Below, piece after piece: positions 1 through 64,000 of a stretch of 64,000 bases of DNA. Both the position numbers and the translations under genes were made by a program. Numbering within the stretch: position 1 is the stretch's first letter; each line of letters starts with the position of its first letter. The notes beneath the pieces are model-generated. The model saw only the letters and a list, made by a program, of their open reading frames with translations. It searched no databases and had not been told where the DNA came from. Source of the DNA: a virus; the IMG/VR virus record IMGVR_UViG_3300029904_000009, positions 2,378-66,377 of that record; one strand, given 5' to 3'.

Positions 1-89
1 AACTTAATACCTTCCGTTATCAGACTACGCCCCAGGTGAAAATTAAAGACTACGAGGTTGTGGATACCAAGTATGACTTTTAATTTCAG

Positions 90-118
90 TTGACATAAAA
101 AAATTTTTATGGTATAAT
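90..118 (+). promoter_or_regulatory. sigmaA/sigma70 promoter of the replication operon, with a palindromic spacer
   Basis: TTGACA(90-95)-17 bp-TATAAT(113-118) with an extended -10 TG. CATAAAAAAATTTTTATG at 94-111. RBS AAGGAG precedes GTG 152. Confidence 0.9.
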
Positions 119-151
119 AATTATAGAAAATGAGAAAGGAGTTAAGTTTCC

Positions 152-1153
152 GTGGTAAACATTTTTGACATTCCTGTGAAAGATACTATCAACGCAAGCA
201 TGAAGTCAAAGTCTTTCATGGTTGTCGGAAAGTCCAAATCTGGAAAGTCCACTCTCGGCTCTCAGGCTCCCCGTCCTATCTTCCTGATGACCGAGAACGG
301 CGGCGAAGGTTTGACAGGTTTTACTCCGGTGCCTATCGGTTCCTGGGCTGACTTTAAGCAGGCAGTAATCCAGCTGTGTATGCCCCAGGCTCGCGAGAAG
401 TTCGATACCGTTGTAATCGACACCTATACAAACCTCATTCTTCTGCTCGATAAGTATGTCGGCCAGAAGTTGTCCACCGATAAGAGCACTTTGGATTTCG
501 GCTCCGACGCTGATTACGGTAAGGGCACAAAGGCCATGCGAAACGAGCTGGGCATCCAGCTCCAGAAGTTGGCAAATCAGGGGTACATTCTTCTGAATAT
601 CGTCCATGCCGAAGATAAGACTGATTTCCAGACTCAGAAGCAGTACATTGGTACTTCTCTCAGTCCCGGTTTGTACGGCGTTGCCGAAAAGTTCGTTGAT
701 CAGATTATCTATCTGAAACGCGAGCGTAATAAGGACGGTACTTTCTCTCACAAGATTTACTTCAATCCCAAGGGCGGATTTGAAGGAACCGGCGGCCGTT
801 GGACGCCTGATGTTGACTCCGTTGATTGTTCTTACGACAATCTGGAGAAAGTCATGGTTGCGGCCATTGAGAAGAGTGCTGAAAAGCAGGGTGCCAAGGC
901 TGTCGAAGCAGCTGGCCCCAGTGTAACCATTCAGACCGAGGATGAGAGGATTCTCGATTTCCCTGCTCTCAAGTCTCAGTTTGACCAGCTCACAAAGGAC
1001 TTGATGGCAAAATATCCCGAAGATGGAGCCGACAGAGTTCGCGCTATCATCGAAACTGTCCTTGGCCCCGGCAAGAAAGTCGGCGCCCTCCAGCCTCATC
1101 AGGCAGAGCTGTTGGCTGAAGTAAATACCTCTCTGAAAGCAAATCTTGAATAA
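152..1153 (+). CDS. AAA_24/Sak4-like NTP-binding recombination (single-strand annealing) protein
   Basis: Walker A GKSKSGKST, Walker B VVIDT, and the motif IFLMTENG. Lies directly upstream of an SSB-like gene, as Sak4 genes typically do. TAA stop. Confidence 0.7.
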   Translation: MVNIFDIPVKDTINASMKSKSFMVVGKSKSGKSTLGSQAPRPIFLMTENGGEGLTGFTPVPIGSWADFKQAVIQLCMPQAREKFDTVVIDTYTNLILLLDKYVGQKLSTDKSTLDFGSDADYGKGTKAMRNELGIQLQKLANQGYILLNIVHAEDKTDFQTQKQYIGTSLSPGLYGVAEKFVDQIIYLKRERNKDGTFSHKIYFNPKGGFEGTGGRWTPDVDSVDCSYDNLEKVMVAAIEKSAEKQGAKAVEAAGPSVTIQTEDERILDFPALKSQFDQLTKDLMAKYPEDGADRVRAIIETVLGPGKKVGALQPHQAELLAEVNTSLKANLE

Positions 1154-1167
1154 AAGGAGATTCAAAC

Positions 1168-2010
1168 ATGAAAAAGTTTAATCGTGTAAATCTGTCTGGT
1201 CGTCTCGCTGGCTACGAGCTGAATCGTGGTACTACCAAGAATGGCGACGAGTTTATCAACGGCACCATCTCTCTGATTGTTGACGAGAATGGTACTACCG
1301 TTGACAAGATTCGTGTCTTCGCCACTCCTGTGTGGAAGAAGTCCGGTAAGGCCAATGGTAACTATACCATGCTCGACAAGATGGAGCAGGGTGAGTTCCA
1401 GGTCGGCGCTGATAACGGTGAGTGGCTGGCTATCCAGGGCACTATCGACATCAGCTACTTCCCTCCCCGCAATCCCGATCCCAATGATCCCGAGCCTGCT
1501 CGTTCTCAGCGTGTAAACGCCACTTTCATCAACGCCAATACCAAGAAGGTTTACCAGAACACTTGGAGCTGCGACTACCTGATGACCAACATCCGTGAGA
1601 TTGAGGCCGATCCCGAGCGCAATCTCGACCGTTATGTCCGCGTTCACGGCTATGTTGTCGACGAGTACAACGAGGTCATTCTCGAGGCTGAGTTTGATGT
1701 TCGTAAGGAGGCGGCTATCAACTACTTCCTGGGCCTCCAGGCAAGCGAGGATATGCCCTACTTCGTATCTGTCGGCGGCGAGATGACTATGGTTGTCCGC
1801 TCCGTGACCATCCCCAATGCTATCGGTGACGATGAGCATCGCGAGTTTACCAACCTGCGTTGGTGCGTGACTCGTATCAATCCCACTCCCTACACCTTCG
1901 GCGACGAGGCTGACATTACCGTTGACCAGTACAACGAGTTCAAGGCCAACCTCCAGGAGAAGAAGGCCGAAGCCATGAAGGACGACAAGGAGCCTGACCT
2001 CGCGTTCTAA
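1168..2010 (+). CDS. single-stranded DNA-binding protein-like (OB fold)
   Basis: N-terminal NRVNLSGRL OB-fold start and an acidic C-terminal tail ending EPDLAF, typical of SSBs. Strong codon bias. RBS AAGGAG. Confidence 0.65.
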   Translation: MKKFNRVNLSGRLAGYELNRGTTKNGDEFINGTISLIVDENGTTVDKIRVFATPVWKKSGKANGNYTMLDKMEQGEFQVGADNGEWLAIQGTIDISYFPPRNPDPNDPEPARSQRVNATFINANTKKVYQNTWSCDYLMTNIREIEADPERNLDRYVRVHGYVVDEYNEVILEAEFDVRKEAAINYFLGLQASEDMPYFVSVGGEMTMVVRSVTIPNAIGDDEHREFTNLRWCVTRINPTPYTFGDEADITVDQYNEFKANLQEKKAEAMKDDKEPDLAF

Positions 2011-2033
2011 TTAACTGAAAGGAGAAGAAGTCA

Positions 2034-3374
2034 ATGACATATGAGGAAAAGATTGCTTTACTCAATGGAGACGACTTCTTCTCCTTTTTTGAGTATATGA
2101 GAGCGCAACCTCGATGGGTTAACAGTGCCGGTAAGCGTGCAATACAGCTTATCGGCCTGTGCCATCATGGTGAAAATCACTCTGCGTTATTTGACCCATC
2201 AACTCTGAAAGTCAACTGTTTCAGTGAGTGTGGCGGCGGTATGCTGCTTCATACTTGGGTTAAGCGAGCACTTGACTTGCCTGATCCAGAACTTGCTAAG
2301 CAGTTTATTGAGGATTACATCGCCGGACAGCGAATTGATTTAACTGGGCGTGTACCAATCAGTGTTGACTTTGGTTTTACCGAGCGACCTTTTAAGATTG
2401 AGCATATTGAACCAGTTGAGCCAATTCGTCAAGATATTATTGATGAACTTTATGAAACTCAATTCACTCAAGCGCCAGATGTTATGAGAAAGTTGAGATG
2501 GCATACAGAAGATAAAATTGATGTTGACATCATGTTGAAATATGATGTTGCATATTTTCCTCGAAATGGAACCATTATTCTTCCTCATCATAATATCAAT
2601 GGTAAGATAGTCGGTTTGTATGAACGCAGCTTTAGAATGTTGCGAAAAGACTTCTACAAACTCTATCCTGGAGCACCATTCCAGGCCGCGATGTGGTTTC
2701 CAAGAGCAAAATATGTCCCTCTTGTAAGAGATGAAAAATATAGGGAGATGTTGGCCAATGAAGAGAAAACTTCTTGGAGTTTCGCTAATAGCCGCAATTT
2801 GTATGGGTTGCACATTGCTGCTCCTTACATTAAAGAAAGCGGGGAAGCGATCATATTTGAGGGTGCCAAGTCGGTAATGCTTGCGCATCAGTGGGGCATT
2901 AAAAATTGTGTTGCCTCACATACATTTGGCTGTCACTTTAATCATATCAATATGTTGTATGAATGCGGCGCCAGAAAAATCTTCTTTGCTTTTGACAAAC
3001 AATACAAAGAGCAAAGTGATGAAGACCATGACTGGTATCTTTATAATAAGAGAACAACCGGTATGGCGGTGAAAATAAAAGACGAAGGTGGACTTCAGTG
3101 TTATCGAATTATTGATGTTCCAAATACTGGAGTGCCGCTTGACCATAAAGATGCACCAGTAGATAAAGGTAAAGAAAAGTTCTTGGCTCTACTGGAAGCT
3201 GCGCATAAAAGTCGTCCTCTCTGGCCGGAAGAGCCGCAAGATTTGGGCGAAATGCCAAGAAGAACCAACTTTGTTAAAGACGAAAGAGTCTCGCAAGTTG
3301 CATTAAAATTGCAAAATAGTGATACGGTAGGTGATACAATTTGGTCCCTTTTACACCCGAACAGCGAGCAGTAA
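2034..3374 (+). CDS. DnaG-type primase-like protein (zinc-binding domain + TOPRIM)
   Basis: CHH...CFSEC zinc motif, IILPHHNINGKIVG, NLYGLH, IIFEGAKSV TOPRIM glutamate. The acidic motifs are partly degenerate. Confidence 0.75.
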   Translation: MTYEEKIALLNGDDFFSFFEYMRAQPRWVNSAGKRAIQLIGLCHHGENHSALFDPSTLKVNCFSECGGGMLLHTWVKRALDLPDPELAKQFIEDYIAGQRIDLTGRVPISVDFGFTERPFKIEHIEPVEPIRQDIIDELYETQFTQAPDVMRKLRWHTEDKIDVDIMLKYDVAYFPRNGTIILPHHNINGKIVGLYERSFRMLRKDFYKLYPGAPFQAAMWFPRAKYVPLVRDEKYREMLANEEKTSWSFANSRNLYGLHIAAPYIKESGEAIIFEGAKSVMLAHQWGIKNCVASHTFGCHFNHINMLYECGARKIFFAFDKQYKEQSDEDHDWYLYNKRTTGMAVKIKDEGGLQCYRIIDVPNTGVPLDHKDAPVDKGKEKFLALLEAAHKSRPLWPEEPQDLGEMPRRTNFVKDERVSQVALKLQNSDTVGDTIWSLLHPNSEQ

Positions 3375-4810
3375 TGGATTATGTTCTGGAACAAGTCCAT
3401 GACCCTAATGGACATAATACCATTATCTCTGGTTCTGGCGGAACAGGTAAGACAACAGTAATCTGTGAACTTATCTGTCAACTTCTCAGTGAAGGATATG
3501 CAGTTGCAGTTACAGCAATGACTGGCAAAGCGACTTCAGTTCTCCGAAATAAAGTCTGGAAGGCGATTGAGGAAAAAGAGCTGGAGTTTGACAAGGACAA
3601 TCTTTGTATTGAAACTGTAACGAAGATTACAAAGAAAAGTAGCGTTCTGGGTACAACTTCCGACGGAAGCACTAAGTTTACAAATACTTGGCGCGACCCA
3701 AGAACTTTTCCATATGATGTTCTGTTTGTTGACGAGCTTTCGATGGTGCCGCAGTTCATCTCTCAGTGGTGGATGATGACCAATGCACGAGTTATTGGCT
3801 GCGGCGATGAATGTCAACTTCCAGAAGTAAATACATCAGAAGTGGCAAACGACCTCAATTCTTTTAGACATGATCTCCATGTATCTAAGATGAATTACAC
3901 TTCTGGTTATGGCGTTAAGGTTTTGAAGACTTTGGCGCATCTCCAACTGCACAAGGTGTTGCGGTCTGATAATGACATCGCTTTACTGTGCGGCGACTTG
4001 AGAGATTTCACTCAGTCCAAGCAGCAACTCCTCTCTCGGATTAAGTATTGGGCGGAGAAATCTCCAGACATTTCATACGGGACTTCCAAATCCGAGATTG
4101 AGACTGACCCTGAATGGCAGATTATCTGCTATACCAATAAGTTGTGCGCTGAAATCAATGAGCATCTTTGTATTGGTGGCGACCGTTATCCAGATCTCCA
4201 TGATAAGATTCTTCTGTATGATAATATCAATCCCCTGGGCATCTATAATGGCGATGTAATGTATTTCGCTGACCTGCTTGATGCGATTGAGCACGCGAAG
4301 AATCGTAAGCGTCCAATTTATGTTTGTGTAAAATGGCAAAATCGTATGCCAAAGTCCAGCGGTAATATTTGGGAGCAAAGATTTGCGGCTCAGTATATCG
4401 CCTATAATAATGCCCTTAGAGAAGCATCTGAAGAGCGTTGGAAGATGGCTCATACGATTATCGAGAATGCTTCTTTGAGCGAGGAGCAGAAAGATCAATA
4501 CATTATTGACCTCGATAAGATTGGTATGTCGAAGACCAATAAAGAAGACGCTCTCGTTGATTTCGTCGAGAAAATGACGAGAATTGACAGAGACACAGCC
4601 AATCTTCTGGTTGACCATCTTCCTCCAACTCCTCAGCTTTACTTTGTGAATATTGGTTATGGTTATGCCATCACCACTCACAAGAGCCAGGGTTCCGAAT
4701 ACGACAATGTTTGTTATGTCCTTGAGCGCTTTGATAAGCCGCTCCTCTATACTGGCCTTTCAAGGGCCAAGAAACGGCTTAAAATCGTAAATATCACATC
4801 TACAAAGTAA
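3341..4810 (+). CDS. RecD/Dda-like superfamily 1B DNA helicase
   Basis: Walker A GSGGTGKT, FVDELSM, GDECQL, and C-terminal GYAITTHKSQGSEYD and LYTGLSRAK. AGGTGA RBS before TTG 3341. Confidence 0.85.
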   Translation: MVPFTPEQRAVMDYVLEQVHDPNGHNTIISGSGGTGKTTVICELICQLLSEGYAVAVTAMTGKATSVLRNKVWKAIEEKELEFDKDNLCIETVTKITKKSSVLGTTSDGSTKFTNTWRDPRTFPYDVLFVDELSMVPQFISQWWMMTNARVIGCGDECQLPEVNTSEVANDLNSFRHDLHVSKMNYTSGYGVKVLKTLAHLQLHKVLRSDNDIALLCGDLRDFTQSKQQLLSRIKYWAEKSPDISYGTSKSEIETDPEWQIICYTNKLCAEINEHLCIGGDRYPDLHDKILLYDNINPLGIYNGDVMYFADLLDAIEHAKNRKRPIYVCVKWQNRMPKSSGNIWEQRFAAQYIAYNNALREASEERWKMAHTIIENASLSEEQKDQYIIDLDKIGMSKTNKEDALVDFVEKMTRIDRDTANLLVDHLPPTPQLYFVNIGYGYAITTHKSQGSEYDNVCYVLERFDKPLLYTGLSRAKKRLKIVNITSTK

Positions 4811-4824
4811 AAGGAGATGAGTGA

Positions 4825-7800
4825 ATGTACTTTGGTTGCCATAATCATACTGAATACAGCAATATTACAACTGGTCTGGACAGTATCAACAAGCTGGAAG
4901 ACCTTGTAAATAAAGCCAAAGAGTTCGGTATGCGCGGTATTGCCATTACAAATCACGATAATCTCTCAGAAGTCATTGAAATCAATCGTATGCAAAAGAA
5001 ACTGCGCGACGCCGGTGATGATTTCGTTCTTGCCATTGGCAACGAGATTTACCTCGTCGATAGCTATGATCCTGACGATAAGCAGAGAGAGAAATATTAT
5101 CACTTCCTGCTGATTGCCAAGGATAAGATTGGTTATCAAGCTCTGATTGAATTATCGACTCGCGCATGGTATCGTTCAACTGTCAAGTGGGGCAAACGCA
5201 GAGTACCTACTCTTAAGTCTGACATCGAGGAGGTTATGGAGTGGGCGCGCGGCCATGTCGTTGCTTCTACTGCTTGCCTGGGCGGCGAGTTCCCCACTTT
5301 GATTAACAATGGAGAATACGACAAAGCAGAACTGTTCATCGAATGGTGCAACAATCAGTTTGGTAGCGAAGATTTTTATATTGAGCTTCAACCTTCTGAT
5401 AGTAAGGATCAAACTCTTTTTAATCAACGCGCTATTGGGTTTTATCACGACAGAGCACAGTTCATCATCACAACCGATGCTCACTACCAGAATGTAGAAG
5501 ATTTCCCGGTCTTCGAAGCATTCTTGAGAAGCAAACAAGAGGATCGCGAAGTTAAAGAGTATTATACTTTCGCCCGTATGATGGATGAAAGAGAAATCTA
5601 TGAACTTATGGATAAAATGGACATTCGTCCACAGTTTGTAGACAGATGTTTTCTGAATACTCTTCATATCGCCGACCAGATTGAGTTCTACGATTTGGCT
5701 CAAGATCCTCGTATTCCCAAGGTTGAACTGCCGCCCATTAACGTTGGTTTCTCTACTGAACAACTGTATGATTTATCCAAATATCCCACTCTTTGGTGGG
5801 CGACCCATGAAAAAGACTATCAGACTTATTATTGTGCGATGTATTGCCTGAAAAGTCTGATGGAGCGAGGCAAATGGAATGAAGAGTACCTTTCGCGTTT
5901 AGAGGAAGAGTTTGATACGTTCAAATTCCAGTCGGAGGCGTTCAACGACAACTTTTTCGCGTACTTTAATACTATGCAGCATTTTCTTGAGCTGGCTTGG
6001 AGTATTGATTGCGCTGTTGGTCCCTCCAGAGGCTCTGCATCCGGCTCTCTCCTCTGTTATCTTATGGACGTGGTTCAGTGTGATCCTATTCAGTACGGCC
6101 TCTACTTTTGGCGATTCGCTAACAAAGTCCGTACTTCTCCTCTGGATATTGACACTGATTTTCAACCTTCTAAACGTCCTGAACTTTTTGCCGCAATAAG
6201 AAAAGAACGCGGCGAACTGGGTATGACCCAGGTAGCCACATATCGTAAATTGACCTTGAAAGCGGCCATCGGCAATGCAGCTCGTGGTTATAGAAGCGAG
6301 GAATTTCCAAATGGCCTGGATAGCGATATTTCAACCTACCTCTCAAGCCTTATTGAGATTAAGCGCGGCTTCGTTGCAACGCTCAAACAAACTCTCGAAG
6401 GCGATGAGACAACAGGATATTCTGTTAATCACAGCTTTATCAGAGAGTGTAATCAATATCCCGGCCTTTTGGACATTATTAAGAAGATCGAGGGGTTAAT
6501 CGTCGGGTCGGGCACGCACGCTGCTGCCGTGATTTTGTTTGATGACCAAGACCGTTTAACTAATCATTGTTCTCTTATGAGAGCGCCGAACGGCGATATG
6601 TGCACCGCCTTGGACCTCCATACTGTGGAAGAGGCTGGATGTTACAAGTACGATTTCCTTTTGCTGTCCACGCTCGATATTCAAGCCGCGTGTTTTGATT
6701 TGTTGAAGAAAGATGGTTTGGTTGATAAGGATTTAACGCTTAAACAGTGTTTCCGTAAGTATATCAATCCTAATACCATTGACTTTAATAACCCGGAAAT
6801 CTGGGAGAAACTTTATAACAATGAAGTGCTCTCTGTATTCCAGTGGGACGCCGCTTCTGGTCGTAAAGGCATTCTGGCAACCCATCCTCATAATCTTGCC
6901 GAGCTTACTTCTGTCAATGGTCTGATTCGTTTGATGACTCAGGAAGGCGAAGAGGACCAGATTGAAAGATTTTGCCGTATCAAAGATGATCCAGAGTCTT
7001 TCGAGGAAGAAATGGCTAAAGCAGGATTGAGCGATGAGCAGCGCCACATCATGCATCAGGAACTCGACAGATATAATGGATGCGCAGCAACGCAGGAAAG
7101 TTTCATGGTATTGAGTCAGTTATTGGCTAAGTACACATTGAAGCAGGCAGATGCGCTTCGTAAGACTGTCGCAAAGAAGAAGATGAATGAGATTACCAAG
7201 CAGAAAGAGTTATTTTACTCTCAATGTGAAGGTACTCAGGAGGTCAAAGATTATCTATGGAAGGTAGTAATTCAACCGTCTCTCGGATATGGCTTCTCCC
7301 TCAATCATGCTCTTCCTTATTCTATCATCGGCGTCCAGTGTATCCTTATGGGTGGTATCCTCTTCCCCCCAATTTACTGGCAATGCGCTTGTCTTCTTCA
7401 AAGAAGCGGAGCGCTTGACGGCAAAGGTGCCAACTACAATAAGATTGCCAAAGCTGTTGCTACACTGGTAAGTCAAGGAGTGAATATTACTCCTATCGAC
7501 ATCAATGTAAGTGAGGCAGATTTCTCTGTTGATAGCGAAAATAATACCATCCACTATGGTTTGGCTGGTGTGAAAGGCCTCAAAGACAAGGTTATGACCA
7601 AGATTTTCGCCCTTCGCCCATTCGAATCTTTGCAGGATTTCATTGAGAAAACTGCCGCTGATGTCACTTCAATTGTGACACTCGTAAAGGCTGGAGCATT
7701 CGATAGATTTGGCCTGAGATCAGATATAATCAAGGAATTAGCAGAGATTAAAGCTGACACAAAGAGCCGACTGAATGGCCAGAATCTACTTATGATTAGT

Positions 7801-8676
7801 AGACTTGGCCTTTGGCCGCAAGATACCGAGGAGTTAAAGTTCTCTCAAAGAGTTTTCAACTTTACTCATTACATGAATCAGTTGAAGGCCGCGGAACAGA
7901 AACGACTTGGTGAAAAGATCGACTACTATCCAATCAATAAGACCTGTCTTGATTTTCTCAATGAAATTGAATATGATACAGGTTGTATTGAAGAAGAGAA
8001 CCATTTCCCTACTCTTTATTGGAAGTCTTATTTCGATAGTTGGATGCTCTGCATCAAGAATTACCTCAAAGAGCATCAAGAAGAAATGCTTAAAGCCGTC
8101 AATGATAGACAAATCTCTGATTGGTTGGATAAGTATTTCAATAAGGAGCAAGGTTACGCTGAATGGGAGATTGAAACTATGGGCCTCTGCTTCCAAGAGC
8201 ACCCCATGATTCATGTCAATAATATCTCCAACTTTGACGACTTGCCGACTGAACCTGAAGTTGGTAGTCTGTATAAAGTACCAAGCGGCCGAGTAGTTCC
8301 TATTTATAAGCTGACAATGATTGCCGGCTATGCCATTGCAAAAGACAAACTCCATAGTTCAATTACTTTGTTGACCGCTACTGGTCCTGTTGAAGTAAAA
8401 TTTCGTAAGCAGCAATTTGCATCTTACGATAAACAGGTTTCAAAGGTAGTTGACGGTAAGAAAAAAGTAGTTGAAAAGAGTTGGTTGAACCGTGGCGTTG
8501 CTTTGATTATTCATGGTATGCGTCAAGACGATATTTTCATTGCTAAGACCTATAAGAATAGTCCTATGCGCCACACAGCATATAAGATTACAAAGATTCT
8601 TCCTACTGGAAAGTTTGAAGTCCAGAAGGAAAGAAAATCTGGAACATTGGAGGATAGCAACGAAAATGACGACTGA
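4825..8676 (+). CDS. dnaE: DNA polymerase III alpha subunit (family C)
   Basis: PHP motifs HNHTEYS, ITNHDN and TTDAHY; GPSRGSASGS; catalytic LDIDTDF; GTHAAAV; KYDFLLL; FSLNHALPYS; C-terminal OB region. 1283 aa with no TAG. Confidence 0.95.
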   Translation: MYFGCHNHTEYSNITTGLDSINKLEDLVNKAKEFGMRGIAITNHDNLSEVIEINRMQKKLRDAGDDFVLAIGNEIYLVDSYDPDDKQREKYYHFLLIAKDKIGYQALIELSTRAWYRSTVKWGKRRVPTLKSDIEEVMEWARGHVVASTACLGGEFPTLINNGEYDKAELFIEWCNNQFGSEDFYIELQPSDSKDQTLFNQRAIGFYHDRAQFIITTDAHYQNVEDFPVFEAFLRSKQEDREVKEYYTFARMMDEREIYELMDKMDIRPQFVDRCFLNTLHIADQIEFYDLAQDPRIPKVELPPINVGFSTEQLYDLSKYPTLWWATHEKDYQTYYCAMYCLKSLMERGKWNEEYLSRLEEEFDTFKFQSEAFNDNFFAYFNTMQHFLELAWSIDCAVGPSRGSASGSLLCYLMDVVQCDPIQYGLYFWRFANKVRTSPLDIDTDFQPSKRPELFAAIRKERGELGMTQVATYRKLTLKAAIGNAARGYRSEEFPNGLDSDISTYLSSLIEIKRGFVATLKQTLEGDETTGYSVNHSFIRECNQYPGLLDIIKKIEGLIVGSGTHAAAVILFDDQDRLTNHCSLMRAPNGDMCTALDLHTVEEAGCYKYDFLLLSTLDIQAACFDLLKKDGLVDKDLTLKQCFRKYINPNTIDFNNPEIWEKLYNNEVLSVFQWDAASGRKGILATHPHNLAELTSVNGLIRLMTQEGEEDQIERFCRIKDDPESFEEEMAKAGLSDEQRHIMHQELDRYNGCAATQESFMVLSQLLAKYTLKQADALRKTVAKKKMNEITKQKELFYSQCEGTQEVKDYLWKVVIQPSLGYGFSLNHALPYSIIGVQCILMGGILFPPIYWQCACLLQRSGALDGKGANYNKIAKAVATLVSQGVNITPIDINVSEADFSVDSENNTIHYGLAGVKGLKDKVMTKIFALRPFESLQDFIEKTAADVTSIVTLVKAGAFDRFGLRSDIIKELAEIKADTKSRLNGQNLLMISRLGLWPQDTEELKFSQRVFNFTHYMNQLKAAEQKRLGEKIDYYPINKTCLDFLNEIEYDTGCIEEENHFPTLYWKSYFDSWMLCIKNYLKEHQEEMLKAVNDRQISDWLDKYFNKEQGYAEWEIETMGLCFQEHPMIHVNNISNFDDLPTEPEVGSLYKVPSGRVVPIYKLTMIAGYAIAKDKLHSSITLLTATGPVEVKFRKQQFASYDKQVSKVVDGKKKVVEKSWLNRGVALIIHGMRQDDIFIAKTYKNSPMRHTAYKITKILPTGKFEVQKERKSGTLEDSNENDD

Positions 8677-8989
8677 TAGAACTTCTTCTCGTTATTATGA
8701 TGACGATGGTCTCCCTATGGACCCTGGCGAGGCCAATATTGAGCACGCCATTCTGACAGTTCCCGCCAATGACCCTGTAAATCATCCTTCCCACTATACC
8801 AGTGGGAAGTATGAGGTCATTGACATCATCGAAGACCAGCTTGGCGCTGATGGTATCCGTGGTTTCTGTCTTGGCAACGCAGTCAAATACATCTGCCGCG
8901 CGGGAAAGAAAGACCCCAGCAAGACTCGGCAGGATCTCGAGAAAGCGATTTGGTATATCAATCATTATCTGGAGGTCATGCCCAAGTGA
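8666..8989 (+). CDS. DUF3310-family protein (related to T7 gp1.7-type nucleotide kinases)
   Basis: DPVNHPSHYTSGKYEVIDII...FCLGNAVKYICRAGKK...DLEKAIWY signature. ATG 8666 follows a GGAGG RBS. Confidence 0.8.
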   Translation: MTTDRTSSRYYDDDGLPMDPGEANIEHAILTVPANDPVNHPSHYTSGKYEVIDIIEDQLGADGIRGFCLGNAVKYICRAGKKDPSKTRQDLEKAIWYINHYLEVMPK

Positions 8990-9285
8990 GACAAGAGTTT
9001 ATTGAATGGCTGAATCTCTGTTGGAATGACTTCTATGAGGTATGGTCGCCAGAAGATTGTGACCAGCATATTGTAAAATATGGGCCGTCCAGTGATGTCG
9101 ATAAGTTCATTACTCTTATCAATCACCTCTACGGATGCCACGCCCAAGATTGTCCTTGGGGCGTAGTAAAATCTGATCACATGAAAGATAATAAGTTCCT
9201 GATTTTCCTTAATGGAAAGTCGATTGAAATTCGTCCTTTTGATGACGATATTTACCATGTAGATTTAGTAAAGGAGGAAGGTTAA
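8986..9285 (+). CDS. hypothetical protein
   Basis: GTGA start/stop overlap with the upstream gene; 99 aa; TAATG overlap with the next gene. Confidence 0.65.
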   Translation: MRQEFIEWLNLCWNDFYEVWSPEDCDQHIVKYGPSSDVDKFITLINHLYGCHAQDCPWGVVKSDHMKDNKFLIFLNGKSIEIRPFDDDIYHVDLVKEEG

Positions 9286-9941
9286 TGGACAAAGTAGTTG
9301 ACTTTGCCACCGCTAAGACAAAACATGATTTGGCGGCCTTGAATCAAAAAGAAGAGAAGACTAATCGCATCAAAGAGGCGATTAAAAAGCTGCCAGGGTA
9401 TCGTGGAGATGTTCCCAGTAAGAATACTATCCGCGGCCTGCCCGACTTGAAGCCTGGCCAAATCTTCTGGGTAGAGATGGATAAGAAGGCATATGTGGTT
9501 GCTGCACTGAACGGCAAGAAAGTGACCATTAAGGCGCTTGATGAAACTGCCAGCGTATCCACCAATATGACCATTTATGACATGAATAAGAGCATCGTGT
9601 CTAAGGAACCTCTCTATGATCTGGAGAAAGATCCCGATAATCTCGCCGACCGAGTAACGGTATGGTTTAATGAGGATTGCCCTCCTAATACCTACTACCT
9701 GCTGTACGGCCGCGACATTCACTATGTGACCCTCATCAAGACTCCTGATGGATTTGCCACTAACCCTTCCACTTTTAACCAGTTGGTTGATTTGATTAAG
9801 GACATCGGCGATCTCATCTCTATGGACTTTAATACAGAGGACGGCGCTTCCTGCATTGAGATTTGGATTCGCACCAGAAACTCTGATGCCGAACTTCTTT
9901 ACCTCATGCCCTACGATTCTGCGCTCGTAGTATTTGAGTAA
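9285..9941 (+). CDS. hypothetical protein
   Basis: 218-aa ORF with AAGGAGG RBS and phage codon bias; last gene before the terminator. Confidence 0.75.
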   Translation: MDKVVDFATAKTKHDLAALNQKEEKTNRIKEAIKKLPGYRGDVPSKNTIRGLPDLKPGQIFWVEMDKKAYVVAALNGKKVTIKALDETASVSTNMTIYDMNKSIVSKEPLYDLEKDPDNLADRVTVWFNEDCPPNTYYLLYGRDIHYVTLIKTPDGFATNPSTFNQLVDLIKDIGDLISMDFNTEDGASCIEIWIRTRNSDAELLYLMPYDSALVVFE

Positions 9942-9952
9942 AAATAGGCATA

Positions 9953-9990
9953 AAAAAAGAACCCCTCCGGTTTCCCGGAGGGGTTTTTGT
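9953..9990. terminator. bidirectional rho-independent terminator
   Basis: A-tract, then ACCCCTCCGG-TTTC-CCGGAGGGGT stem, then T-tract, lying between convergent operons. Confidence 0.9.
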
Positions 9991-10008
9991 TATTTTAAGG
10001 AGAAGCGA

Positions 10009-11538
10009 TTAAGCCTTTACGACAGTGTACTTATCGCCTTGCTGCTCTGTGGTATAACCAGCAGCGCAGAAGTTTGTTCCTGGGCCCTCGGCGAGGTTAT
10101 TTGCAGGATCAAACTTGTTGAAAGTACCACCAGTTACTTCAATGGTAGCAGTACCATCTTTGTAGTTGGCGTCAAGACAGTTCAGAGTGAAGCGCTCATC
10201 GTCGCCATTGCCAGGTCCAGACAACTGCTGAATGGAGTAATCGCCGCCTTCGATGACGAGATCGCCCTGCTGGACATAACAAGCAGTGATGTTACCAATG
10301 AAGGTACCATCCTCGATTGTCAGCATAGAGCCATTCTGAACATCAACGCAATAGCAGTCATCTGCTAAAGCATGAATTGTGCCATTGCCAGTGATAGTCA
10401 CATTGGCGCCATTCTCAATAGCAATCAGACTGATGATGCCGCCTGCTGGGTCATAGACCGGAGCAGTGTTAGCAATGGTGTGGCCATTCAGATTGATAGT
10501 CACATCTACGCCATCAATGATGATTGGCTGGTCATAATCCTGATTGAATACAAGAGTATCGCCATCCTTCAGAGCGGCAATGGCTTCGGGGATTGTAGCA
10601 TAGTCTACATCTCCGATAGAAGCGCCAGTTGTAGGCTCTTCAGGGTCAGGATCAGGCTCGGGATCAGGCTCAGGAGTTGTGCCGCCAATAACAGTGAACT
10701 CACCAGTACCGTTCTTGTAGCCAGTGCCACCGACAGGAACAACATAGCTCTTGTCAGTAGGAGCAACATAAACGTTGATTTCAGTCTTATTGCCAGAAAT
10801 CATAACTGGGAAGTTGGCTGTGGTATTTTCCAAATCAGGCTGATCTGGAGTCTTATGCCCAGTGCCCAGACGAACGTCAACAGGTGTCTCAGTATCGAAA
10901 GAGCAGCCAGTGATAGTCACATTGTTGATGTAAGATTGGCCTTTATCCATTGGGATATCGCCTGCGCCTTCATCGGAAGGACCACCACGCTGAGTTACCT
11001 TAAAGGCAGCCTTGGCGCCGCAATATCCAACAAATTCGCAGTTCTCAAGCTCAACAACTGCGCTCTTTACACCAATCAGATTGAGGTCAACTGCATAGTC
11101 GCCAGCAATACCAGTATCAGTGCCAGTTGCGCAATTTTCAATCTTACAATTCTTCATCTTGAAGACACGGGCATCAGCGGTATAGATACCCTTGCCGGTG
11201 AAGTCCTTAATCACACAGTCCTCGAAGGTCAGATAAGCATTACGTGTGCCGTTTGCCTCGGGTCCATTGTTGTTGTCATGCAAACCAAAACTTCCGTTCT
11301 GTAAAGTCATGTTTTTTACAGTTACAGAGATTGGCTCGTTGTTAGAAGCCAACGTAATCCCCTGCTCAAGGATAGTGGACTTACCCTCCTCGGTAGCACC
11401 TTGGAGGGTAATGTCCTTATCAACTGTGAGTTTTTCGCTGACGGAGCCATCACTTAATTGGATGGTGGAACCAGCGGGGGCGTCAGCCAAGACGTCGGAG
11501 ACCTTAGTCCCAGGTTCGTTCAGGTCGACGCCGATTAA
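10009..11538 (-). CDS. beta-helix (pectin-lyase-like) C-terminal extension of the tail tube protein, probably reached by -1 frameshift
   Basis: The frame is open from the tail-tube stop region (TTA ATC GGC...) to TAA 10009. It begins with a typical beta-helix cap (VSDVLADAPAGSTIQLSDG...KDITLQG), has a PEPDPEPDPDP linker and a second similar domain. No convincing start of its own. Confidence 0.65.
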   Translation of the reverse strand, partial: LIGVDLNEPGTKVSDVLADAPAGSTIQLSDGSVSEKLTVDKDITLQGATEEGKSTILEQGITLASNNEPISVTVKNMTLQNGSFGLHDNNNGPEANGTRNAYLTFEDCVIKDFTGKGIYTADARVFKMKNCKIENCATGTDTGIAGDYAVDLNLIGVKSAVVELENCEFVGYCGAKAAFKVTQRGGPSDEGAGDIPMDKGQSYINNVTITGCSFDTETPVDVRLGTGHKTPDQPDLENTTANFPVMISGNKTEINVYVAPTDKSYVVPVGGTGYKNGTGEFTVIGGTTPEPDPEPDPDPEEPTTGASIGDVDYATIPEAIAALKDGDTLVFNQDYDQPIIIDGVDVTINLNGHTIANTAPVYDPAGGIISLIAIENGANVTITGNGTIHALADDCYCVDVQNGSMLTIEDGTFIGNITACYVQQGDLVIEGGDYSIQQLSGPGNGDDERFTLNCLDANYKDGTATIEVTGGTFNKFDPANNLAEGPGTNFCAAGYTTEQQGDKYTVVKA

Positions 11539-13151
11539 GGGTTTTCGTCACCAGGCTTGGTATCAATCAGACCCTGACCAGGAGTAATGGTACGAGGACC
11601 ACCAGCGTCCTGATTGAAGCGCTTGTAGTTCTCACTGGACAGGTGTCCGGCGCCCATAGTACCAGTATCGGAGTAATCCAGATTCTGGTGAGGCTCAAGG
11701 GAGCGATCCTTCCACAGGTACTCACCATCGGTATCGTTATTGTACTTATAACGACGATAGGAGGTAGGATCGGAAGTAGCGATACCAGCAGAGCCACCAT
11801 CGTAGTTGTCGTCAGCATCCAGAATCTGAATGTCAGCGAGAACCTTACGAGTCAGGTCGAACTTGCTGAAATCAGGATATGCGTCGCCGGAGAAGGTGAA
11901 GGTAGAAGGATCACCAGTTGCGGCAAGAGTGAAGGTCAGAGCTGTGGTTACCTTAAACTTAGGAATCACGAACTCAACAGGCAGGTCTACGCCATCGGAA
12001 GCGCGACGGACAAGAGAGGAGCCTTCAACATAGAAGTAAGCGCCAAACTTGTCGGGCAGGATGGAAACCTGAGTTGCATCGTGAGTATACTCAACATAGT
12101 AGTCAAGCAGTACGATGTCCTGATACAGGATGGAAGGAACGTTTACCTTGTAAACGAAGTCAGAGCCTTCCTTGAATGCCTTAGGCTGAGCAATGCCGCC
12201 GGAAGGAGCCAGCAGGTAGCTATACAGAGAATTCTCTTTGGTATCGCCCCAGAACTCGCCATAGTTAGCAGCACTGATGGTACGCATATACTGAGCAGGA
12301 TCGCCCCAAGCGCTTACCCAGTTGCCCTCAGCAGAAACAGTGTCGTAGTCTACATAATAGGCTACCTGGTCGTCAAATACGCCGCAAGCATCCTTGCCAA
12401 CAGGATCAGGATACTCTTCGACGGACATTGGGTTGTTATACAGGTCAAAAGCAACGAAGGAGTCTTGGCTCTTGAACTTGCAGAGATAGGAGTGACGCTT
12501 AAACTCGTCATCCTCTTCATTAGCCTCCAGGTTAATCTGGAGAGGCATACCGGAAATCTCACCAGCGTCGTCCAGAAGCATTACATAAATGCTAGCGTTC
12601 TGACCAACATAAGGCTTACGAGTAAGCCAAATATTGTTTACACCGCCACGAGGAGCATAAGTGCCCTTAACGGTGCCATGCTCGGTCTCGTCACCAGTAA
12701 CGGCATCAGCAGCACCACCGGCAGGATACAGAGAGGTGTCATCATCGTAAACGTTCTTAGTCTGGTCAGTATCAATCTGGTTATTGGTTGCAACAGAATA
12801 CTTCTCAGTATAGTGAGCAATCACGCTACGAGCGTCGGGGTGAGAACCAGGAAGATGCTTATTGCGGGCAGGAATCAGATCTGCACCGGAAAGAATAGCC
12901 AGACCCTCATTGGACAGCAGAGCGTCCTCAAAGTTGAAGGTCAGGGTCTTATCGCCCTCATAGGAGAGCAGACGAGCATTACCGCGGCCACCAGTTACAT
13001 AGGAGACCTCAGCGGCAACCTCAAGAGTAGAAGTCTTGACAGTGTCAAAGATAAGCACAGGCTCGCCGGCACGGAAAGTCTTCGCACCGAGAGTGAACAC
13101 AGACTTAGCCTTGAAATAGACGTCAATGGCTTCACGAATTGCCCATTTCAT
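11535..13151 (-). CDS. major tail (tube) protein
   Basis: Motifs PVLIFDTVKTSTLE, GGRGNARLLSYEGDKTLTFNFEDALLS and TFTLAATGDPSTFTFSGDAYP resemble tail-tube proteins of Clostridia-type phages. High-expression codon bias; no TAG; GGAGG RBS. Confidence 0.7.
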   Translation of the reverse strand: MKWAIREAIDVYFKAKSVFTLGAKTFRAGEPVLIFDTVKTSTLEVAAEVSYVTGGRGNARLLSYEGDKTLTFNFEDALLSNEGLAILSGADLIPARNKHLPGSHPDARSVIAHYTEKYSVATNNQIDTDQTKNVYDDDTSLYPAGGAADAVTGDETEHGTVKGTYAPRGGVNNIWLTRKPYVGQNASIYVMLLDDAGEISGMPLQINLEANEEDDEFKRHSYLCKFKSQDSFVAFDLYNNPMSVEEYPDPVGKDACGVFDDQVAYYVDYDTVSAEGNWVSAWGDPAQYMRTISAANYGEFWGDTKENSLYSYLLAPSGGIAQPKAFKEGSDFVYKVNVPSILYQDIVLLDYYVEYTHDATQVSILPDKFGAYFYVEGSSLVRRASDGVDLPVEFVIPKFKVTTALTFTLAATGDPSTFTFSGDAYPDFSKFDLTRKVLADIQILDADDNYDGGSAGIATSDPTSYRRYKYNNDTDGEYLWKDRSLEPHQNLDYSDTGTMGAGHLSSENYKRFNQDAGGPRTITPGQGLIDTKPGDENP

Positions 13152-13220
13152 ATAGCAATATTCCTCCTATTAAAAGATTTTGCCTTTTAATCAAGGTATT
13201 GAAACATCTCATAAGAGTGT

Positions 13221-13988
13221 TTAACCTTCAAGAGTTCCAATAGAATCATTGTCGTTTTCTGGGTCACGCATCATCCAGTGAACAAGTTTATCCTCATTCT
13301 TTGCGCCAGCCAAACGGCTCTTGACATCAAGATCATACGCCTCCCATGCTAAGTAGGTTTGCATCAAAGAGTTTAACTATAAAATAGTCATCTCTGTGAC
13401 ATCCGATAGCGAGTTTGCCGTTGCTATTGCGACAGCTCGTATGTATCTAGCCAAGAAGCCTTTCGACTTAGACTGTGGCTACATAGCAGCGAGCCTCGCT
13501 CGCGCTTTTTTCATCTTTTCAGCGATTTGCGCCGCCAGCTTATTTGCTGGATTGAACTCCTCTTTTGAACCGCTCAATAAAGAAGCACCTCCAACAATTC
13601 CGATTAACTCCTAAAAGTCATCGAATTGTTCTGGCTCAATATTGATTAGCTAATCCTTATTCTAAATGATTAAGGATCGCGGACCAATATTGATCTTAGT
13701 CGTAAAAAACAACTGAAGAAAATTATTCAAAAGCGCTCGGACATCTTTGATGCCTTCCATCTTTTGGGTCAATGATTCGTTAAAAATCATCCAATTTGTT
13801 ACATCGGGTGATTCTATGTGAAGCTACTTTTTATTCATTCGAAATATCGACAGAGCAATAAAGTAGTTCTGCTCACCAAGCATTGCGATTTCTCGCACTC
13901 TTGGCTGATGTATTGTTATTCCGAAAGCCTCAACTGGAATATCAATACCAGTGACGAGCATTAGCTCGTCAATGTTAAAATCAATCAA
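13221..13988 (-). CDS. conserved phage structural-region protein (TAG=Gln, 6 in-frame TAG)
   Basis: Open from TTG 13988 (TTGA overlap) to TAA 13221 if TAG is sense: MIDFNIDELMLVTGIDIPVE...EEFNPANKLAAQIAEKMKK...EMTIL[TAG]LNSL. 255 aa. Confidence 0.8.
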
Positions 13989-14557
13989 AAGACAGGAGTG
14001 GGTCCTTCCTTAGGATGCAACTTTTTGTCGTCCTTATAGGTTTCGACATTGTAATACAACGAAAGGCCTCCCTGTGCTTCGTTAATAATGAGCTGCTTAG
14101 CGCCCATAAAGTCAGCCACCTAAGTGCCAATAACGAAGTCATTGTTAATCATGCCGTCAATCTCGCCGGCAATGCAGTAGGGGCGCAACTTGAAATTATC
14201 CAACAACCAGAACTCATACGGCACAAGAATATCAAATCCAAGTTGGAAAGACCTGAACGTGGTTTGATCTTCCATAGGCACGAAATTATCCAGTGTGATA
14301 ATCACATAGGGCTTAGCATCATGGTCAATAGTCAGTTTAGGGACAATTCTGATCTGATTATTGAGCAACGAATATGCTTGGTCTTGATTTAACTTTGGCA
14401 GCTCCAAAGCGTGTTTATCGGTGTAATAAAGCAAGCGCTTCAAGCGCTCATTCTTCATTAACCTGTCCACTACCAGTGAGAGCGTGTTTTCAACCGAAGC
14501 GAATGATGAATAACGTCCCAACATGGATTTCTCACTTTGTGATCGTAGTAGTGGCAT
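13985..14557 (-). CDS. putative tail completion/terminator-type protein (1 in-frame TAG)
   Basis: The ORF-track ORF ends at TAG 14120, but the frame continues cleanly (VADFMGAKQLIINE...) to TGA 13985, which overlaps the next start. 190 aa. Confidence 0.7.
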
Positions 14558-14574
14558 TTTATTCCTCCTTCTCG

Positions 14575-15552
14575 TTACATCAATGATTCAACCTAGACGT
14601 GTTTCTGGTATAGAGTTCCATTTGGCATCTAATAGCCAATGGTAAAAGCGCCTGACATCATCGAATCCCAATAAACATGAATCTATTGTGCATAGACATC
14701 GTCTGTTTCTTGGAATTTAGCAGGAATACGATCCTGAGGTTTAGCGCCTTCATTCTCTACAATAATCCATTTACCGCCGGCGACAATTGCTTTGAACTCC
14801 ACTCTGAATCGAGGCTTAATGACGAGCGGACCTTCAATACCGTATTCTGTCGGATATTCGGGAATGACGGGTTGTACATTCCAAGTATTCATAATGTTTG
14901 TCTCAACATCGTCTTCTACCAAATTGGTATAATACCTGGAGCAGTTCATTTGCAGGACGCCTGGCATCGAAATGTCGTCAATCTAATCTACCTTATAGGT
15001 AAAGCTCTTTAACAAGAACTTTTGATATTGATTGAAATACGCCCTGTTTTGCTGATTGGCCGTAGCCAATACAACAAGATTTGCATTTGGTAGGTCGGCA
15101 GAACCAAATGTCGTATTCGTAGACGTAAAATCTGGATTGGAAGGACCAACCACAGAGATGAACGTCTCTTGTACTTCACGATTGCCGTCTACCCACTGAA
15201 CTTTATAATCACAACGGCGACATTGACCTCTAAAGTAGGCAAGTTCAGTTAAATCTCGCGCGTAACAAATCCAGTAAGTACCGGTATTGTCCCACCGAAA
15301 TACATCGCCGACGGAGTATTGGGCATCGAACGGAACTGATAACAGTTTCGTATCGTAGTCCATATTCTAAGTAACTGGATTGAATAAACCAACTGTCTGC
15401 TTATCCATCCCAGGATACTTCGTGAATTTCGCCGCCTGATAGGAGTATTTAGTAGCAGAAAGCATTGACCAGAGTTTATCTCTAATCATGCGGTCCTACT
15501 GTGGTGCTCCACCATAGTAGTTGAGGCGGCGTTTCATGCCTTCATAGCTCAT
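14575..15552 (-). CDS. putative head-closure/neck protein (6 in-frame TAG)
   Basis: ATG 15552 with AAGGAG RBS. MSYEGMKRRLNYYGGAPQ[TAG]DRMIRDKL...DLTELAYFRGQCRRC joins the fragments 14983-15363 and 14683-14967 in one frame to TAA. 325 aa. Confidence 0.75.
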
Positions 15553-15563
15553 GCTACCGCTCC

Positions 15564-15851
15564 TTAAATTTGAATTGACTTCAATTCAGAGATTGCTTCA
15601 AAGATACGCTTACGGAAGATCATCTTGTCTTCCGCATAGTCAAGCGCCATCAATTTGGCAATCAATACCATGAAATGAGGATTATCCTCAAACATTTTGT
15701 TGTACCCGTGCAGCTCATCAACCACTGTGTGGCGCTGAGACTGCCAATCTTCTTCATTCTCATACATAGGTAAGAGTTTGAAGATTTGATTTGTCAAACG
15801 GGTATTGTTATACTTCCAAGCATCGGGGCCAAACTTAAACTGTTTCGCCAT
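15564..15851 (-). CDS. hypothetical protein
   Basis: 95-aa ORF with AGGAG RBS inside the head operon. Confidence 0.75.
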   Translation of the reverse strand: MAKQFKFGPDAWKYNNTRLTNQIFKLLPMYENEEDWQSQRHTVVDELHGYNKMFEDNPHFMVLIAKLMALDYAEDKMIFRKRIFEAISELKSIQI

Positions 15852-15868
15852 ACTACATCTCCTTTTTC

Positions 15869-16321
15869 TCAGTGCATTCTTTTCGCCAACAAATCAAATG
15901 TTGACTCATAGTTGCCTGTCGGCCCAACTCTACGACGAGAGTGTAACATCTGCAGGCGCCTATGCTCATTTTTGGTGTTTGTCATAAGCGTCATGAGACG
16001 TTGGAGATGAGAGGCCTGGCTGGTCAGCTTGAAGTCAGTGCCTGAGAACTTCTGTCGAATTACATCAATAGAAGTGATTTGGCGCTGAAGCCAAATCTGA
16101 AGCATACCATACGCGAGAATATTGCGTTCTTCGCGAGAAAGGTCTACGTTGAAGGAATCTCCTACAATATCAATCGGCTTATCCGGAAATTCGAACAAAG
16201 GAAGAGAAGCCTCGAGAAGCTCTCGACAATCGGCCCGTGTCTCCTCCTCTGTAATTTCCATATACATATCGTCGGTAATTAACGCGAAAAACGCATCGTA
16301 TACCTCGTTAAGAGAAGTCAC
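15869..16321 (-). CDS. putative head-tail adaptor/connector
   Basis: Helical 150-aa protein downstream of the capsid gene (ILAYGMLQIWLQRQI...DFKLTSQASHL). The call is from position and a recalled family resemblance. Confidence 0.5.
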   Translation of the reverse strand: MTSLNEVYDAFFALITDDMYMEITEEETRADCRELLEASLPLFEFPDKPIDIVGDSFNVDLSREERNILAYGMLQIWLQRQITSIDVIRQKFSGTDFKLTSQASHLQRLMTLMTNTKNEHRRLQMLHSRRRVGPTGNYESTFDLLAKRMH

Positions 16322-16322
16322 A

Positions 16323-16811
16323 TTAACCCTCCCTCTTACGGAGTCTCTCCTTTGGTCTCTGAGCGGTGGGAGCTGTGCCTTCTGGCTTTTTCATAACCTC
16401 AATGGCTTTGAGCGTATCAAAACCAGTTTTCTGTTTGAGGGCATCCATCTTATTAAGATCGGTCATTGGCAACTGCCAAGCGCGAGCCTTAATGAGATCA
16501 ATAACCCCTGTTGGCGCGTATTCAAGCGTTTCCTTAAACAGCTCAAGGCTATCCTCAAGAATACACTTGTCAACATCGTCAACGAGCCAGAAATACTCAA
16601 TAGGGGCATATGGCATTGTCTTATTTACCCACTCTTCGTCCTGAACCATAAGCTCATTACGAAGGAGGGAAGCGCCGCCATCAATTTGCCAGAGAGCATT
16701 TAACTCTTGTTCAGAAAGGTCTTTACTCTCTCCTGGAACGAACACTCTACGAATATTCAATTCGGGGAGAGAGTAGACCACATTTCCATCGCTTCGATTG
16801 ATTACTTTCAT
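16323..16811 (-). CDS. conserved hypothetical protein downstream of the capsid gene
   Basis: 162 aa; AGGAG RBS; MKVINRSDGNVVYSLPELNIRRVF. Confidence 0.7.
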   Translation of the reverse strand: MKVINRSDGNVVYSLPELNIRRVFVPGESKDLSEQELNALWQIDGGASLLRNELMVQDEEWVNKTMPYAPIEYFWLVDDVDKCILEDSLELFKETLEYAPTGVIDLIKARAWQLPMTDLNKMDALKQKTGFDTLKAIEVMKKPEGTAPTAQRPKERLRKREG

Positions 16812-16848
16812 GTTATTACTCCTTTATCTCAAAATCAATCGTTACTGA

Positions 16849-17886
16849 TTAGTCCCAGTTACCGGGAACGTTATCAATAACAAGGCCCTTGTTGCGGAAT
16901 ACAGCCAGATTGTTAGTGGTGATGATACCAACACCAAACTTCTGGTAGGTCTGCAGCTCAGTAGACCAATCGCGGTTCTCAAACTCCTTAACGTGAGTCT
17001 GGCCCTCGAACACGATCTTGACGGGCTTCTGGTTGTTGGTTGGGAAGACATAGATATAGGAAGGATCAATAACCTTAGTGGCATTGGTCTCATCGGTGAA
17101 GGACTGGGGCAGAACCACTACGGGGAAGCCCTTATAACGAGTGAAGTAACCGTTGTTCCAACGCTCGTCCTTCATGGACTCGGAAATCCAGTTGTCAGAA
17201 GGCAGCAGAGTCATAGCAGCTTCCAGAGTGCAATAAATGGTAGGAGTACCATAAATAGCAATAGTCTGGAGCAGACGATCGAACTGAGCCTCGTCGAAGT
17301 TTGCTGCGCTTACCTTGTTGGTAGCGGGGAAAGCCTCGATAGCAGCAACGAGAGCCTTAGCAATCTCCTTATAGACTGCCTCGGACATACCCTCATTGAT
17401 GATGTCGAGATAATCAGACCACTGCACGCGGCCATCGAGGAACTCCTCAAAGCCGATACGAGCAGCTCCGCCGTAAGCGGTTGTCTTGATGGTGAACTTC
17501 TCGTCAGCAAGCTCGAAAGCCTCATAACGACCAGCCAGCGCAACGCGAGTTACGAACTGCTTTGCACGCTGCTCACCAATCTTACGGTGATACACCATAG
17601 TGTCACCCTGTGCAATAGTGGTTACATCGGCGAACATACCATAAGTGTCAAGAACGTTCTTGGGCATTACGGTATCAAGAGTCTGCTCAATCAGAGAGAA
17701 GACAGTGTTCTTGTTCTCACGCCACAGCTGTGGAGTGCCAGCGATCTCCTTCAGGTTAGCCTGAAGAGTATCGTTCAGGGAGTCATAGGAAACTTCCTGG
17801 CCGTTCAAGGAGTACTTACCAGAAGGATTCTTCTTGGACATCAGTACCTTAGCAAGAGCCAGGTTATCAGCATATACGAAAGCCAT
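16849..17886 (-). CDS. major capsid protein (HK97 fold)
   Basis: 345 aa downstream of the protease/scaffold and decoration genes. Very strong codon bias, AGGAGG RBS, no TAG. Motifs ENKNTVFSLIEQTLD and YKGFPVVVLPQSF. Confidence 0.85.
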   Translation of the reverse strand: MAFVYADNLALAKVLMSKKNPSGKYSLNGQEVSYDSLNDTLQANLKEIAGTPQLWRENKNTVFSLIEQTLDTVMPKNVLDTYGMFADVTTIAQGDTMVYHRKIGEQRAKQFVTRVALAGRYEAFELADEKFTIKTTAYGGAARIGFEEFLDGRVQWSDYLDIINEGMSEAVYKEIAKALVAAIEAFPATNKVSAANFDEAQFDRLLQTIAIYGTPTIYCTLEAAMTLLPSDNWISESMKDERWNNGYFTRYKGFPVVVLPQSFTDETNATKVIDPSYIYVFPTNNQKPVKIVFEGQTHVKEFENRDWSTELQTYQKFGVGIITTNNLAVFRNKGLVIDNVPGNWD

Positions 17887-17905
17887 CTGTAAATCCTCCT
17901 TTCAA

Positions 17906-18472
17906 TTAGGCTCCCATGGCCTTGCTCATCAGCTTAACGCCGGGCTGGCCATCGGGCATAGTGTAGACCTTGGTAACCTCAAACTGATAAGTAGTGTTGG
18001 TGCCCTTGGTCTTAGTCAGGTAACCGTCATCACCAATATACAGTACGTCGCCGACTGCCAGAGAATCAGGCTCCTCGTTGATAGTGTTTGTGGTGTAAGC
18101 ATCGTTGTCGGGCACAATACCGATCAGCTTGGGATACAGAAGGCCGTCCACCTTATCGGCAGCACGATCAACGAAATCGGAATAACCCATACGCTCGTCA
18201 TACAGTTTCTTCTCAGAGTATACGAGGTAAGGCTTTGCAGTAGCAGGTGCAGCCCCAGGCAGAACCGCGATGCGGCCCATAGGAGAAGTCTCAGTGGTGT
18301 CGGGGATTACACACAGGAACATACCGTTCTCAAGCTCTGCAATAGGTGTTGCGGCGCCAGCGTCCTCATAAGCGGGAGCCTGGGCCTCAATGTAACCGAA
18401 GGTAATACCGGAAAGACGATTAGCCTCAACCTGGCCATACTTGCCTTCGGTCTTTACAAAAGTAGCAGGCAT
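17906..18472 (-). CDS. capsid decoration/minor head protein
   Basis: 188 aa between the protease and capsid genes; YGQVEANRLS, ELENGMFL and QPGVKL motifs; no TAG. Confidence 0.6.
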   Translation of the reverse strand: MPATFVKTEGKYGQVEANRLSGITFGYIEAQAPAYEDAGAATPIAELENGMFLCVIPDTTETSPMGRIAVLPGAAPATAKPYLVYSEKKLYDERMGYSDFVDRAADKVDGLLYPKLIGIVPDNDAYTTNTINEEPDSLAVGDVLYIGDDGYLTKTKGTNTTYQFEVTKVYTMPDGQPGVKLMSKAMGA

Positions 18473-18526
18473 TACTTTGTATCTCCTTTCAAAAAAGTTT
18501 ATAACCTTTTTATCAAGAAAAACTGA

Positions 18527-20365
18527 TTAAATTTTCAGTTCTTTCTTCTTGTCAAGCTCTAAGGCCTGAATGAAAAATTCAGGGAGTCCGTCCAGAGAGT
18601 GATCTACTGCAGCAGCGCCTGCGACGCTAACCTGGAATCCAGTAGAAGGATGTCCGCTGTTCTTCTGCTTACGGGCATAAGTTACAGCGAGCTTGGACTC
18701 GATTTCATCGAGAGAATACTCATCGAGCTTCTCTACAACAGGCTTCATCTCTTCCTCAGTGAGCATCTCACTGTAAGATGTTACCATTGCTTGTTTCTTT
18801 TCTTTCTCTTCCTCGGCTGCTTTGGCGCGATAGCCGTTCAGCTCATTGGTAAGAGTTTCGACTTGAGACTTCAAATCCTCAATCACCGCAGCATAATCGA
18901 CTGCTGGAGTGCCCTCAGGCTCGGCAGCAGGCTCTGTGCTAAACTGTGTTGTAGGCTCAGTAGGCTCTGGGTTAGTGGCAGGCTCAGCACTCGGCTCGCC
19001 GCCCTCTCCGTTTGTGGAGAAAGTTGCTGGTCCGGGAATGTCGCTTGGATCTGGGTTTCCGACGGAAGGATCTGGCAAGCCGCCTTCGCTTCCTTCGGGC
19101 TTGGGTTCGGGTTTAGGATCATTTCCTTCGCCATCTGCTGCGAAATTTCCCTTCTTCTTTTTCTTCTTGTCGTCGTCATCTCCACCGTCGTCATTGCCGC
19201 CGTTGTCGTCTCCGCCATCGGGGTCATCGGACTTAGGATCGTCTCCATCGTCTCCATCATCTCCGCCATCGTCACCTTCTCCTTCGTCTTCGTCATCTTT
19301 TTTCTTCTTAAAGACTCCGGCACCAGCAGGAGCAGGTGCAGGCTCAGGAGTAGCTGCAGGAGCAGCAGGAGCGCCGGTAGAAGCAGTAGAAGCGGGATCT
19401 TGTGTAGCAGTTACAGTAGTGCCACCAAGTGGCTCAACAGGCTCGGGAGCAGGAGGCTCCTTAACAGACCAGGTCTGTCTTACGGCCTGCATCTCACTAT
19501 CAAGCTCAACTGTGTCTTCGCTTGTAATAGTAAGATTTACGCGTACATATTCGAGAGACTCGCGATCTTGGAGAATAACAAAGATGGTGCCGCCCTCAGA
19601 GTAAATACCCTGAATATCGTATTTCATCTCAGCTCCACGATTGCGTAGCTGCATATATACTGCGTCAGTCAGATTCCAGCCAAGCTGAAGAGCGTACTCA
19701 AGAGTAATCTTTTCAGGTTTAGGCTGAAGTTGCCCATTCATGACGTAATACCTCCTTCCTAAGATATTCTCCACTTGCTCAGCAAGGCTCTCATACTGTT
19801 TAGTATAAGAGGACATTATCTTAGCCCCTTCAAAACAGGGTGCATAAGCATCACCAAGAATACAGAGCTTGTCAAGAGTAGCATTAGTGAAAACGAAAAC
19901 ATCGCCTTCATAGTAGCCACTCATGGTTTTCTCTTCGAGTTCCATTGACTGCCCTTTATTCAATGCTTGGGAGGCTTCCTCATATTGCCGAGTCCACAGA
20001 TAGGCTTTACACATCAGATAAGTTCTGACTTGGCCATCTTCCATAAAGTCTTGATACCAAGGAGCATCAAAACTTACGAAACCATAGGGTTTTGTAATAT
20101 CTTCAATGTTCACCTGACCATTGGAAATAGTTACCTTACGGCTATGTTGAACAAAGTCACCGGACTCTTTGTCGTAGAAGCCTACTACAGGAGCGCCAGG
20201 AAGGGTCGCAGCGATTTGACGACCAACCTCTTTGTTAATCACAGTATTGTTCTGATTGGGATTTTCTGAAACATAACATACCTTAATGGTAGCTTCGGTA
20301 ACAAGCTCGTTAATCGGCTTGGTTTCCAGAACTTCCATGGTATTCACAATTGCCTGTGATTCCAT
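18527..20365 (-). CDS. prohead protease/scaffold fusion
   Basis: ATG 20365 after AAGGAGG. N-terminal protease-like region (TLPGAPVVGFY, KPYGFV, GQSMEL, LCILG..PCFEGA), a long acidic/Pro linker, and a coiled-coil C-terminus. Confidence 0.75.
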   Translation of the reverse strand: MESQAIVNTMEVLETKPINELVTEATIKVCYVSENPNQNNTVINKEVGRQIAATLPGAPVVGFYDKESGDFVQHSRKVTISNGQVNIEDITKPYGFVSFDAPWYQDFMEDGQVRTYLMCKAYLWTRQYEEASQALNKGQSMELEEKTMSGYYEGDVFVFTNATLDKLCILGDAYAPCFEGAKIMSSYTKQYESLAEQVENILGRRYYVMNGQLQPKPEKITLEYALQLGWNLTDAVYMQLRNRGAEMKYDIQGIYSEGGTIFVILQDRESLEYVRVNLTITSEDTVELDSEMQAVRQTWSVKEPPAPEPVEPLGGTTVTATQDPASTASTGAPAAPAATPEPAPAPAGAGVFKKKKDDEDEGEGDDGGDDGDDGDDPKSDDPDGGDDNGGNDDGGDDDDKKKKKKGNFAADGEGNDPKPEPKPEGSEGGLPDPSVGNPDPSDIPGPATFSTNGEGGEPSAEPATNPEPTEPTTQFSTEPAAEPEGTPAVDYAAVIEDLKSQVETLTNELNGYRAKAAEEEKEKKQAMVTSYSEMLTEEEMKPVVEKLDEYSLDEIESKLAVTYARKQKNSGHPSTGFQVSVAGAAAVDHSLDGLPEFFIQALELDKKKELKI

Positions 20366-20446
20366 CAAGTTCCTCCTTTCTTTGTCGTGATACGCTGGCA
20401 AACGGAATAATTTCTTGATTTCGTTTTCCAGACTTACTATTATAAC

Positions 20447-20471
20447 ATTTTATGAAATCAAAAATAAAAAA
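20447..20471 (-). promoter_or_regulatory. candidate phage late promoter motif, copy 1
   Basis: On the minus strand TTTTTTATTTTT-GATT-TCATAAAAT, about 80 bp upstream of the protease start. Confidence 0.5.
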
Positions 20472-20533
20472 GTTATAAAATTTTTCACGACAAATTTTCT
20501 CCTGCATCGCATTTTCGTTTCAACATATATTGG

Positions 20534-20558
20534 ATTTTGTAATGATAAAAATAAAATT
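20534..20558 (-). promoter_or_regulatory. candidate phage late promoter motif, copy 2
   Basis: On the minus strand AATTTTATTTTT-ATCA-TTACAAAAT, upstream of the capsid operon. Confidence 0.55.
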
Positions 20559-20575
20559 TTTGAAATTTTTTGAAA

Positions 20576-22753
20576 TTAAACCATGACAATGGCTTCATTT
20601 AGTGACAGGCTCATAGTGGGGTTATTTCCAAACTGCATAGAAATATTGTTAATCACAAAGTCTCCTGTTACCCCCAATTCTGGGAAATTAAGATGAACGA
20701 CTTTATTAACATCCAAATACAAAATTGGGATGGTTGTTAAAGATGCCGTTGCATTATAAATTAGATTATTATACAGCATTGCACGAACAGATTCATAACA
20801 GGTGCCAAAAGAATTAACTTCTTGGAAGTACTATAGCTAATCTGGATTTACGAATGAATACGCCTATCCAATAGAGATATAATACTAAGTATTTTCAATC
20901 ATTTCTTGAGGTTGACCAGTATTTTCAATAAATACTAAATCAGGAATTTCTCCTTCAAAGACTTGATTGATTTTAGTATTTTCCTACGCGATAGTTCGGC
21001 GGCCAATTCTATTCACTCCATAAACGCCGACTCCTGCGCTTGTGTCAATAATATCCAACCAATAGCGCAATTTTTCTGGAGCGATTTTTACATCAACGGT
21101 ATAACCCGCCCAAGGAGTCTCATCGTTATCTTCTCCGAAATGGTCTTCCCAACTTCTCTGGAAAGAATCCATCCCTTTTAAATCCCAAGTACTAGACGGA
21201 TCAAAGATATTTCGCCATTCGGCCATTAACTCTTCGTCATAATAAGAACCTTCAGTAGAAGTTCCATATGCCAATAATGCCTGACGATATAACTCTTCTC
21301 TCCAATTAAAATGATAGGAGGCATCCAAATCAGGAAATGCTTCATCGAGACTTAAAGCAGCGACTTCTCCCCAGGTCTCATTAACCTCATCTGGAATATA
21401 AGCATTCTCTACCACATAGCGAGAAATAGTTCCATCATTTTTATTCATCACTTTACGAATAGTCTTATGGCATAAAGAATAGTTATCTCTAATTACCTCA
21501 ATCTCTTCTTCTGTAACAGGTTTTGGTATATCTTTTGGCCGAACATCAATCGCTAAATGATATCTTACCATGACTTCACTGTTAGAATCATCTTGCTTAG
21601 TTCCCCAACAAATAAAATCATTCTTTATCTTTGAATAATCTGGATTATAGCCGATCTATGTTACTAAATTCTAATCTGCAAATTCATTGATAAAAGCATC
21701 GTCAGTATATCTTGGGAAATATAGACTCTATAAAGATTTATCTAAATCTCGAGTCTATTGAGAAATGTTGCCCTAAGAATCTACAACCTCTACTGTAATT
21801 GTTGGATCGTAATTCAAAGGAGTAACTCCCGTTGCTTGATAATTTTTAATCTGTCTGAAATGAAAAATCCCTTCTGCATCATAGAAATATTCATAATTTC
21901 CAAGAGTGGAGACAATTTCATCAAGGAGATTGGTTACTGTCTACCCCATTTTTAAAATGAGTTCTCCAGGATAAGTTAAAGGCGTTTCTCTATAACCTAC
22001 TAAATCTCCCTGATAGTAAGTATTTTCAAAACCGGCAACGGGAGGTGCGGCAATAACGAAAGAACGCCCACTGTTCTTAGCATCTATTTCACTTTGAAAA
22101 TTGATCGGAGTACTGCCTCGCCATCTTACAACTTTACGGCCGACATCTGGGACATCTTCAATTACAATACGAGAAGGATGCTCTCCGCCATAATGATTGA
22201 CAGCTTCAAAAATGATTTCTTTAATTAAAGGATACTCAGTAGTATAGTTCCCATCTTTATCATAAATAATCCTATCGTGGAAACTGGTATTAGCGGGGAG
22301 AGTGCCTCCACAAGTTCCGTTTAAAAATGCCATCTTGTCCTATAATTCAATACTCACCTATGCAGAAGAGACTGAAATGGAAGAAGAAGCTCTCGTAATA
22401 ACAAAAAGTCCTTGCTTAAACCAAAGCTCTTCTCCATACTGCGCGTATTGAGGTAAGTGATAAAAAGGATTTTTTAATCCTAAAGACAGAGAGATCTTTT
22501 TATCAATAGCAATCAAATTATTTATGTCAGTAATATTCTTTGTGTCCTCATCAAAAACAATGGTTAAAGAACACGTTTTTCTTACGGCAGAGTTAGCGGC
22601 TACCGTCATGGAGCCGCTAACTACTTTGCCTTCAAGACGAGCAATAGGATTCTCTGTTTCAAAATCAAGAACCATAATCGCCGCCAAATATTCTCTGACT
22701 TTATGCTAATTGAGCTTTAATAAAAAAGATCTATCGTTCATAAAATCAGCCAT
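20576..22753 (-). CDS. tail/baseplate protein (many in-frame TAG)
   Basis: ATG 22753 with AAGGAGG. Four ORF-track fragments share one frame to TAA 20576. Motifs VSIEL[TAG]DKMAFLNGTCGGTLPA and PDYSKIKNDFICWG. 725 aa. Confidence 0.75.
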
Positions 22754-22763
22754 AAACTCCTCC

Positions 22764-25700
22764 TTAACTTACTACACCAACAGGTATTGTAATATCAATA
22801 GTTTGCCCAGAGTCAGTAACTCTAATTTTCAGCTCACTTGCTGCGCAAGCAGCTGCGGGGCGGCTATAAGTAATTACAGCATCTGTGCTAATAGTTATAC
22901 TATTTGCTCGCCAACCTGCTGGCATAGAGGTAATGGTAAATGCAGGAGCAGCTAAGCCAGTAAAGCCGGGCTTAATATTCACTGTACCACCTGTATTTAC
23001 TCTTCCATCTGGAATTGCTCTTGCCGTAGCATCTGGAGTATAAGTTAATGCTTCTCCGCTAACGGCTCCTGCTGGAATCCGAATTGTAATCTAAGTAGTT
23101 GGACTGGCAGAATCTGCGACACTAACTACAACCTCTCCAGCCATTGCGTTTGTTGCGGGACGAGTACCAGTTACAATACCAGTAGAAGAGTCCACTTTTA
23201 CAGAATTTGGAAGCCATCCATCAGGAACTGAAATTAAAGTAAAAATTGGTGTCCCACCGCCAGTAATATCTTTCTTCAAATCAATTCGTGGAATAGCTGT
23301 GTTAATAGTTCCTGCTGGGATAGAAGGATTTCCATTATAGCTCATTGCTCCAGTGATTTCGCCTACGTTTATGGTGACTTTCGCCGTTAATCCGGTAACT
23401 CTATCTTCTACCGTAATCACACAATTTCTAGCAGGCTAAGACTTTGATTGAGAATTACCGTAGATTAGACCAGAAGCACTACAAAAATAAGGAGAAATGT
23501 TAGCGTCTGCACTAAATACAAAATCTCCAGATCCACCCGTGATTTGTACTGTTTTTGGAATATCAATGGCTTCAATTTCTGTCCATGCCTACTGTGGAGG
23601 AATATCTAAAGCTGGGCTATCTGGGAAAATGAGAGGCTCATAAACAACCCAGTTGAAAGAGATACTTGCTGTCTACTTCGCCCCGTCAGTTACCGTTACA
23701 GTAATACTGCCACTGCTTCCCAATTCAGTAGGGGTTCCTACTAAATAAGCTTTAGAAGTATCTAAAGTATCCCATTCGATTCTTACTCCTGCTGGGCCTC
23801 CACTAATACTCCAGGTATATGGAGCTACACCACCAGAAAGTCCGTCTGAAACACTGGTCTAAGGCATTGCAACGCCCTGTTGCAGAACCAATCGTAGATT
23901 TGCGGGTACCACAACATAATTCAAATATCCTGCAATTGCAGGGAAGATTACTTCAATAGTAGTAACCTAATCAGTGGGATTAAAGTCATCTGCTGGAACA
24001 GTAGCTGTTAGAACTACGCGTTTTTCTTCTCCAATAGAAGTAACAGTGCCACTGATCACTCCGTTGTTGAAACTTAAGCCAGTTGGCAAAGTGCCGGTCA
24101 TCGTATAAACAATTTTTCGGTTACTATTTGTTTTGAAAAATCTTTTGCTATACCATTCTTGAATTTTAAGATTTCGTTCAGCATAAGGAGATGTGATACC
24201 ATCCGCTGGCTCAACGATATTTGTTACCATTGGAGAGAACCATTGTTCTATGCCGTCCCAAGAGCCATAATTACCAGTGTTATCCTTAATTCTAAAACGG
24301 GCAGTCATATCAGCAGGATTTGCAATTTCAGTTGGTATACCAGAAATAGTGCCCGCTGAAGAATCAATTCTTAATCCTGGGACGATTTCATTGACTGAAG
24401 ATGTAATAACTTCATAAGTATAGGGTGGCTATCCGCCATTACCACTAATAACAGGAATAGACGACTTTTTACCCGGCACCTATGAAATTCCTGCTAATAA
24501 GTCATAATTTCCAAAAGAGTTTTTCAAACTAAAAGTCAACTTGTCAAAAGTTTCTCCTTTATCGAATACTACTCTTTTGCTTTGACCTGAGGCGTCTGTA
24601 ATTTGAACTTCAACAGAACCTCCTGCTGTAGCTCCATTACCTGTACCTTCAAAATAGAACATATTTGGGTCTTGTTCCGCACCTTCAGTTTGTCGGATAA
24701 TCCATGGAGAAAGGTCTCCAGATATTACTGTAACAGTATAGGGATAAATACCTCCTGTTACTCCAGAGAAATAAACCTTCTTTTGTTGGCCATCACTCAA
24801 GGAAGGAAGAGTAGTAATTTGCTAATTCCATTTAAGCTCAGGGACAATAACTCCTCTTGGAATCTTAATTTGAATTTTCTCTGGCAAATCTTCCGCATTC
24901 GCTGGAGTATCCTCAACTTCAATGGTTATATATCCAGCAGACATTGGTGCGGTTGGCCATTGAGTTGCTCCATCAGGAGGACCAATCTCAATATATTCTT
25001 CTAAGGTGTCTGGATTTTGCTCAATACGTCCTTCAATACCAGAAGGCAAATCCCTAAAAGTGAATTTAAATGGCGCTTTACCATTTTTAATGTCACTTAA
25101 AGGAATACGAACATAATAGTTTCCGTTATTTGAATATACAAAGGTATCGAATAAATGATAATCTTCGCTAGGATCAAAAGTTAATTGAGCAGAGATAGGA
25201 GCAATATTTATATTGACGTATCTCATTTCTCCACGAGCATCAAAAACCTTAAGAATACCAACTCTCTGTTCTGAAGCTACCTATGCTCTACCTGAGATTT
25301 TACCGTAATTGTCGATAGTAAAATCAGGCAAGAGGTACTCAGCAGAAAAACGATAATAGGGTCGATCGACATATCTCAAACCGCCACGAACTTCAGCCAT
25401 ATCGTATGTGATTACTTCGTCAGGATTATCTTTATCAGGATCGCCTTGGACATAAACTTGAATAGGATCAATAACTGTTCCAATCTGCATGGGAGCCAAA
25501 GCTCCAGCACCACCAGATGGATCATCTCCTCCTGGGTCTATATCCAATCTATGAGTAACATCAAGAAACTCAAATTTTTCAAGTTGGGCCTAAACTAAAA
25601 TTGTAATACTCGCAGATGATGGCGTTGGAGTATCAAAATCTGTAGCTGTAATCGTTGCAGTAACAGCATTTCCCTAATTTAATGGAGAGCCGGATATGAT

Positions 25701-28700
25701 TCCAGTTCCTGGATCAATAGTAATGCCAGCAGGCAATCCCTCTGCGCTAAATTTATACCCATGCGGGTACTCTGGCGTAATATTTTGTTTGCCACCGCTT
25801 ACCCCAGAAGATACATCTACTTCTTTAATTGGAACTCCCTATTCTGAATATCCAACATTAAAGTTAATACTCGGATAGAAATAAATCGGGAAATAACCTT
25901 GTCCAAATTGGAGAACTTCAGTAGCCACTTGTCCAGCAGCATCTACCACTTGGATAATCGCTTCTCCAGGTTCAACCACTTCAGTATATGCGCCGGTGAT
26001 TACTCCGTAATTATTGATAGTAAAGCCTTTTGGAAGATTTTCTGCGCTCCAAATATAATCAAAATCGCTTCCCGTTTCAGTATAACTGAATTTTAAACCG
26101 CCGCTAACATAACTAGATAAGTTGATAGGGGTGATATTAGTTCCCACCTTTTCTTCAGCAATAGAAACCCCAATCTCTTTAAAAGTCAACTGAGGATAAA
26201 TAATACCAGCGGTAATTGTCATTTGAGCGAACTCTTTTGTAACATTATCGTAAACCTATAAAGTAACTTGATGAGATGGGATAGGGTCTAAAGATGTCGA
26301 AACAGGAGTACCGCGAATTTCACCAGTATCAGGATTTAAAGTTAATCCAGAAGGTAAATAAGTAGGAGATACTACGCTAAAATTATAATCTCCACTTCCA
26401 CCCTTAACCGCGGCTATTGTCTGAATTGGTTTTATAGGAGTTCCCGCCAAAGAGTCTGGAATATTATAGATTTTATTATATTGATAAATCAATCCATCAT
26501 AAACAGCGGGGTCAAGATCACCGCGAACATAGGTATATTCATTAACCTAATTTATTACATCATTTAATTTCTCCAAATCTGCATTGTTATTTACAATATA
26601 AGTACCAGTACTCTAATCTAGTGTAAAATAAGGCTCCAAAGTTCTATCAAAACCAATGATAGCCAAATAATCTTGTTTATCAACTACTGATCCAAATGTA
26701 AGGTTTCGAGGCAGTCCTGTAATTAGCTAAGTCTAAAAAACAAAAGGTATTAGATTATAATTGATTAAGTTTTCAAGATTGTATTCAGCGATTTCTGTAA
26801 CAGTACAACTTAAATTATATACCATTCTATTAGATTTATCTTGAGGAGTAAAAGATGCTCCTGAAATCATTACAATCATATTGCCTTCAGTTTCAGACCT
26901 AAAGAGCTTTGGTTTTCCGTCAGCAAGCCAGAGCATTACGAAATCTCTGAATTTTCTTTCAAAATAAATATTCTCATCAGTTTTTTCGGTAGATCCTGAA
27001 CGTATAATATTGCGATGCAAATAATCGTCAAATACTGTCATTGGTCCAAATTGGCCGCCATAGTAATCCTAATCAAAATTTTCGGTTTCAAAAATTTCGT
27101 CTCTATTGACTTCATCCAAGGCTGCCAATTTATCGTTCTTTTGCAAAAAGTCTCTCATTCTTGCACGAGAAATGGAAAACTGTTTTATTGAATAGAGATC
27201 TTTATTCAAAATTACCAGTCGAGAACCATTATCATCATCCCACCATAATCCATTTTCATTATCATTGCGTAAAAAAGAACCTGTAGGGTCATGATTTGCT
27301 GTTACTAATCCGCTAAGAGTAAAAGTTCTATAATTAGTTTTCGCACTTCTTTGATAAAATGGGAATTGAGAACCTAAAGTTGTTTGAAACTAATCCTGAG
27401 TATTGCGTTTAAAAGTAGTAATATTTACATTTCCCTGTAAACGCAACTAATGATTACGAGTAGTTAAGAAAACGGAATCCATGTGCATTAGTCGACCATA
27501 ACCGGGATTATCATAACCCCAATCATAAATATCTTCAACTAAAGCATATGCAATGCCGTCAGCATTCTTCAATACCGCAATATATTGATACTCTTCTCCC
27601 ATTTCTACAGAATAGTCTCTGAAAGTAGTTTTCGCTCCACGAGCAGCATCTAATCCTTCGATAACCTTAATAGTCTCTAAAGAGTAAATATTTGCTCGAT
27701 AAATTGACAAAGTGCTCCCTTCCTAATATACTTCTGGATCATCGGGAATTATAGTACCATCTGGCTTTTTTGGAAGTTCGGGGATAGATACGGTTTTCGC
27801 CAAACACCCATCCTCATTTTCCTCTCCATATAGTTTTGCCTCTTCAATCAAAGGGATGCGTTCTCCAGTATCGGGGTCTTCAGATTTTAATACTGGGAAA
27901 ACTTTACTATACTTTAAAGGTACAATAGTAAGAGTTCGGCCGCGAATCGTATTGTTTTTAGTAATAGCTTCTAATGAAACTAATATTCTTTGAACTGGAG
28001 CGATTGGCAGTTTTACTTTTAAAGTATAAACTCCATCCTGTTGGCGCTATCCATTAAATACCAGGGTATTAAAAGTAGAACCATACAAATCAGCATATTC
28101 GTATACAATTTTAATCTATTCTAGAGGATCATCCAAAACTGGAGCATAACGATATTCCAATTCGGGGATAAAATCGTTGTAATTTGCAGTTAAAGAAACT
28201 GCCGCTGACCCATAACAATATACTGTCTGGACATTAGACCATTCTCCAAACCATGAAGGTATCGCACTTGTTGAACGCGCACGCCAGGCAGCAAATCCAC
28301 CAAAATCGCGGTCGCTAATACCGGAGCCTGTCGTCCACAGAACATCATTGCCAAATCTTACTTGTACACAGTAAGTAGTTCCCTGTTGTGGGCGCCCGCC
28401 GTCAAAGCAAAAGTAAGGAATTGAAATCTCATAGTTTCCACTATCCTTTCTATGGAAATAATTATGAGATTCTTCTCGATTAAAATATAATACATTTCCA
28501 TCAGGTGATCTATCCCTATTAACTGCCGCTTCGTTGGTAGACTAATACTTAATAGATACTTGGATATGCCCGATGTCCTCAATAGGATTGACATCGGGCA
28601 TTTTGAATTCAATATTATAGTAATTATCTAAACCGGCAACTTCGGCATAAGGAATAGCCTACGCTTTTGCTTCAAGGACGGGAGGATATAATGTTGCCAT
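22764..28700 (-). CDS. giant baseplate/tail-fibre protein with tandem Ig-like (He_PIG-type) repeats (TAG=Gln)
   Basis: ATG 28700 with AGGAGG. Ten ORF fragments share one frame to TAA 22764 (1978 aa). N-terminal FERKFRDFVMLWLADGKPKLFRSETEGNMIV; C-terminal repeats such as LPSGLTLNPDTGEIRGTP and LPAGITIDPGTGIISGSP. Confidence 0.75.
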
Positions 28701-28721
28701 AATTCTCCTCCTTAACTGTGA

Positions 28722-29111
28722 TTATTCAACAACTTCAATAAACTCCATCAAAGGCTCAAGAATTGCAATAGGAAGGGAATCTTTATCAGTTACCTGAATA
28801 GGAGTATACTCAATTTCGATAGTCTCATCAGATAATTGACTAAGCGCCTCATTTACTTTGTCAATTTTATCATCCGGAATTTTTAAACTGCCGTTTGGCA
28901 AACGCTCTCCGCCGGCCTGTTCAGCCAGAGTGGTTACTGTTTCAGATAATTTAATTGCCTCTTCTTGCAAAGTTTTCTTTAACTTAATCAAATTATACAT
29001 TTGCACCACTTGGAGTTTTGTTTCATTCTTATTGGCCTCCCAAGCAGAAAAGAGAGCATTTGCAGTATTCTGCAATTCATTGGTAGTAAGAGTTTTCTTA
29101 ATAGTTGTCAT
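28722..29111 (-). CDS. hypothetical protein
   Basis: 129 aa, AAGGAG RBS, TAA stop, no TAG. Confidence 0.75.
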   Translation of the reverse strand: MTTIKKTLTTNELQNTANALFSAWEANKNETKLQVVQMYNLIKLKKTLQEEAIKLSETVTTLAEQAGGERLPNGSLKIPDDKIDKVNEALSQLSDETIEIEYTPIQVTDKDSLPIAILEPLMEFIEVVE

Positions 29112-29129
29112 ATTTATTTCTCCTTTTTA

Positions 29130-30767
29130 TCAGTTTTGTGCCGCCTAATTTGCGATAGTCTTGTCAGATTTTTTATCATTTGGTAGTTGCGGACGGCCGG
29201 CGCCACCAGTAGAATCTGAAGTTACGGAACCAGAACGTGCAGTATCAGCCTATCCTCCAACGGGTGTAACTTTACCACCAGAGAGAATTTGCTGCTGTTG
29301 CGCCTTAATATCACTCCAAGTATCAGAAGACATGGTATTGGAGCTAAATGGAGGCAGCATATAAGCATCAAGCTGCATAATCTGCTGTTCGAGTTTTGCC
29401 ATAGAGATAACCTCTTTCTGGGTATGCCCAAGAGCAACCATTGGCAGGAAGCGGCTAAAGCCGATCTTTGTAAGATTCTCATACTTACTGGACATATCAG
29501 AAGAATTAAAGATAGAAGTAAGCAGCATCTTCATGCGGAACTTCAAATCTTTCTTGTTAAACTTCCATTCAAGATAGCGATTAAAGAATTGCTCAAATTG
29601 CAGAAGCAGAGGTTTAATATAAGCCTCGTCAATAATAATTGACTTTTCAAGAGCAAGGTTGCCGTCGGTATTAAACAAATTGGCTGAAATACCAAGGGCG
29701 TTATAAACACTATTTTGAGCGGCTTCGAGGTTATTTTGAGATTCAGTACCGTTACTTGTTGCCAAATCTTCAAGCGATACTTCTGCAACAGTAGACAATA
29801 CACTTACTCCAACAGCATCACCGACCATATCTACGGCATTTTGGTTTAGCTGTTGAAGTTCTTTCATAGTGAATGGAATTTGACCATTTTGATCAAGTTC
29901 AAACTTCTGAATCAAAATCTTTTGGATTTGCTGAAGCAACTTCTCTTTTTCAAGATCTTCTACTTCATCAAGTCCAATAATGTCAGGAATTGCGTATAAG
30001 AAGGGTGGAATGTCCTCATCATTAAAGTTAAACTTAAATGAACGGTTCATATCCAGCAAAATCCAGCCCGCCTCATCACCTTGCTCTTCAGCAGGGAGTT
30101 TGCCAGCTTTATATTTGCGATACCCGGCTTGGAACTCTTCAGGGAAAAGACCAAGAAGTTTCTCTCTATACTTTTGATCAGAAGTTACTTTATCAAAGTA
30201 TTGGACATTAAATTCCACGAGAGGCATTCCCTTATAAAGAAAACGGGAACGACAGAAATCAACAGGCAAATCTTGGACAACAAGTTTATCATTTACATCA
30301 TCACAGATGTAACCATAATAGCAGCCCTCAATACAAACCGCATTTGCCCACTTACGGCACATTAACTGAATCGCCGAATTATCAAAGTGCTCGAGTAGCA
30401 CATTGAATTTCTTTAGAATCTTGTCGCTAAACTCGTCTGTCATTTCTAAATCAAGATCGAGATTTGGATAAAGCAGAAAGTCATATTTATAAATATCTGC
30501 CAAATAACGAACAGCACGAGCATAGACGCCATTGGTTTGGAAGAAATACTTTGACAGAGAACGAATTTGTTTTAAATCTGTGCCCTTAGTTGTCTCGATC
30601 ATTTTGTCATGTGTCTGTCGAGTCCAGTCAACAGAATTTCGGCCCTTGCTATCCTCTTTATAAATAATAGCCTCAGCCGGTTTAATAGTCATTTTACGGA
30701 CTTTTAACAAACCAAAGTCCATTGGCGGGCGCGGAGTATTGACGCGCTTAAACATAGGCTTATCCAT
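29130..30767 (-). CDS. portal protein (2 in-frame TAG near the C-terminus)
   Basis: ATG 30767 after AAGGAGG; SKYFFQTNGVYARAVRYLA and DLPVDFCRSR. Past TAG 29250 the frame continues ADTARSG...GGAGRPQLPNDKKSDKTIAN[TAG]AAQN to TGA 29130. 545 aa; lies downstream of terL. Confidence 0.8.
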
Positions 30768-30781
30768 ATTGCCCTCCTTTC

Positions 30782-31171
30782 TCAATCAAAGTATTTACCC
30801 TACTCCAAAATGGAGTCAAGTGTCATTGAATTATATTCAGTGTATGGAATTGCGACTAAAGTATACCCTTTAACCGCGCAGTAGGAACGCTTTCTCTTAT
30901 CGTTAGCCTACTGTCTTGCAAAGCCTTCCTTAGTTTGGAACTTTTGCTTGTAATGCTATTCACCTTGCATTTCCAAAAGAAACTTTGGTCTTTCTTTTTC
31001 CATATCTTCTGGAGACTCAAAAATAGCAAAATCAAAGCGCAGCGGGATGCCTCGGTCTGATTTCAAATCAGGGAAAGAAAATTCTGTAACATACAAAATG
31101 TCTCCCTAATCAAGAAGCATAGCTGCCTTTCGCTCCATGATGGAAGGATGGTCATTTTCTTGCCAAGGCAT
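30782..31171 (-). CDS. Vsr/DUF559-like PD-(D/E)xK endonuclease (4 in-frame TAG)
   Basis: PLRFDFAI...LLEMQGE[TAG]HY...FARQ[TAG]ANDKRKRSYC...LVAIPY matches the family pattern E-x-x-G-E-Q-H-Y. AGGAGG RBS. 129 aa; absent from the ORF track. Confidence 0.8.
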
Positions 31172-31208
31172 TTATGTTCCTCCTTGTCATCGCTTTATTA
31201 TATAAAGC

Positions 31209-31233
31209 ATTTTATAACATCAAAAATAAAATT
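31209..31233 (-). promoter_or_regulatory. candidate phage late promoter motif, copy 3
   Basis: On the minus strand AATTTTATTTTT-GATG-TTATAAAAT, upstream of the endonuclease/portal genes. Confidence 0.55.
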
Positions 31234-33052
31234 ATTTCTTTCTCTTTCGTAGATTAGAAGTGTATTGTCCATTACCCTTCAAAGTAATACGAGAGCGCAT
31301 AGACTTCTATCCATCTCGACGACCAGCGATTTTCATAGCCTGGTCCCAAGAAATCGCTTGGCGCATCAAAGCACGGTCATCAATCTCTATTTTAATATAC
31401 CAAAGAGCATAGCCCATAGCAGACACTTTATCCTTCTTGATATTCTTATTTGTACGGTCAAGAATAATGTTTACACCTTCATGCTTCTCTTCCAAGTTAA
31501 TCATCTAATCTTTCAAGATAGATGTTTGCATAAATGGCACAATCCAATTTGCTTTATCGTCTTCAGTCATATCTTTAAACTTTAAAGCACGACTTGCGTC
31601 CATTTTCATCTTGGCCTGACGCTCATCAATAAGAAAACGCAGTTTGCCAGTAGTTAATTGCGTTTGCAGATTAGCATACATCTCTGTATTGAATGGAGCA
31701 TTTGCTTTGATAATATAAAGCAGATTTGGGATCATATCTGCACTCTTAAACTGGTTATAGTAGCCTTTATCATCATTGGCTACACCCCAAGGTCGCAAGA
31801 ACTGATTGGTGCGAACATCTACTTGAGATTTAATCAATTCATCAATTAGGCCGGCGCCAACGCCCGCGCCGTCGATGACGACTGCTCTTGGATGATATTT
31901 TTCATAGAGCAGCTTAATTTCAATCGCTTGCTCGGCGAAGTGCATTTGCTCGAAGGAATAGATATTGACAAGATGCTTCGTAGATGTTGTACCTGTTTGT
32001 GGGATATATTTCCATACACAAACTTCAGATTGGTCAGAGAAACGGCCAACGTCAATACCAAATACATAATCTACGCCTTTGCCAAGGTTCTTTTCTCTCT
32101 CAAATACTGGTTCTTGGAGAGAACGGTATTTGTCAAATGTCTCTGCCGCGAAGTAAGCATTTTCAGAACCACTGGACCAGCGACTCAAATATTCACGACC
32201 AAAAGAAGTGGGATTGAATGTGCCACTCATCTTTTGCTAGCGAATAAAGTCCATATTCTGCAATCCTGCAATAATAGGGATTTTATAGGAACCACCCAGC
32301 ACGATTGCCTTATTTGGCTCTGTTAACTGACGCAACAGCGTTCTAATCAAAGTATGATAGGCATAGGTATCCTTAAATCCAGCGGTTGTAACGCAAATCT
32401 TTTGCTGAGAGATAGTTTCAGCCTTATTAAATTCGCCATTTGCCGCACGACGCTGAATAGCGAGGGTAGGGATAATAACTTCCTGAATAATATCAGGATC
32501 ACCCTCAATAATCTCCTCAAGAGTCAAGCCAGTGAAACGCAGACCACGAGAAGATTGTTTAGCGGCAAGGTTGCTCATTTGAGAGCCGTTCTTAAAGTAA
32601 ATAGTGAACTGGTCTTTGACCTTCTCTGTCTTTCTAATCTCAAAGCGCAAGATTGGCAACAAAGTAAGGATTTCTGAGACTTTGGACTCCAAAATGGCCG
32701 CAGACTGACCTTTAGTTGTAGCCGCAATAGCCAACTTAGTATTTGGATATAAAATGCACTCTAACATATTCCAGAGGTCATCAATAAAGGACTTTGAAGT
32801 ACCACGGCTGAATGTTAAGAATACATCTTTGTATCTCGCCATCGCGCGCAAAAAGATTCGCTGGTATGGGAACAGTTTGAAAGTACAATCTTCTCCAGAC
32901 GCTTGAATATACATATCAACAAGTTTATCTGGATAAGCTCGATAGAATGATATTGCTTTTCGATATTCTTCGATATTATCAAGGATTTCTTGTTTGCTGA
33001 CTACTCGCGTAAGAAGATTGTTTTGGTTATTCTTCTTAATCGGTAGTGGCAT
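31232..33052 (-). CDS. terL: terminase large subunit (3 in-frame TAG)
   Basis: ATG 33052 with GAGGAGG. ATPase motifs FSRGTSKS, RGLRFTGLTLEE and CVTTAG; nuclease motifs FGIDVGR, VIDGAGVGAGLID and KDKVSA. Fragments are joined at TAG 32237, 31505 and 31307; TAA 31232. 606 aa. Confidence 0.9.
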
Positions 33053-34202
33053 TACCCTGTCCCTCCTCAATATCAGCAATATCGCCCAATAATTCGCGCT
33101 CAAGAGCAGCGAAATCATCATAGTCTTCGACAGCATTTGGAAGCGGGTCTTGTGCCAAAATTGCTTCGGTATTCTCTACCATTTCAGCAATATTAGATTC
33201 GCCGCGTACCAGATACTCAGTATACTCCTACATATCTCTCAATACCTAATCAATCTTATCATTAGGCTGATCGACATAGAACTCTGGAATAAAACCACCC
33301 TCACGCTCAACCAAAAATGCTAATTGAGAAATAGCAAAAGTGGTATGCTGACGGTCTTTTTGCTGGACGGGTGCCAGATTTGCAGATTTAATGAACATAT
33401 CAAGCTGACGACCGATTTGAGATGCAGAAGCTACATCATCAATATCGACATATTTGTTCATCTTCATGGTCATCTTACAAATCATGCGCGCATTGGAAAT
33501 TGCGATGGGGTCTTGAATAACATAAGACTCCATCATATCTTGAAGCATTTGCTCCATATAGAGGTATTGGTCCTCAGTATAGTCTTCGCCCCAGTTTACT
33601 TTTAACTCATTGATTTCTTCTTGAGTTAAATTGTATTTTGAAGTTTCTGGCGTTAAACCATAGAGAGCAGACATATCTGGCGCAGTAACCATTGCTTGAG
33701 CAGGTTTTTGAGGCGCAATATCACCAAAGTTCAGCATTTCTTCAACTTTGGCTTCTGCTTCAGATTCACTGTCAGTCTCTTGACGCATAGCGGCAAGCAA
33801 AGACTCAGTTTCTTCTTTGGTTTTAGCTTCAGAATCTGCCCAGCGATATTTCTTATATTGGTTCAAGTGCATCAAGCTAATGTACTTGCCAACAATAGAT
33901 CCAGCTTTTGCACTCTTTTTCATAAGAAGTTTGCGCCACTCACTTGGGATATATGGTACATCTACTTCTTTAAGGATTGGTAAAAAGGTCATAGGGTCAG
34001 TATCATCGACCCTCATTGCCAGACAAGTTTTACACTCTGGAAGTACTCCAGTAGGATGCTTGTCTGTACGAGAGGTCTTAAAGAATTGCTTCTCGTCTAA
34101 AGTCTTTTTACAGCAAGTGCAGAAATATTTTCCATTTCCTTTGGAAACAGCTTGCTGATTTGGACGGTACAAATCGCGTACCGCATTGAAATCAATTTTC
34201 AT
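33036..34202 (-). CDS. zinc-finger protein, putative terminase small subunit (2 in-frame TAG)
   Basis: CTCC...ECKTC zinc motif. The frame continues past TAG 33246 (KID[TAG]VLRDM[TAG]EYTEYLV) to TAA 33036, overlapping the terL start. 388 aa. Confidence 0.6.
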
Positions 34203-34301
34203 AGAAATATCTCCTTTATAATTTCCTTTTGCTCCGACGAGGCAAATCCTTTATAGATCCCTATGGCCTTGGGTTTTGCTTCATCGTTCAAAATAAAAAT
34301 T

Positions 34302-34326
34302 ATTTTATAATACCTTAAATAAAATA
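34302..34326 (-). promoter_or_regulatory. candidate phage late promoter motif, copy 4
   Basis: On the minus strand TATTTTATTTAA-GGTA-TTATAAAAT, upstream of the terminase operon. Confidence 0.45.
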
Positions 34327-34328
34327 AG

Positions 34329-34357
34329 TTGCAATAAAAAAATTTTTATGCTATAAT
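34329..34357 (+). promoter_or_regulatory. sigmaA promoter with palindromic spacer, driving the HTH gene
   Basis: TTGCAA-17-TATAAT with an extended TG; spacer AATAAAAAAATTTTTATG. Confidence 0.85.
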
Positions 34358-34387
34358 ATAGTTAGAAAATAAAGAAAGGAGTCCTTT

Positions 34388-35023
34388 ATGAATCCAGTCA
34401 TTAGCGGCAATGGTGAGATTGCCCTTATGTGCGATGACCCTAAGATTGTCGCCTATGATGGCCTTGAGCAATGGCAAATCGACCAACTCGTAACGCCAAC
34501 AAGCGACTCCAAAGCCTCTGCAAATATGTGCTTGCAAACAATAGATTAGATACCAGAAGAATGGGTTAAAGGTCTAACCCAAGCCCAATGGCAGAAAATA
34601 AAACGTCAAAGGTCATTATTCGGGATTAAACTCCCAGATTCTTGGATTAAAGTTTGGCGATTTATTCTAAAAGAGCCTAATCTAAGAGATAGCGAAAGAG
34701 CCTCCCGCGGAGGAAAGGCACTTGGGTCATATTCTCACCTTTGGAATGTATGGTCAATGGACTGTATTGACCGATATTTAAGTCCTATGGAAAAGGATTT
34801 ACTTAGTATGGTCGATATGGGCATCATTTATAGCGAGATAGGCGAAATTATGCTCGGTAGGTATGGAGATAAGTTTTGGAAGCCACGAAAAGCCACTTCT
34901 AAAACGACACCGAGCCAAGTTGTAAACAACTATCTTTACTGGAAAATGCCTAACAAAATCGCGAGGTCGGAATTGACCGAATTAGCTCTCTCTTATATAA
35001 AAAATAAAAAGGCACCCGTATAA
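34388..35023 (+). CDS. putative transcription regulator with C-terminal sigma70-region-4/LuxR-like HTH (1 in-frame TAG)
   Basis: ATG 34388 after GAAAGGAG. The single TAG at 34547 is codon 54, and the frame then runs to TAA 35023 (211 aa). LSPMEKDLLSMVDMGIIYSEIGEIM...TTPSQVVNNYL resembles an HTH. Confidence 0.6.
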
Positions 35024-35042
35024 TACGGGTGCCTTTCTTTTT
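35005..35042. terminator. bidirectional rho-independent terminator
   Basis: AAAGGCACCCGTA-TAA-TACGGGTGCCTTT 13-bp stem between convergent genes. Confidence 0.9.
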
Positions 35043-38000
35043 ATCCGAAACGAGCGTAAATATGATATTGATTATCTGGCACTGCATAAGTACCAACCAT
35101 ATCTACTCTACTTGGACTTAATACCATAGCATTACCAATGCCATGAGGAGAGCCTCCATCACCGGAAAGGGTCAATTTAGAAGCAGTAATATCCATTTTG
35201 CTTTCATACATTGCAATTTCAGAACTACCTGTCAAGTTATCTTGTTTAATATAGATATGCAATTGTTTCTCATGAGTAATCTGAACATTTTCTTCACTAC
35301 CTTCGATAATTGCAGGCTCATCAGAGGCCGCTTCGCCGGCAGCATTTGCGTCTTTTAACATATGAGCACTATAATCTGTTTTGCCGTATTTCATCAAAAT
35401 CTTTTTAGGGGCATACATATAAATATTTTCTTTATCAATTAGGATTTCTGGCATACCAGTAGCAGTTTTACAATCCCCAGTAATGTTATTGCCCTTATGA
35501 ACAATATGAATTTCCTCATCATTCTCTTGTGGGCTCTTGCCGTGGTAGGCTGCCGCGCCGGGATAACCAAGCCAAATCCATAAACCAGCACGTTTAGCAT
35601 TAGCATTATAGGGATCAATTTCAATGCCACCTGCGCTGGCAATTCCGGGAATTGCAGTAGCTGCTGTCCATGGATCAGGGAAGCCACCAGATTCTTGTTC
35701 GCGGGAGTCAATAGAAAGTCTAATTCGGCCATGAGAGGTCTTTACCGTGAAATCGTTGTTGGCCGAGTCATTAGATTTTACTCTATCAGGTGTGCCATAG
35801 TTATATTTACCACCCATGTTTAAATAGACACCATAATTACAGCCGCCTACTTGACCTTCATCATAACCCCAAGTCTAATTTTGCCCCGCACAATTTCCAT
35901 AGAACTGAGTTAAGAAGTGGATATGGCCACGAGTTAACCAAGCAGATTCGCCATCGGAACTAAAGATAATTGGTGCAGTATACCACGTATTGATACCAAC
36001 TGTAAACTGAGTAATACCATCCCCACTAGAACCGCCATAACCAGCACGATTTGTTAAACCAATCCAACCGAGATATTGGTCTGGGCCTTCAGGATCTGCA
36101 ACATCAATTACTTCGCCGTTTCGAGGAGCAGGAAGTTCAGAAGAGTCTTGACTCTAAAATCGTTTTCTAATGTAAATCTGAATAGCTTCGGTACCATATG
36201 GGCCTACACGGAAATAGTTATTACCATCCAAGAAGTCATTTCCTGTACCAGTTGTAACAGTAGCACCTTTACTTTGGAAAATATCCATTGTGGTAAAGTA
36301 AGCATTTGTCATTGAACTCTAATCTTCTTTACTTGCAGCATCATTTATCTTTAATGAGCCACCAAAATGGAAGTGCATTGGCCAAAAATGTCCTTGGAAA
36401 AATCCGTCATCCTAAACTGACTAAGGAATTTGACGAGTAGCAGAATCCAGGCCGAACATTGCAGATTGTTCTACATTATCATGGCCAGACTCGCCGATTC
36501 CTGGGCGACCGATATCATAATCTGTAGCTCTATAAAAGTCAACATCATCAATAACACCCATAGCCTTCTTAGAATCTCTCATTCTAATAATAAACTAATT
36601 ATGTACTCGAGCATTTTCACCTTCAAATACTGGAATACCAAGAGCGACATAACCGCGAGATTGGAAGAGATTACCCTTAGATGAGCCAAACTCTTCAGCA
36701 AAATCATTTTTACCAAGACAAGGGCCAATACCAACGTTGCCATAAAAGTGAGTTACACCAATGAAATCACTTTCTGCCGCCTATACAAGATGTCCATAAT
36801 CATCACTATCATTTTCTACTATATCGCCAGTATCGGGGTCCCGCATATTTCCTAAAATATGGAATCGGCCAATATCAATAGAACCACCATAGATAAATAA
36901 TCTTTGAGCATAAACAGATCCATCATAAGAAACATAGAAAGCACGAGGCTGTTCACCAGTGTAAGGCATTAACTCACTAAGTTTAACCTTAATATCTCTT
37001 GGTGGAATTAGGTCTTCATAACGACATTTTCTGTTGGCTTCATCAGTAACACGAGGATCAAGAGTCCAAATCATTTGGTCTTTTTCCATCTTGCCACCAA
37101 TACCAATCTCGGCGCCTTGAATACGACCACCAATGATATTGGAACCAATAACTGCCCCCATAAAAACGCCGTTCATTGCCCAAAGAGTACCATCATAAGT
37201 TACAAGGAAGTTTCTATCACCAGGAATTGCAAGAGTACGGAAAACGTCCTCATACATATCCCAGTCGATAAGGCCGGGCATCAATCCATGTAAATGCTGG
37301 CCAATTTCAATAGCAGGAGTAGTAGAAGCTCTTGAAGGGCCAAATCCAGATAACTATTGAGATTTTAAAACTGAAGGATTTTGTCCTTTAATATCATCAG
37401 TTTCAGCTTTTGCTCTGAATAATGGGCCAAATACTGCATTAGCATTTACATAGCCTTCAAGGTCTTGGAATACACTATCGTCCCAAGTATCAGGATCCTT
37501 TGGGTCATAATCTTCGTTTACATAAATTAAATGTGAAGTATCATTGGGATCTGGCATTGTAATAGGACCAAAATAGTTAATTCTGAAATTCTAACCATCA
37601 GGGTTATACCCAAGCCCTAATTCTGGGTCTAGCTAATCTATAACATCCTAATCCAGATACTTATTAAGATTTTTCCATCCATCTGAACCGCTACCTTGAG
37701 CAAGAGCATCTAACCAATATGGCACTGCTCCATCAGGCTTTACATAAGCTCTTTGCCAGAGATGTCCATACCATTGAGGAAGTGCATTTTTAGGGATCTC
37801 TTTATTACCAGCATCAAGCTCAAAGTATTTTCCATCAAAGCCTTGAGTCATAAAACCAATATCAGTTTTCTCTGGGTCGCCAGTTAATAAGTAACTACCA
37901 TTTTCTTGAAGAGTAAAATATTTAGCTAAAGCATCCCCAATTTCCTAAGCCTATTCATAACCCCAATCAACAATCTATTGATACTCATCTGCAGAAACCT

Positions 38001-41000
38001 GAGTATAATCAATTTCCCAAATTGTTGTGATAGCTTCCATCTTATCCTTATACTGAGGCATCTCAAGAAGCTGATCAATATATTTTAAACTTGGAACTTC
38101 ATTCTTAATCCCCATGAATAGAGGCTCGTCTCCAAGTCCTTCAAGTTTACGGTATTTGCCGGAGGCCTCGTCCCAGTAGAAGTATTCTCCGTTCAAGTTG
38201 TAATGGTAATAACCATCAATATTCTTACCATATTGTGAAGTAGTGTGGTTTAAATCAGCGAGAGTAAGGCGCATAGTATTCCACATTGGATCTCCAATAC
38301 TTGGAGAATCCATAATACCATTACCACCGCCATAAATTGTAGCGTTTGTGCCGTCGATAATGATGCGACCACCACGATCTGCACGTCCGAAATAAGCGGT
38401 ACCGTTTTCAAGGATACCAAAAGAAGAAATACCATCCTAATAGCCAAAAATACCAGTCATATATTGACGATATTTTAAAGCCTCTTCATCAAGATCATAT
38501 CCCTGAATATCTTTTTTCTTCTGAGAGCGGTCAACGCCCATTAGAACACCAGTGAATAAATTCGTTTGTGGTGTTTTATAGCCCGCACCTATGGTATTCG
38601 CGAAGATAGTTCCATCTTCTTCATTCATATCAATGCCTTGGCCATCCCAGCCATTGATATCAACATTACCATAAGCATTGAGATACATTACTTGATTTCG
38701 AATATATCGACCCTTTTTGAAAGGACCTTCTCCGCCGGTCAAATCAATCTCTAAAGCTCCATGGAACCCCTCACTTAAATTCAAATGTTGCTTAGCCCTG
38801 TAATATTGCTCATCCATCTGAGTGACATCATTTCTTACTAATTCAATAGTCTAAGTTAATGGAGTTAAGTTGTATGCTTTATAATTGATTTTTTCTTCTG
38901 CTAATAAATTACCGAATTTGAAATAAAGAGGTTGAGAAAGATTCTTTGGATCATAGCCCTATGCGTTATACTCAACAAAGCGTGGCCAGTTCGTAGCAAT
39001 TTTCTTAATGGGGCCATTCCACTCTACCCATTCGGCTTCAGTGCTATCCCAAATAATATCAGATTCATTAAAAAGGATATCAATAGGCCAAAAAGATGTT
39101 ATAGAAGCAATGCGTTCAATATCGCCGTCTGTCTCAATCATCTTTGTCTACTGGTCGTATTGGCCCTTCATAATATCTACTTGTGCTTTAACAATAAAAC
39201 GATACATACAACGCTCAAGATCAGCTTTTGTGCCATTTTTCGCGTTATCAAAGAATCTTACCTCAAGAGCACCATAATTTTCCGTAGCAAAATGATTGGC
39301 ATTACTTTGTTTATTTTCTTCTGCCTCATATTGACGACGAGGATACATTGTAAAAGCAACTAGGCCATCTGGCTGCTGCTCACGTTCATTTACTTTAGAA
39401 TCCCAAGTAGAGTGAGCAATGTCTCCTGCACCGCCGTTTAACTAAATATTGCCTGTCTCATACCAAGACTTATCACGTCCATAAGGTTCTCCAGGATTGT
39501 TAATATCAGAAGGTACTCCATCGGTATGATGTAAGCGCAACCAGGACGCATATTTAACATCTGCTGCGGCTACGCTACCGGGCATACGTACATCCCAATA
39601 TACCTTACAGAAATAGCCCTCAAAGGGGTCAAGATTTTCCAAGGCAATACCATTTTTATGAACAAATGGTCTTAAAAATACTCGGAAATTTTTATCCTGA
39701 ACCCATTCTCCGTCAGCGGTTTTATTAACAATTAAAACAGCAGGATAATCTAATTCCTCAATATATGGGCCTTCTTCTTTATCCTCACTGTATTTCCAGT
39801 TACATGGACGAATAGGAGCAGACCAATCATTGCCGATTGTTCCTTGGTCACCGTCTTTTAAAATACGAATAGTCTTTGTTAGATCGAAATAAGTTCCATC
39901 AAGAAGATTTACTCTAATTTTAAAAGTATTTCTATCAGCTGTCGCTCTATCTTCAACATATTGTGACTAAAGTTGGAAGTGAATAGTGCCATTTAACTAA
40001 TCGCACCACATATTCTTAAGCATACACATCGGATTTCCTGAGCTATCAACCCAATTGAATCCGTTACCAGCCTAAGTAGTGCTAGTTTTATCATAGAACT
40101 CTTTATTGCTTAAAGGAGTTCCATCTGGTGCCAAAATTGTAAAATGGTAATCAGTGATATTACCATCCGCCCAGCGCAATACGGGGATTAAGATATTGTC
40201 CTATTTATCAGCTTCTCCTCGAATCGTACCTAAAGCGTCATAGTTAAAAGTATCTCGGCCCACCCAATCGACTAATAAATCCCCATCAGTTGCAGTGATA
40301 ATCGTCTTTTCAAGAACGGCAATTACCGCACACTATGCAGTAGCTTTATGCTCATGTTTTGGGTCAATAATCTCTGGATCATACGCTTGAACATAAAAAG
40401 TTGCTACATCATCAAACAAGAAATCATTGATAATAATTTTGCCTTCTTGAATGCCTTGTGAAATCTAATAGTAAGCTCCAGATTGAGTTTTTAACCACCA
40501 AGTGCCAAACCAATATGGATAATTCTCTCCCGTCGCCGGATTGATTTTGTTATCTGGCTTGTTATGGTTAATGACGCGAAGTGTTACATCTCTACCATTT
40601 GATTCAGTTTCTTGAATAATTTCAAGATCATAGATAGAGTCAAGGCGAGCGATTTCCTATTCAACGGAACAACGAGTAATTTCTCGCTATTCATCTGTTG
40701 ACATATCGCGATAAATAATAACCGCTTTGTACTTATTTTTAAACTAAACAGCATCTCGACGAACAACTAAGGTATTAAAATCAATATCATAATTACCGCT
40801 ACCTTCTTCGCTATTATTTATCATTAGCTCAATAGGATACCAACCATCTCCTCCATAATCAAAATAAGTGTTGTTGTGGGCATCCTTTTCCCACCCCATT
40901 CTCTCCACATATTCTTGAGTTACAGAGGGATCTTGAACAAACCAGTGTACTGTACAGGTGCTTGGATCAAGGATATCTTCATATCCATACTAAAGATGAG

Positions 41001-42459
41001 CAATTAGAGTAACAAATCCGCGGCCTTTAACATCTGAAGTGACTGTATTGGCGCCATACACAGAGTCTCCATATGGAGTTTCAATCCAAGGATAATAAAG
41101 ATTGTCTGTAAGATTTACCTTCTCGCAGAATCGAATGTCAATATTATCACAAAAGATATTGTTTCGGTCCAATACAGAATGCTGAGCATCCCAAGAAATA
41201 GTTCCATCATTATTATAAGTAGGCGTAATATCGGCAACAAAATTGCCATCCTGTTCTAAATAAATGCGGCTTAATCCTTGAAGTGTACCTTTTTCAATGG
41301 TATAGTAAGCCTTCTATGGAGTATCAGCAACATATGAATATGGAGCGCCAGTAAAGACATTAAAACCAAGTTTAAAAGAGATTGTTTTATATTGTTTTTG
41401 GTCAGGAATTACTAAATCAATGGCTTTTTGCAGTTCCTAAGATGTAGTATCAACGAAAGTTACATAGTCGGGGTCTGTTCCAGAATTATATCTAGTCCAA
41501 TCAATTTCCTACTGGAAATTCCACCAATCGAGCATTGCTTCATACCAAGCATCACCCATATAATCATGTGCGTTTGGATCTCGAATATCTGTGATGTACT
41601 TCGGATTGTTAATAATACATTCGACAACTAAAGCATACTGTCCAGTAGTATGAGTATTTTGAAAAGCCGTTCTAAAAGATGCTGAAATTGAAATAGCATC
41701 ATACGCTGCTCCATATCTTTGTAACATTTGATCGGCTTTTTCCAAAGTCTCTTCATCTGGGAAATTCTATGGATAACGATTAACAGCATCCCCGTCTTCC
41801 GTTTGTGATTGCTCACGCAAAAAGCCGAAATCCCAATAGTTAGCCCCAGTTGTTGCAGAGGAATTTAAAGCCTATTCTTGAAGAGCTAAAGCATCTTCGA
41901 GCTATTTCTTAAGGCTTAAATAGCGCAATTCAATTTGTAAAATCCCGTGATTTGCTTGGTATTCTTTTTCAGCTTCCTCAAACTGAGGACGGATAATATT
42001 TACTTGTTCAGTAGCTGATTCATAAGAAGTAGAATGAACCAGATTCATTCTACCATCGTATGGCACAGCGCAAATCTGAAGAGGAGATTCATGACCAAGC
42101 TAATACCAGTCAGTTATCCAGTTAGGACCTTTCTGGATATAAAAATTGGTCATATCTTGCCTATCTTGGAATGTAGAATTGTTCTTATAGTCAGAACGTC
42201 CAAGGATAACTTTTCGCTTAGAAAAATCCCCTTGGGGAACAAGCACATAGACTTGTTCCCCAACCTTGTACACGCTAAGGGGATCAGATGAGTAAGCGTC
42301 AAAGACATTGCCTTGGTACTCTACTTTATATTGACCGATATCAACATTGACGACGGATTTTATCTCGCCGTCAATAGTAGAGTCATTTCTTGATGCATTA
42401 ACCTCATCTTTAGCGATGGTATTAACCGCATCAAAGAAATCTTGAACAAGTTTTGACAT
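35041..42459 (-). CDS. giant tail tip/central-fibre-type protein (TAG=Gln)
   Basis: ATG 42459 with AAGGAG, directly after the TMP gene. Twelve ORF fragments share one frame to TAA 35041 (2472 aa). The gap read (35.8-36.5 kb) contains only TAG stops. Motifs GQYKVEYQGNVFDAYS and NLFTGVLMGVD. Confidence 0.7.
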
Positions 42460-42477
42460 ATTTTACTCCTTTCTATC

Positions 42478-45400
42478 TTATTGATGGTTTTTCTAAGAAA
42501 CATACTGAACAGCTTGATTCACCAAGTTGGAGAATGCTTCTTCAATTTCAGAGGCAACGGATACGTTCGGGAATGTCGCATCAATATGTACCTGTTGTTC
42601 GACCTATTGAATATCCTTATTAATAATTGTCTTATCAACAACACCAGAGGTTTTCTTTCCAAGAGCGCCATTAATGCTAGACATCTTCATCTTTACAATA
42701 TCTCTCATATGAGCGACTGCGGAGAGAATATTTTTGGTGTCTTCAGAATTTAAAATCAATTCTGCACCATCTTCAGCCACAGAACGAATTTGAGGAGTTC
42801 TAATTAAACCGCCAGTAGCCGTCTCTGGTGGCTTACCCCAATTCTACTGAGCCAATTCTCTCCAATTAGGATGATTTTGTACCCATTCATCAACAGTATC
42901 CCAAATTTCGAAATTACCAGATAAGAAATAATTCATAGCTTCGTCAACAGCAGACTATAAGTATTTATCAACAAAGTCCCAACCTTGTTGGCCCCATCTA
43001 TCTTTTACTGTTCCATGTCCAGCATAATACAGCTCTTCACTACCCAATTTATTTTTTAATTCAGTTACTAATGACTTTAGTTCCTCATCTGCTAAGAGCT
43101 ATTCTTCCGTGTAACCTTCTTCTAATTTTTGGCCAATGTAGTTATGAATTTTCGCAGTATAGTCAGTACCAGCATCAAATCCAGTATTATACATTTCATT
43201 GATTGAAGCATTTTCCATCTACTTTAAAGTATTTAAGAAAGCTTCTAATTTCTTTTGGCAAGCTTCCATGTGGTCAATGAAGCTCTCACGGAAGTTACGA
43301 ACTTTTTCATCGAGTTTAGTTAATGCTCGGCTACCCTCAGTATTCAAGTTCTTAATCTTTTCTCGAAGAGCGTCATTTTCTTTGCCCATCAATTCGGTTT
43401 CTGTCTTTACTGTTTCTTCAAGTTCATCGTATTTAATTCCAACTTGATTGCAAGTCTCTTCAACCTGACCCTAATAATCTTTGGTATTTTGTTTTAAGTC
43501 ATTAGTGTACTTAGTATGCTGAGTAGTATACCATTCTTGAGCAGAATTCATATCTTTGCAGTTAGTTATCACTCCAAGAGTAGTATCTTCAAAAGCCACG
43601 TCAAGCATCCCATTATATTTTACAATCTAGTTTGCATAAAGTTCAGTCTTTTGTTGATAATAAGCTAACTGCTGATCGATCATGCGCTTGTAATCTGCAT
43701 CATGCTCATAACGTGCCCAGTCAATAGTCTCCTAGAATTGGAAGAACTCTTGTTGAGCTTGTAGCCAATACTGAGATGCCTCATCACTGGCTTCCCAAAG
43801 TAATTTTTCATAATTATATTGGGCGTCTGCCAATGCTTGTGCGGCGTTATCAGTTTCGCTCTAATCGGAAGAATATACATAATTCCAATTACCAGAAGCA
43901 TCACGAGCTAAACGCATTGTATTTTTGGCATTTTGAGCTTCTTCATAAGCATCTTGTGCTTTTTGAATTTCAAATTTTGCCTTTAACAAATCAACGTCAG
44001 TCTATGTAAGGTCAACACCCTCTTGATTTGCAGCATTGATTTCTTCAATAAGAGCTTCATATTCTTTTAATCTGCCAGGATCAGTGATGTTTTCCATCTA
44101 ATCATCAATATCACTTAACAAACTATTTAACTGATACTCTTTATCAAAATCTCTCAGGAAGAAAGTATCAAGATCATATTGTTGATCATACATAGAAGTC
44201 ATATCATCAAAGCTAGCAAAATCGCCGCCAAGATTTTCAACGACTTCGTCTTTAATAACTTCAGCTACCATTTCAATAGCATCTGCTGCCGCAGCAGCTA
44301 GATCCTGAATGGAGGAAGTCATATCAGACTAAGCATCGGCCAATAACGCATCAGCTTCATCTTTTGCGGCTTTTAATTGATTATAGACAAATGCTTCTGT
44401 GTCATTATACCCTTCCGCATCTCTACCATGCTCGGCATAGAACTCTTCAAGCTGAGCAGTAGTTTCTTCAGCGCCTTGTTTTGCCAATTCAAGGGCGCTC
44501 GCTGCACGCTCAACCTCAAGTTGAGCATTATCTACAGTTGCATCGGCAATAGAACGAATAGCATCTCGACCATCAGAAGTCCATTTCTTTCCACTAAATT
44601 CAAGAAGTTCGGTAAACATTTCAAGTTTATCATTATTAGCAGAAATTTTATCAGCTATCTTATCAAATTCATCCATATACATATTTAATACTTCAATATA
44701 TTGTCCAAACATTTCTTCAGCTATATCATACATAGAGTTCATATACTCGATCATGCTATCCGCGTCATCTTGCATAGCCTCAAGAACTTCAGCGGGCAGG
44801 CCACCATTGCCTGTAATGTATTTATTCCAGGCTTCCTCGCCAAATTCACCGATAAACCAATCTCTATTGGCATTAGAAGGATTGATATTATTGATAATTT
44901 CAATCATTCTGTTTCCATGCTCAAGAGTTAGGTTAAAATTCTCAGTTTCTTCGCGTAGCTACTTGCCCAGCTAATCAAAAGTTTTGCCCATCATCGTTCC
45001 AAGATCGCCCCAAAGTTCAATAGCTTGTTCAATTAAAGAAATATCGCGTTCATTTATTCCAATCTAAAACTCCATTTTATAAGTGGCTTCCTCTACTTTA
45101 TTAGCCATCCATTCACGGATATTTTCGAGCTATTGTTCAAGAGCGTCGGCAGCCTCCTAGGCAGTCTCGTCAACTAAGTCAAGGGCAGCCAAGAACTCAT
45201 CAACAAAAGCTTTAGCAACATCGTACTTTTCCTTTAAGGCGTCAATTCTCTCAGATTCAGCCTCGTTTGTTGAGTTAGCTCTATCATAAGCCATAGCTGC
45301 CTAATAGTAAGGCTCATAAAGCGATTTTAAATAATTATCTAACTAAGCAGTCAATTCAGTACGATTGCTTACAAAACCTTCTCCATTAAAGAGAACTTGG

Positions 45401-48400
45401 TCTAAATTTAGTCCAGACAAACCCTCTTTTGTAAGGTTAGTAATTAAATCCTTTGCAGCGATTTGAGCATCTCGTTTGTCTGTTTTCAAATAATCCAAAC
45501 TTAATTTACGGAGTTGCTGGAGATTTTTGCCTTGTTTTTGAAGTTCAGAATTTATCTTTTGAAGATTACGGACTTTTGCTGCACCCCAAGCATCATCTTG
45601 TGCATCACTTAGAGCATCAACAGATCGTTGAACCTAATCAATAGAAGATTTAATTGTTGCATAACGATCCTTTATTGGGTCATATTTAGATGCTTTTTTA
45701 GCGGAATGCTTAGGCGCAGAGCCGCTGCCTCCGCCTCCTCCTCCAGTTTTTGGCTTTGTACTACCGCCTCGATAATTAGTGGGGGTAGGAGGGGTACTAT
45801 TACCAACTTTCTACCTACCAGAACTAGTTTTAGTAACACCAGTACCAGGTTTTAATTTATAAGAAGTTACAGGAACTTCTTTTTTCGTCTCTTCAGTTTC
45901 TTTCGTCGGCACATAATCCCAAGTAGGGATGCTCATCGTCGCCATTGTGCCGCTTTCAATAGTAACTTCTCCACTTCCTGATGTTATTTCTGCATTTAAA
46001 GTTTTTGTTCCAGTTTGCTAAACGCTCCAAGAAGTCTATTCATCTTTGCCATCTGCTTCTACCGTAGTAGTATCTGCTTCTGCATCAACGCCAATTCCTT
46101 CAGCAGGGATCAGGTCCTCTGCGGTTAAAGGTTCAATATTTAAATTATTGCATAACGCTTCAATTTTTGCCATATCAGTACCACAAGCGGCAATCATGGC
46201 ATTTAAAGCATTATAAAATTGCGTCTCATTTAAAGGAATTTCTATACCTGCGCCATAATTTCCTAAAACATCCTGCATCTACTATATATAGGTAGAAATA
46301 GTTGTTGGATCAAGACCTTCTAAATCAAGTTCTATAATAGCGTTTTCTTGTAACTAATTTAAAGCCTCAGCAGCCTCTTCAGCAGAACCGGTTAATACTG
46401 TTTCTAGTAATTCCATATTCTCAGCACTAGCTAAGAAATCATCGCTTAAAGAGGATCCATCTACATCCAATAAATCAGAATAAGCAGAGCGCATATCATC
46501 CATAGAATCAGAGAATTTCTAATAATCTTTAATTGTTCCATTGTCATCCCAAATATCTTTCCAATCTTCAAGATTGTCTCCTGCCGTCTGTAATCCTTTA
46601 GTAAAACGAGCCTATTCTTTAGCAACTTCATTCATTACATTGTCATTTTCTAATAAAGCCTCTGAATATTCTTCTTCTCCAGTTACTGCATCGTCTTGCG
46701 TCTCAATTAGCTATTCAATCCCTTCTCTATAAGCAGATAAATCATTATAATCAAGACCGGACTCTTCCATATCTCCCTAAATTCTAGTTGCATCTTGCAT
46801 AGCTTCAATTTTTTCATTTTCTTCAGCTAATTCTTTTGTTTTATTTTTCCATTCATCTGTTAAATCTCCGCAATCTTTAATCGCTTGTGCGATAGCCTAA
46901 TACTCAAAAATAGAAAGATTATCCTTCTCTAACCCTTCTTGCCAATTTCTCATCTCTTCAGCATGATCATCTCCATATCCTGCAGCCTCTAAATACTATA
47001 ACTGTTTATATACATCGGCATTATCAGACCCCGGTCCAAGAGTCGCAGGCCCAATCAATCCTTGAAGAGGATTTGCCATCTAAAATCCCCATTGAGATTT
47101 TGAAAGTTCTTCAAAATTGTAAGAATCAGCATTGTCTGCCATATACTAAGTTTGCGCCATTCTCTCATTATTCTACATTGCTAACTAATTATACTGAGAC
47201 ATTGCTTCATTCGACATTAATTGTTTAAATTCTTGGGCATCTCCAATTAATTGATAGGTGCCATCTGCCATAAGCTAAAAATACTCTTTACCTTTTGCAC
47301 TTAAAGAATCATATTGCTCCTAAGGAATAGTATCTCCAAAATTAATTTTTGCAATTTCAGCAATAGTTTTAAAATGTTCTTGCGCGCTAGTAAAATCAAC
47401 CTATGCAGCTTCTTGCATCAAAGCAATTAATTCTGGCAATTTATCTGTTAAATCATCAGTAGAAACACCCATCTCTTTTAATTTTTCAGTTAATTCTTCT
47501 GGAGTAATATTTGACCAATCTACATTATTTAAAGTCTTTACTACATCATCTAATTCAATACTATCATCGGTTAAATTATCTCCAATCTAATCAATAAAAT
47601 CATTTAAAAATTCTCCGCCTTCTGATCCACCAGCAGTAAAAACTTTCTTAACCATTTCGGCATATTCTTTCTAAGCATTTAAAGAAACATCACTTAAATC
47701 AGCATTATTAAATACCTATTTTGCTCGTCTTGTTAAATCTTTACCAATAGAATCAAAATCTTTAGTTGAAGCATCAAAACCTGCTCTAATATCCTAAATC
47801 AATTCCTCCGAACTCTCTCTACCTAAATCTTTAGCCAATTGCTCTAAATCATCAGTATTAAATAACTCTTTTAACCAAGTTTCCATCTAATCGTCGCTAT
47901 AAGCTGAATAAGTATTTATTTCTCCTTCGGTCATCTCATTAAAATTACCAGAGCTTAAAAAGTCAATAAATTCTTCTCCTCCAATACCTTCAACACTTTC
48001 TCTTCCTAATTGATTTAATCTTTCTGATACAGTATCTGCAGTAGCTCCTAATCCTTCAAGGGCTTTTTGAGATGCCATAATAGCCGCCAGCTCTTCGGCT
48101 CGAACTGTTTTAACCTCTCCGTCTATTTTAAATGCAAACTCTCTATTTGTGTCTGTTCCCCGAGCAAAATTACTATCCGCCTCAATTGTCTAATCATTCA
48201 TATAATCTCTATAAGCCTATATAATCTCGTCTTTAAAAGCTCCTCCTTGACCCCATAAATCACCAATTTTGGCAAAATTGTCATCCATCTTCTTCTTAAA
48301 TTCATCTTGATACTATTCTTGTTGTTTAGCTAAAATATCACCAACAACATCTTTGTCATCCGCAGAGTATTCATCTCCAAGCATCTAATCCGCCATTATC

Positions 48401-51400
48401 TAAGAAGAAGCTTTAATCTAATCGGAAGCTTCATTTATAGACTCCCCATATAAATTTATATCATTTTGCAACTATTCTAATTCTTCTGCTGTTCCATCAA
48501 AAGAAATACCTGCATTATCAAGTGCGGCTTTAAAATCTTCTGGAGAAGTTGCTTCCATTAAACTCTATAAGTGTTCATCAATTTTTTCCTAAACTTGCTC
48601 ACTACCATTAAGACCTAAAAAGGAAGCTACAGTATCTCCCATATTACCTAAGCTACCTTCAACATTATTTATATTTTTTGCAATACGTCGTCCTTCTACT
48701 CTTCTTTCAGCTTCTGTTAAATTCGCTTGTCCCATAGCAAAAGCATAATCTGCCTAATACTACTCATTATCTATCTATTTCTAAGCCTATTTTAATTTAT
48801 CTTCATCGATTTTTAATAAGCCGTCAGCATCTCTTTCATATAACCCTGCAACGCTTATTCCTAAAGATGATAGGGTGCTAATTAAATTCAAAGCTTGCTC
48901 ATTAGCATTTTTTAAGGCTTCTGCAAATTCATCTGTACCTCTTTCACAGTCCTCTAAAGTCGTAATAGCCTAATCATAATTTTCAATAGATGATTTTAGT
49001 TCATCCGCTCTTCCTTTAGCTTCTTCTGCACCTTCCGCCAATCCCTGAGCCGCTTCCTTGGCTTTTTCTAATTGAGCTTCTGGCTGGACATTTCTCCATT
49101 CAGTAAAATTATACACTAATTTTGCTGTGGCGGCAACAACCGCAACTATTGCAGCAGCGGCAATCCAACCTGCTGGCCCTGCACTGGCTAAAGCACTTCC
49201 TAATTTGGTGACTACTCCTGTTAATTTAGATCCAGAAGCTGCTGCTCCGGCCATAGAAGAGCCTAGTGCCGTAGTACCTTTTGAGGCACCAGCCGCAGCC
49301 GCTCCGACTCCAGTAATTTGTGCTACTTGAGCACCAGTAGCTCCCTGAGCAGCAGCGCTCCTTCCAGTCGAAACTATTGAAGTACCATCTAGCCCAGCGC
49401 TAGTAGCCATATTTCCAACGGCATTCCACTTTTTTGTTGAGGCGCCCTTAAGACCTGATAATTGACCTTTACTAAATTTTCCTGATCTTACCGCTGCCTA
49501 ATATTTTTGTTCAGCAAGCGTTGCCGCTGTAATTGCCGCTGTTAATTCAGCATAATCTTTAGTTAATTCGTCTGTGTCTTTACTTGCCCCTTTCATTGTT
49601 GCTCTTACAGTTTTTAAAGTAGCAGCCATGGTCTTAAATTGAATTATTGTAGCAACAATATTTGGAATCATTAGTAATAATTGAGCAATAATCGCTCCCC
49701 AATTTATTTCGTCTTGATCTAAAGCATTTCCTAAAGCCATAAATTGGAAAACTAACAAACCAGTATTTGAAGCAAGCTATAATAACTATTGACCAAATAA
49801 CTAAACACTAGATCCACTTAACTAAAATGCTGCAGATACTTGTTTTGAGAAATTAGAAGTATCTTTCAAAGCAGCAGTTAATTTTTGCTACTACTCTATT
49901 ACTTCCGGTATTCTCTAAGCGTAAGCTGCAATTGATTGCCCTAACCTTGTATTTCCCATTCCAGCATTTTGAGCTGCAGTTGAAATTTCATCTAAAATAG
50001 GAGACAAAGTCATCATATTTCCAATGAAGCCTTTTAATCCCTATTTGCTTGTCTAAACTGATAAAGCTTCCAGCTCTTTTACTAATCCAGAAGTTCCCGG
50101 AACAGCCTAAGCAACAGATTTTGCCATCATCGTCATGCCATCAGCCATTTTCTGAGGGGCGGCAGAATCAATTCTAGACATACCCTGTTCAACTTGACTT
50201 AATCCCTATAATAATTGGGCCTAAGCCTACATTGCTTTTGCTGTTTCTTCGTCTTCTCCATTTCCAGATTTTCGAGCTGCCTACTATAAAGCGATGGCTC
50301 TTCTTTCCATGGCTTTTGCAATCTATTCCTAAACCTATGCTTCTGTTCTACTAGTGCGCAAATTGTTTATCGATTCAAAGGCAATCTACTAATTAGTATT
50401 TAAAGCCTATTTTAACCATTCAACTTTATTTTTCGCTTCTTGAGTTCCTGTTTTTTCTATTGCATTAATTTCTGCCTAAGCCAAAGCTATATCTTTTGTA
50501 ATACGTAATTTCTGTTGATCATACGCATTGTTAGCTATTGCATTAGTAACATTATTTGCGTTTGCTGGTCTAAAGTGAACACTTTGGACACTATTCATCA
50601 TGGCTTCACTATCTCTTCTAATTGCTGCAAGCTAATTATCTAAAGTTAAAGAATCTTTCCATGAATTCCAAGCCGCTTTAATATTATTGATATACTTTAA
50701 TAGATTTCTAGACAGATAAAGCCCAATAATAGTTAATATTCCTGGGATGCCACCAATTGAATCTAATATTACATCAATAGTATTACCTACTTGCTCTAAA
50801 CCGTTATAAAATCCTTTTAAAGTATCTTCTTCAAAAATATTACTAAAGGCTCTAGACCAAGCTTCTGCAGAATTTGTCATAGCAGAATCTAAAGAATCCA
50901 GAGATGTTAAATATTGTTTTTCTAAAGTTTCTGATCCAGATTCTGATAAAGCAGAATTATAATTAGCCATAAATTTATCCCAATTATTAAATAATGCTAA
51001 TACTTGACCAAACTATCTCGTTCCGCCGATTGCTTCTGCTAAAGCTATCTACTATTTCTAAGAATATTCTTCCCAACGATTTCCTAAATCTAAAATAGTC
51101 TCACCCAAAGGAATTAAATCACCATTAGTATCTAAAATCTAAACTCCTAAATCAGCTAACTGCTAAGAGACTCTACCTAAAGTTACCTCTCCATCTGTTC
51201 CACTGGATACTAATTGATCAAAACGGGAGAAAATAGTTTTATATGCATTACCGATAACTGAAGCAGATTGCTAAGTAGTATCACCAACGGTAGCAATAAT
51301 CGCCGCCAGCATATCGTATTCAACATTCATTTGAGAAGCCGCTGAAGCAGAAATCTACATAGCAGTCGCTATATCTTTAAATTCAACTGCTGTTTCAGCA

Positions 51401-52194
51401 CCCATTCTAGCGCCTACAGAAGCTGCTCTCTCTAGCTATTCTCCCTACATTTGATAAGTATTCCATACGGCAGTTAATTGCTAAGACATTTCTTGAGTTG
51501 ACTGTCCAGCTGCCTAAGCCGCTTTAATTGTAATCTAAGAACGACGCTCTACTTCTTCGTCGCCTAAACCTTGTTGATAAAAAATCTAAGCCGCATAAGC
51601 ATAATCATCAGCAGCGACTCTTAATTCCTTAGCATTTTTAATAACCGAATCAAAAACCTACTACATTTCAGAAGCACTCTTACCAGATACGATCGCAATG
51701 GTATTTAATTCAGAATTTAGCTCTTTCACCCAATTAACCGCTTGGCTAATTTGAGATGCAACAAATTGTTGTATTTGCGCAGCAGCGGTAAATTTAACAG
51801 ACTGAGTCATAACTCTCTACATTTCTTTTATTTTAGAATTGATATTTATTAAATTTCTATTTGCTGTAGCAAAGGTAGTTAAAAAAGAATCCAAAGAATT
51901 TGAAAAAGCAGGACCAGCTTTTGCCAAAGTTGATACCAACTAGGAAGCGCTAGTCCCTGCTTTCTAAAGTTCAGTATTTAATGAAATAAAAGAAACGCCT
52001 TTCTCAGTTGTGGCTTTTTTAAGGGCGTTCTCTAAAATTTTTGCCTACTTTACCGCTGCGGCAATTTCATCAGACATCCCTTTTCCAGCAGTTGGCATAC
52101 TAAAAGCGTGCTAAATTTCTTTTTGAATTAAATTTAGCTAGGATTGTAACATTTTAGTATCTGCTGAAAATCCTATCTAAAAATTAATTGCCAT
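42478..52194 (-). CDS. tail tape measure protein (TAG=Gln, TAG-dense)
   Basis: ATG 52194 with GGAGG to TAA 42478 in one frame (3238 aa). TP901-like core (AAIIATVGDTT..SASVIGNAYKTIFSRF), Ala/Gly-rich and coiled-coil segments. All ORF fragments share the frame. Confidence 0.85.
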
Positions 52195-52213
52195 TATTTC
52201 CCCTCCTTAAATT

Positions 52214-52780
52214 TTATTTATCGGATTTCATAGCTTCATTGTTTAACTCAAACATTTTTAAAATTTTATCAATATCAGGATCCTCTTGAAGGATGGATTT
52301 AATAGTATCAACTTCCATCAACTGTCCCATTTTTTCATTTGAAATCTTGTCTAAAATACCCGCGGCACTGTTGTTATAAGACATAAGTTCATGAATCGTA
52401 GTAGAGAAGTTTCTCGCGATAAAATTTAATTCTTCTGGATCAATTAATTGTTTTACTTCTTCTACAAGGTTTGTTGAAAAAATAATATCATAAGATTCAT
52501 ATACTTCTGAGGGAGTGCAATTTGGAGATTCAATAAAACTTAAATCTAAATTTGTAAAAAATTTAATTATAGCAAAATTCTCCATTACTTCCACGAGCGG
52601 GGTACTAACAAAAGTTCTATCACTAATACTGTAGTTAATCCCCCATTGAATTAAATCCATAAGCTGTTCAAAAGGAATTCTTTTTTTAACCTCAACAACA
52701 ACATCTCCCTTTTGAATGTACCCAATTTGAGGCTCTTCAATGGGTCCAAGATTTGCAAGTTTAATTTTTTCAATAGCCAT
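52214..52780 (-). CDS. putative tail assembly chaperone
   Basis: 188-aa helical protein immediately upstream of the TMP gene; no TAG. The call is positional. Confidence 0.5.
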   Translation of the reverse strand: MAIEKIKLANLGPIEEPQIGYIQKGDVVVEVKKRIPFEQLMDLIQWGINYSISDRTFVSTPLVEVMENFAIIKFFTNLDLSFIESPNCTPSEVYESYDIIFSTNLVEEVKQLIDPEELNFIARNFSTTIHELMSYNNSAAGILDKISNEKMGQLMEVDTIKSILQEDPDIDKILKMFELNNEAMKSDK

Positions 52781-52806
52781 TATAAGGCCCTCCTTTTACT
52801 TATTTA

Positions 52807-53964
52807 TTATTTGGTTAAAATACCAGGATTATAAAATCCTTTTTGTAAATAAAAGTTAAATGTAGTAGTATCCCATTTAGGGACTTTCCCTTTTTTTCTC
52901 CTTGTTGCGCTCTACTACACAATCTATTTTTCTGGTACGTCGATATCTCCCATTGGTTCTCCTGCTGCGGCGAAAACATATTTAGTCCCTTCCAAATATG
53001 AACGCCATTCTTTTTCTCGAATAATTTCCATAAGAGTATCTATATCTTGTGTTAAAGATACCTCTAATCTTCCTCCAGTATAAAGGATATTTCTTCCAAT
53101 AATAATCCTTTTATTACCCTAAACATTATAGCTTCCTTTATGTAATAAATAATTAAATAAAGCCTCTTCTGATTTACTAAACTCATTATTTAATACATAA
53201 CCCATATATTCTTCGAGGCCAATAGATCTTACATTTGCCACCCATTTATACTATGGAAGATACTTTTTATCCTAGTCCCAAAGCTAATCATTATTTAATC
53301 CTTTAAGAAAATCTTTAAATCTCTTCTAAAATTGTTCATCAGTAAAAGTAAACCATCGTATTCTATTAGGATTAGAGTAATATTTTAATTCTAATATGCA
53401 ATTCCCTAATAAAAGGTCACCAGTAGGATTTGATCCTGCCACCGTAGCTAAAATAGTCTAGCACATTTCAATTCCTACATTTTCTTCTAATATTCTTGCC
53501 GCTTCTTTTGCTGTAATCAAAATATCCTATTCTGCCTATTTAACATATTTATTAGTAGTAAAATCCTTAAAAAATTTCATACTAAAACGCTACAAAGAAA
53601 ATGCCAGTGTAGGAACGGGAGTAGCATCATCTTTATTTACATCTAAAGAAGGAAAATGCTTTTTTACTAGATTTAAAAGTTCTTCATAAACACACCACTC
53701 AAAATATCTTCCTACAGCATTATCCCAAGAACCTCCTGCAAAAGTAGAAATATTTACTCTGCCAATATTCCCATTCTCTGCTCCTCTATTTATCCTTTCC
53801 AGTATTTTTTCTGCCCAATCAAACATTTTATTAGTTTTTACATTAATTGCTCCATTTAATAAATTTACTATTCCAGTCATATCTACGATTTCTTCTCCTG
53901 CATTTATGGCTTTTTGCAAAACAGCTTCATATTCTTTTTTAAATTGAGCTTCTGTAATTGCCAA
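52807..53964 (-). CDS. hypothetical protein (many in-frame TAG)
   Basis: TTG 53964 after AGGAGG. I read the frame through to TAA 52807 and found only TAG interruptions. 385 aa. Confidence 0.7.
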
Positions 53965-54020
53965 ACGCCTTCTCCTCCTTTCCACACCTGGCCGGCGTTT
54001 CATATTCTACCTAATATCTA

Positions 54021-54045
54021 ATTTTATAATATTAAAAATAAAATT
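54021..54045 (-). promoter_or_regulatory. candidate phage late promoter motif, copy 5
   Basis: On the minus strand AATTTTATTTTT-AATA-TTATAAAAT, upstream of the tape-measure operon. Confidence 0.55.
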
Positions 54046-54064
54046 TTCTCGCTACCCCAGTCGT

Positions 54065-54093
54065 TTGACATAAAAATATTTTTATGGTATAAT
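54065..54093 (+). promoter_or_regulatory. sigmaA promoter containing a perfect 18-bp palindrome
   Basis: TTGACA-17-TATAAT with an extended TG; CATAAAAATATTTTTATG at 54069-54086. Confidence 0.9.
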
Positions 54094-54123
54094 ATAGATA
54101 GAAAATAGGAAAGGAGCAATCAT

Positions 54124-54306
54124 ATGATTGAAGCCATAAAAGTAATCGTTAGTCTTGTCCTTTCGATAGCCCTTCTTTGCGGTACGGTATTCATTTTGAT
54201 GAATTTTCCACTGATAGTGCTGGCCGTTGGCTTAATTGCCATAATCGGCCTCATGATTTGGGGCTTGACCTTCTTCATTTATGAATTTCTTTTTGATAGG
54301 TGGTAA
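54124..54306 (+). CDS. small membrane protein
   Basis: 60 aa with two hydrophobic segments; AAGGAG RBS. Confidence 0.7.
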   Translation: MIEAIKVIVSLVLSIALLCGTVFILMNFPLIVLAVGLIAIIGLMIWGLTFFIYEFLFDRW

Positions 54307-54308
54307 GT

Positions 54309-54428
54309 ATGATTGATTTTCTGTGTTTTATTTTTGGCCTGTTGATGGCCGGCTGCGGCGTGGCTATGCTTATCGCGCTCGGCGTTTTGATGGCGTTTCT
54401 GATTAAGTCTTTCAAGGAGGACTGGTAA
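54309..54428 (+). CDS. small membrane peptide
   Basis: 39 aa, MIDFLCFIFGLLMAGCGVAMLIALGVLMAFLIKSFKEDW; TAATG overlap with the next gene. Confidence 0.55.
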   Translation: MIDFLCFIFGLLMAGCGVAMLIALGVLMAFLIKSFKEDW

Positions 54429-54592
54429 TGGTAAATAAATGGGTAAAGATCGCCGTCCATTATGCTACGACATTTGCGGTTGGCGCTATTGCTACTTGGC
54501 TTTTCAAATGGACGGCGGCTGAATGGCTAATCTACTTTGTGTTCTGCGACCTGTGGTACATTCTGAGAGAAACGGGGGATGACGATGATTAA
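54428..54592 (+). CDS. small membrane peptide
   Basis: 54 aa, hydrophobic; translationally coupled start. Confidence 0.5.
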   Translation: MVNKWVKIAVHYATTFAVGAIATWLFKWTAAEWLIYFVFCDLWYILRETGDDDD

Positions 54593-54878
54593 GAGTTTAT
54601 GGTGGAGCTTTCGGCGCAATATTGAAAGGCCGCTGATGACACTCGTGGCGGCGCTAATACTATGCGCCATCGTTGGTATCCCGGCCGTGCTTCTTACCTG
54701 GGGTTTTTGCGCCATCCCAGAAAAAGTGCAGTATTACATCTGCGTTGGGCTGCTTGCCCTGTTCGTCTTAACGGTGGTCGGCATCGTCATCCGTTCTATT
54801 TATAAATTTTGTAGGAGGGTGTGGCGTGAGGCTAAAGAAGATTACGAATGGCATAATAGCCATTCTATTGATGATTAA
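54579..54878 (+). CDS. membrane protein
   Basis: 99 aa with two hydrophobic segments and a basic C-terminus; GGGG RBS. Confidence 0.65.
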   Translation: MTMIKSLWWSFRRNIERPLMTLVAALILCAIVGIPAVLLTWGFCAIPEKVQYYICVGLLALFVLTVVGIVIRSIYKFCRRVWREAKEDYEWHNSHSIDD

Positions 54879-54897
54879 CTTAGGAGGTTGTAATAAC

Positions 54898-55671
54898 ATG
54901 ATTGATATTCGGAACGCCAACAATGTAATCGCCGGCGCTATCCCAAATGAGATTACCGCCGATTTGATGGCTGATTGGTTCAATACCAAAGCGAATGAAG
55001 CCGACTGTAAGCTAAGCGTGCCGCTCATGATGTTGGCTGAGCTGTTCCTTGAAGAAGGCGCCATCGAAGGCATCCGCGGCGACATTGCTTTCTGCCAGAG
55101 TATCAAGGAGACTGGCTGGTTCCGGTACGGCGGCCAGGTGCTTCCGGAGCAGAACAATTTTGCAGGTATTGGCGCCACCAATAACAGCCCAGTGGGGAAG
55201 GGCGCTTGGTTTAAGACTGCAAGAGACGGCGTTCGGGCGCAGATCCAGCACCTGAAGGCGTACGCCAACAAAGAGGCGTTGGTCAATCCTTGTATTGATC
55301 CGCGGTTCGGCCTTGTGACAAGAGGCGCCGCCGGCAATAAGTGGACTGGGCTGAACGGCCGCTGGGCGGTACCTGGCGACGGCTATGGCGAGAGCATCTT
55401 GGCGCTTTGGGAAGAGATGTATAACTACTGCGTCGAGAATGAATATGAAGTCGAGGAAGGACCAAGCGCCTGGGCTGAGGACAGTTGGGAATGGGCACAA
55501 GACACCGGGTTGACAGACGGCACTAATCCGCAGGGTAATCTGACGAGAGAGCAGGCCGCCGTGATGCTGGAACGGCTGTATAATGTGCAGAGGAGGGACG
55601 CCATCTTTGCGCATCTGGAGGCGGCCAAGAGCCTGCTAAGCGCAGAGGAGAGTTTGGAGGACTTCATTTGA
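54898..55671 (+). CDS. GH73 glucosaminidase-type peptidoglycan hydrolase with C-terminal SLH-like domain
   Basis: ATG 54898 after AGGAGG. IAFCQSIKETGWF, NNFAGIGAT, GVRAQIQHLKAYA and GRWAVPG.GYGESI; SLH-like WAEDSWEWAQDTGLTDGTNPQGNLTREQAAVML. Confidence 0.85.
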   Translation: MIDIRNANNVIAGAIPNEITADLMADWFNTKANEADCKLSVPLMMLAELFLEEGAIEGIRGDIAFCQSIKETGWFRYGGQVLPEQNNFAGIGATNNSPVGKGAWFKTARDGVRAQIQHLKAYANKEALVNPCIDPRFGLVTRGAAGNKWTGLNGRWAVPGDGYGESILALWEEMYNYCVENEYEVEEGPSAWAEDSWEWAQDTGLTDGTNPQGNLTREQAAVMLERLYNVQRRDAIFAHLEAAKSLLSAEESLEDFI

Positions 55672-56288
55672 AGCGTTTCGTGATTTGTTTGGCGGCGACC
55701 TTTAGCGTAATCTTTGGCAGCGTGCTGTGGTTTCATGTAATGAAGCTGATATTCGGCCCTGCGAATGCCTTCGTGTATGCCATGATGGAGCTTGCTGCTA
55801 TTACGATTGCGGGTATAGTTTGGGCCTTTTGGAATTTGATTTCTCCCGAAAAGGAGGAAGAAGAGAAAGACTAGACCGTAAGGATTGAGCTGATTGGGCA
55901 AGATTTGTTCAAGTACGAAGGCGACAGGATTGAAAAGGTTGGTGCCATGTGGGAAGCCAAAGATTGGATGAAGCCGCTCATGGAGAAAAATGACTGGGAC
56001 CAATGTATGGCGGCCATTGAGAATAGGAATAGAATGCAGACCATTCGGAAGTTGGCGCGGCAAATGGATTATAGAGAAGCGCAAAAGGAAAAGGCCGTGA
56101 CGGAAGTCGAGCTGAGAAGTAACTTTGCCGCCGATACTTACGAGTTGATTGTAAAGTATGAAGATGGTAGCGTTAAGATTCAGCCGATTGATCCGATGGC
56201 GATATTTGAGTATGGTGGAGTTGGTAAGTATTTGAAGGACTTGGAGAGACGATTGGGTCTTGAGTTCGAGATTAAGACGAATCTATAA
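55668..56288 (+). CDS. membrane protein with two N-terminal TM segments; single in-frame TAG (68-aa or 206-aa forms)
   Basis: TTGA-coupled to the hydrolase. TAG 55872 is in frame with ORF 55905-56288, which has no RBS of its own. Confidence 0.6.
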
Positions 56289-56448
56289 AATGCCGAACCG
56301 TGTCGTCAAAAAAATTGAAGCGGTCGGGTTTTTTGTCCGCGCTTTTGCTTTAGCGCGTTAAAGTGTGAAAGACCCATAACCATTCCCCGGGCTTCCAATT
56401 CTTACCAGGGGGTAGGTGGCAAGCAGTCAATAAAAGATTCCTTAGGCT

Positions 56449-56462
56449 CGAACAGATGTTCG
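56449..56462. promoter_or_regulatory. Gram-positive LexA (Cheo/DinR) box
   Basis: CGAACAGATGTTCG is an exact match to CGAACRNRYGTTCG. Confidence 0.55.
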
Positions 56463-56658
56463 ATGGCCCTCTCGTTTGAACCACCCCAAAAATTGGGCAA
56501 CATTGTTAAAAATTTAACAAAGAAATTTTCTAAAGAATTTCAAAAAAGACTTGACTTTCTTTCAATCTTGTGTTACAATAAGAGTGTAAAGAAGAACAGG
56601 AAAGAGTTTGGTTCACTTCACTTGACTAAAGTGCAAGGACAAGGAAAGGATGTTCACT

Positions 56659-56841
56659 ATGATGACCACTAAAGAGCTTAAGGCCAACGGTCTCAACTTC
56701 ATCGTGTACGGCAGACGGTACGACGGCGTTTTGGTTGACCTGGACTACACGAACACCAGAATGGAAGCGGTTGCTTCTAAGGCGGAGTTCGACAAACACC
56801 GGCACATTGAGTACCCCAAGACTTGGATTAAGAAGGTGTAA
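56659..56841 (+). CDS. hypothetical early protein
   Basis: Has its own promoter and an AGGAAAGGA RBS; followed by the hairpin GCGACCGAG..CTCGGTCGC. Confidence 0.65.
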   Translation: MMTTKELKANGLNFIVYGRRYDGVLVDLDYTNTRMEAVASKAEFDKHRHIEYPKTWIKKV

Positions 56842-57126
56842 TAAAATGCGACCGAGTTACCAAGCTCGGTCGCAACAGCCCAGAAAATTGTACCACACTT
56901 TCGCCGTTTTGTCAATAGTTTTTTTGAAAATTTTTCGATTTTGTCAAAGTGCCCAATTTGAGACTAGTGGGATTGGACACTTTGACGAAAGCGAAGGTTT
57001 TGTGTAAGATGAACAACAAAGACAATCAATCTTTGTTGACAATGATGAATGATTATCTATTGACAATGAACTAAAGATGTAGTACAATACAATTAGAAAA
57101 GGAAAGGTACTAAGGTACAGAAAGGA

Positions 57127-57384
57127 ATGACTACTATGATGTGCAACACCATTTGCTACAAGCAGAAAGAACCTACTTATTACAACAAAGGTACTAAGTG
57201 GGAAAAGACTTGTGATACATTTCTTCTGTGCTATGTGTATGGTAATGATGAGCAGGCACAGCAGAGATGTGATGAAATGAATGAGTTGCTTAAGACTAAT
57301 CCAGACAAGATTAGCAGAGAGCACAGAGTTGACGCAACTAACATTGATTACTTCTTTGTGAACAAGCAGGAAGAAATGTACTAA
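57127..57384 (+). CDS. hypothetical early protein
   Basis: Has its own promoter (57060) and an AAAGGA RBS; the exact start is uncertain. Confidence 0.65.
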   Translation: MTTMMCNTICYKQKEPTYYNKGTKWEKTCDTFLLCYVYGNDEQAQQRCDEMNELLKTNPDKISREHRVDATNIDYFFVNKQEEMY

Positions 57385-57515
57385 TCAATTCCAACAACGA
57401 CCGAAAAAGCCCTATATGGCACAGTAGAAAATCGCAGTTATTTCAAATAAAACACTTGACAAATCAGCTTGTTTGTGTTATCATTAAATCAAGCTAAAGG
57501 AAAGGATGAACCACA

Positions 57516-57815
57516 ATGACAGAAGAATACAAGAGACAGACTAATGAACTGTTCTACAATGTAACTCACAGAGGAAGCAAGGTATCAGAAGCAAGCTTGA
57601 CTGAACTGCTTGCAATGCAGAAAGGACTTGAAGCTTTCATCAAAGAAAAGAAGCAAAAGGAGTTTGAGGAAGATGTAAAGGAACTGAGAGAAGCCTTTGA
57701 GAGATTCCAGGCCAAGTATCCAGGTGCTAACTGGTATGTGCAGGTGGAGCAGGAGGGGTGCTTTGAGGAGCATGACCTGTTTGACCTGATGGACTTCACC
57801 GAAATCGAGCCTTAA
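57516..57815 (+). CDS. hypothetical early protein
   Basis: Promoter at 57456, RBS, 99 aa; followed by the hairpin AAAGCGGCC-TTCG-GGCCGCTTT. Confidence 0.7.
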   Translation: MTEEYKRQTNELFYNVTHRGSKVSEASLTELLAMQKGLEAFIKEKKQKEFEEDVKELREAFERFQAKYPGANWYVQVEQEGCFEEHDLFDLMDFTEIEP

Positions 57816-57817
57816 CA

Positions 57818-57840
57818 AAGCGGCCTTCGGGCCGCTTTCC
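57818..57840 (+). terminator. stem-loop terminator
   Basis: AAAGCGGCC-TTCG-GGCCGCTTT with a UUCG tetraloop, right after stop 57815. Confidence 0.7.
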
Positions 57841-58019
57841 CTACCTACCTGGTTAGCCACCGCTAACGTCCGCTGCAGCCCTAGCCACTTCACCGCACTA
57901 AAGCGTTAAATTGAAAAAGAAAATGCAAGAAAACTTGCAAAAAAACTTTTCCTAAAAGGCTTGACAAATCCAACTTGTTGTGGTACAATACAATTACAGA
58001 AATGAAGGGAGAAATTACA

Positions 58020-58406
58020 ATGACTAAGATTTTTAAGAACCTGCTTCTCGGCCTCTGTGTGGTGTTCATCGCCTGGGTGATTGTGTCCTGGGTGGACATT
58101 GTAACCGATAACTGTAAGCCGAACCCCGTGCACAATCCCTACAATCTGTTTGTCCTCCTCTTTGATAAGGACAAACCCGAAGCGGAGCCGGAGATGGACG
58201 GCCAGTGCGGCGATCCCCTCTCCGTATTCAATGTAACTACGGGGTACATCCAGCAGAAGAACGACACCAAGGTGTGGTTCGTGGCAGAAAATGGAAACAC
58301 CTATGTAACAGAAGTCGGTAATGTTGAAAACTTCGCCCTCGAAGGGTATTACACCCTGATGTTGGACGGCGACCAAGTAGTAAAAGCCTTCGTTGAGGTC
58401 TGGTAA
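58020..58406 (+). CDS. membrane-anchored hypothetical protein
   Basis: ATG 58020 after AGGGAG; N-terminal TM segment (LLLGLCVVFIAWVIVSWV). Confidence 0.7.
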   Translation: MTKIFKNLLLGLCVVFIAWVIVSWVDIVTDNCKPNPVHNPYNLFVLLFDKDKPEAEPEMDGQCGDPLSVFNVTTGYIQQKNDTKVWFVAENGNTYVTEVGNVENFALEGYYTLMLDGDQVVKAFVEVW

Positions 58407-58598
58407 ATACCAGGCCTCTTTTCTTTCGCAAACGGCCGCGGCACCCCGAAAAATTTTACCACACTTTTCGCCGTTTGTCAATAGTTTTTTTGAAAAAATC
58501 TTGCCCAAAAAATTGATCCCGAAATTGTGCAACTTTTTGCTTGACAATCTGATTGTATTGTGGTACAATACAATCAGAAAAGGAAAGGAGAATGAACT

Positions 58599-58757
58599 AT
58601 GAACTACATCGTATTTGACAGTTACACGGGTGAGGTTGACTTCGTGAGCGCCGCAGAGGTTGAGGCCATCGAGCGAACCAGTGAGCCGGGCCGTTACTCC
58701 TTCCACGCGGAACCCAACTTCGATTGGCTGGACGAGATGGAGGAACATTTCAAGTAA
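58599..58757 (+). CDS. hypothetical early protein
   Basis: 52 aa; promoter at 58541 and AAGGAG RBS; not in the ORF track. Confidence 0.6.
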   Translation: MNYIVFDSYTGEVDFVSAAEVEAIERTSEPGRYSFHAEPNFDWLDEMEEHFK

Positions 58758-58859
58758 AAAATTAAAAAAGGGGTTGACAAATCCCCTCAAGTATGATACA
58801 ATACAATCAGAAAGAGGGGAGAACCCCAATCAAAAAAGATGCTGAAAGGAGCAACACTT

Positions 58860-59111
58860 ATGAACGCTAATGATGCCCGCCGCATGGTCAACGACTACCG
58901 CCGCTCTCGTGAGGAAGAGATGCAGTCCCGAGCCGCCAAACTCCGCAAGGAGGTAGACAAGAGTATTCAGAGCCAAGCCAGCGTTGGCGGTATCGCCACT
59001 TTCATTCCTCGTCCGGCTCGTCTGGTGGAGCGTTACCTGGTGCAGATGCTGACCGATGACGGTTTCACCGTGGAGACGACCAACGACAACAACCTTCGGA
59101 TTGCCTGGTAA
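58860..59111 (+). CDS. hypothetical early protein (ends ...NLRIAW)
   Basis: ATG 58860 after AAGGAG; the C-terminus resembles that of 59842-60144. Confidence 0.7.
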   Translation: MNANDARRMVNDYRRSREEEMQSRAAKLRKEVDKSIQSQASVGGIATFIPRPARLVERYLVQMLTDDGFTVETTNDNNLRIAW

Positions 59112-59217
59112 AAAAATTCCCCGCAGGGGGTTGACAAAACCCCCTGCGTGTGGTACAATACAATCAGAAAGAGGGAAAACCTCAAAACCCAACACTTAAT
59201 CTAAGGAGGATAAAAAG

Positions 59218-59760
59218 ATGGGTATGCACAAGAATAACAACGAGGCCGTCAGCAAGATTCGTGAGCAGATGTGGCAGTTGGCCCGACACAATCAGATCAT
59301 CGAGGATGAAATCTACCGCATGGTCGTTGACGCTATGGCCGCTTTCGACGATTTCCTGTTCCCCGGCCAGATTCTCAGCATCGTCCGCCAGCGTATCGAG
59401 AACATGGAGGCCGCTATCGAGTACAAGGAGAACATGACCGCCGCCGCCGCCAGCCTCTCCACCCGTGAAGTCGCCGCTAATCTCCGACTGCTGGGTATCG
59501 TTCATCCTTGCGGTGACGGGTTCGAGGTTCTCAGCTGGGACAGCCTCAAATACCACAGCCGCAATTATGGCTGGACGATGAAGGAGAGCCGCCACTGTTC
59601 CATCCGGCACGCAAGGAGCAAGGGCTTGCGGGTAGTCCCCAAGAACTGCGGGAAAGAGGCCATCACCATCGAGAAGAACGGCGTCCCCTTCACCGTGAAG
59701 GTTGACAAAATCGCCTACAAGCTGGTTGACACCAGCAAGACTTTCCTCAAGGGTGAGTGA
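59218..59760 (+). CDS. hypothetical early protein
   Basis: 180 aa; promoter at 59131 and AAGGAGG RBS. Confidence 0.75.
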   Translation: MGMHKNNNEAVSKIREQMWQLARHNQIIEDEIYRMVVDAMAAFDDFLFPGQILSIVRQRIENMEAAIEYKENMTAAAASLSTREVAANLRLLGIVHPCGDGFEVLSWDSLKYHSRNYGWTMKESRHCSIRHARSKGLRVVPKNCGKEAITIEKNGVPFTVKVDKIAYKLVDTSKTFLKGE

Positions 59761-59841
59761 AAAAGGAGTTGACAAGTCGCCCCTTCTGTGGTACAATAAG
59801 ACCATGGAAGGGGCGAGATCCCAAGAAAGGATGAGTGAAAA

Positions 59842-60144
59842 ATGTGTAATGTGAATATGTGTGAATTGTGCAAAGACCTCATGCCGGCCTCCGAAGCCCT
59901 CAAGAACGCCGAAAGCAAGCATGACAGAAACTTTAAAAAGTTCATCGTCAGAGTAAATGACCTCATTAAATTATGGAGTAATCGCGGCAAGTATTCCTGC
60001 GTTCTCTACTTTGAGGACATCGAACCTTTTTCCCGGCCGAACATCACTCAGCTCCATGCCGTTTGTGAAATGCTGGAAATCAAAGGCTACAAAACAAGAT
60101 ACGTTGAGGGCAAGAACCAGCGACTGGAAATTTCGTGGTGTTAG
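59842..60144 (+). CDS. hypothetical early protein (ends ...LEISWC at TAG)
   Basis: Promoter at 59769 and AAGGA RBS. This is the only supported gene in the window whose natural end appears to be TAG. Confidence 0.7.
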   Translation: MCNVNMCELCKDLMPASEALKNAESKHDRNFKKFIVRVNDLIKLWSNRGKYSCVLYFEDIEPFSRPNITQLHAVCEMLEIKGYKTRYVEGKNQRLEISWC

Positions 60145-60204
60145 TCAAAATGCACAAGGCGACCTGCACAAAGCGGGCCGCCTCTTTTTGTACAAAATTA
60201 CCTA

Positions 60205-60294
60205 TTGACAAGTCGCCCGGAATGTGGTATAATGGCGCGTCGTTTCGGGCGCCTGCGCCCGCAAAATTGTACCACACCCAGCGCCGTTTGTCAA
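60205..60294. repeat. convergent-promoter module, copy A
   Basis: Near-identical to 62416-62506. Forward TTGACA-17-TATAAT and reverse TTGACA-17-TACAAT flank GGCGCGTCGTTTCGGGCGCCTGCGCCCGC. Confidence 0.85.
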
Positions 60295-60597
60295 GAGGAA
60301 AATTGAACAAATTTTGGCCCGATTTGAGATCCCGATTTGTGCAATCTGCCAGTTGACTTCTGCCTGCCCCTGTGATACAATACAATTACAGAAAGGGAGA
60401 GGGCGACAGCCCGAAAGAGATTTCAAAAAAAATCAAAAAAGGGCTTGACAAACTCCCCAGTCTGTGGTACAATAAAGATGTCAAGAGGGAGAGGGATTGC
60501 AAGAGCGGTTCCAAAAAATCTCCAAAAAAAATTAAAAAAACTCTTGACAAGCCGCCGAAAGTGTGGTACAATAAATACAGAAAGAGAGGTGAGGAAC

Positions 60598-61020
60598 ATG
60601 GACGAAAAGAAAGCGCCACGCAAGCGGCTCACCAAGGCAGAACTCACGGAAGTCCTACTCAAAAAGGTCAATGACTGGATTGAGGGCGGGGACAGTCCAG
60701 AGGACGCCGTAGGCAAGTTGACCGACAAGCAGTATGACTTTCTCATCGACCAAGGCGTTGACTTCGATAGTTTACTGCTATCGCCGGAGCAACTGAAAAA
60801 CGCCCAGTCTATTATGGGGAAACAGGCCGGGCGCAGAAAGGGGATGAAGTATAACAAGAAGTACCCCAAGAGCAAACAAGACCTGTTCAACGGCATAGTC
60901 GAATACCTGCAAGGACAGGGCGCAGAGATTATGCCAGCCGAACGCCAGAATTTCCGTGATTTGGATTTTACGCTGAACGGCGTACACTACAAAATAGTGT
61001 TAAGCAATCCGCGGAAATAA
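60598..61020 (+). CDS. hypothetical early protein
   Basis: ATG 60598 after GAGGTGAGGA; 140 aa. Confidence 0.75.
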   Translation: MDEKKAPRKRLTKAELTEVLLKKVNDWIEGGDSPEDAVGKLTDKQYDFLIDQGVDFDSLLLSPEQLKNAQSIMGKQAGRRKGMKYNKKYPKSKQDLFNGIVEYLQGQGAEIMPAERQNFRDLDFTLNGVHYKIVLSNPRK

Positions 61021-61068
61021 GAAACGACCATCAAAAAATTATCTGCTAATCTGAAAGGGGAAAAAATT

Positions 61069-61482
61069 ATGAACACTCGTTACACTTACGCCGCTTACGC
61101 CAAGGAAGTCATCGCCATCGTCAACGGTGAAATCGAGGTCACGGACGAAATCCGCACCCGTGTTGCGGAAAAGTCCGCCGCCCTGCTGGCCGCACAGGAA
61201 GCCAAGGCCGCTTATAACGCCACCCATCCCAAGAAGAACACCGCCAAGGGTGCGTCTGAGGCCACCAAGGAAAAGGCCGCCGCTATCCAGTCCGTTCTGA
61301 CTGCCACGCCCATGACTGCCGCCGAAATCAACGCCGCTCTGGGCACGGACTACACGGCTTTGCAGGTTGCCAACGCCGTGAAGTATATCGAGGGCGTCAA
61401 GGCGTCCAAGGTTATCCGCAAGACCACCAACGCCAAGGGGCTGACCGCCGAAAAGGAGTACACCGCTTATTCCATCGGCTGA
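61069..61482 (+). CDS. hypothetical protein (Ala/Lys-rich, possible winged-HTH C-terminus)
   Basis: 137 aa with strong codon bias; PMTAAEINAALGTDYTALQVANAVK is HTH-like. Confidence 0.65.
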   Translation: MNTRYTYAAYAKEVIAIVNGEIEVTDEIRTRVAEKSAALLAAQEAKAAYNATHPKKNTAKGASEATKEKAAAIQSVLTATPMTAAEINAALGTDYTALQVANAVKYIEGVKASKVIRKTTNAKGLTAEKEYTAYSIG

Positions 61483-61580
61483 CAAAAAATCCACACAGGG
61501 GGTTGACAAACAGCCCCCTGTGTGGTAAAATAAGAATGTAGCAAGGAACAAAATAGATACATGAAAGGAATGTAACACTA

Positions 61581-62360
61581 ATGTTCGAGAAAAAGCACTA
61601 TCTGGTTTTTGACTGTGAGGGCACCAACGACACCGCCACTTTCGGGGACGGCAAGGACGACAAGCCGCAACTGCCCTATGACTGCTCCGGCGTTATCATG
61701 GAGCGTGACGGAACAATCGTTGACCGCTTCGCCTATCTCTGCAAGGAAGTTTTCACCGACTGCAAGCTCATGGACAGCGCTTTTTACAAGCGCAAAATGC
61801 CGGAGTATCTGGACAGAATTGCCAACGGTGAAATCGACCCCATGAGCGCAAGCGACATTTTCACCAACCTGAACGCCCTTTGTGAGGAATACAACATTCC
61901 GGATATGTGGGCTTACAATGCGGACTATGATGTAAACGCTCTGCGTAACCTGTTCACCAAGTACCGCCGCAAGCACGGCTTTGACCGTGAAAGCGCACAG
62001 AAAGTGCTTGCCCTGCGTCCCCGTGACATTATGACCGCCGCCGTGGAAAGTCTGGTAGGCCCCCGCAAGTATTACAAATTCATCAAGGAGCACGGCTATT
62101 TCTCCGGCAAGAACAATGTCCGCTATGGTGCGGAGTTCATGTATCAGTTCATCACGGGGGACACCACTTTCCAAGAGGAGCACAAGGGGCTGGACGATGC
62201 AATCATCGAAAGCGAAATCCTTGCCCGTGTGTTCGCCGCCAAGAAAAAGGTAAACGGCGACCTTGCCCCGAAATACTACTACTCCCGTGTAAATGCCAAG
62301 TGCAAGCACGAGGGCGGGAGCAAGCCGGTAGGCCGGCCGCGCAAAGTCACCTGTGACTAA
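61581..62360 (+). CDS. DEDDh (DnaQ-like) 3'-5' exonuclease
   Basis: ExoI VFDCEGT, ExoII YNADYD, ExoIII HKGLDDA. Confidence 0.8.
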   Translation: MFEKKHYLVFDCEGTNDTATFGDGKDDKPQLPYDCSGVIMERDGTIVDRFAYLCKEVFTDCKLMDSAFYKRKMPEYLDRIANGEIDPMSASDIFTNLNALCEEYNIPDMWAYNADYDVNALRNLFTKYRRKHGFDRESAQKVLALRPRDIMTAAVESLVGPRKYYKFIKEHGYFSGKNNVRYGAEFMYQFITGDTTFQEEHKGLDDAIIESEILARVFAAKKKVNGDLAPKYYYSRVNAKCKHEGGSKPVGRPRKVTCD

Positions 62361-62365
62361 ATATC

Positions 62366-62398
62366 CATCCGGGGTGCATGAATATGCACCCCGGAATT
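62366..62398 (+). terminator. stem-loop terminator
   Basis: TCCGGGGTGCAT-GAAT-ATGCACCCCGGA followed by a T-tract. Confidence 0.75.
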
Positions 62399-62415
62399 TT
62401 TGTGCATTTTGCCTA

Positions 62416-62506
62416 TTGACAAACGCCCCGGAATGTGGTATAATGGCGCGTCGTTTCGGGCGCCTGCGCCCGCAATATTGTACCACACCCAGCCCTGGTT
62501 TGTCAA
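62416..62506. repeat. convergent-promoter module, copy B
   Basis: Same core as 60205-60294; the reverse promoter has an 18-bp spacer. Confidence 0.85.
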
Positions 62507-62643
62507 TAGTTTTTTTGAACAAAAGTTGAGAAAATTTTTCTCCCAAATTTGTGCAACATTTCCCCTGGAATTGGAAAAAATTGTCTTGACTTCTGCCGCC
62601 CCTTGTGGTAAACTATTATCAGAAAGGGAAAGGAGAGATCCCC

Positions 62644-62748
62644 ATGAAAAAGAAGATGTCCCCCGAAACCGAATTGGCTATCGGTATGGCTATCGTGTGT
62701 ATCATGGCCGCCGCCCTCTGGTGGGCAGTCCTCAGTTACTTCTCTTAA
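62644..62748 (+). CDS. small membrane peptide
   Basis: 34 aa, MKKKMSPETELAIGMAIVCIMAAALWWAVLSYFS; promoter at 62586 and AAGGAG RBS. Confidence 0.6.
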   Translation: MKKKMSPETELAIGMAIVCIMAAALWWAVLSYFS

Positions 62749-62837
62749 AAAAAATCTAAAAAATCTGAAAAACCACTTGACAAGAAAAAATTTTTGGTGT
62801 ATAATTAAGGTACAGAAAAGGAAAGGAGAACACTTCA

Positions 62838-63302
62838 ATGAATAAGATGATTTGCTTCGACATGGACGGCACTATCGCTGACCTGTACTCGGTGGACGGA
62901 TGGCTGGAATACCTGCGGGCGGAAAATCCGTGGCCATACCTGGCGGCTCGCCCCATGTGCGACATGAACGCCCTGCGGGATGTGCTTCTGAAACTCAAGG
63001 AGCAGGGCTGGGAAATCCGGGTAATTAGCTGGCTGGCAAAGGACAGCTCCGAGGCATACAAGGACGCTGTACGGATGGCAAAGATGGGCTGGCTTCTCAA
63101 CTACGACTTCCCGATGGATGCCTGCCACCTGGTCGCATACGGCACCACGAAAGCCGATTGCATCCGGCGCTACCACGAGGACGGGGACAACTTCATCCTC
63201 ATCGACGACAACAACAAAGTCCGCAACGGCTGGCATATGGGCGACACGATTGACCCCACGATGGTGAACATCGTTGACGCTCTGCGGGGGCTGGTGGAGT
63301 AA
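62838..63302 (+). CDS. HAD-superfamily phosphatase, 5'(3')-deoxyribonucleotidase-like
   Basis: Motif I FDMDGTIAD, motif II ISW, and motif IV LIDD. Confidence 0.8.
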   Translation: MNKMICFDMDGTIADLYSVDGWLEYLRAENPWPYLAARPMCDMNALRDVLLKLKEQGWEIRVISWLAKDSSEAYKDAVRMAKMGWLLNYDFPMDACHLVAYGTTKADCIRRYHEDGDNFILIDDNNKVRNGWHMGDTIDPTMVNIVDALRGLVE

Positions 63303-63388
63303 TCCACCGCCCCACGCAAAAAAATGCTTGACAAACAAATAAACCTGTGGTATAATCAATACAGAAAGAAACGAAAGGGGAAAATAAA

Positions 63389-63598
63389 ATGAATATTCTG
63401 ACGAGAACGGTTATCGCCCTGACTGACGAGGAACAGCAGACCCTAAGGGACGCCGCCGATATTCTGCGCGATATTGCGGGAGCGCTCGAGGACAGAGGCG
63501 GAAATGACACCGGCTACAATATCCGCAACATGGCCTCCGACCTGGAGAATTTCGTCGAGGACAACAGCGAAATCATCTGTGAGGAGGGAGAGGCATAA
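63389..63598 (+). CDS. hypothetical early protein
   Basis: Promoter at 63328, AAGGGG RBS, 69 aa; TAATG overlap with the next gene. Confidence 0.7.
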   Translation: MNILTRTVIALTDEEQQTLRDAADILRDIAGALEDRGGNDTGYNIRNMASDLENFVEDNSEIICEEGEA

Positions 63599-63984
63599 TG
63601 GTCTGGTACTTCTTGGGCGGCTTCGCCCTCTGCTATGCAATCTCCTGTATCATCTTCGGCCTATACGACAGTGAGCACTTCGACTGGTTAGGCGAAAGGT
63701 TCGCTTGGTTCTTCTATCTGTGGGCTATCCCGTTTGCGCCGGTTCTCCTGCTATATGGTTTCGTCCTCAAACCTTTCTGGATGTTCTTCCGTCATGTAAT
63801 TTGGCCGCCTCAGTGGTTCAGCCGGGAAAAGTTGCATGACTTCGCAGAGAAATACCCGTTGACTAACAAGGAGCAGAAGAACGGCAAGCCGTGGATTAAA
63901 GTACTCAACAATCACTTCGCTATCTACTACAACGGCGACAATGTCAAGAAGCGTTACGCTTATTGCCTGACCTTTGTAAAATGA
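63598..63984 (+). CDS. membrane protein
   Basis: 128 aa with an aromatic, hydrophobic N-terminal half. Confidence 0.65.
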   Translation: MVWYFLGGFALCYAISCIIFGLYDSEHFDWLGERFAWFFYLWAIPFAPVLLLYGFVLKPFWMFFRHVIWPPQWFSREKLHDFAEKYPLTNKEQKNGKPWIKVLNNHFAIYYNGDNVKKRYAYCLTFVK

Positions 63985-64000
63985 GTTCTGGCGGGGCAAC

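Follow-up and report, generated by a model that had tools for sequence, protein, structure and literature searches.

The question raised by this locus is whether the TAG codons that interrupt its late region are stops or sense codons and, if they are read through, which amino acid they specify and what decodes them. The window, that is, the whole stretch of 64,000 nucleotides analyzed here, is contained in an IMG/VR contig of 68.7 kb (68,681 bp) that is 49% complete. The best explanation, which is considered very probable, is that the window covers approximately half the genome of a large siphovirus that uses genetic code 15 and belongs to the proposed genus Phassvirus, akin to the SPbeta-, 949- and Enterococcus EF1-type phages of Firmicutes. 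The initial annotation, made from the letters alone, had proposed a recoded, Clostridia-type phage that standard annotation would fragment; this holds for a Firmicutes-type phage, and the GenBank record of the related phage phAss-1 is visibly fragmented under code 11. The recoding of TAG to glutamine is already known for the lineage, having been published for phAss-1 (PMC10607447) and for other code 15 phages.

Reading frames through TAG in the late genes

The coding density of positions 13221-54003, calculated as a greedy non-overlapping ORF cover, rose from 0.627 (65 ORFs) under code 11 to 0.970 (22 ORFs) when TAG was treated as a sense codon. The control codes gave 0.653 (TGA=W) and 0.825 (TAA=Q), and in the flanks (1-13220 and 54004-64000) the density was unchanged by reading TAG as sense. 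Twelve minus-strand late genes contain 220 in-frame TAG codons and no in-frame TAA or TGA that would break the long frames, and all twelve end in TAA or TGA. Judged from the TAA/TGA frequency in the two other frames of the same strand, open frames of 1978, 2472 and 3238 aa would arise by chance with probabilities of approximately 1e-55, 1e-79 and 1e-117, respectively. These are the frames that the initial annotation had quoted as examples of short code-11 ORFs joining into single frames separated by TAG, and all three were confirmed with TAG as sense (Table 1). The four TAG codons it had singled out were likewise found in frame, at 30956-30958 (HNH residue 72), 22340-22342 (tail-protein residue 138), 15496-15498 (residue 19 of the 14575-15552 product) and 31505-31507 (terminase large subunit, TerL, residue 562). 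The joined frames correspond to full-length tape measure, portal, TerL, HNH and tail proteins, with family matches that span the TAGs.

Among 38 genes tabulated in the analysis, 37 end in TAA or TGA. The exception is the 100-aa early gene 59842-60144, which appears to end in TAG at the point where its PHROG profile also ends, suggesting that TAG may still terminate early in infection. At the level of sequence, TAG was shown to be read as sense in low-copy genes for the virion, for packaging and for lysis-associated functions, with TAA and TGA retained as terminators. The recoding does not run across all the late genes, as had first been described, since 15564-20401, 10009-13151, 28722-29111 and 52214-52780 are free of TAG.

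Table 1. Features of the window, with their family matches and in-frame TAG content.
Feature	Position	Strand	Basis	TAG content and remarks
Replication module	152..9941	+	AAA_24 ATPase, YorF-like, SF1 helicase, DnaE-type polymerase	0 in-frame TAG in ~3150 codons
Two tail-fibre genes	10009..13151	-	493-aa beta-helix (PF13229/PF16318) and 538-aa structural protein; assignment also draws on PMC10607447	TAG-free
Three virion-module genes	13221-13988, 13985-14557, 14575-15552	-	phrog_4051, phrog_6123 (virion structural), phrog_31155	6, 1 and 6 TAG, respectively
Late block	15564..20401	-	includes major-capsid-like gene	TAG-free; higher GC3
Major-capsid-like gene	16849-17886	-	phrog_4088 3.7e-64; tblastn to annotated major capsid proteins	CAG 15, CAA 0, TAG 0
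Tail/baseplate-type protein, 725 aa	20576..22753	-	phrog_32343 2e-36	14 TAG
Ig-domain (He_PIG) virion protein, 1978 aa	22764..28700	-	PF05345 4.2e-31	26 TAG
Portal protein	29130..30785	-	phrog_2739 3.6e-69	2 TAG
HNH homing endonuclease	30782..31171	-	phrog_9084/559	4 TAG; between TerL and portal
Terminase large subunit (SPbeta YonF type)	31232..33190	-	PF17289, phrog_2	3-4 TAG
YonG-like protein	33036..34202	-	phrog_3314 5.8e-52	2 TAG; upstream of TerL
Lone plus-strand gene within late block, 211 aa	34388..35023	+		1 TAG, also in phAss-1
Giant late protein, 2472 aa	35041..42459	-	no known family	36 in-frame TAG
Tail tape measure protein, 3238 aa	42478..52194	-	PF10145 4.7e-22, PHROG tape-measure families	107 TAG (45% of TAG+CAA+CAG); ends TAA
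Late protein, 398 aa	52807..54003	-		12 TAG (71% of Gln-type codons); GC3 0.21
206-aa gene after endolysin (54826-55671)	55668..56288	+		single TAG, 55872-55874, CAG in phAss-1
Early region, small genes	56300..64000	+	many consensus sigma-70 promoters	0 in-frame TAG; gene 59842-60144 ends TAG

Amino acid specified by TAG

The assignment of TAG to glutamine, advanced in the initial annotation, is supported by codon exchange, as close relatives swap TAG with CAG or CAA far above any other codon. Relatives with a DNA identity of at least 88% covered 132 of the 220 TAG sites, and the alternatives at these sites, counted as distinct per site, were CAG (22), CAA (16), Ser (8), Glu (5) and Ala (3). 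In the reverse direction, 42 of the 310 Gln sites of the window (13.6%) carry TAG in some relative, and TAG was found at no more than 1.5% of the window sites of each other residue (0.4% for Ser). In the tail protein gene, every change at TAG sites among relatives of 97-98% identity was to CAG or CAA, and TAG positions were kept or swapped with Gln codons across dozens of independent assemblies from different samples. Single sites in agreement with Gln include TerL residue 318 (CAG or CAA in 20 of 20 close relatives), the two TAG sites of the portal (residues 512 and 547, both CAA or CAG in relatives), residue 325 of the YonG-like protein (CAA in 11 close relatives) and position 55872; in divergent homologs of the HNH endonuclease, CAG or CAA encodes residues 72 and 88. 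These comparisons show that the lineage treats TAG as synonymous with CAA and CAG, so that it is assigned to Gln.

Comparison with 37 standard-code relatives pointed in the same direction. Gln was the most enriched residue at the TAG columns (3.8-fold) and gave the best likelihood, although the fit in distant homologs was weak, with only 22 TAG sites having at least five homologs and Gln exceeding Ser by just 1 log-likelihood unit when sites were weighted equally. At these columns Ser was enriched 2.1-fold and was the commonest residue at five sites, against four for Gln, and distant relatives have Ser, Lys, Glu or Ile at several TAG columns. The earlier statement that TAG sits where these families have Gln was borne out cleanly for only one of the named sites, that of the HNH endonuclease; six cultured relatives have Glu at TerL residue 562, where Gln occurs only in an intermediate relative, and standard-code relatives mostly have Lys at tail-protein residue 138. 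In the same tail protein (20576-22753), TAG at residue 630 falls at the column of an invariant Gln of the family.

Such columns could indicate that TAG is a sense codon with an ambiguous meaning or with another residue as its meaning, which is considered improbable. Serine is the main candidate because SerRS makes use of a long variable arm and G73, both of which are present in one of the tandem tRNA(CUA) genes of the relatives (described below); Glu, which occupies TerL residue 562 in the cultured relatives, and Lys are weaker candidates. In addition to its standing at the columns of standard-code homologs, Ser ranks second among the alternatives that close relatives show at TAG sites, where it accounts for 8 of 23 non-Gln alternatives compared with 1 of 34 at CAA/CAG sites, residue 290 of the 14575-15552 product alternates between TAG, TCG and TCA, and the arm of the 91-nt tRNA(CUA) is long. 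However, TAG substitutes for Gln codons 30 times as often as for Ser codons, CAA is among its commonest partners despite being two mutational steps away, TCG is rare, and the excess of Ser comes mostly from one variable gene (20576-22753). The body of the long-arm tRNA is also of the Gln type, with a 4-bp D stem, U11-A24 and a D arm like that of the phage tRNA-Gln(CUG), and the conserved loop of its extra arm copies the Gln anticodon loop, which would not be needed for SerRS recognition.

Suppressor tRNAs of the lineage

With TAG read as Gln, the source of the decoder has to be considered. ARAGORN and Rfam searches detected no tRNA in the window or in the entire 68,681-bp contig, in agreement with the initial annotation, which had seen no suppressor tRNA(CUA) in the window and had placed the decoder outside it. 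That location also appears correct, as relatives carry two or three tRNA(CUA) genes (three in phAss-1) just past the position of the contig end. Where relatives are syntenic, two tRNA(CUA) genes stand in tandem 4.1-4.3 kb outside the left end of the contig, adjoining an anaerobic ribonucleotide reductase gene. Four IMG/VR relatives carry this pair with 95-98% conservation and a fifth carries a diverged version (about 85% over part); the pair is also present in five metagenomic contigs encoding a protein identical to that at the left end of the contig. Decoding by phage-encoded tRNA(CUA), shown in relatives of approximately 94% identity, would by synteny also operate here, with the genes lying outside the assembled contig. 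The 75-nt tRNA(CUA) possesses U1·C72, G2-C71, G3-C70, G10 and G73, which presumably match the identity set of E. coli GlnRS, so that the identity elements look Gln-like. Profiles for release factors (PF00472) and for GlnRS/GluRS (PF00749) gave no match in phAss-1 and three relatives that are 90-99% complete, with positive controls; the tRNA(CUA) must therefore be charged by a host enzyme and compete with host RF1.

Alternatively, TAG could be read by the host itself, through code 15 or an amber suppressor, leaving the phage tRNA(CUA) genes dispensable. A contig devoid of tRNAs would fit this explanation, as would the recoded relatives reported to lack tRNA-Sup genes (Babkin et al. 2023, PMC10607447), but it is very improbable: the tandem pair is found at the same locus, 95-100% conserved, in every near-complete relative examined, TAG is kept out of the early and replication genes, which fits an uninfected cell that is unable to read it, and the 49% complete contig stops 4 kb short of the tRNA locus. 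The idea that the TAGs are real stops and the long frames an illusion produced by a decayed or defective phage or by mis-assembly, as the annotation of the deposited phAss-1 record under code 11 as many short ORFs might suggest, has a negligible probability and is ruled out by the frame statistics (14,000 codons free of TAA and TGA), together with the conservation or Gln exchange of TAG positions in dozens of independent assemblies, the full-length family matches across TAGs and the dedicated tRNA(CUA) genes of the relatives.

The longer suppressor, a 91-nt tRNA(CUA) located outside the window and found in phAss-1 and at least 10 relatives, combines a Gln-type body with a second hairpin in the variable region. 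The 7-nt loop of this hairpin, CUCUGAA, copies the anticodon loop of tRNA-Gln(CUG) and is one base apart from the real anticodon loop, CUCUAAA. Two IMG/VR scans for long-arm tRNAs, constrained by the anticodon loop and T loop only, identified the Gln anticodon-loop motif in the arm of 35 of 54 distinct long-arm tRNA(CUA) and the Trp loop U-CCA-A in all 24 long-arm tRNA(UCA), which are opal suppressors; either motif was present in 2 of 108 ordinary Ser, Leu and Tyr tRNAs. It is tentatively proposed, at somewhat less than even odds, that the decoder of the lineage includes a "two-headed" tRNA, whose extra arm would display the cognate anticodon for use as an identity element by the host GlnRS or TrpRS, which depend on the anticodon, or in which either arm could decode with the same amino acid. 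Our literature search found no paper describing such an extra-arm anticodon-copy design.

Placement of the phage and distribution of TAG

Phage phAss-1 (OQ749652.1), filed by NCBI taxonomy in the "Caudoviricetes code 15 clade", shares the gene order of the contig and approximately 94% DNA identity over a conserved 37 kb. Collinear megablast blocks cover roughly 54% of the contig at about 94% identity, which is under the 95% species line, and identity multiplied by coverage is approximately 0.5 for the fragment, a value pulled down by the variable tail genes. The contig shows the identity and synteny with phAss-1, BK046881 and BK025033 that characterize Phassvirus, as well as the unusual capsid protein and the long tape measure (about 3150-3210 aa in the genus, 3149 aa in phAss-1 and 3238 aa here). 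The portal is 98-99% identical in amino acids to those of relatives, and the capsid-like protein 99% (gene 99.1% identical to its phAss-1 counterpart). The same genes are recoded in phAss-1 (TerL, portal, tape measure and Ig-domain protein), and many TAGs occupy identical positions in conserved genes (TerL, HNH and the 13221-15552 genes). However, positions 21310-29119 and 35063-53958 of the window, which comprise the end of the tail protein gene, the Ig giant, the 2472-aa protein, the tape measure and the 398-aa protein, have no megablast match in phAss-1, single TAG/CAG states vary (e.g., 55872), and the contig is a fragment without the tRNA region. For phAss-1, TAG-to-Gln recoding, 41 recoded ORFs, three tRNA-Sup-CTA genes and no aaRS have been described (Babkin et al. 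2023, Int J Mol Sci 24:15302, PMC10607447).

The standard-code relatives, namely Enterococcus phages EF1, H1 and VRE9, Geobacillus phage E3, the Lactococcus 949-group and Bacillus SPbeta-like phages, share a homologous YonG-TerL(YonF)-portal-capsid module and have genomes of 125-165 kb. In contrast, the YonG-like, TerL and portal genes compared in them are annotated as single full-length standard-code CDSs without in-frame TAG, and these phages have neither an HNH gene separating TerL from portal nor giant genes separating portal from capsid. Borges et al. 2022 are said to have described gut clades of code 15 phages, a code reportedly also used by Lak and some crAss-like phages, and Peters et al. 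2022 reportedly validated stop-codon-recoded phages by proteomics. These phages are likewise reported to read TAG as Gln, to encode tRNA(CUA), and to concentrate in-frame TAG in structural and lysis genes, with early genes compatible with the standard code. The present lineage of SPbeta/949/EF1-type siphoviruses of Firmicutes is unrelated to them, and no phage release factor or aaRS was found in the complete relatives examined here.

In-frame TAG accounts for 2 of 4868 codons in plus-strand genes and 219 of 14,195 codons in late minus-strand genes, and its share is inversely correlated with GC3 (Spearman rho -0.57, p 2.5e-4). Scanning positions 54000-64000, a range that takes in the early region, gave 32 sigma-70-like promoters compared with 10.8 expected. 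The early and replication genes, having no in-frame TAG and host-type promoters, would thus be readable by the uninfected cell, and the TAG-rich late genes would need a prior build-up of phage suppressor tRNAs. Temporal gating of this kind is the model proposed for recoded phages and could apply to the present phage. TAG may have been removed from high-copy genes with high GC3 and a preference for CAG, the capsid gene being an example, and may build up in AT-rich genes under weak selection as CAG drifts to TAG by C-to-T change.

For annotation, the 41-kb late region consists of about 65 fragments under code 11 or 22 genes under code 15, the latter including the tape measure and two giant virion proteins, and the phAss-1 deposit is still fragmented. 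Because the biology observed (TAG as Gln, phage tRNA(CUA) and TAG-free early genes) is established for the genus and for other gut phages, the window adds a new, divergent member and no new principle. The extra arm copying the cognate anticodon loop would provide a testable answer to how Gln charging is achieved without a phage synthetase, a design that would interest engineers of suppressor tRNAs.

Reading frames, gene content and affiliation

Read under code 11, the region 13221-54003 contains only short ORFs. There, 65 ORFs give a greedy non-overlapping cover of 0.627; taking TAG as a sense codon raises it to 0.970 with 22 ORFs and leaves the cover of the flanks unchanged. Alternative codes with TGA as Trp (0.653) or TAA as Gln (0.825) were rejected, neither of them restoring the genes. 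Twelve minus-strand genes contain 220 in-frame TAG and no in-frame TAA or TGA, and all their terminators are TAA or TGA. For the three giant frames, the probability of remaining open by chance, with the TAA/TGA frequency in the remaining two frames of that strand as background, is approximately 1e-55, 1e-79 and 1e-117. The observation of TAG recoding in the initial annotation was therefore confirmed: its long frames were found at exactly the coordinates it had quoted and are free of hidden stops, the four TAG codons it had named (15496, 22340, 30956 and 31505) are all in frame, and the expected gain in density from code 11 to code 15 is specific to TAG.

The window (G000:C1:2378-66377) is part of a 68,681-bp IMG/VR virus record (hereafter, the contig) with an estimated completeness of 49%. 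The joined frames correspond to ordinary phage late proteins, several of them belonging to the virion module. In cultured relatives the portal gene lies directly 3' of the large terminase (TerL) gene or after one small ORF, whereas the window carries an HNH gene between them.

Main features of the window and joined frames with TAG as a sense codon
Feature	Position	Strand	Remarks
Replication module: AAA_24 ATPase, SF1 helicase, DnaE-type polymerase	152-9941	+	
Tail/baseplate-type protein	20576-22753		phrog_32343
Ig-domain giant	22764-28700	-	He_PIG; 1978 aa, 26 TAG
Portal	29130-30785		phrog_2739
HNH homing endonuclease	30782-31171	-	between TerL and portal; four in-frame TAG
Large terminase	31232-33190		SPbeta YonF type
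YonG-like protein	33036-34202		
Joined frame	35041-42459	-	2472 aa, 36 TAG
Tape measure protein	42478-52194	-	PF10145; 3238 aa, 107 TAG
Endolysin	54826-55671		
Early region, small genes	56.3-64 kb	+	

In 54000-64000, 32 sigma-70-like promoters were predicted where 10.8 were expected; nearly all lie on the plus strand, and five are perfect matches (12/12). Long minus-strand ORFs of this G+C-rich 54-64 kb region (e.g., 61578-62546, 322 aa, ending in TAG) were judged spurious, given that the genes are assigned to the plus strand by family matches, promoters and RBS context; the deposited annotation of the relative phAss-1 (OQ749652), in contrast, calls minus-strand equivalents, such as that of 61578-62546. 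A paralogous relationship between 59842-60144 and 58860-59111 found no support in BLASTP (E 0.12). At the opposite end, the six public contigs shown with a protein identical to that of the AAA_24 gene (152-1153) all end 45-330 bases upstream of it, so that about positions 1-150 of the window may hold a repeat or a junction that varies between strains.

The capsid-like protein (16849-17886) has 99.1% identity to a protein of phAss-1 (OQ749652.1), a human gut phage of 135,976 bp filed at NCBI under "Caudoviricetes code 15 clade", and the contig shares approximately 94% DNA identity with this phage in collinear blocks. Positions 21310-29119 and 35063-53958 of the window are without a megablast match to phAss-1. 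The stretches concerned, which hold the last part of the tail protein gene and the genes of the Ig giant, the 2472-aa protein, the tape measure and a 398-aa protein, are mosaic among IMG/VR relatives; for the tape measure gene, one relative matches at 94%, over the first 3.3 kb only. Together with two relatives, phAss-1 forms the proposed genus Phassvirus, and its description reports TAG in 41 ORFs with recoding to Gln, three tRNA-Sup-CTA genes, the absence of an aminoacyl-tRNA synthetase, and Eubacteriales as the predicted host (Babkin et al. 2023, PMC10607447). Since this 94%-identical phage was described with TAG-to-Gln recoding, the central conclusion of the initial annotation was already published; the phenomenon is known for the genus, of which the contig is a further, divergent member. 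The deposited phAss-1 annotation still consists of code-11 fragments.

Candidate decoder tRNAs in relatives and the extra arm of one of them

Neither the window nor the whole contig contains a tRNA, and the contig has no match to any Rfam RNA family. phAss-1 encodes 36 tRNAs, and three of these (75 nt, 91 nt and 77 nt) have the anticodon CUA. Two of the three stand in tandem with tRNA-Leu(UAA), adjoining the NrdD gene, and this pair was confirmed as tRNAs by Rfam. The tandem is 95-98% conserved in four IMG/VR relatives, which share the 91-nt tRNA with phAss-1 without a single difference, and a diverged version (approximately 85% identity over part) occurs in a fifth. As the contigs encoding the AAA_24 protein all broke just upstream of its gene, the tRNA locus was reached via the 169-aa protein at the left end of the contig. 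Five metagenomic contigs encode an identical 169-aa protein, and all five carry the tandem; their identity to our contig is approximately 94% over the shared 10.6 kb, which places the tandem 4.1-4.3 kb beyond its left end. Domains of release factors (PF00472) and of the GlnRS/GluRS catalytic core (PF00749) were found neither in phAss-1 nor in three 90-99%-complete relatives, with positive controls. The search for a tRNA with anticodon CTA, a GlnRS or a release factor proposed in the initial annotation thus yielded the tRNA in relatives but not on the contig, and neither protein in the four genomes. Consequently, charging must depend on a host enzyme, and the tRNAs have to compete with the RF1 of the host. 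In the 75-nt tRNA, U1·C72, G2-C71, G3-C70, G10 and G73 match the acceptor and D-arm determinants of E. coli GlnRS.

The 91-nt tRNA (locus L016 of phAss-1, 3443-3533, minus strand; the same tRNA occurs in loci L105-L108 and L136-L140) has CUCUAAA as its true anticodon loop. Its extra arm is a short hairpin with a 7-nt loop, CUCUGAA, matching the anticodon loop of tRNA-Gln(CUG). From two scans of IMG/VR, constrained on the anticodon loop and T loop only, came sets of 54 distinct long tRNA(CUA) and 24 distinct long tRNA(UCA). For the motifs in the extra arm, Fisher tests returned p = 2e-19 (Gln) and p = 7e-27 (Trp). Ordinary phage tRNAs at the same loci have the loop CUCCAAA for Trp and CUCUGAA or CUCUGAC for tRNA-Gln(CUG).

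Anticodon-loop motifs in the extra arm of long phage tRNAs and of ordinary tRNAs
tRNA class	n	Gln motif YU[C/U]UG[A/G]	Trp motif U-CCA-A
Long tRNA(CUA)	54	35	0
Long tRNA(UCA)	24	0	24
Ordinary Ser, Leu and Tyr tRNAs	108	2	0

RNAalifold analysis of 37 Gln-type members (alignment A2) returned a cloverleaf plus the extra hairpin, with compensatory changes in 19 of 21 pairs; all these members have the same U-G-A in the extra loop. No description of an extra arm copying the cognate anticodon loop was found in the searchable literature. The arm could plausibly supply the cognate anticodon to an anticodon-dependent GlnRS or TrpRS, a putative function.

The amino acid inserted at TAG

The identity of the residue was approached at the codon level, independently of query bias, by translating TAG as X. 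The close set, comprising phAss-1 and IMG/VR loci of at least 88% DNA identity, covers 132 of the 220 TAG sites. The alternatives to TAG in this set, each distinct codon counted once at a site, were CAG (22), CAA (16), Ser codons (8), Glu (5) and Ala (3), plus singletons; CAA is two mutational steps away, and its abundance therefore indicates a synonymous path via CAG. TAG occurs in some relative at 42 of the 310 Gln sites of the window (13.6%), compared with at most 1.5% for any other residue and 0.4% for Ser, which supports the glutamine assignment of the initial annotation; three corrections apply to its interpretation, concerning the late genes that are not recoded, the weak Gln conservation in distant homolog columns and the prior publication. 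Among strains 97-98% identical, all changes at TAG sites of the tail protein gene are to CAG or CAA. At residue 318 of TerL all 20 relatives have CAG or CAA, and at residue 325 of the YonG-like protein all 11 have CAA; residue 512 of the portal is encoded by CAA in 13 of the 20 close relatives and by TAG in the remaining seven. The only TAG (55872-55874, plus strand) of the gene following the endolysin (55668-56288) aligns to CAG in phAss-1, whose product is therefore of 206 aa, whereas the 68-aa code-11 form is specific to this strain.

Distant homologs are less decisive. In a Codetta-like test on 37 IMG/VR standard-code loci without in-frame TAG, only 22 sites had at least five homologs. Gln was the most enriched residue in the TAG columns (3.8x, against 2.1x for Ser) and had the best likelihood, but with equal weights for the sites it was ahead of Ser by just 1 log unit. 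The Gln enrichment anticipated from such profile alignment is thus present, although close to a tie with Ser, and codon exchange among close relatives was relied upon for this reason. At the TAG sites of TerL, YonG and the portal, none of six cultured relatives has Gln; residue 562 of TerL is Glu in all six, while the remaining sites vary or lie outside the alignment. The Q columns of full-length 725-aa homologs were left out of the counts as circular, because the gene calls of that collection already translate TAG as Gln. The earlier statement that TAG sits where these families have Gln holds cleanly for the HNH sites only; TAG accordingly lies mostly at positions that are variable and polar.

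That TAG is read ambiguously or as Ser appears very improbable. The long variable arm and G73 of the 91-nt tRNA(CUA) would fit a serine tRNA, and Ser is the second commonest alternative, accounting for 8 of 23 non-Gln alternatives at TAG sites, compared with 1 of 34 where the window has CAA or CAG, an excess that may reflect no more than the placing of TAG at variable polar positions. However, the 13.6% exchange for Gln versus 0.4% for Ser, the Gln-type body of the same tRNA and the sequence-conserved loop in its arm argue against serine. Sites alternating with Ser include 14685, 21943, 21673, 21658 and 20833; the first of these (residue 290 of 14575-15552) alternates between TAG, TCG and TCA. 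Two further readings, gene decay or artefact and decoding by the host only, can almost be dismissed in view of the frame statistics, the conserved tRNA locus and conservation in a large number of independent assemblies.

Distribution of TAG among genes

In-frame TAG is concentrated in the late minus-strand genes, with 219 TAG in 14,195 codons (CAA 339, CAG 186), compared with 2 TAG in 4,868 codons of the plus-strand genes. The recoding does not extend across all late genes, as had been proposed, since four late stretches lack TAG. Two of them (10009-13151 and 15564-20401) have higher GC3 and mostly prefer CAG, including the capsid-like gene (CAG 15, CAA 0), whereas CAA is preferred in the other two, which are AT-rich (28722-29111 and 52214-52780). 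The same preference for CAA is seen in the TAG-rich genes, whose GC3 is 0.21-0.44, and the TAG share of Gln-type codons declines with rising GC3 (Spearman rho -0.57, p 2.5e-4). Leaky or costly suppression could have purged TAG from high-copy genes with optimised codons, while under weak selection CAG would become TAG through C-to-T drift; early genes might be kept readable for the uninfected cell. The 100-aa early gene 59842-60144 (plus strand; phrog_27263/5321) has its terminal TAG exactly at the end of the PHROG profile, and readthrough would add 53 codons across a consensus TTGACA-17-TATAAT promoter (60205-60233). TAG may therefore still act as a stop early in infection and as a sense codon late.

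Of the 78 IMG/VR loci that align to the tail protein gene over 600 codons or more, 36 have in-frame TAG and 42 do not. Some relatives in the wider clade (loci L059, L060, L081, L089 and L098) lack in-frame TAG in the corresponding genes but have 3-9 in-frame TGA there. Standard, TAG-recoded and TGA-recoded members thus seem to coexist in the clade.

Follow-up and report, generated by a model that had tools for sequence, protein, structure and literature searches.

The late promoters of phage T4 are read by gp55 together with gp33 and the gp45 clamp, and in the Bacillus phage SPO1 a cascade of sigma factors, gp28 and then gp33/gp34, uses a -35/-10 consensus of its own. Stop-codon-recoded gut phages are thought to hold back their late genes through the code change. 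The T4 late consensus, TATAAATA at -10, is well established (e.g., PMC1524935).

The DNA studied here (the window) is a 64,000-nucleotide stretch of IMG/VR record IMGVR_UViG_3300029904_000009. It is a fragment of a siphophage related to phAss-1, for which the genus Phassvirus has been proposed (Babkin et al. 2023, PMC10607447); its major-capsid-like protein and the phAss-1 counterpart share 99.1% identity, and the two phages have TAG recoding, suppressor tRNAs and synteny in common. TAG is read as Gln in this phage, and its genes become readable only when TAG is treated as a sense codon. The host probably belongs to the Clostridia. The article describing phAss-1 contains no occurrence of promoters, sigma factors or RNA polymerase, and the motif that we report below is not described in it (PMC10607447).

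A conserved 25-base motif ahead of virion and packaging genes

The initial annotation had listed five copies of an AT-rich motif, and an exact pattern search found all five on the minus strand of the window (P1 to P4b, Table 1), with no match in 100 dinucleotide-preserving shuffles of the sequence. Because the consensus had come from these same five sites, we ran a leave-one-out position weight matrix (PWM), with which every omitted site still ranked in the top 5 among ~128,000 positions; the five copies scored 29 to 33 bits, compared with 11.5 bits for the next-best position. The same five were returned when one mismatch was tolerated over the whole 68.7-kb contig. The motif is not equally common inside AT-rich genes, a possibility that the initial annotation had raised against itself: none of the five copies in the window lies within a gene.

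Table 1. Motif copies, gene clusters and other transcription-related features of the window
Feature	Position	Strand	Remarks
P1, motif copy	54021..54045	-	~56 nt upstream of probable TTG start 53965 of the 385/398-aa gene heading the TMP cluster
P2, motif copy	34302..34326	-	100 nt upstream of 388-aa gene (phrog_3314), which precedes TerL
P3, motif copy	31209..31233	-	begins at TerL stop codon; 37 nt upstream of HNH endonuclease and portal genes
P4a, motif copy	20534..20558	-	first in tandem pair preceding capsid cluster; 169 nt to downstream start codon
P4b, motif copy	20447..20471	-	82 nt upstream of ATG 20365 of 612-aa gene (phrog_3313)
Late cluster 1	35041..54003	-	398-aa gene, 188-aa gene, 3238-aa tape measure protein, 2472-aa protein; TAG = Gln
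Late cluster 2	31232..34202	-	388-aa gene and large terminase
Late cluster 3	20576..31171	-	HNH endonuclease, portal, 129-aa gene, 1978-aa Ig-domain protein, 725-aa tail-like protein
Late cluster 4	10009..20365	-	612-aa gene, then 188-aa gene, then 345-aa major-capsid-like gene, further virion proteins; nearly TAG-free
Bidirectional intrinsic terminator	35006..35038		15-bp stem, T tails on both sides; between cluster 1 and convergent 211-aa gene
211-aa gene	34388..35023	+	one in-frame TAG; all-helical model; no Pfam or PHROG family
SigmaA promoter of 211-aa gene	34329..34357	+	TTGCAA-17-TGcTATAAT; A/T palindrome in spacer
Consensus sigmaA promoter	54065..54093	+	TTGACA-17-TGgTATAAT; divergent from P1; precedes small genes and glucosaminidase

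Across 20 sites from the window and its relatives, the consensus was TTTTTTATTTTTGATATYATAAAAT. Its T-rich left half, with an invariant TTATTT block, is the best-conserved portion, and the spacer, which had been taken as four free bases (N4), turned out to be GATA across the 20 sites. The right half varies, with the octamer TATAAAAT in the window and YAWAAAWY across relatives; A19 is nevertheless invariant (20/20), and the sixth position of the hexamer is A at 17 and T at 2 of the 20 sites. A second TATAAT/TAGnAA-like box follows the motif at a variable distance and, because of this box and of the variable right half in relatives, the true -10 is ambiguous.

The motif was found solely ahead of virion and packaging gene clusters, always in the orientation of the downstream genes. 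With TAG read as Gln, the gene map given earlier proved essentially right, i.e., the copies precede the TMP, TerL, HNH/portal and (twice) capsid clusters, and the distances in Table 1 fit the 40 to 170 bp that had been proposed. The probable TTG start downstream of P1 has a Shine-Dalgarno site. Between 20 and 54 kb of the module, where placement was checked gap by gap, every copy occupies an intergenic gap of 60 bp or more and is co-oriented with the genes. Since P2 lies downstream of a strong bidirectional terminator, a new promoter is needed at this position.

Strong copies number exactly six in a complete 138-kb relative (G004); the sixth copy lies on the other strand and precedes a tail-fibre-like cluster of 213-, 352- and 1732-aa genes by 42 nt. 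In seven diverged lineages (47 to 75% identity in the neighbouring protein), all 15 top PWM hits fell at syntenic P1 to P4 positions in the right orientation; the sites were PWM-selected, which inflates their likeness to the motif but leaves their positions as independent evidence. When the P2 region was aligned with MAFFT without anchoring, conservation was confined to two blocks, one being the divergent sigmaA promoter and the other the motif. Close relatives could not serve for footprinting, as they show no variation anywhere in the P4 intergenic region. Enterococcus EF1-like phages, whose capsid is 36% identical, were without the motif. An exact-pattern scan of IMG/VR was also performed, and among the matches listed most were single chance ones.

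A probable late promoter class and its alternatives

The window contains 25 consensus sigmaA promoters and G004 contains 55. Of the latter, only 2 fall within the main structural module, where they are probably chance matches, and none precedes a late cluster. As these promoters are near-perfect, they and the motif form sharply separate classes. No motif copy has a TTGACA or other -35-like hexamer 16 to 18 bp upstream of the -10, in agreement with the initial annotation.

In our view, the virion and packaging ("late") genes of this TAG-recoded Phassvirus-like siphophage probably have a phage-specific promoter class of their own, whose core is the motif and which is served by the host RNA polymerase together with a phage-encoded specificity factor. 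No phage RNA polymerase was found among the large ORFs of G004, the non-structural ones being NrdD, topoisomerase subunits, RecJ, ligase, NAPRTase, a radical SAM protein and three without a Pfam match, and the phage places near-perfect host sigmaA promoters on its other genes; we therefore infer that it diverts the host RNA polymerase to the motif. The copies would act as promoters, presumably with late timing, and the factor directing the polymerase to them could be an activator or else a sigma-like protein that has diverged strongly. The YATAAA of the right half, including the invariant A19, may be a melting element that resembles a -10 and the T4 late box, and the invariant T-rich left half, ~14 to 27 nt upstream of the putative start, would substitute for the missing -35 as a contact for the factor.

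Like the motif, T4 late promoters are AT-rich, lack a -35 and have a -10-like box starting TATAAA, and they occur on virion genes alone, the remaining genes of the phage depending on host sigma-70-type promoters. However, T4 late promoters have no counterpart of the invariant TTATTT at a fixed upstream distance; they are characterized by the TATAAATA octamer without any other conserved element, whereas the octamer here is a different one and varies in relatives. A gp55-like protein was not detected in this phage with general sigma profiles, and the probable host is, unlike that of T4, a member of the Clostridia. SPO1 is likewise a large Firmicute phage in which early genes have consensus sigmaA promoters and later genes a separate bipartite consensus, but its blocks lie ~23 bp apart, compared with ~14 to 15 bp centre to centre in the motif, and neither Pfam nor NCBIfam revealed a sigma domain in a relative that is 99% complete. 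The phi29 A3 promoter with p4, and the RinA, ArpU and Alt systems upstream of the terminase, share with the motif a -35-less promoter before packaging or structural genes, although the motif, instead of occurring once, is present at six places in the genome.

We regard it as unlikely that the copies are ordinary weak, AT-rich host sigmaA promoters lacking a -35, for which a phage factor would be unneeded and the T-rich block would merely aid DNA bending or melting. A -35 at 16 to 18 bp is missing from every copy and the sixth position of the hexamer is A instead of T; moreover, the best-conserved bases lie where sigmaA makes no specific contacts, and the 55 near-perfect sigmaA promoters stand apart as a class. 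Such weak promoters would nonetheless account for the -10-like YATAAA with an invariant A at its second position, for the TG one base upstream at P3 and the sixth copy and for the single weak call of a consensus promoter scan at the motif copies (9/12, TTGCAA-16-TATTAT at P2), and the host polymerase is clearly used by the phage. To our knowledge, no consensus of a host sporulation or other alternative sigma factor fits the T-rich block.

The motif could also be an operator for a dimeric DNA-binding protein, repressor or architectural, with the variable TATAAT/TAGnAA box just downstream as the real promoter. The motif does contain a partial dyad, TTTTAT-N10-ATAAAA, but this is interrupted by the conserved positions 9 to 18, and the half-site centres, 16 bp apart, fall on opposite faces of the helix. 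A related A/T palindrome was observed within the spacers of five sigmaA promoters, one of which scored 20 bits by the motif PWM, and -10-like boxes follow P4b, P3 and the sixth copy; these downstream boxes, however, differ in sequence and distance, and 21 of 21 copies examined are co-directional with the downstream genes, so we judge an operator quite improbable. An AU-rich site acting at the RNA level, for processing or stability between the cistrons of long late transcripts, would suit P3 and P4, which are internal to the gene array without a preceding terminator. It would not suit P1, P2 and the sixth copy, which stand in a divergent region or behind a terminator, where transcripts of the same strand should not arrive from upstream; with no significant fold (z -1.1 to +1.6) and no Rfam family at the motif, this explanation is very improbable compared with a phage-specific promoter.

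The search for a recognising factor

Profiles for sigma factors (Pfam Sigma70_r2, r4 and r4_2, and TIGR02937) gave none on the contig and the complete relatives. The sole weak match was the helix-turn-helix (HTH) of a GIY-YIG homing endonuclease, which was rejected as a sigma factor. Similarly, no activator family was detectable by sequence in the complete relative. Of the proposal that the motif is the target of a phage sigma factor or late activator, the late promoter class is favoured by placement, orientation, synteny, the contrast with sigmaA and the terminator, but a recognisable sigma or activator family was not found.

The only candidate for the specificity factor is the 211-aa neighbour, an assignment that we make tentatively. 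Its gene adjoins the terminase cluster, as expected of an activator of the RinA/ArpU/Alt/p4 type, but it is divergently transcribed, without detectable homology to these proteins. None of the 43 members of its family matched Pfam or PHROG, even at loose E-values; the protein had no PDB match by profile and no Foldseek hit, and ESM Atlas structural look-alikes of its homologue P0003 gave no informative match. The predicted structure bears a weak resemblance to sigma region 4 or a LuxR-type HTH.

The motif, real and conserved in diverged relatives, most likely marks a phage-specific "late" promoter class, by itself a familiar kind of finding. It offers a concrete, conserved handle on the transcription programme of recoded gut phages and defines a candidate late regulon of six clusters for the Phassvirus group, in which the same genes are subject both to recoding and to a probable promoter class of their own. 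The 211-aa orphan protein is a testable candidate link between the two. Its mRNA would be made early from a host-type promoter, its full translation, in most lineages, would be possible only once the phage amber-suppressor tRNAs are active, and the genetic-code change would then switch on late transcription. That the protein represents a new sequence-orphan transcription-factor family (a sigma-region-4/LuxR-like HTH with an insertion) reading the motif, with late transcription triggered by the code change, is a rather doubtful proposition. The motif also aids annotation, because operon starts can be placed where standard gene callers fail.

Two of the copies are closely apposed to sigmaA promoters on the plus strand: P1 stands back-to-back with a consensus promoter, and only 3 nt separate P2 from the -35 of the promoter that drives the 211-aa gene in the divergent direction.

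Genetic code and gene map

The window corresponds to positions 2378-66377 of an IMG/VR viral contig of 68.7 kb (CheckV completeness 49%). It encodes a major-capsid-like protein sharing 99.1% identity with the one from phAss-1 (OQ749652, human gut, labelled "Caudoviricetes code 15 clade"), a phage described by Babkin et al. 2023 with a predicted Clostridia host (PMC10607447). Under table 11, the region from 20.5 to 54 kb held many short frames only. Reading TAG as sense opened, between 20576 and 54003, giant minus-strand genes of 3238, 2472, 1978, and 725 aa, with 107, 36, 26, and 14 in-frame TAGs, respectively, while no comparable opening of frames in the window was obtained with TGA or TAA as sense. 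TAG is probably read as Gln, as supported by two CTA-anticodon tRNAs among the 35 tRNA genes of the relative G004 (138 kb, 99% complete) and by a TAG at the otherwise invariant Q177 column of the 211-aa protein family in another relative (L166, 10001-10609). The relative G006, syntenic with the window, was also TAG-recoded.

Genes were mapped using Pfam and PHROGs, and the initial annotation's labels for the genes downstream of the motif were essentially right. Replication genes (AAA_24, helicase, and Pol III alpha) occupy the plus-strand arms, together with small genes and a glucosaminidase. For the first gene of the tape measure protein (TMP) cluster (window 53963-54003), the TTG at 53965, with a GGAAAGGAGGAG Shine-Dalgarno, is a more likely start than the ATG at 54003, which has none.

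Genes (minus-strand array from high to low coordinates), tRNAs, promoters, and motif matches in the window and its relatives
Feature	Location	Strand	Remark
398-aa and 188-aa genes		minus	first of array
Tape measure protein		minus	PhageMin_Tail domain
2472-aa protein		minus	
388-aa protein		minus	phrog_3314
Large terminase		minus	
HNH endonuclease, then portal		minus	
129-aa gene		minus	
1978-aa Ig-domain protein		minus	
725-aa tail-like protein		minus	
612-aa protein		minus	phrog_3313
188-aa protein		minus	after 612-aa gene
345-aa capsid-like protein and further virion proteins	to about 10009	minus	
211-aa gene	34388-35023	plus	sole plus-strand gene within the array
Palindrome-spacer sigmaA promoters	90-141, 34329-34380, 54065-54116, 62777-62828, 63328-63379		
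CTA-anticodon tRNAs	G004 locus L018, 11826-11994		
P1-type match	G006		before pre-TMP gene
P2-type match	L160, L161, L162, L163, L164, L166, G006		divergent from 211-aa gene
P3-type match	L160, L161, L162, L166, G006		after TerL
P4-type match	G006		before 612-aa orthologue

Placement and conservation of the motif

The 25-base motif, proposed in the initial annotation as a phage late promoter, had five exact matches in the window and 0 in 100 shuffles. Because the consensus had been written from these same five sites, a leave-one-out PWM was used; each omitted site came out among the five best of about 128,000 positions, with the motif sites scoring 29 to 33 bits versus 11.5 for the next match. 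Equal frequency inside AT-rich genes, raised earlier as an argument against a promoter, was not seen, as no copy lay within a gene. From 20 to 54 kb, no minus-strand intergenic gap of 60 bp or more lacked a copy, and the one before the capsid cluster had two, 87 bp apart. Shine-Dalgarno-equipped start codons followed 37 to 169 nt downstream.

G004 contained exactly six strong copies (26 to 33 bits). The sixth was 48 kb away and on the other strand, with genes for 213-aa, 352-aa (weak BppU_N), and 1732-aa Ig-domain proteins beginning 42 nt downstream; this cluster looks like tail fibres. The motif thus tracks gene function rather than strand or position. Close relatives were uninformative on conservation, since all 210 bp of the intergenic region before the capsid cluster (P4, 20366-20575) were invariant among L006-L014 (alignment A1). 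Beside it, the upstream tail gene had strongly diverged at its 3' end; the region resembles a recombination boundary, with a variable tail module on one side and a conserved head module on the other.

A search with the 211-aa protein family retrieved seven diverged lineages (47 to 75% identity), in which the top matches of a PWM built solely from phAss-1-group sites fell at syntenic positions, oriented with the late genes, in 15 of 15 cases. When the intergenic region upstream of the terminase cluster (P2) was aligned with MAFFT, unanchored on the motif, only the motif and the sigmaA promoter divergent from it stood out as conserved blocks, and conservation collapsed downstream. The twenty sites gave the consensus TTTTTTATTTTTGATATYATAAAAT, with T5, T6, A7, T8, T9, T10, and A19 invariant; the "N4" spacer of the initial annotation turned out to be mostly GATA, the variable part being the right half. 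Enterococcus EF1-like phages, which form the next clade out with a capsid 36% identical, lacked the motif. Real and conserved, the motif is the strongest candidate for the late promoter class in Phassvirus-group phages. Elements of this kind are familiar; this one goes undescribed in the only paper on these phages, which makes no mention of promoters, sigma factors, or RNA polymerase (PMC10607447).

The leader of about 95 nt from P2 to the 388-aa gene (34203-34301) has GC-rich stretches (gaagcaaa...ccctaac) common to L161 and L162 and absent from relatives further removed, and it may be structured.

Alternative identities and proposed mechanism of the motif

With no Rfam family at the motif and folding no better than shuffles (z -1.1 to +1.6), an RNA structure or terminator was ruled out. 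A standard sigmaA promoter was also rejected, given no -35 at 16 to 18 bp and a -10-like hexamer that ends in A, not T. The partial dyad TTTTAT-N10-ATAAAA within the motif would fit a symmetric operator; however, the conserved positions 9-18 show no symmetry, 16 bp separate the centres of the half-sites, and every copy is oriented with the genes, making the operator a weaker reading. A second -10-like box (TATAAT, TATATT, GATATT, or TAGAAA) follows the motif at variable distance, and possibly the true -10 is this box, with the motif serving as an upstream factor site. Under the late promoter reading, the host core polymerase, together with a specificity factor supplied by the phage, would recognise the T-rich block and the T4-late-like YATAAA box, and transcription would start roughly 5 to 10 nt beyond motif position 25; we infer late timing, start sites, and factor dependence alike.

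Near-perfect sigmaA promoters (TTGACA-17-TGnTAYAAT) are abundant in the plus-strand arms. By strict count there were 25 in the window and 55 in G004, none before a late cluster; two of the 55 fell within the G004 structural module, where they look like chance matches, and the rest outside. The TMP cluster ends at a strong bidirectional terminator (35006-35038). The terminase cluster therefore requires its own promoter, and in the P2 gap the motif is the only candidate besides an overlapping weak 9/12 sigmaA-type match.

Candidate factor and sigmaA promoter subclasses

No RNA polymerase was found among the large non-structural ORFs of G004 (metabolic and replication enzymes), so that host polymerase must be redirected. 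Sigma profiles on G000, G004, and G006 returned nothing besides a GIY-YIG homing endonuclease in the tRNA-rich region of G004 (locus L017, 3846-4787, minus), whose C-terminal helix-turn-helix gave the sole, weak "sigma region 4" match and was discarded. In the 211-aa protein, the segment GIIYSEIGEIMLG...SQVVNNY by eye looks like a helix-turn-helix of the region-4.2 type that carries an insertion. Its gene follows a strong sigmaA promoter, and in most lineages the reading frame contains between one and three TAGs, whose positions vary, so amber suppression is required for full-length protein. These features make the 211-aa protein a reasonable candidate for the factor reading the motif, though less likely than not; the possible tie of late transcription to the code switch through this gene is the part that merits experiment.

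In one subclass of sigmaA promoters, a conserved A/T palindrome, ATAAAAAAATTTTTAT, fills the -35/-10 spacer. The replication module and the lysis-side genes are predicted to be transcribed from such promoters, as is the 211-aa gene, where the palindrome is kept in diverged relatives. One such promoter in G004 scored 20 bits with the late-motif PWM, and one protein might therefore bind both promoter classes. For the glucosaminidase, a probable endolysin, and its neighbours (54826-55671 and 55668-56288), the upstream promoter is of the sigmaA type and the late motif is absent, so lysis and virion genes appear to belong to different promoter classes. Between 56500 and 63400, about 20 near-identical consensus sigmaA promoters (TTGACAA-N16-TGTGGTACAATACAAT) form a dense array, one per small early gene. 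Two face-to-face promoter pairs around a GC hairpin (60198-60289 and 62409-62500) are 90% identical.
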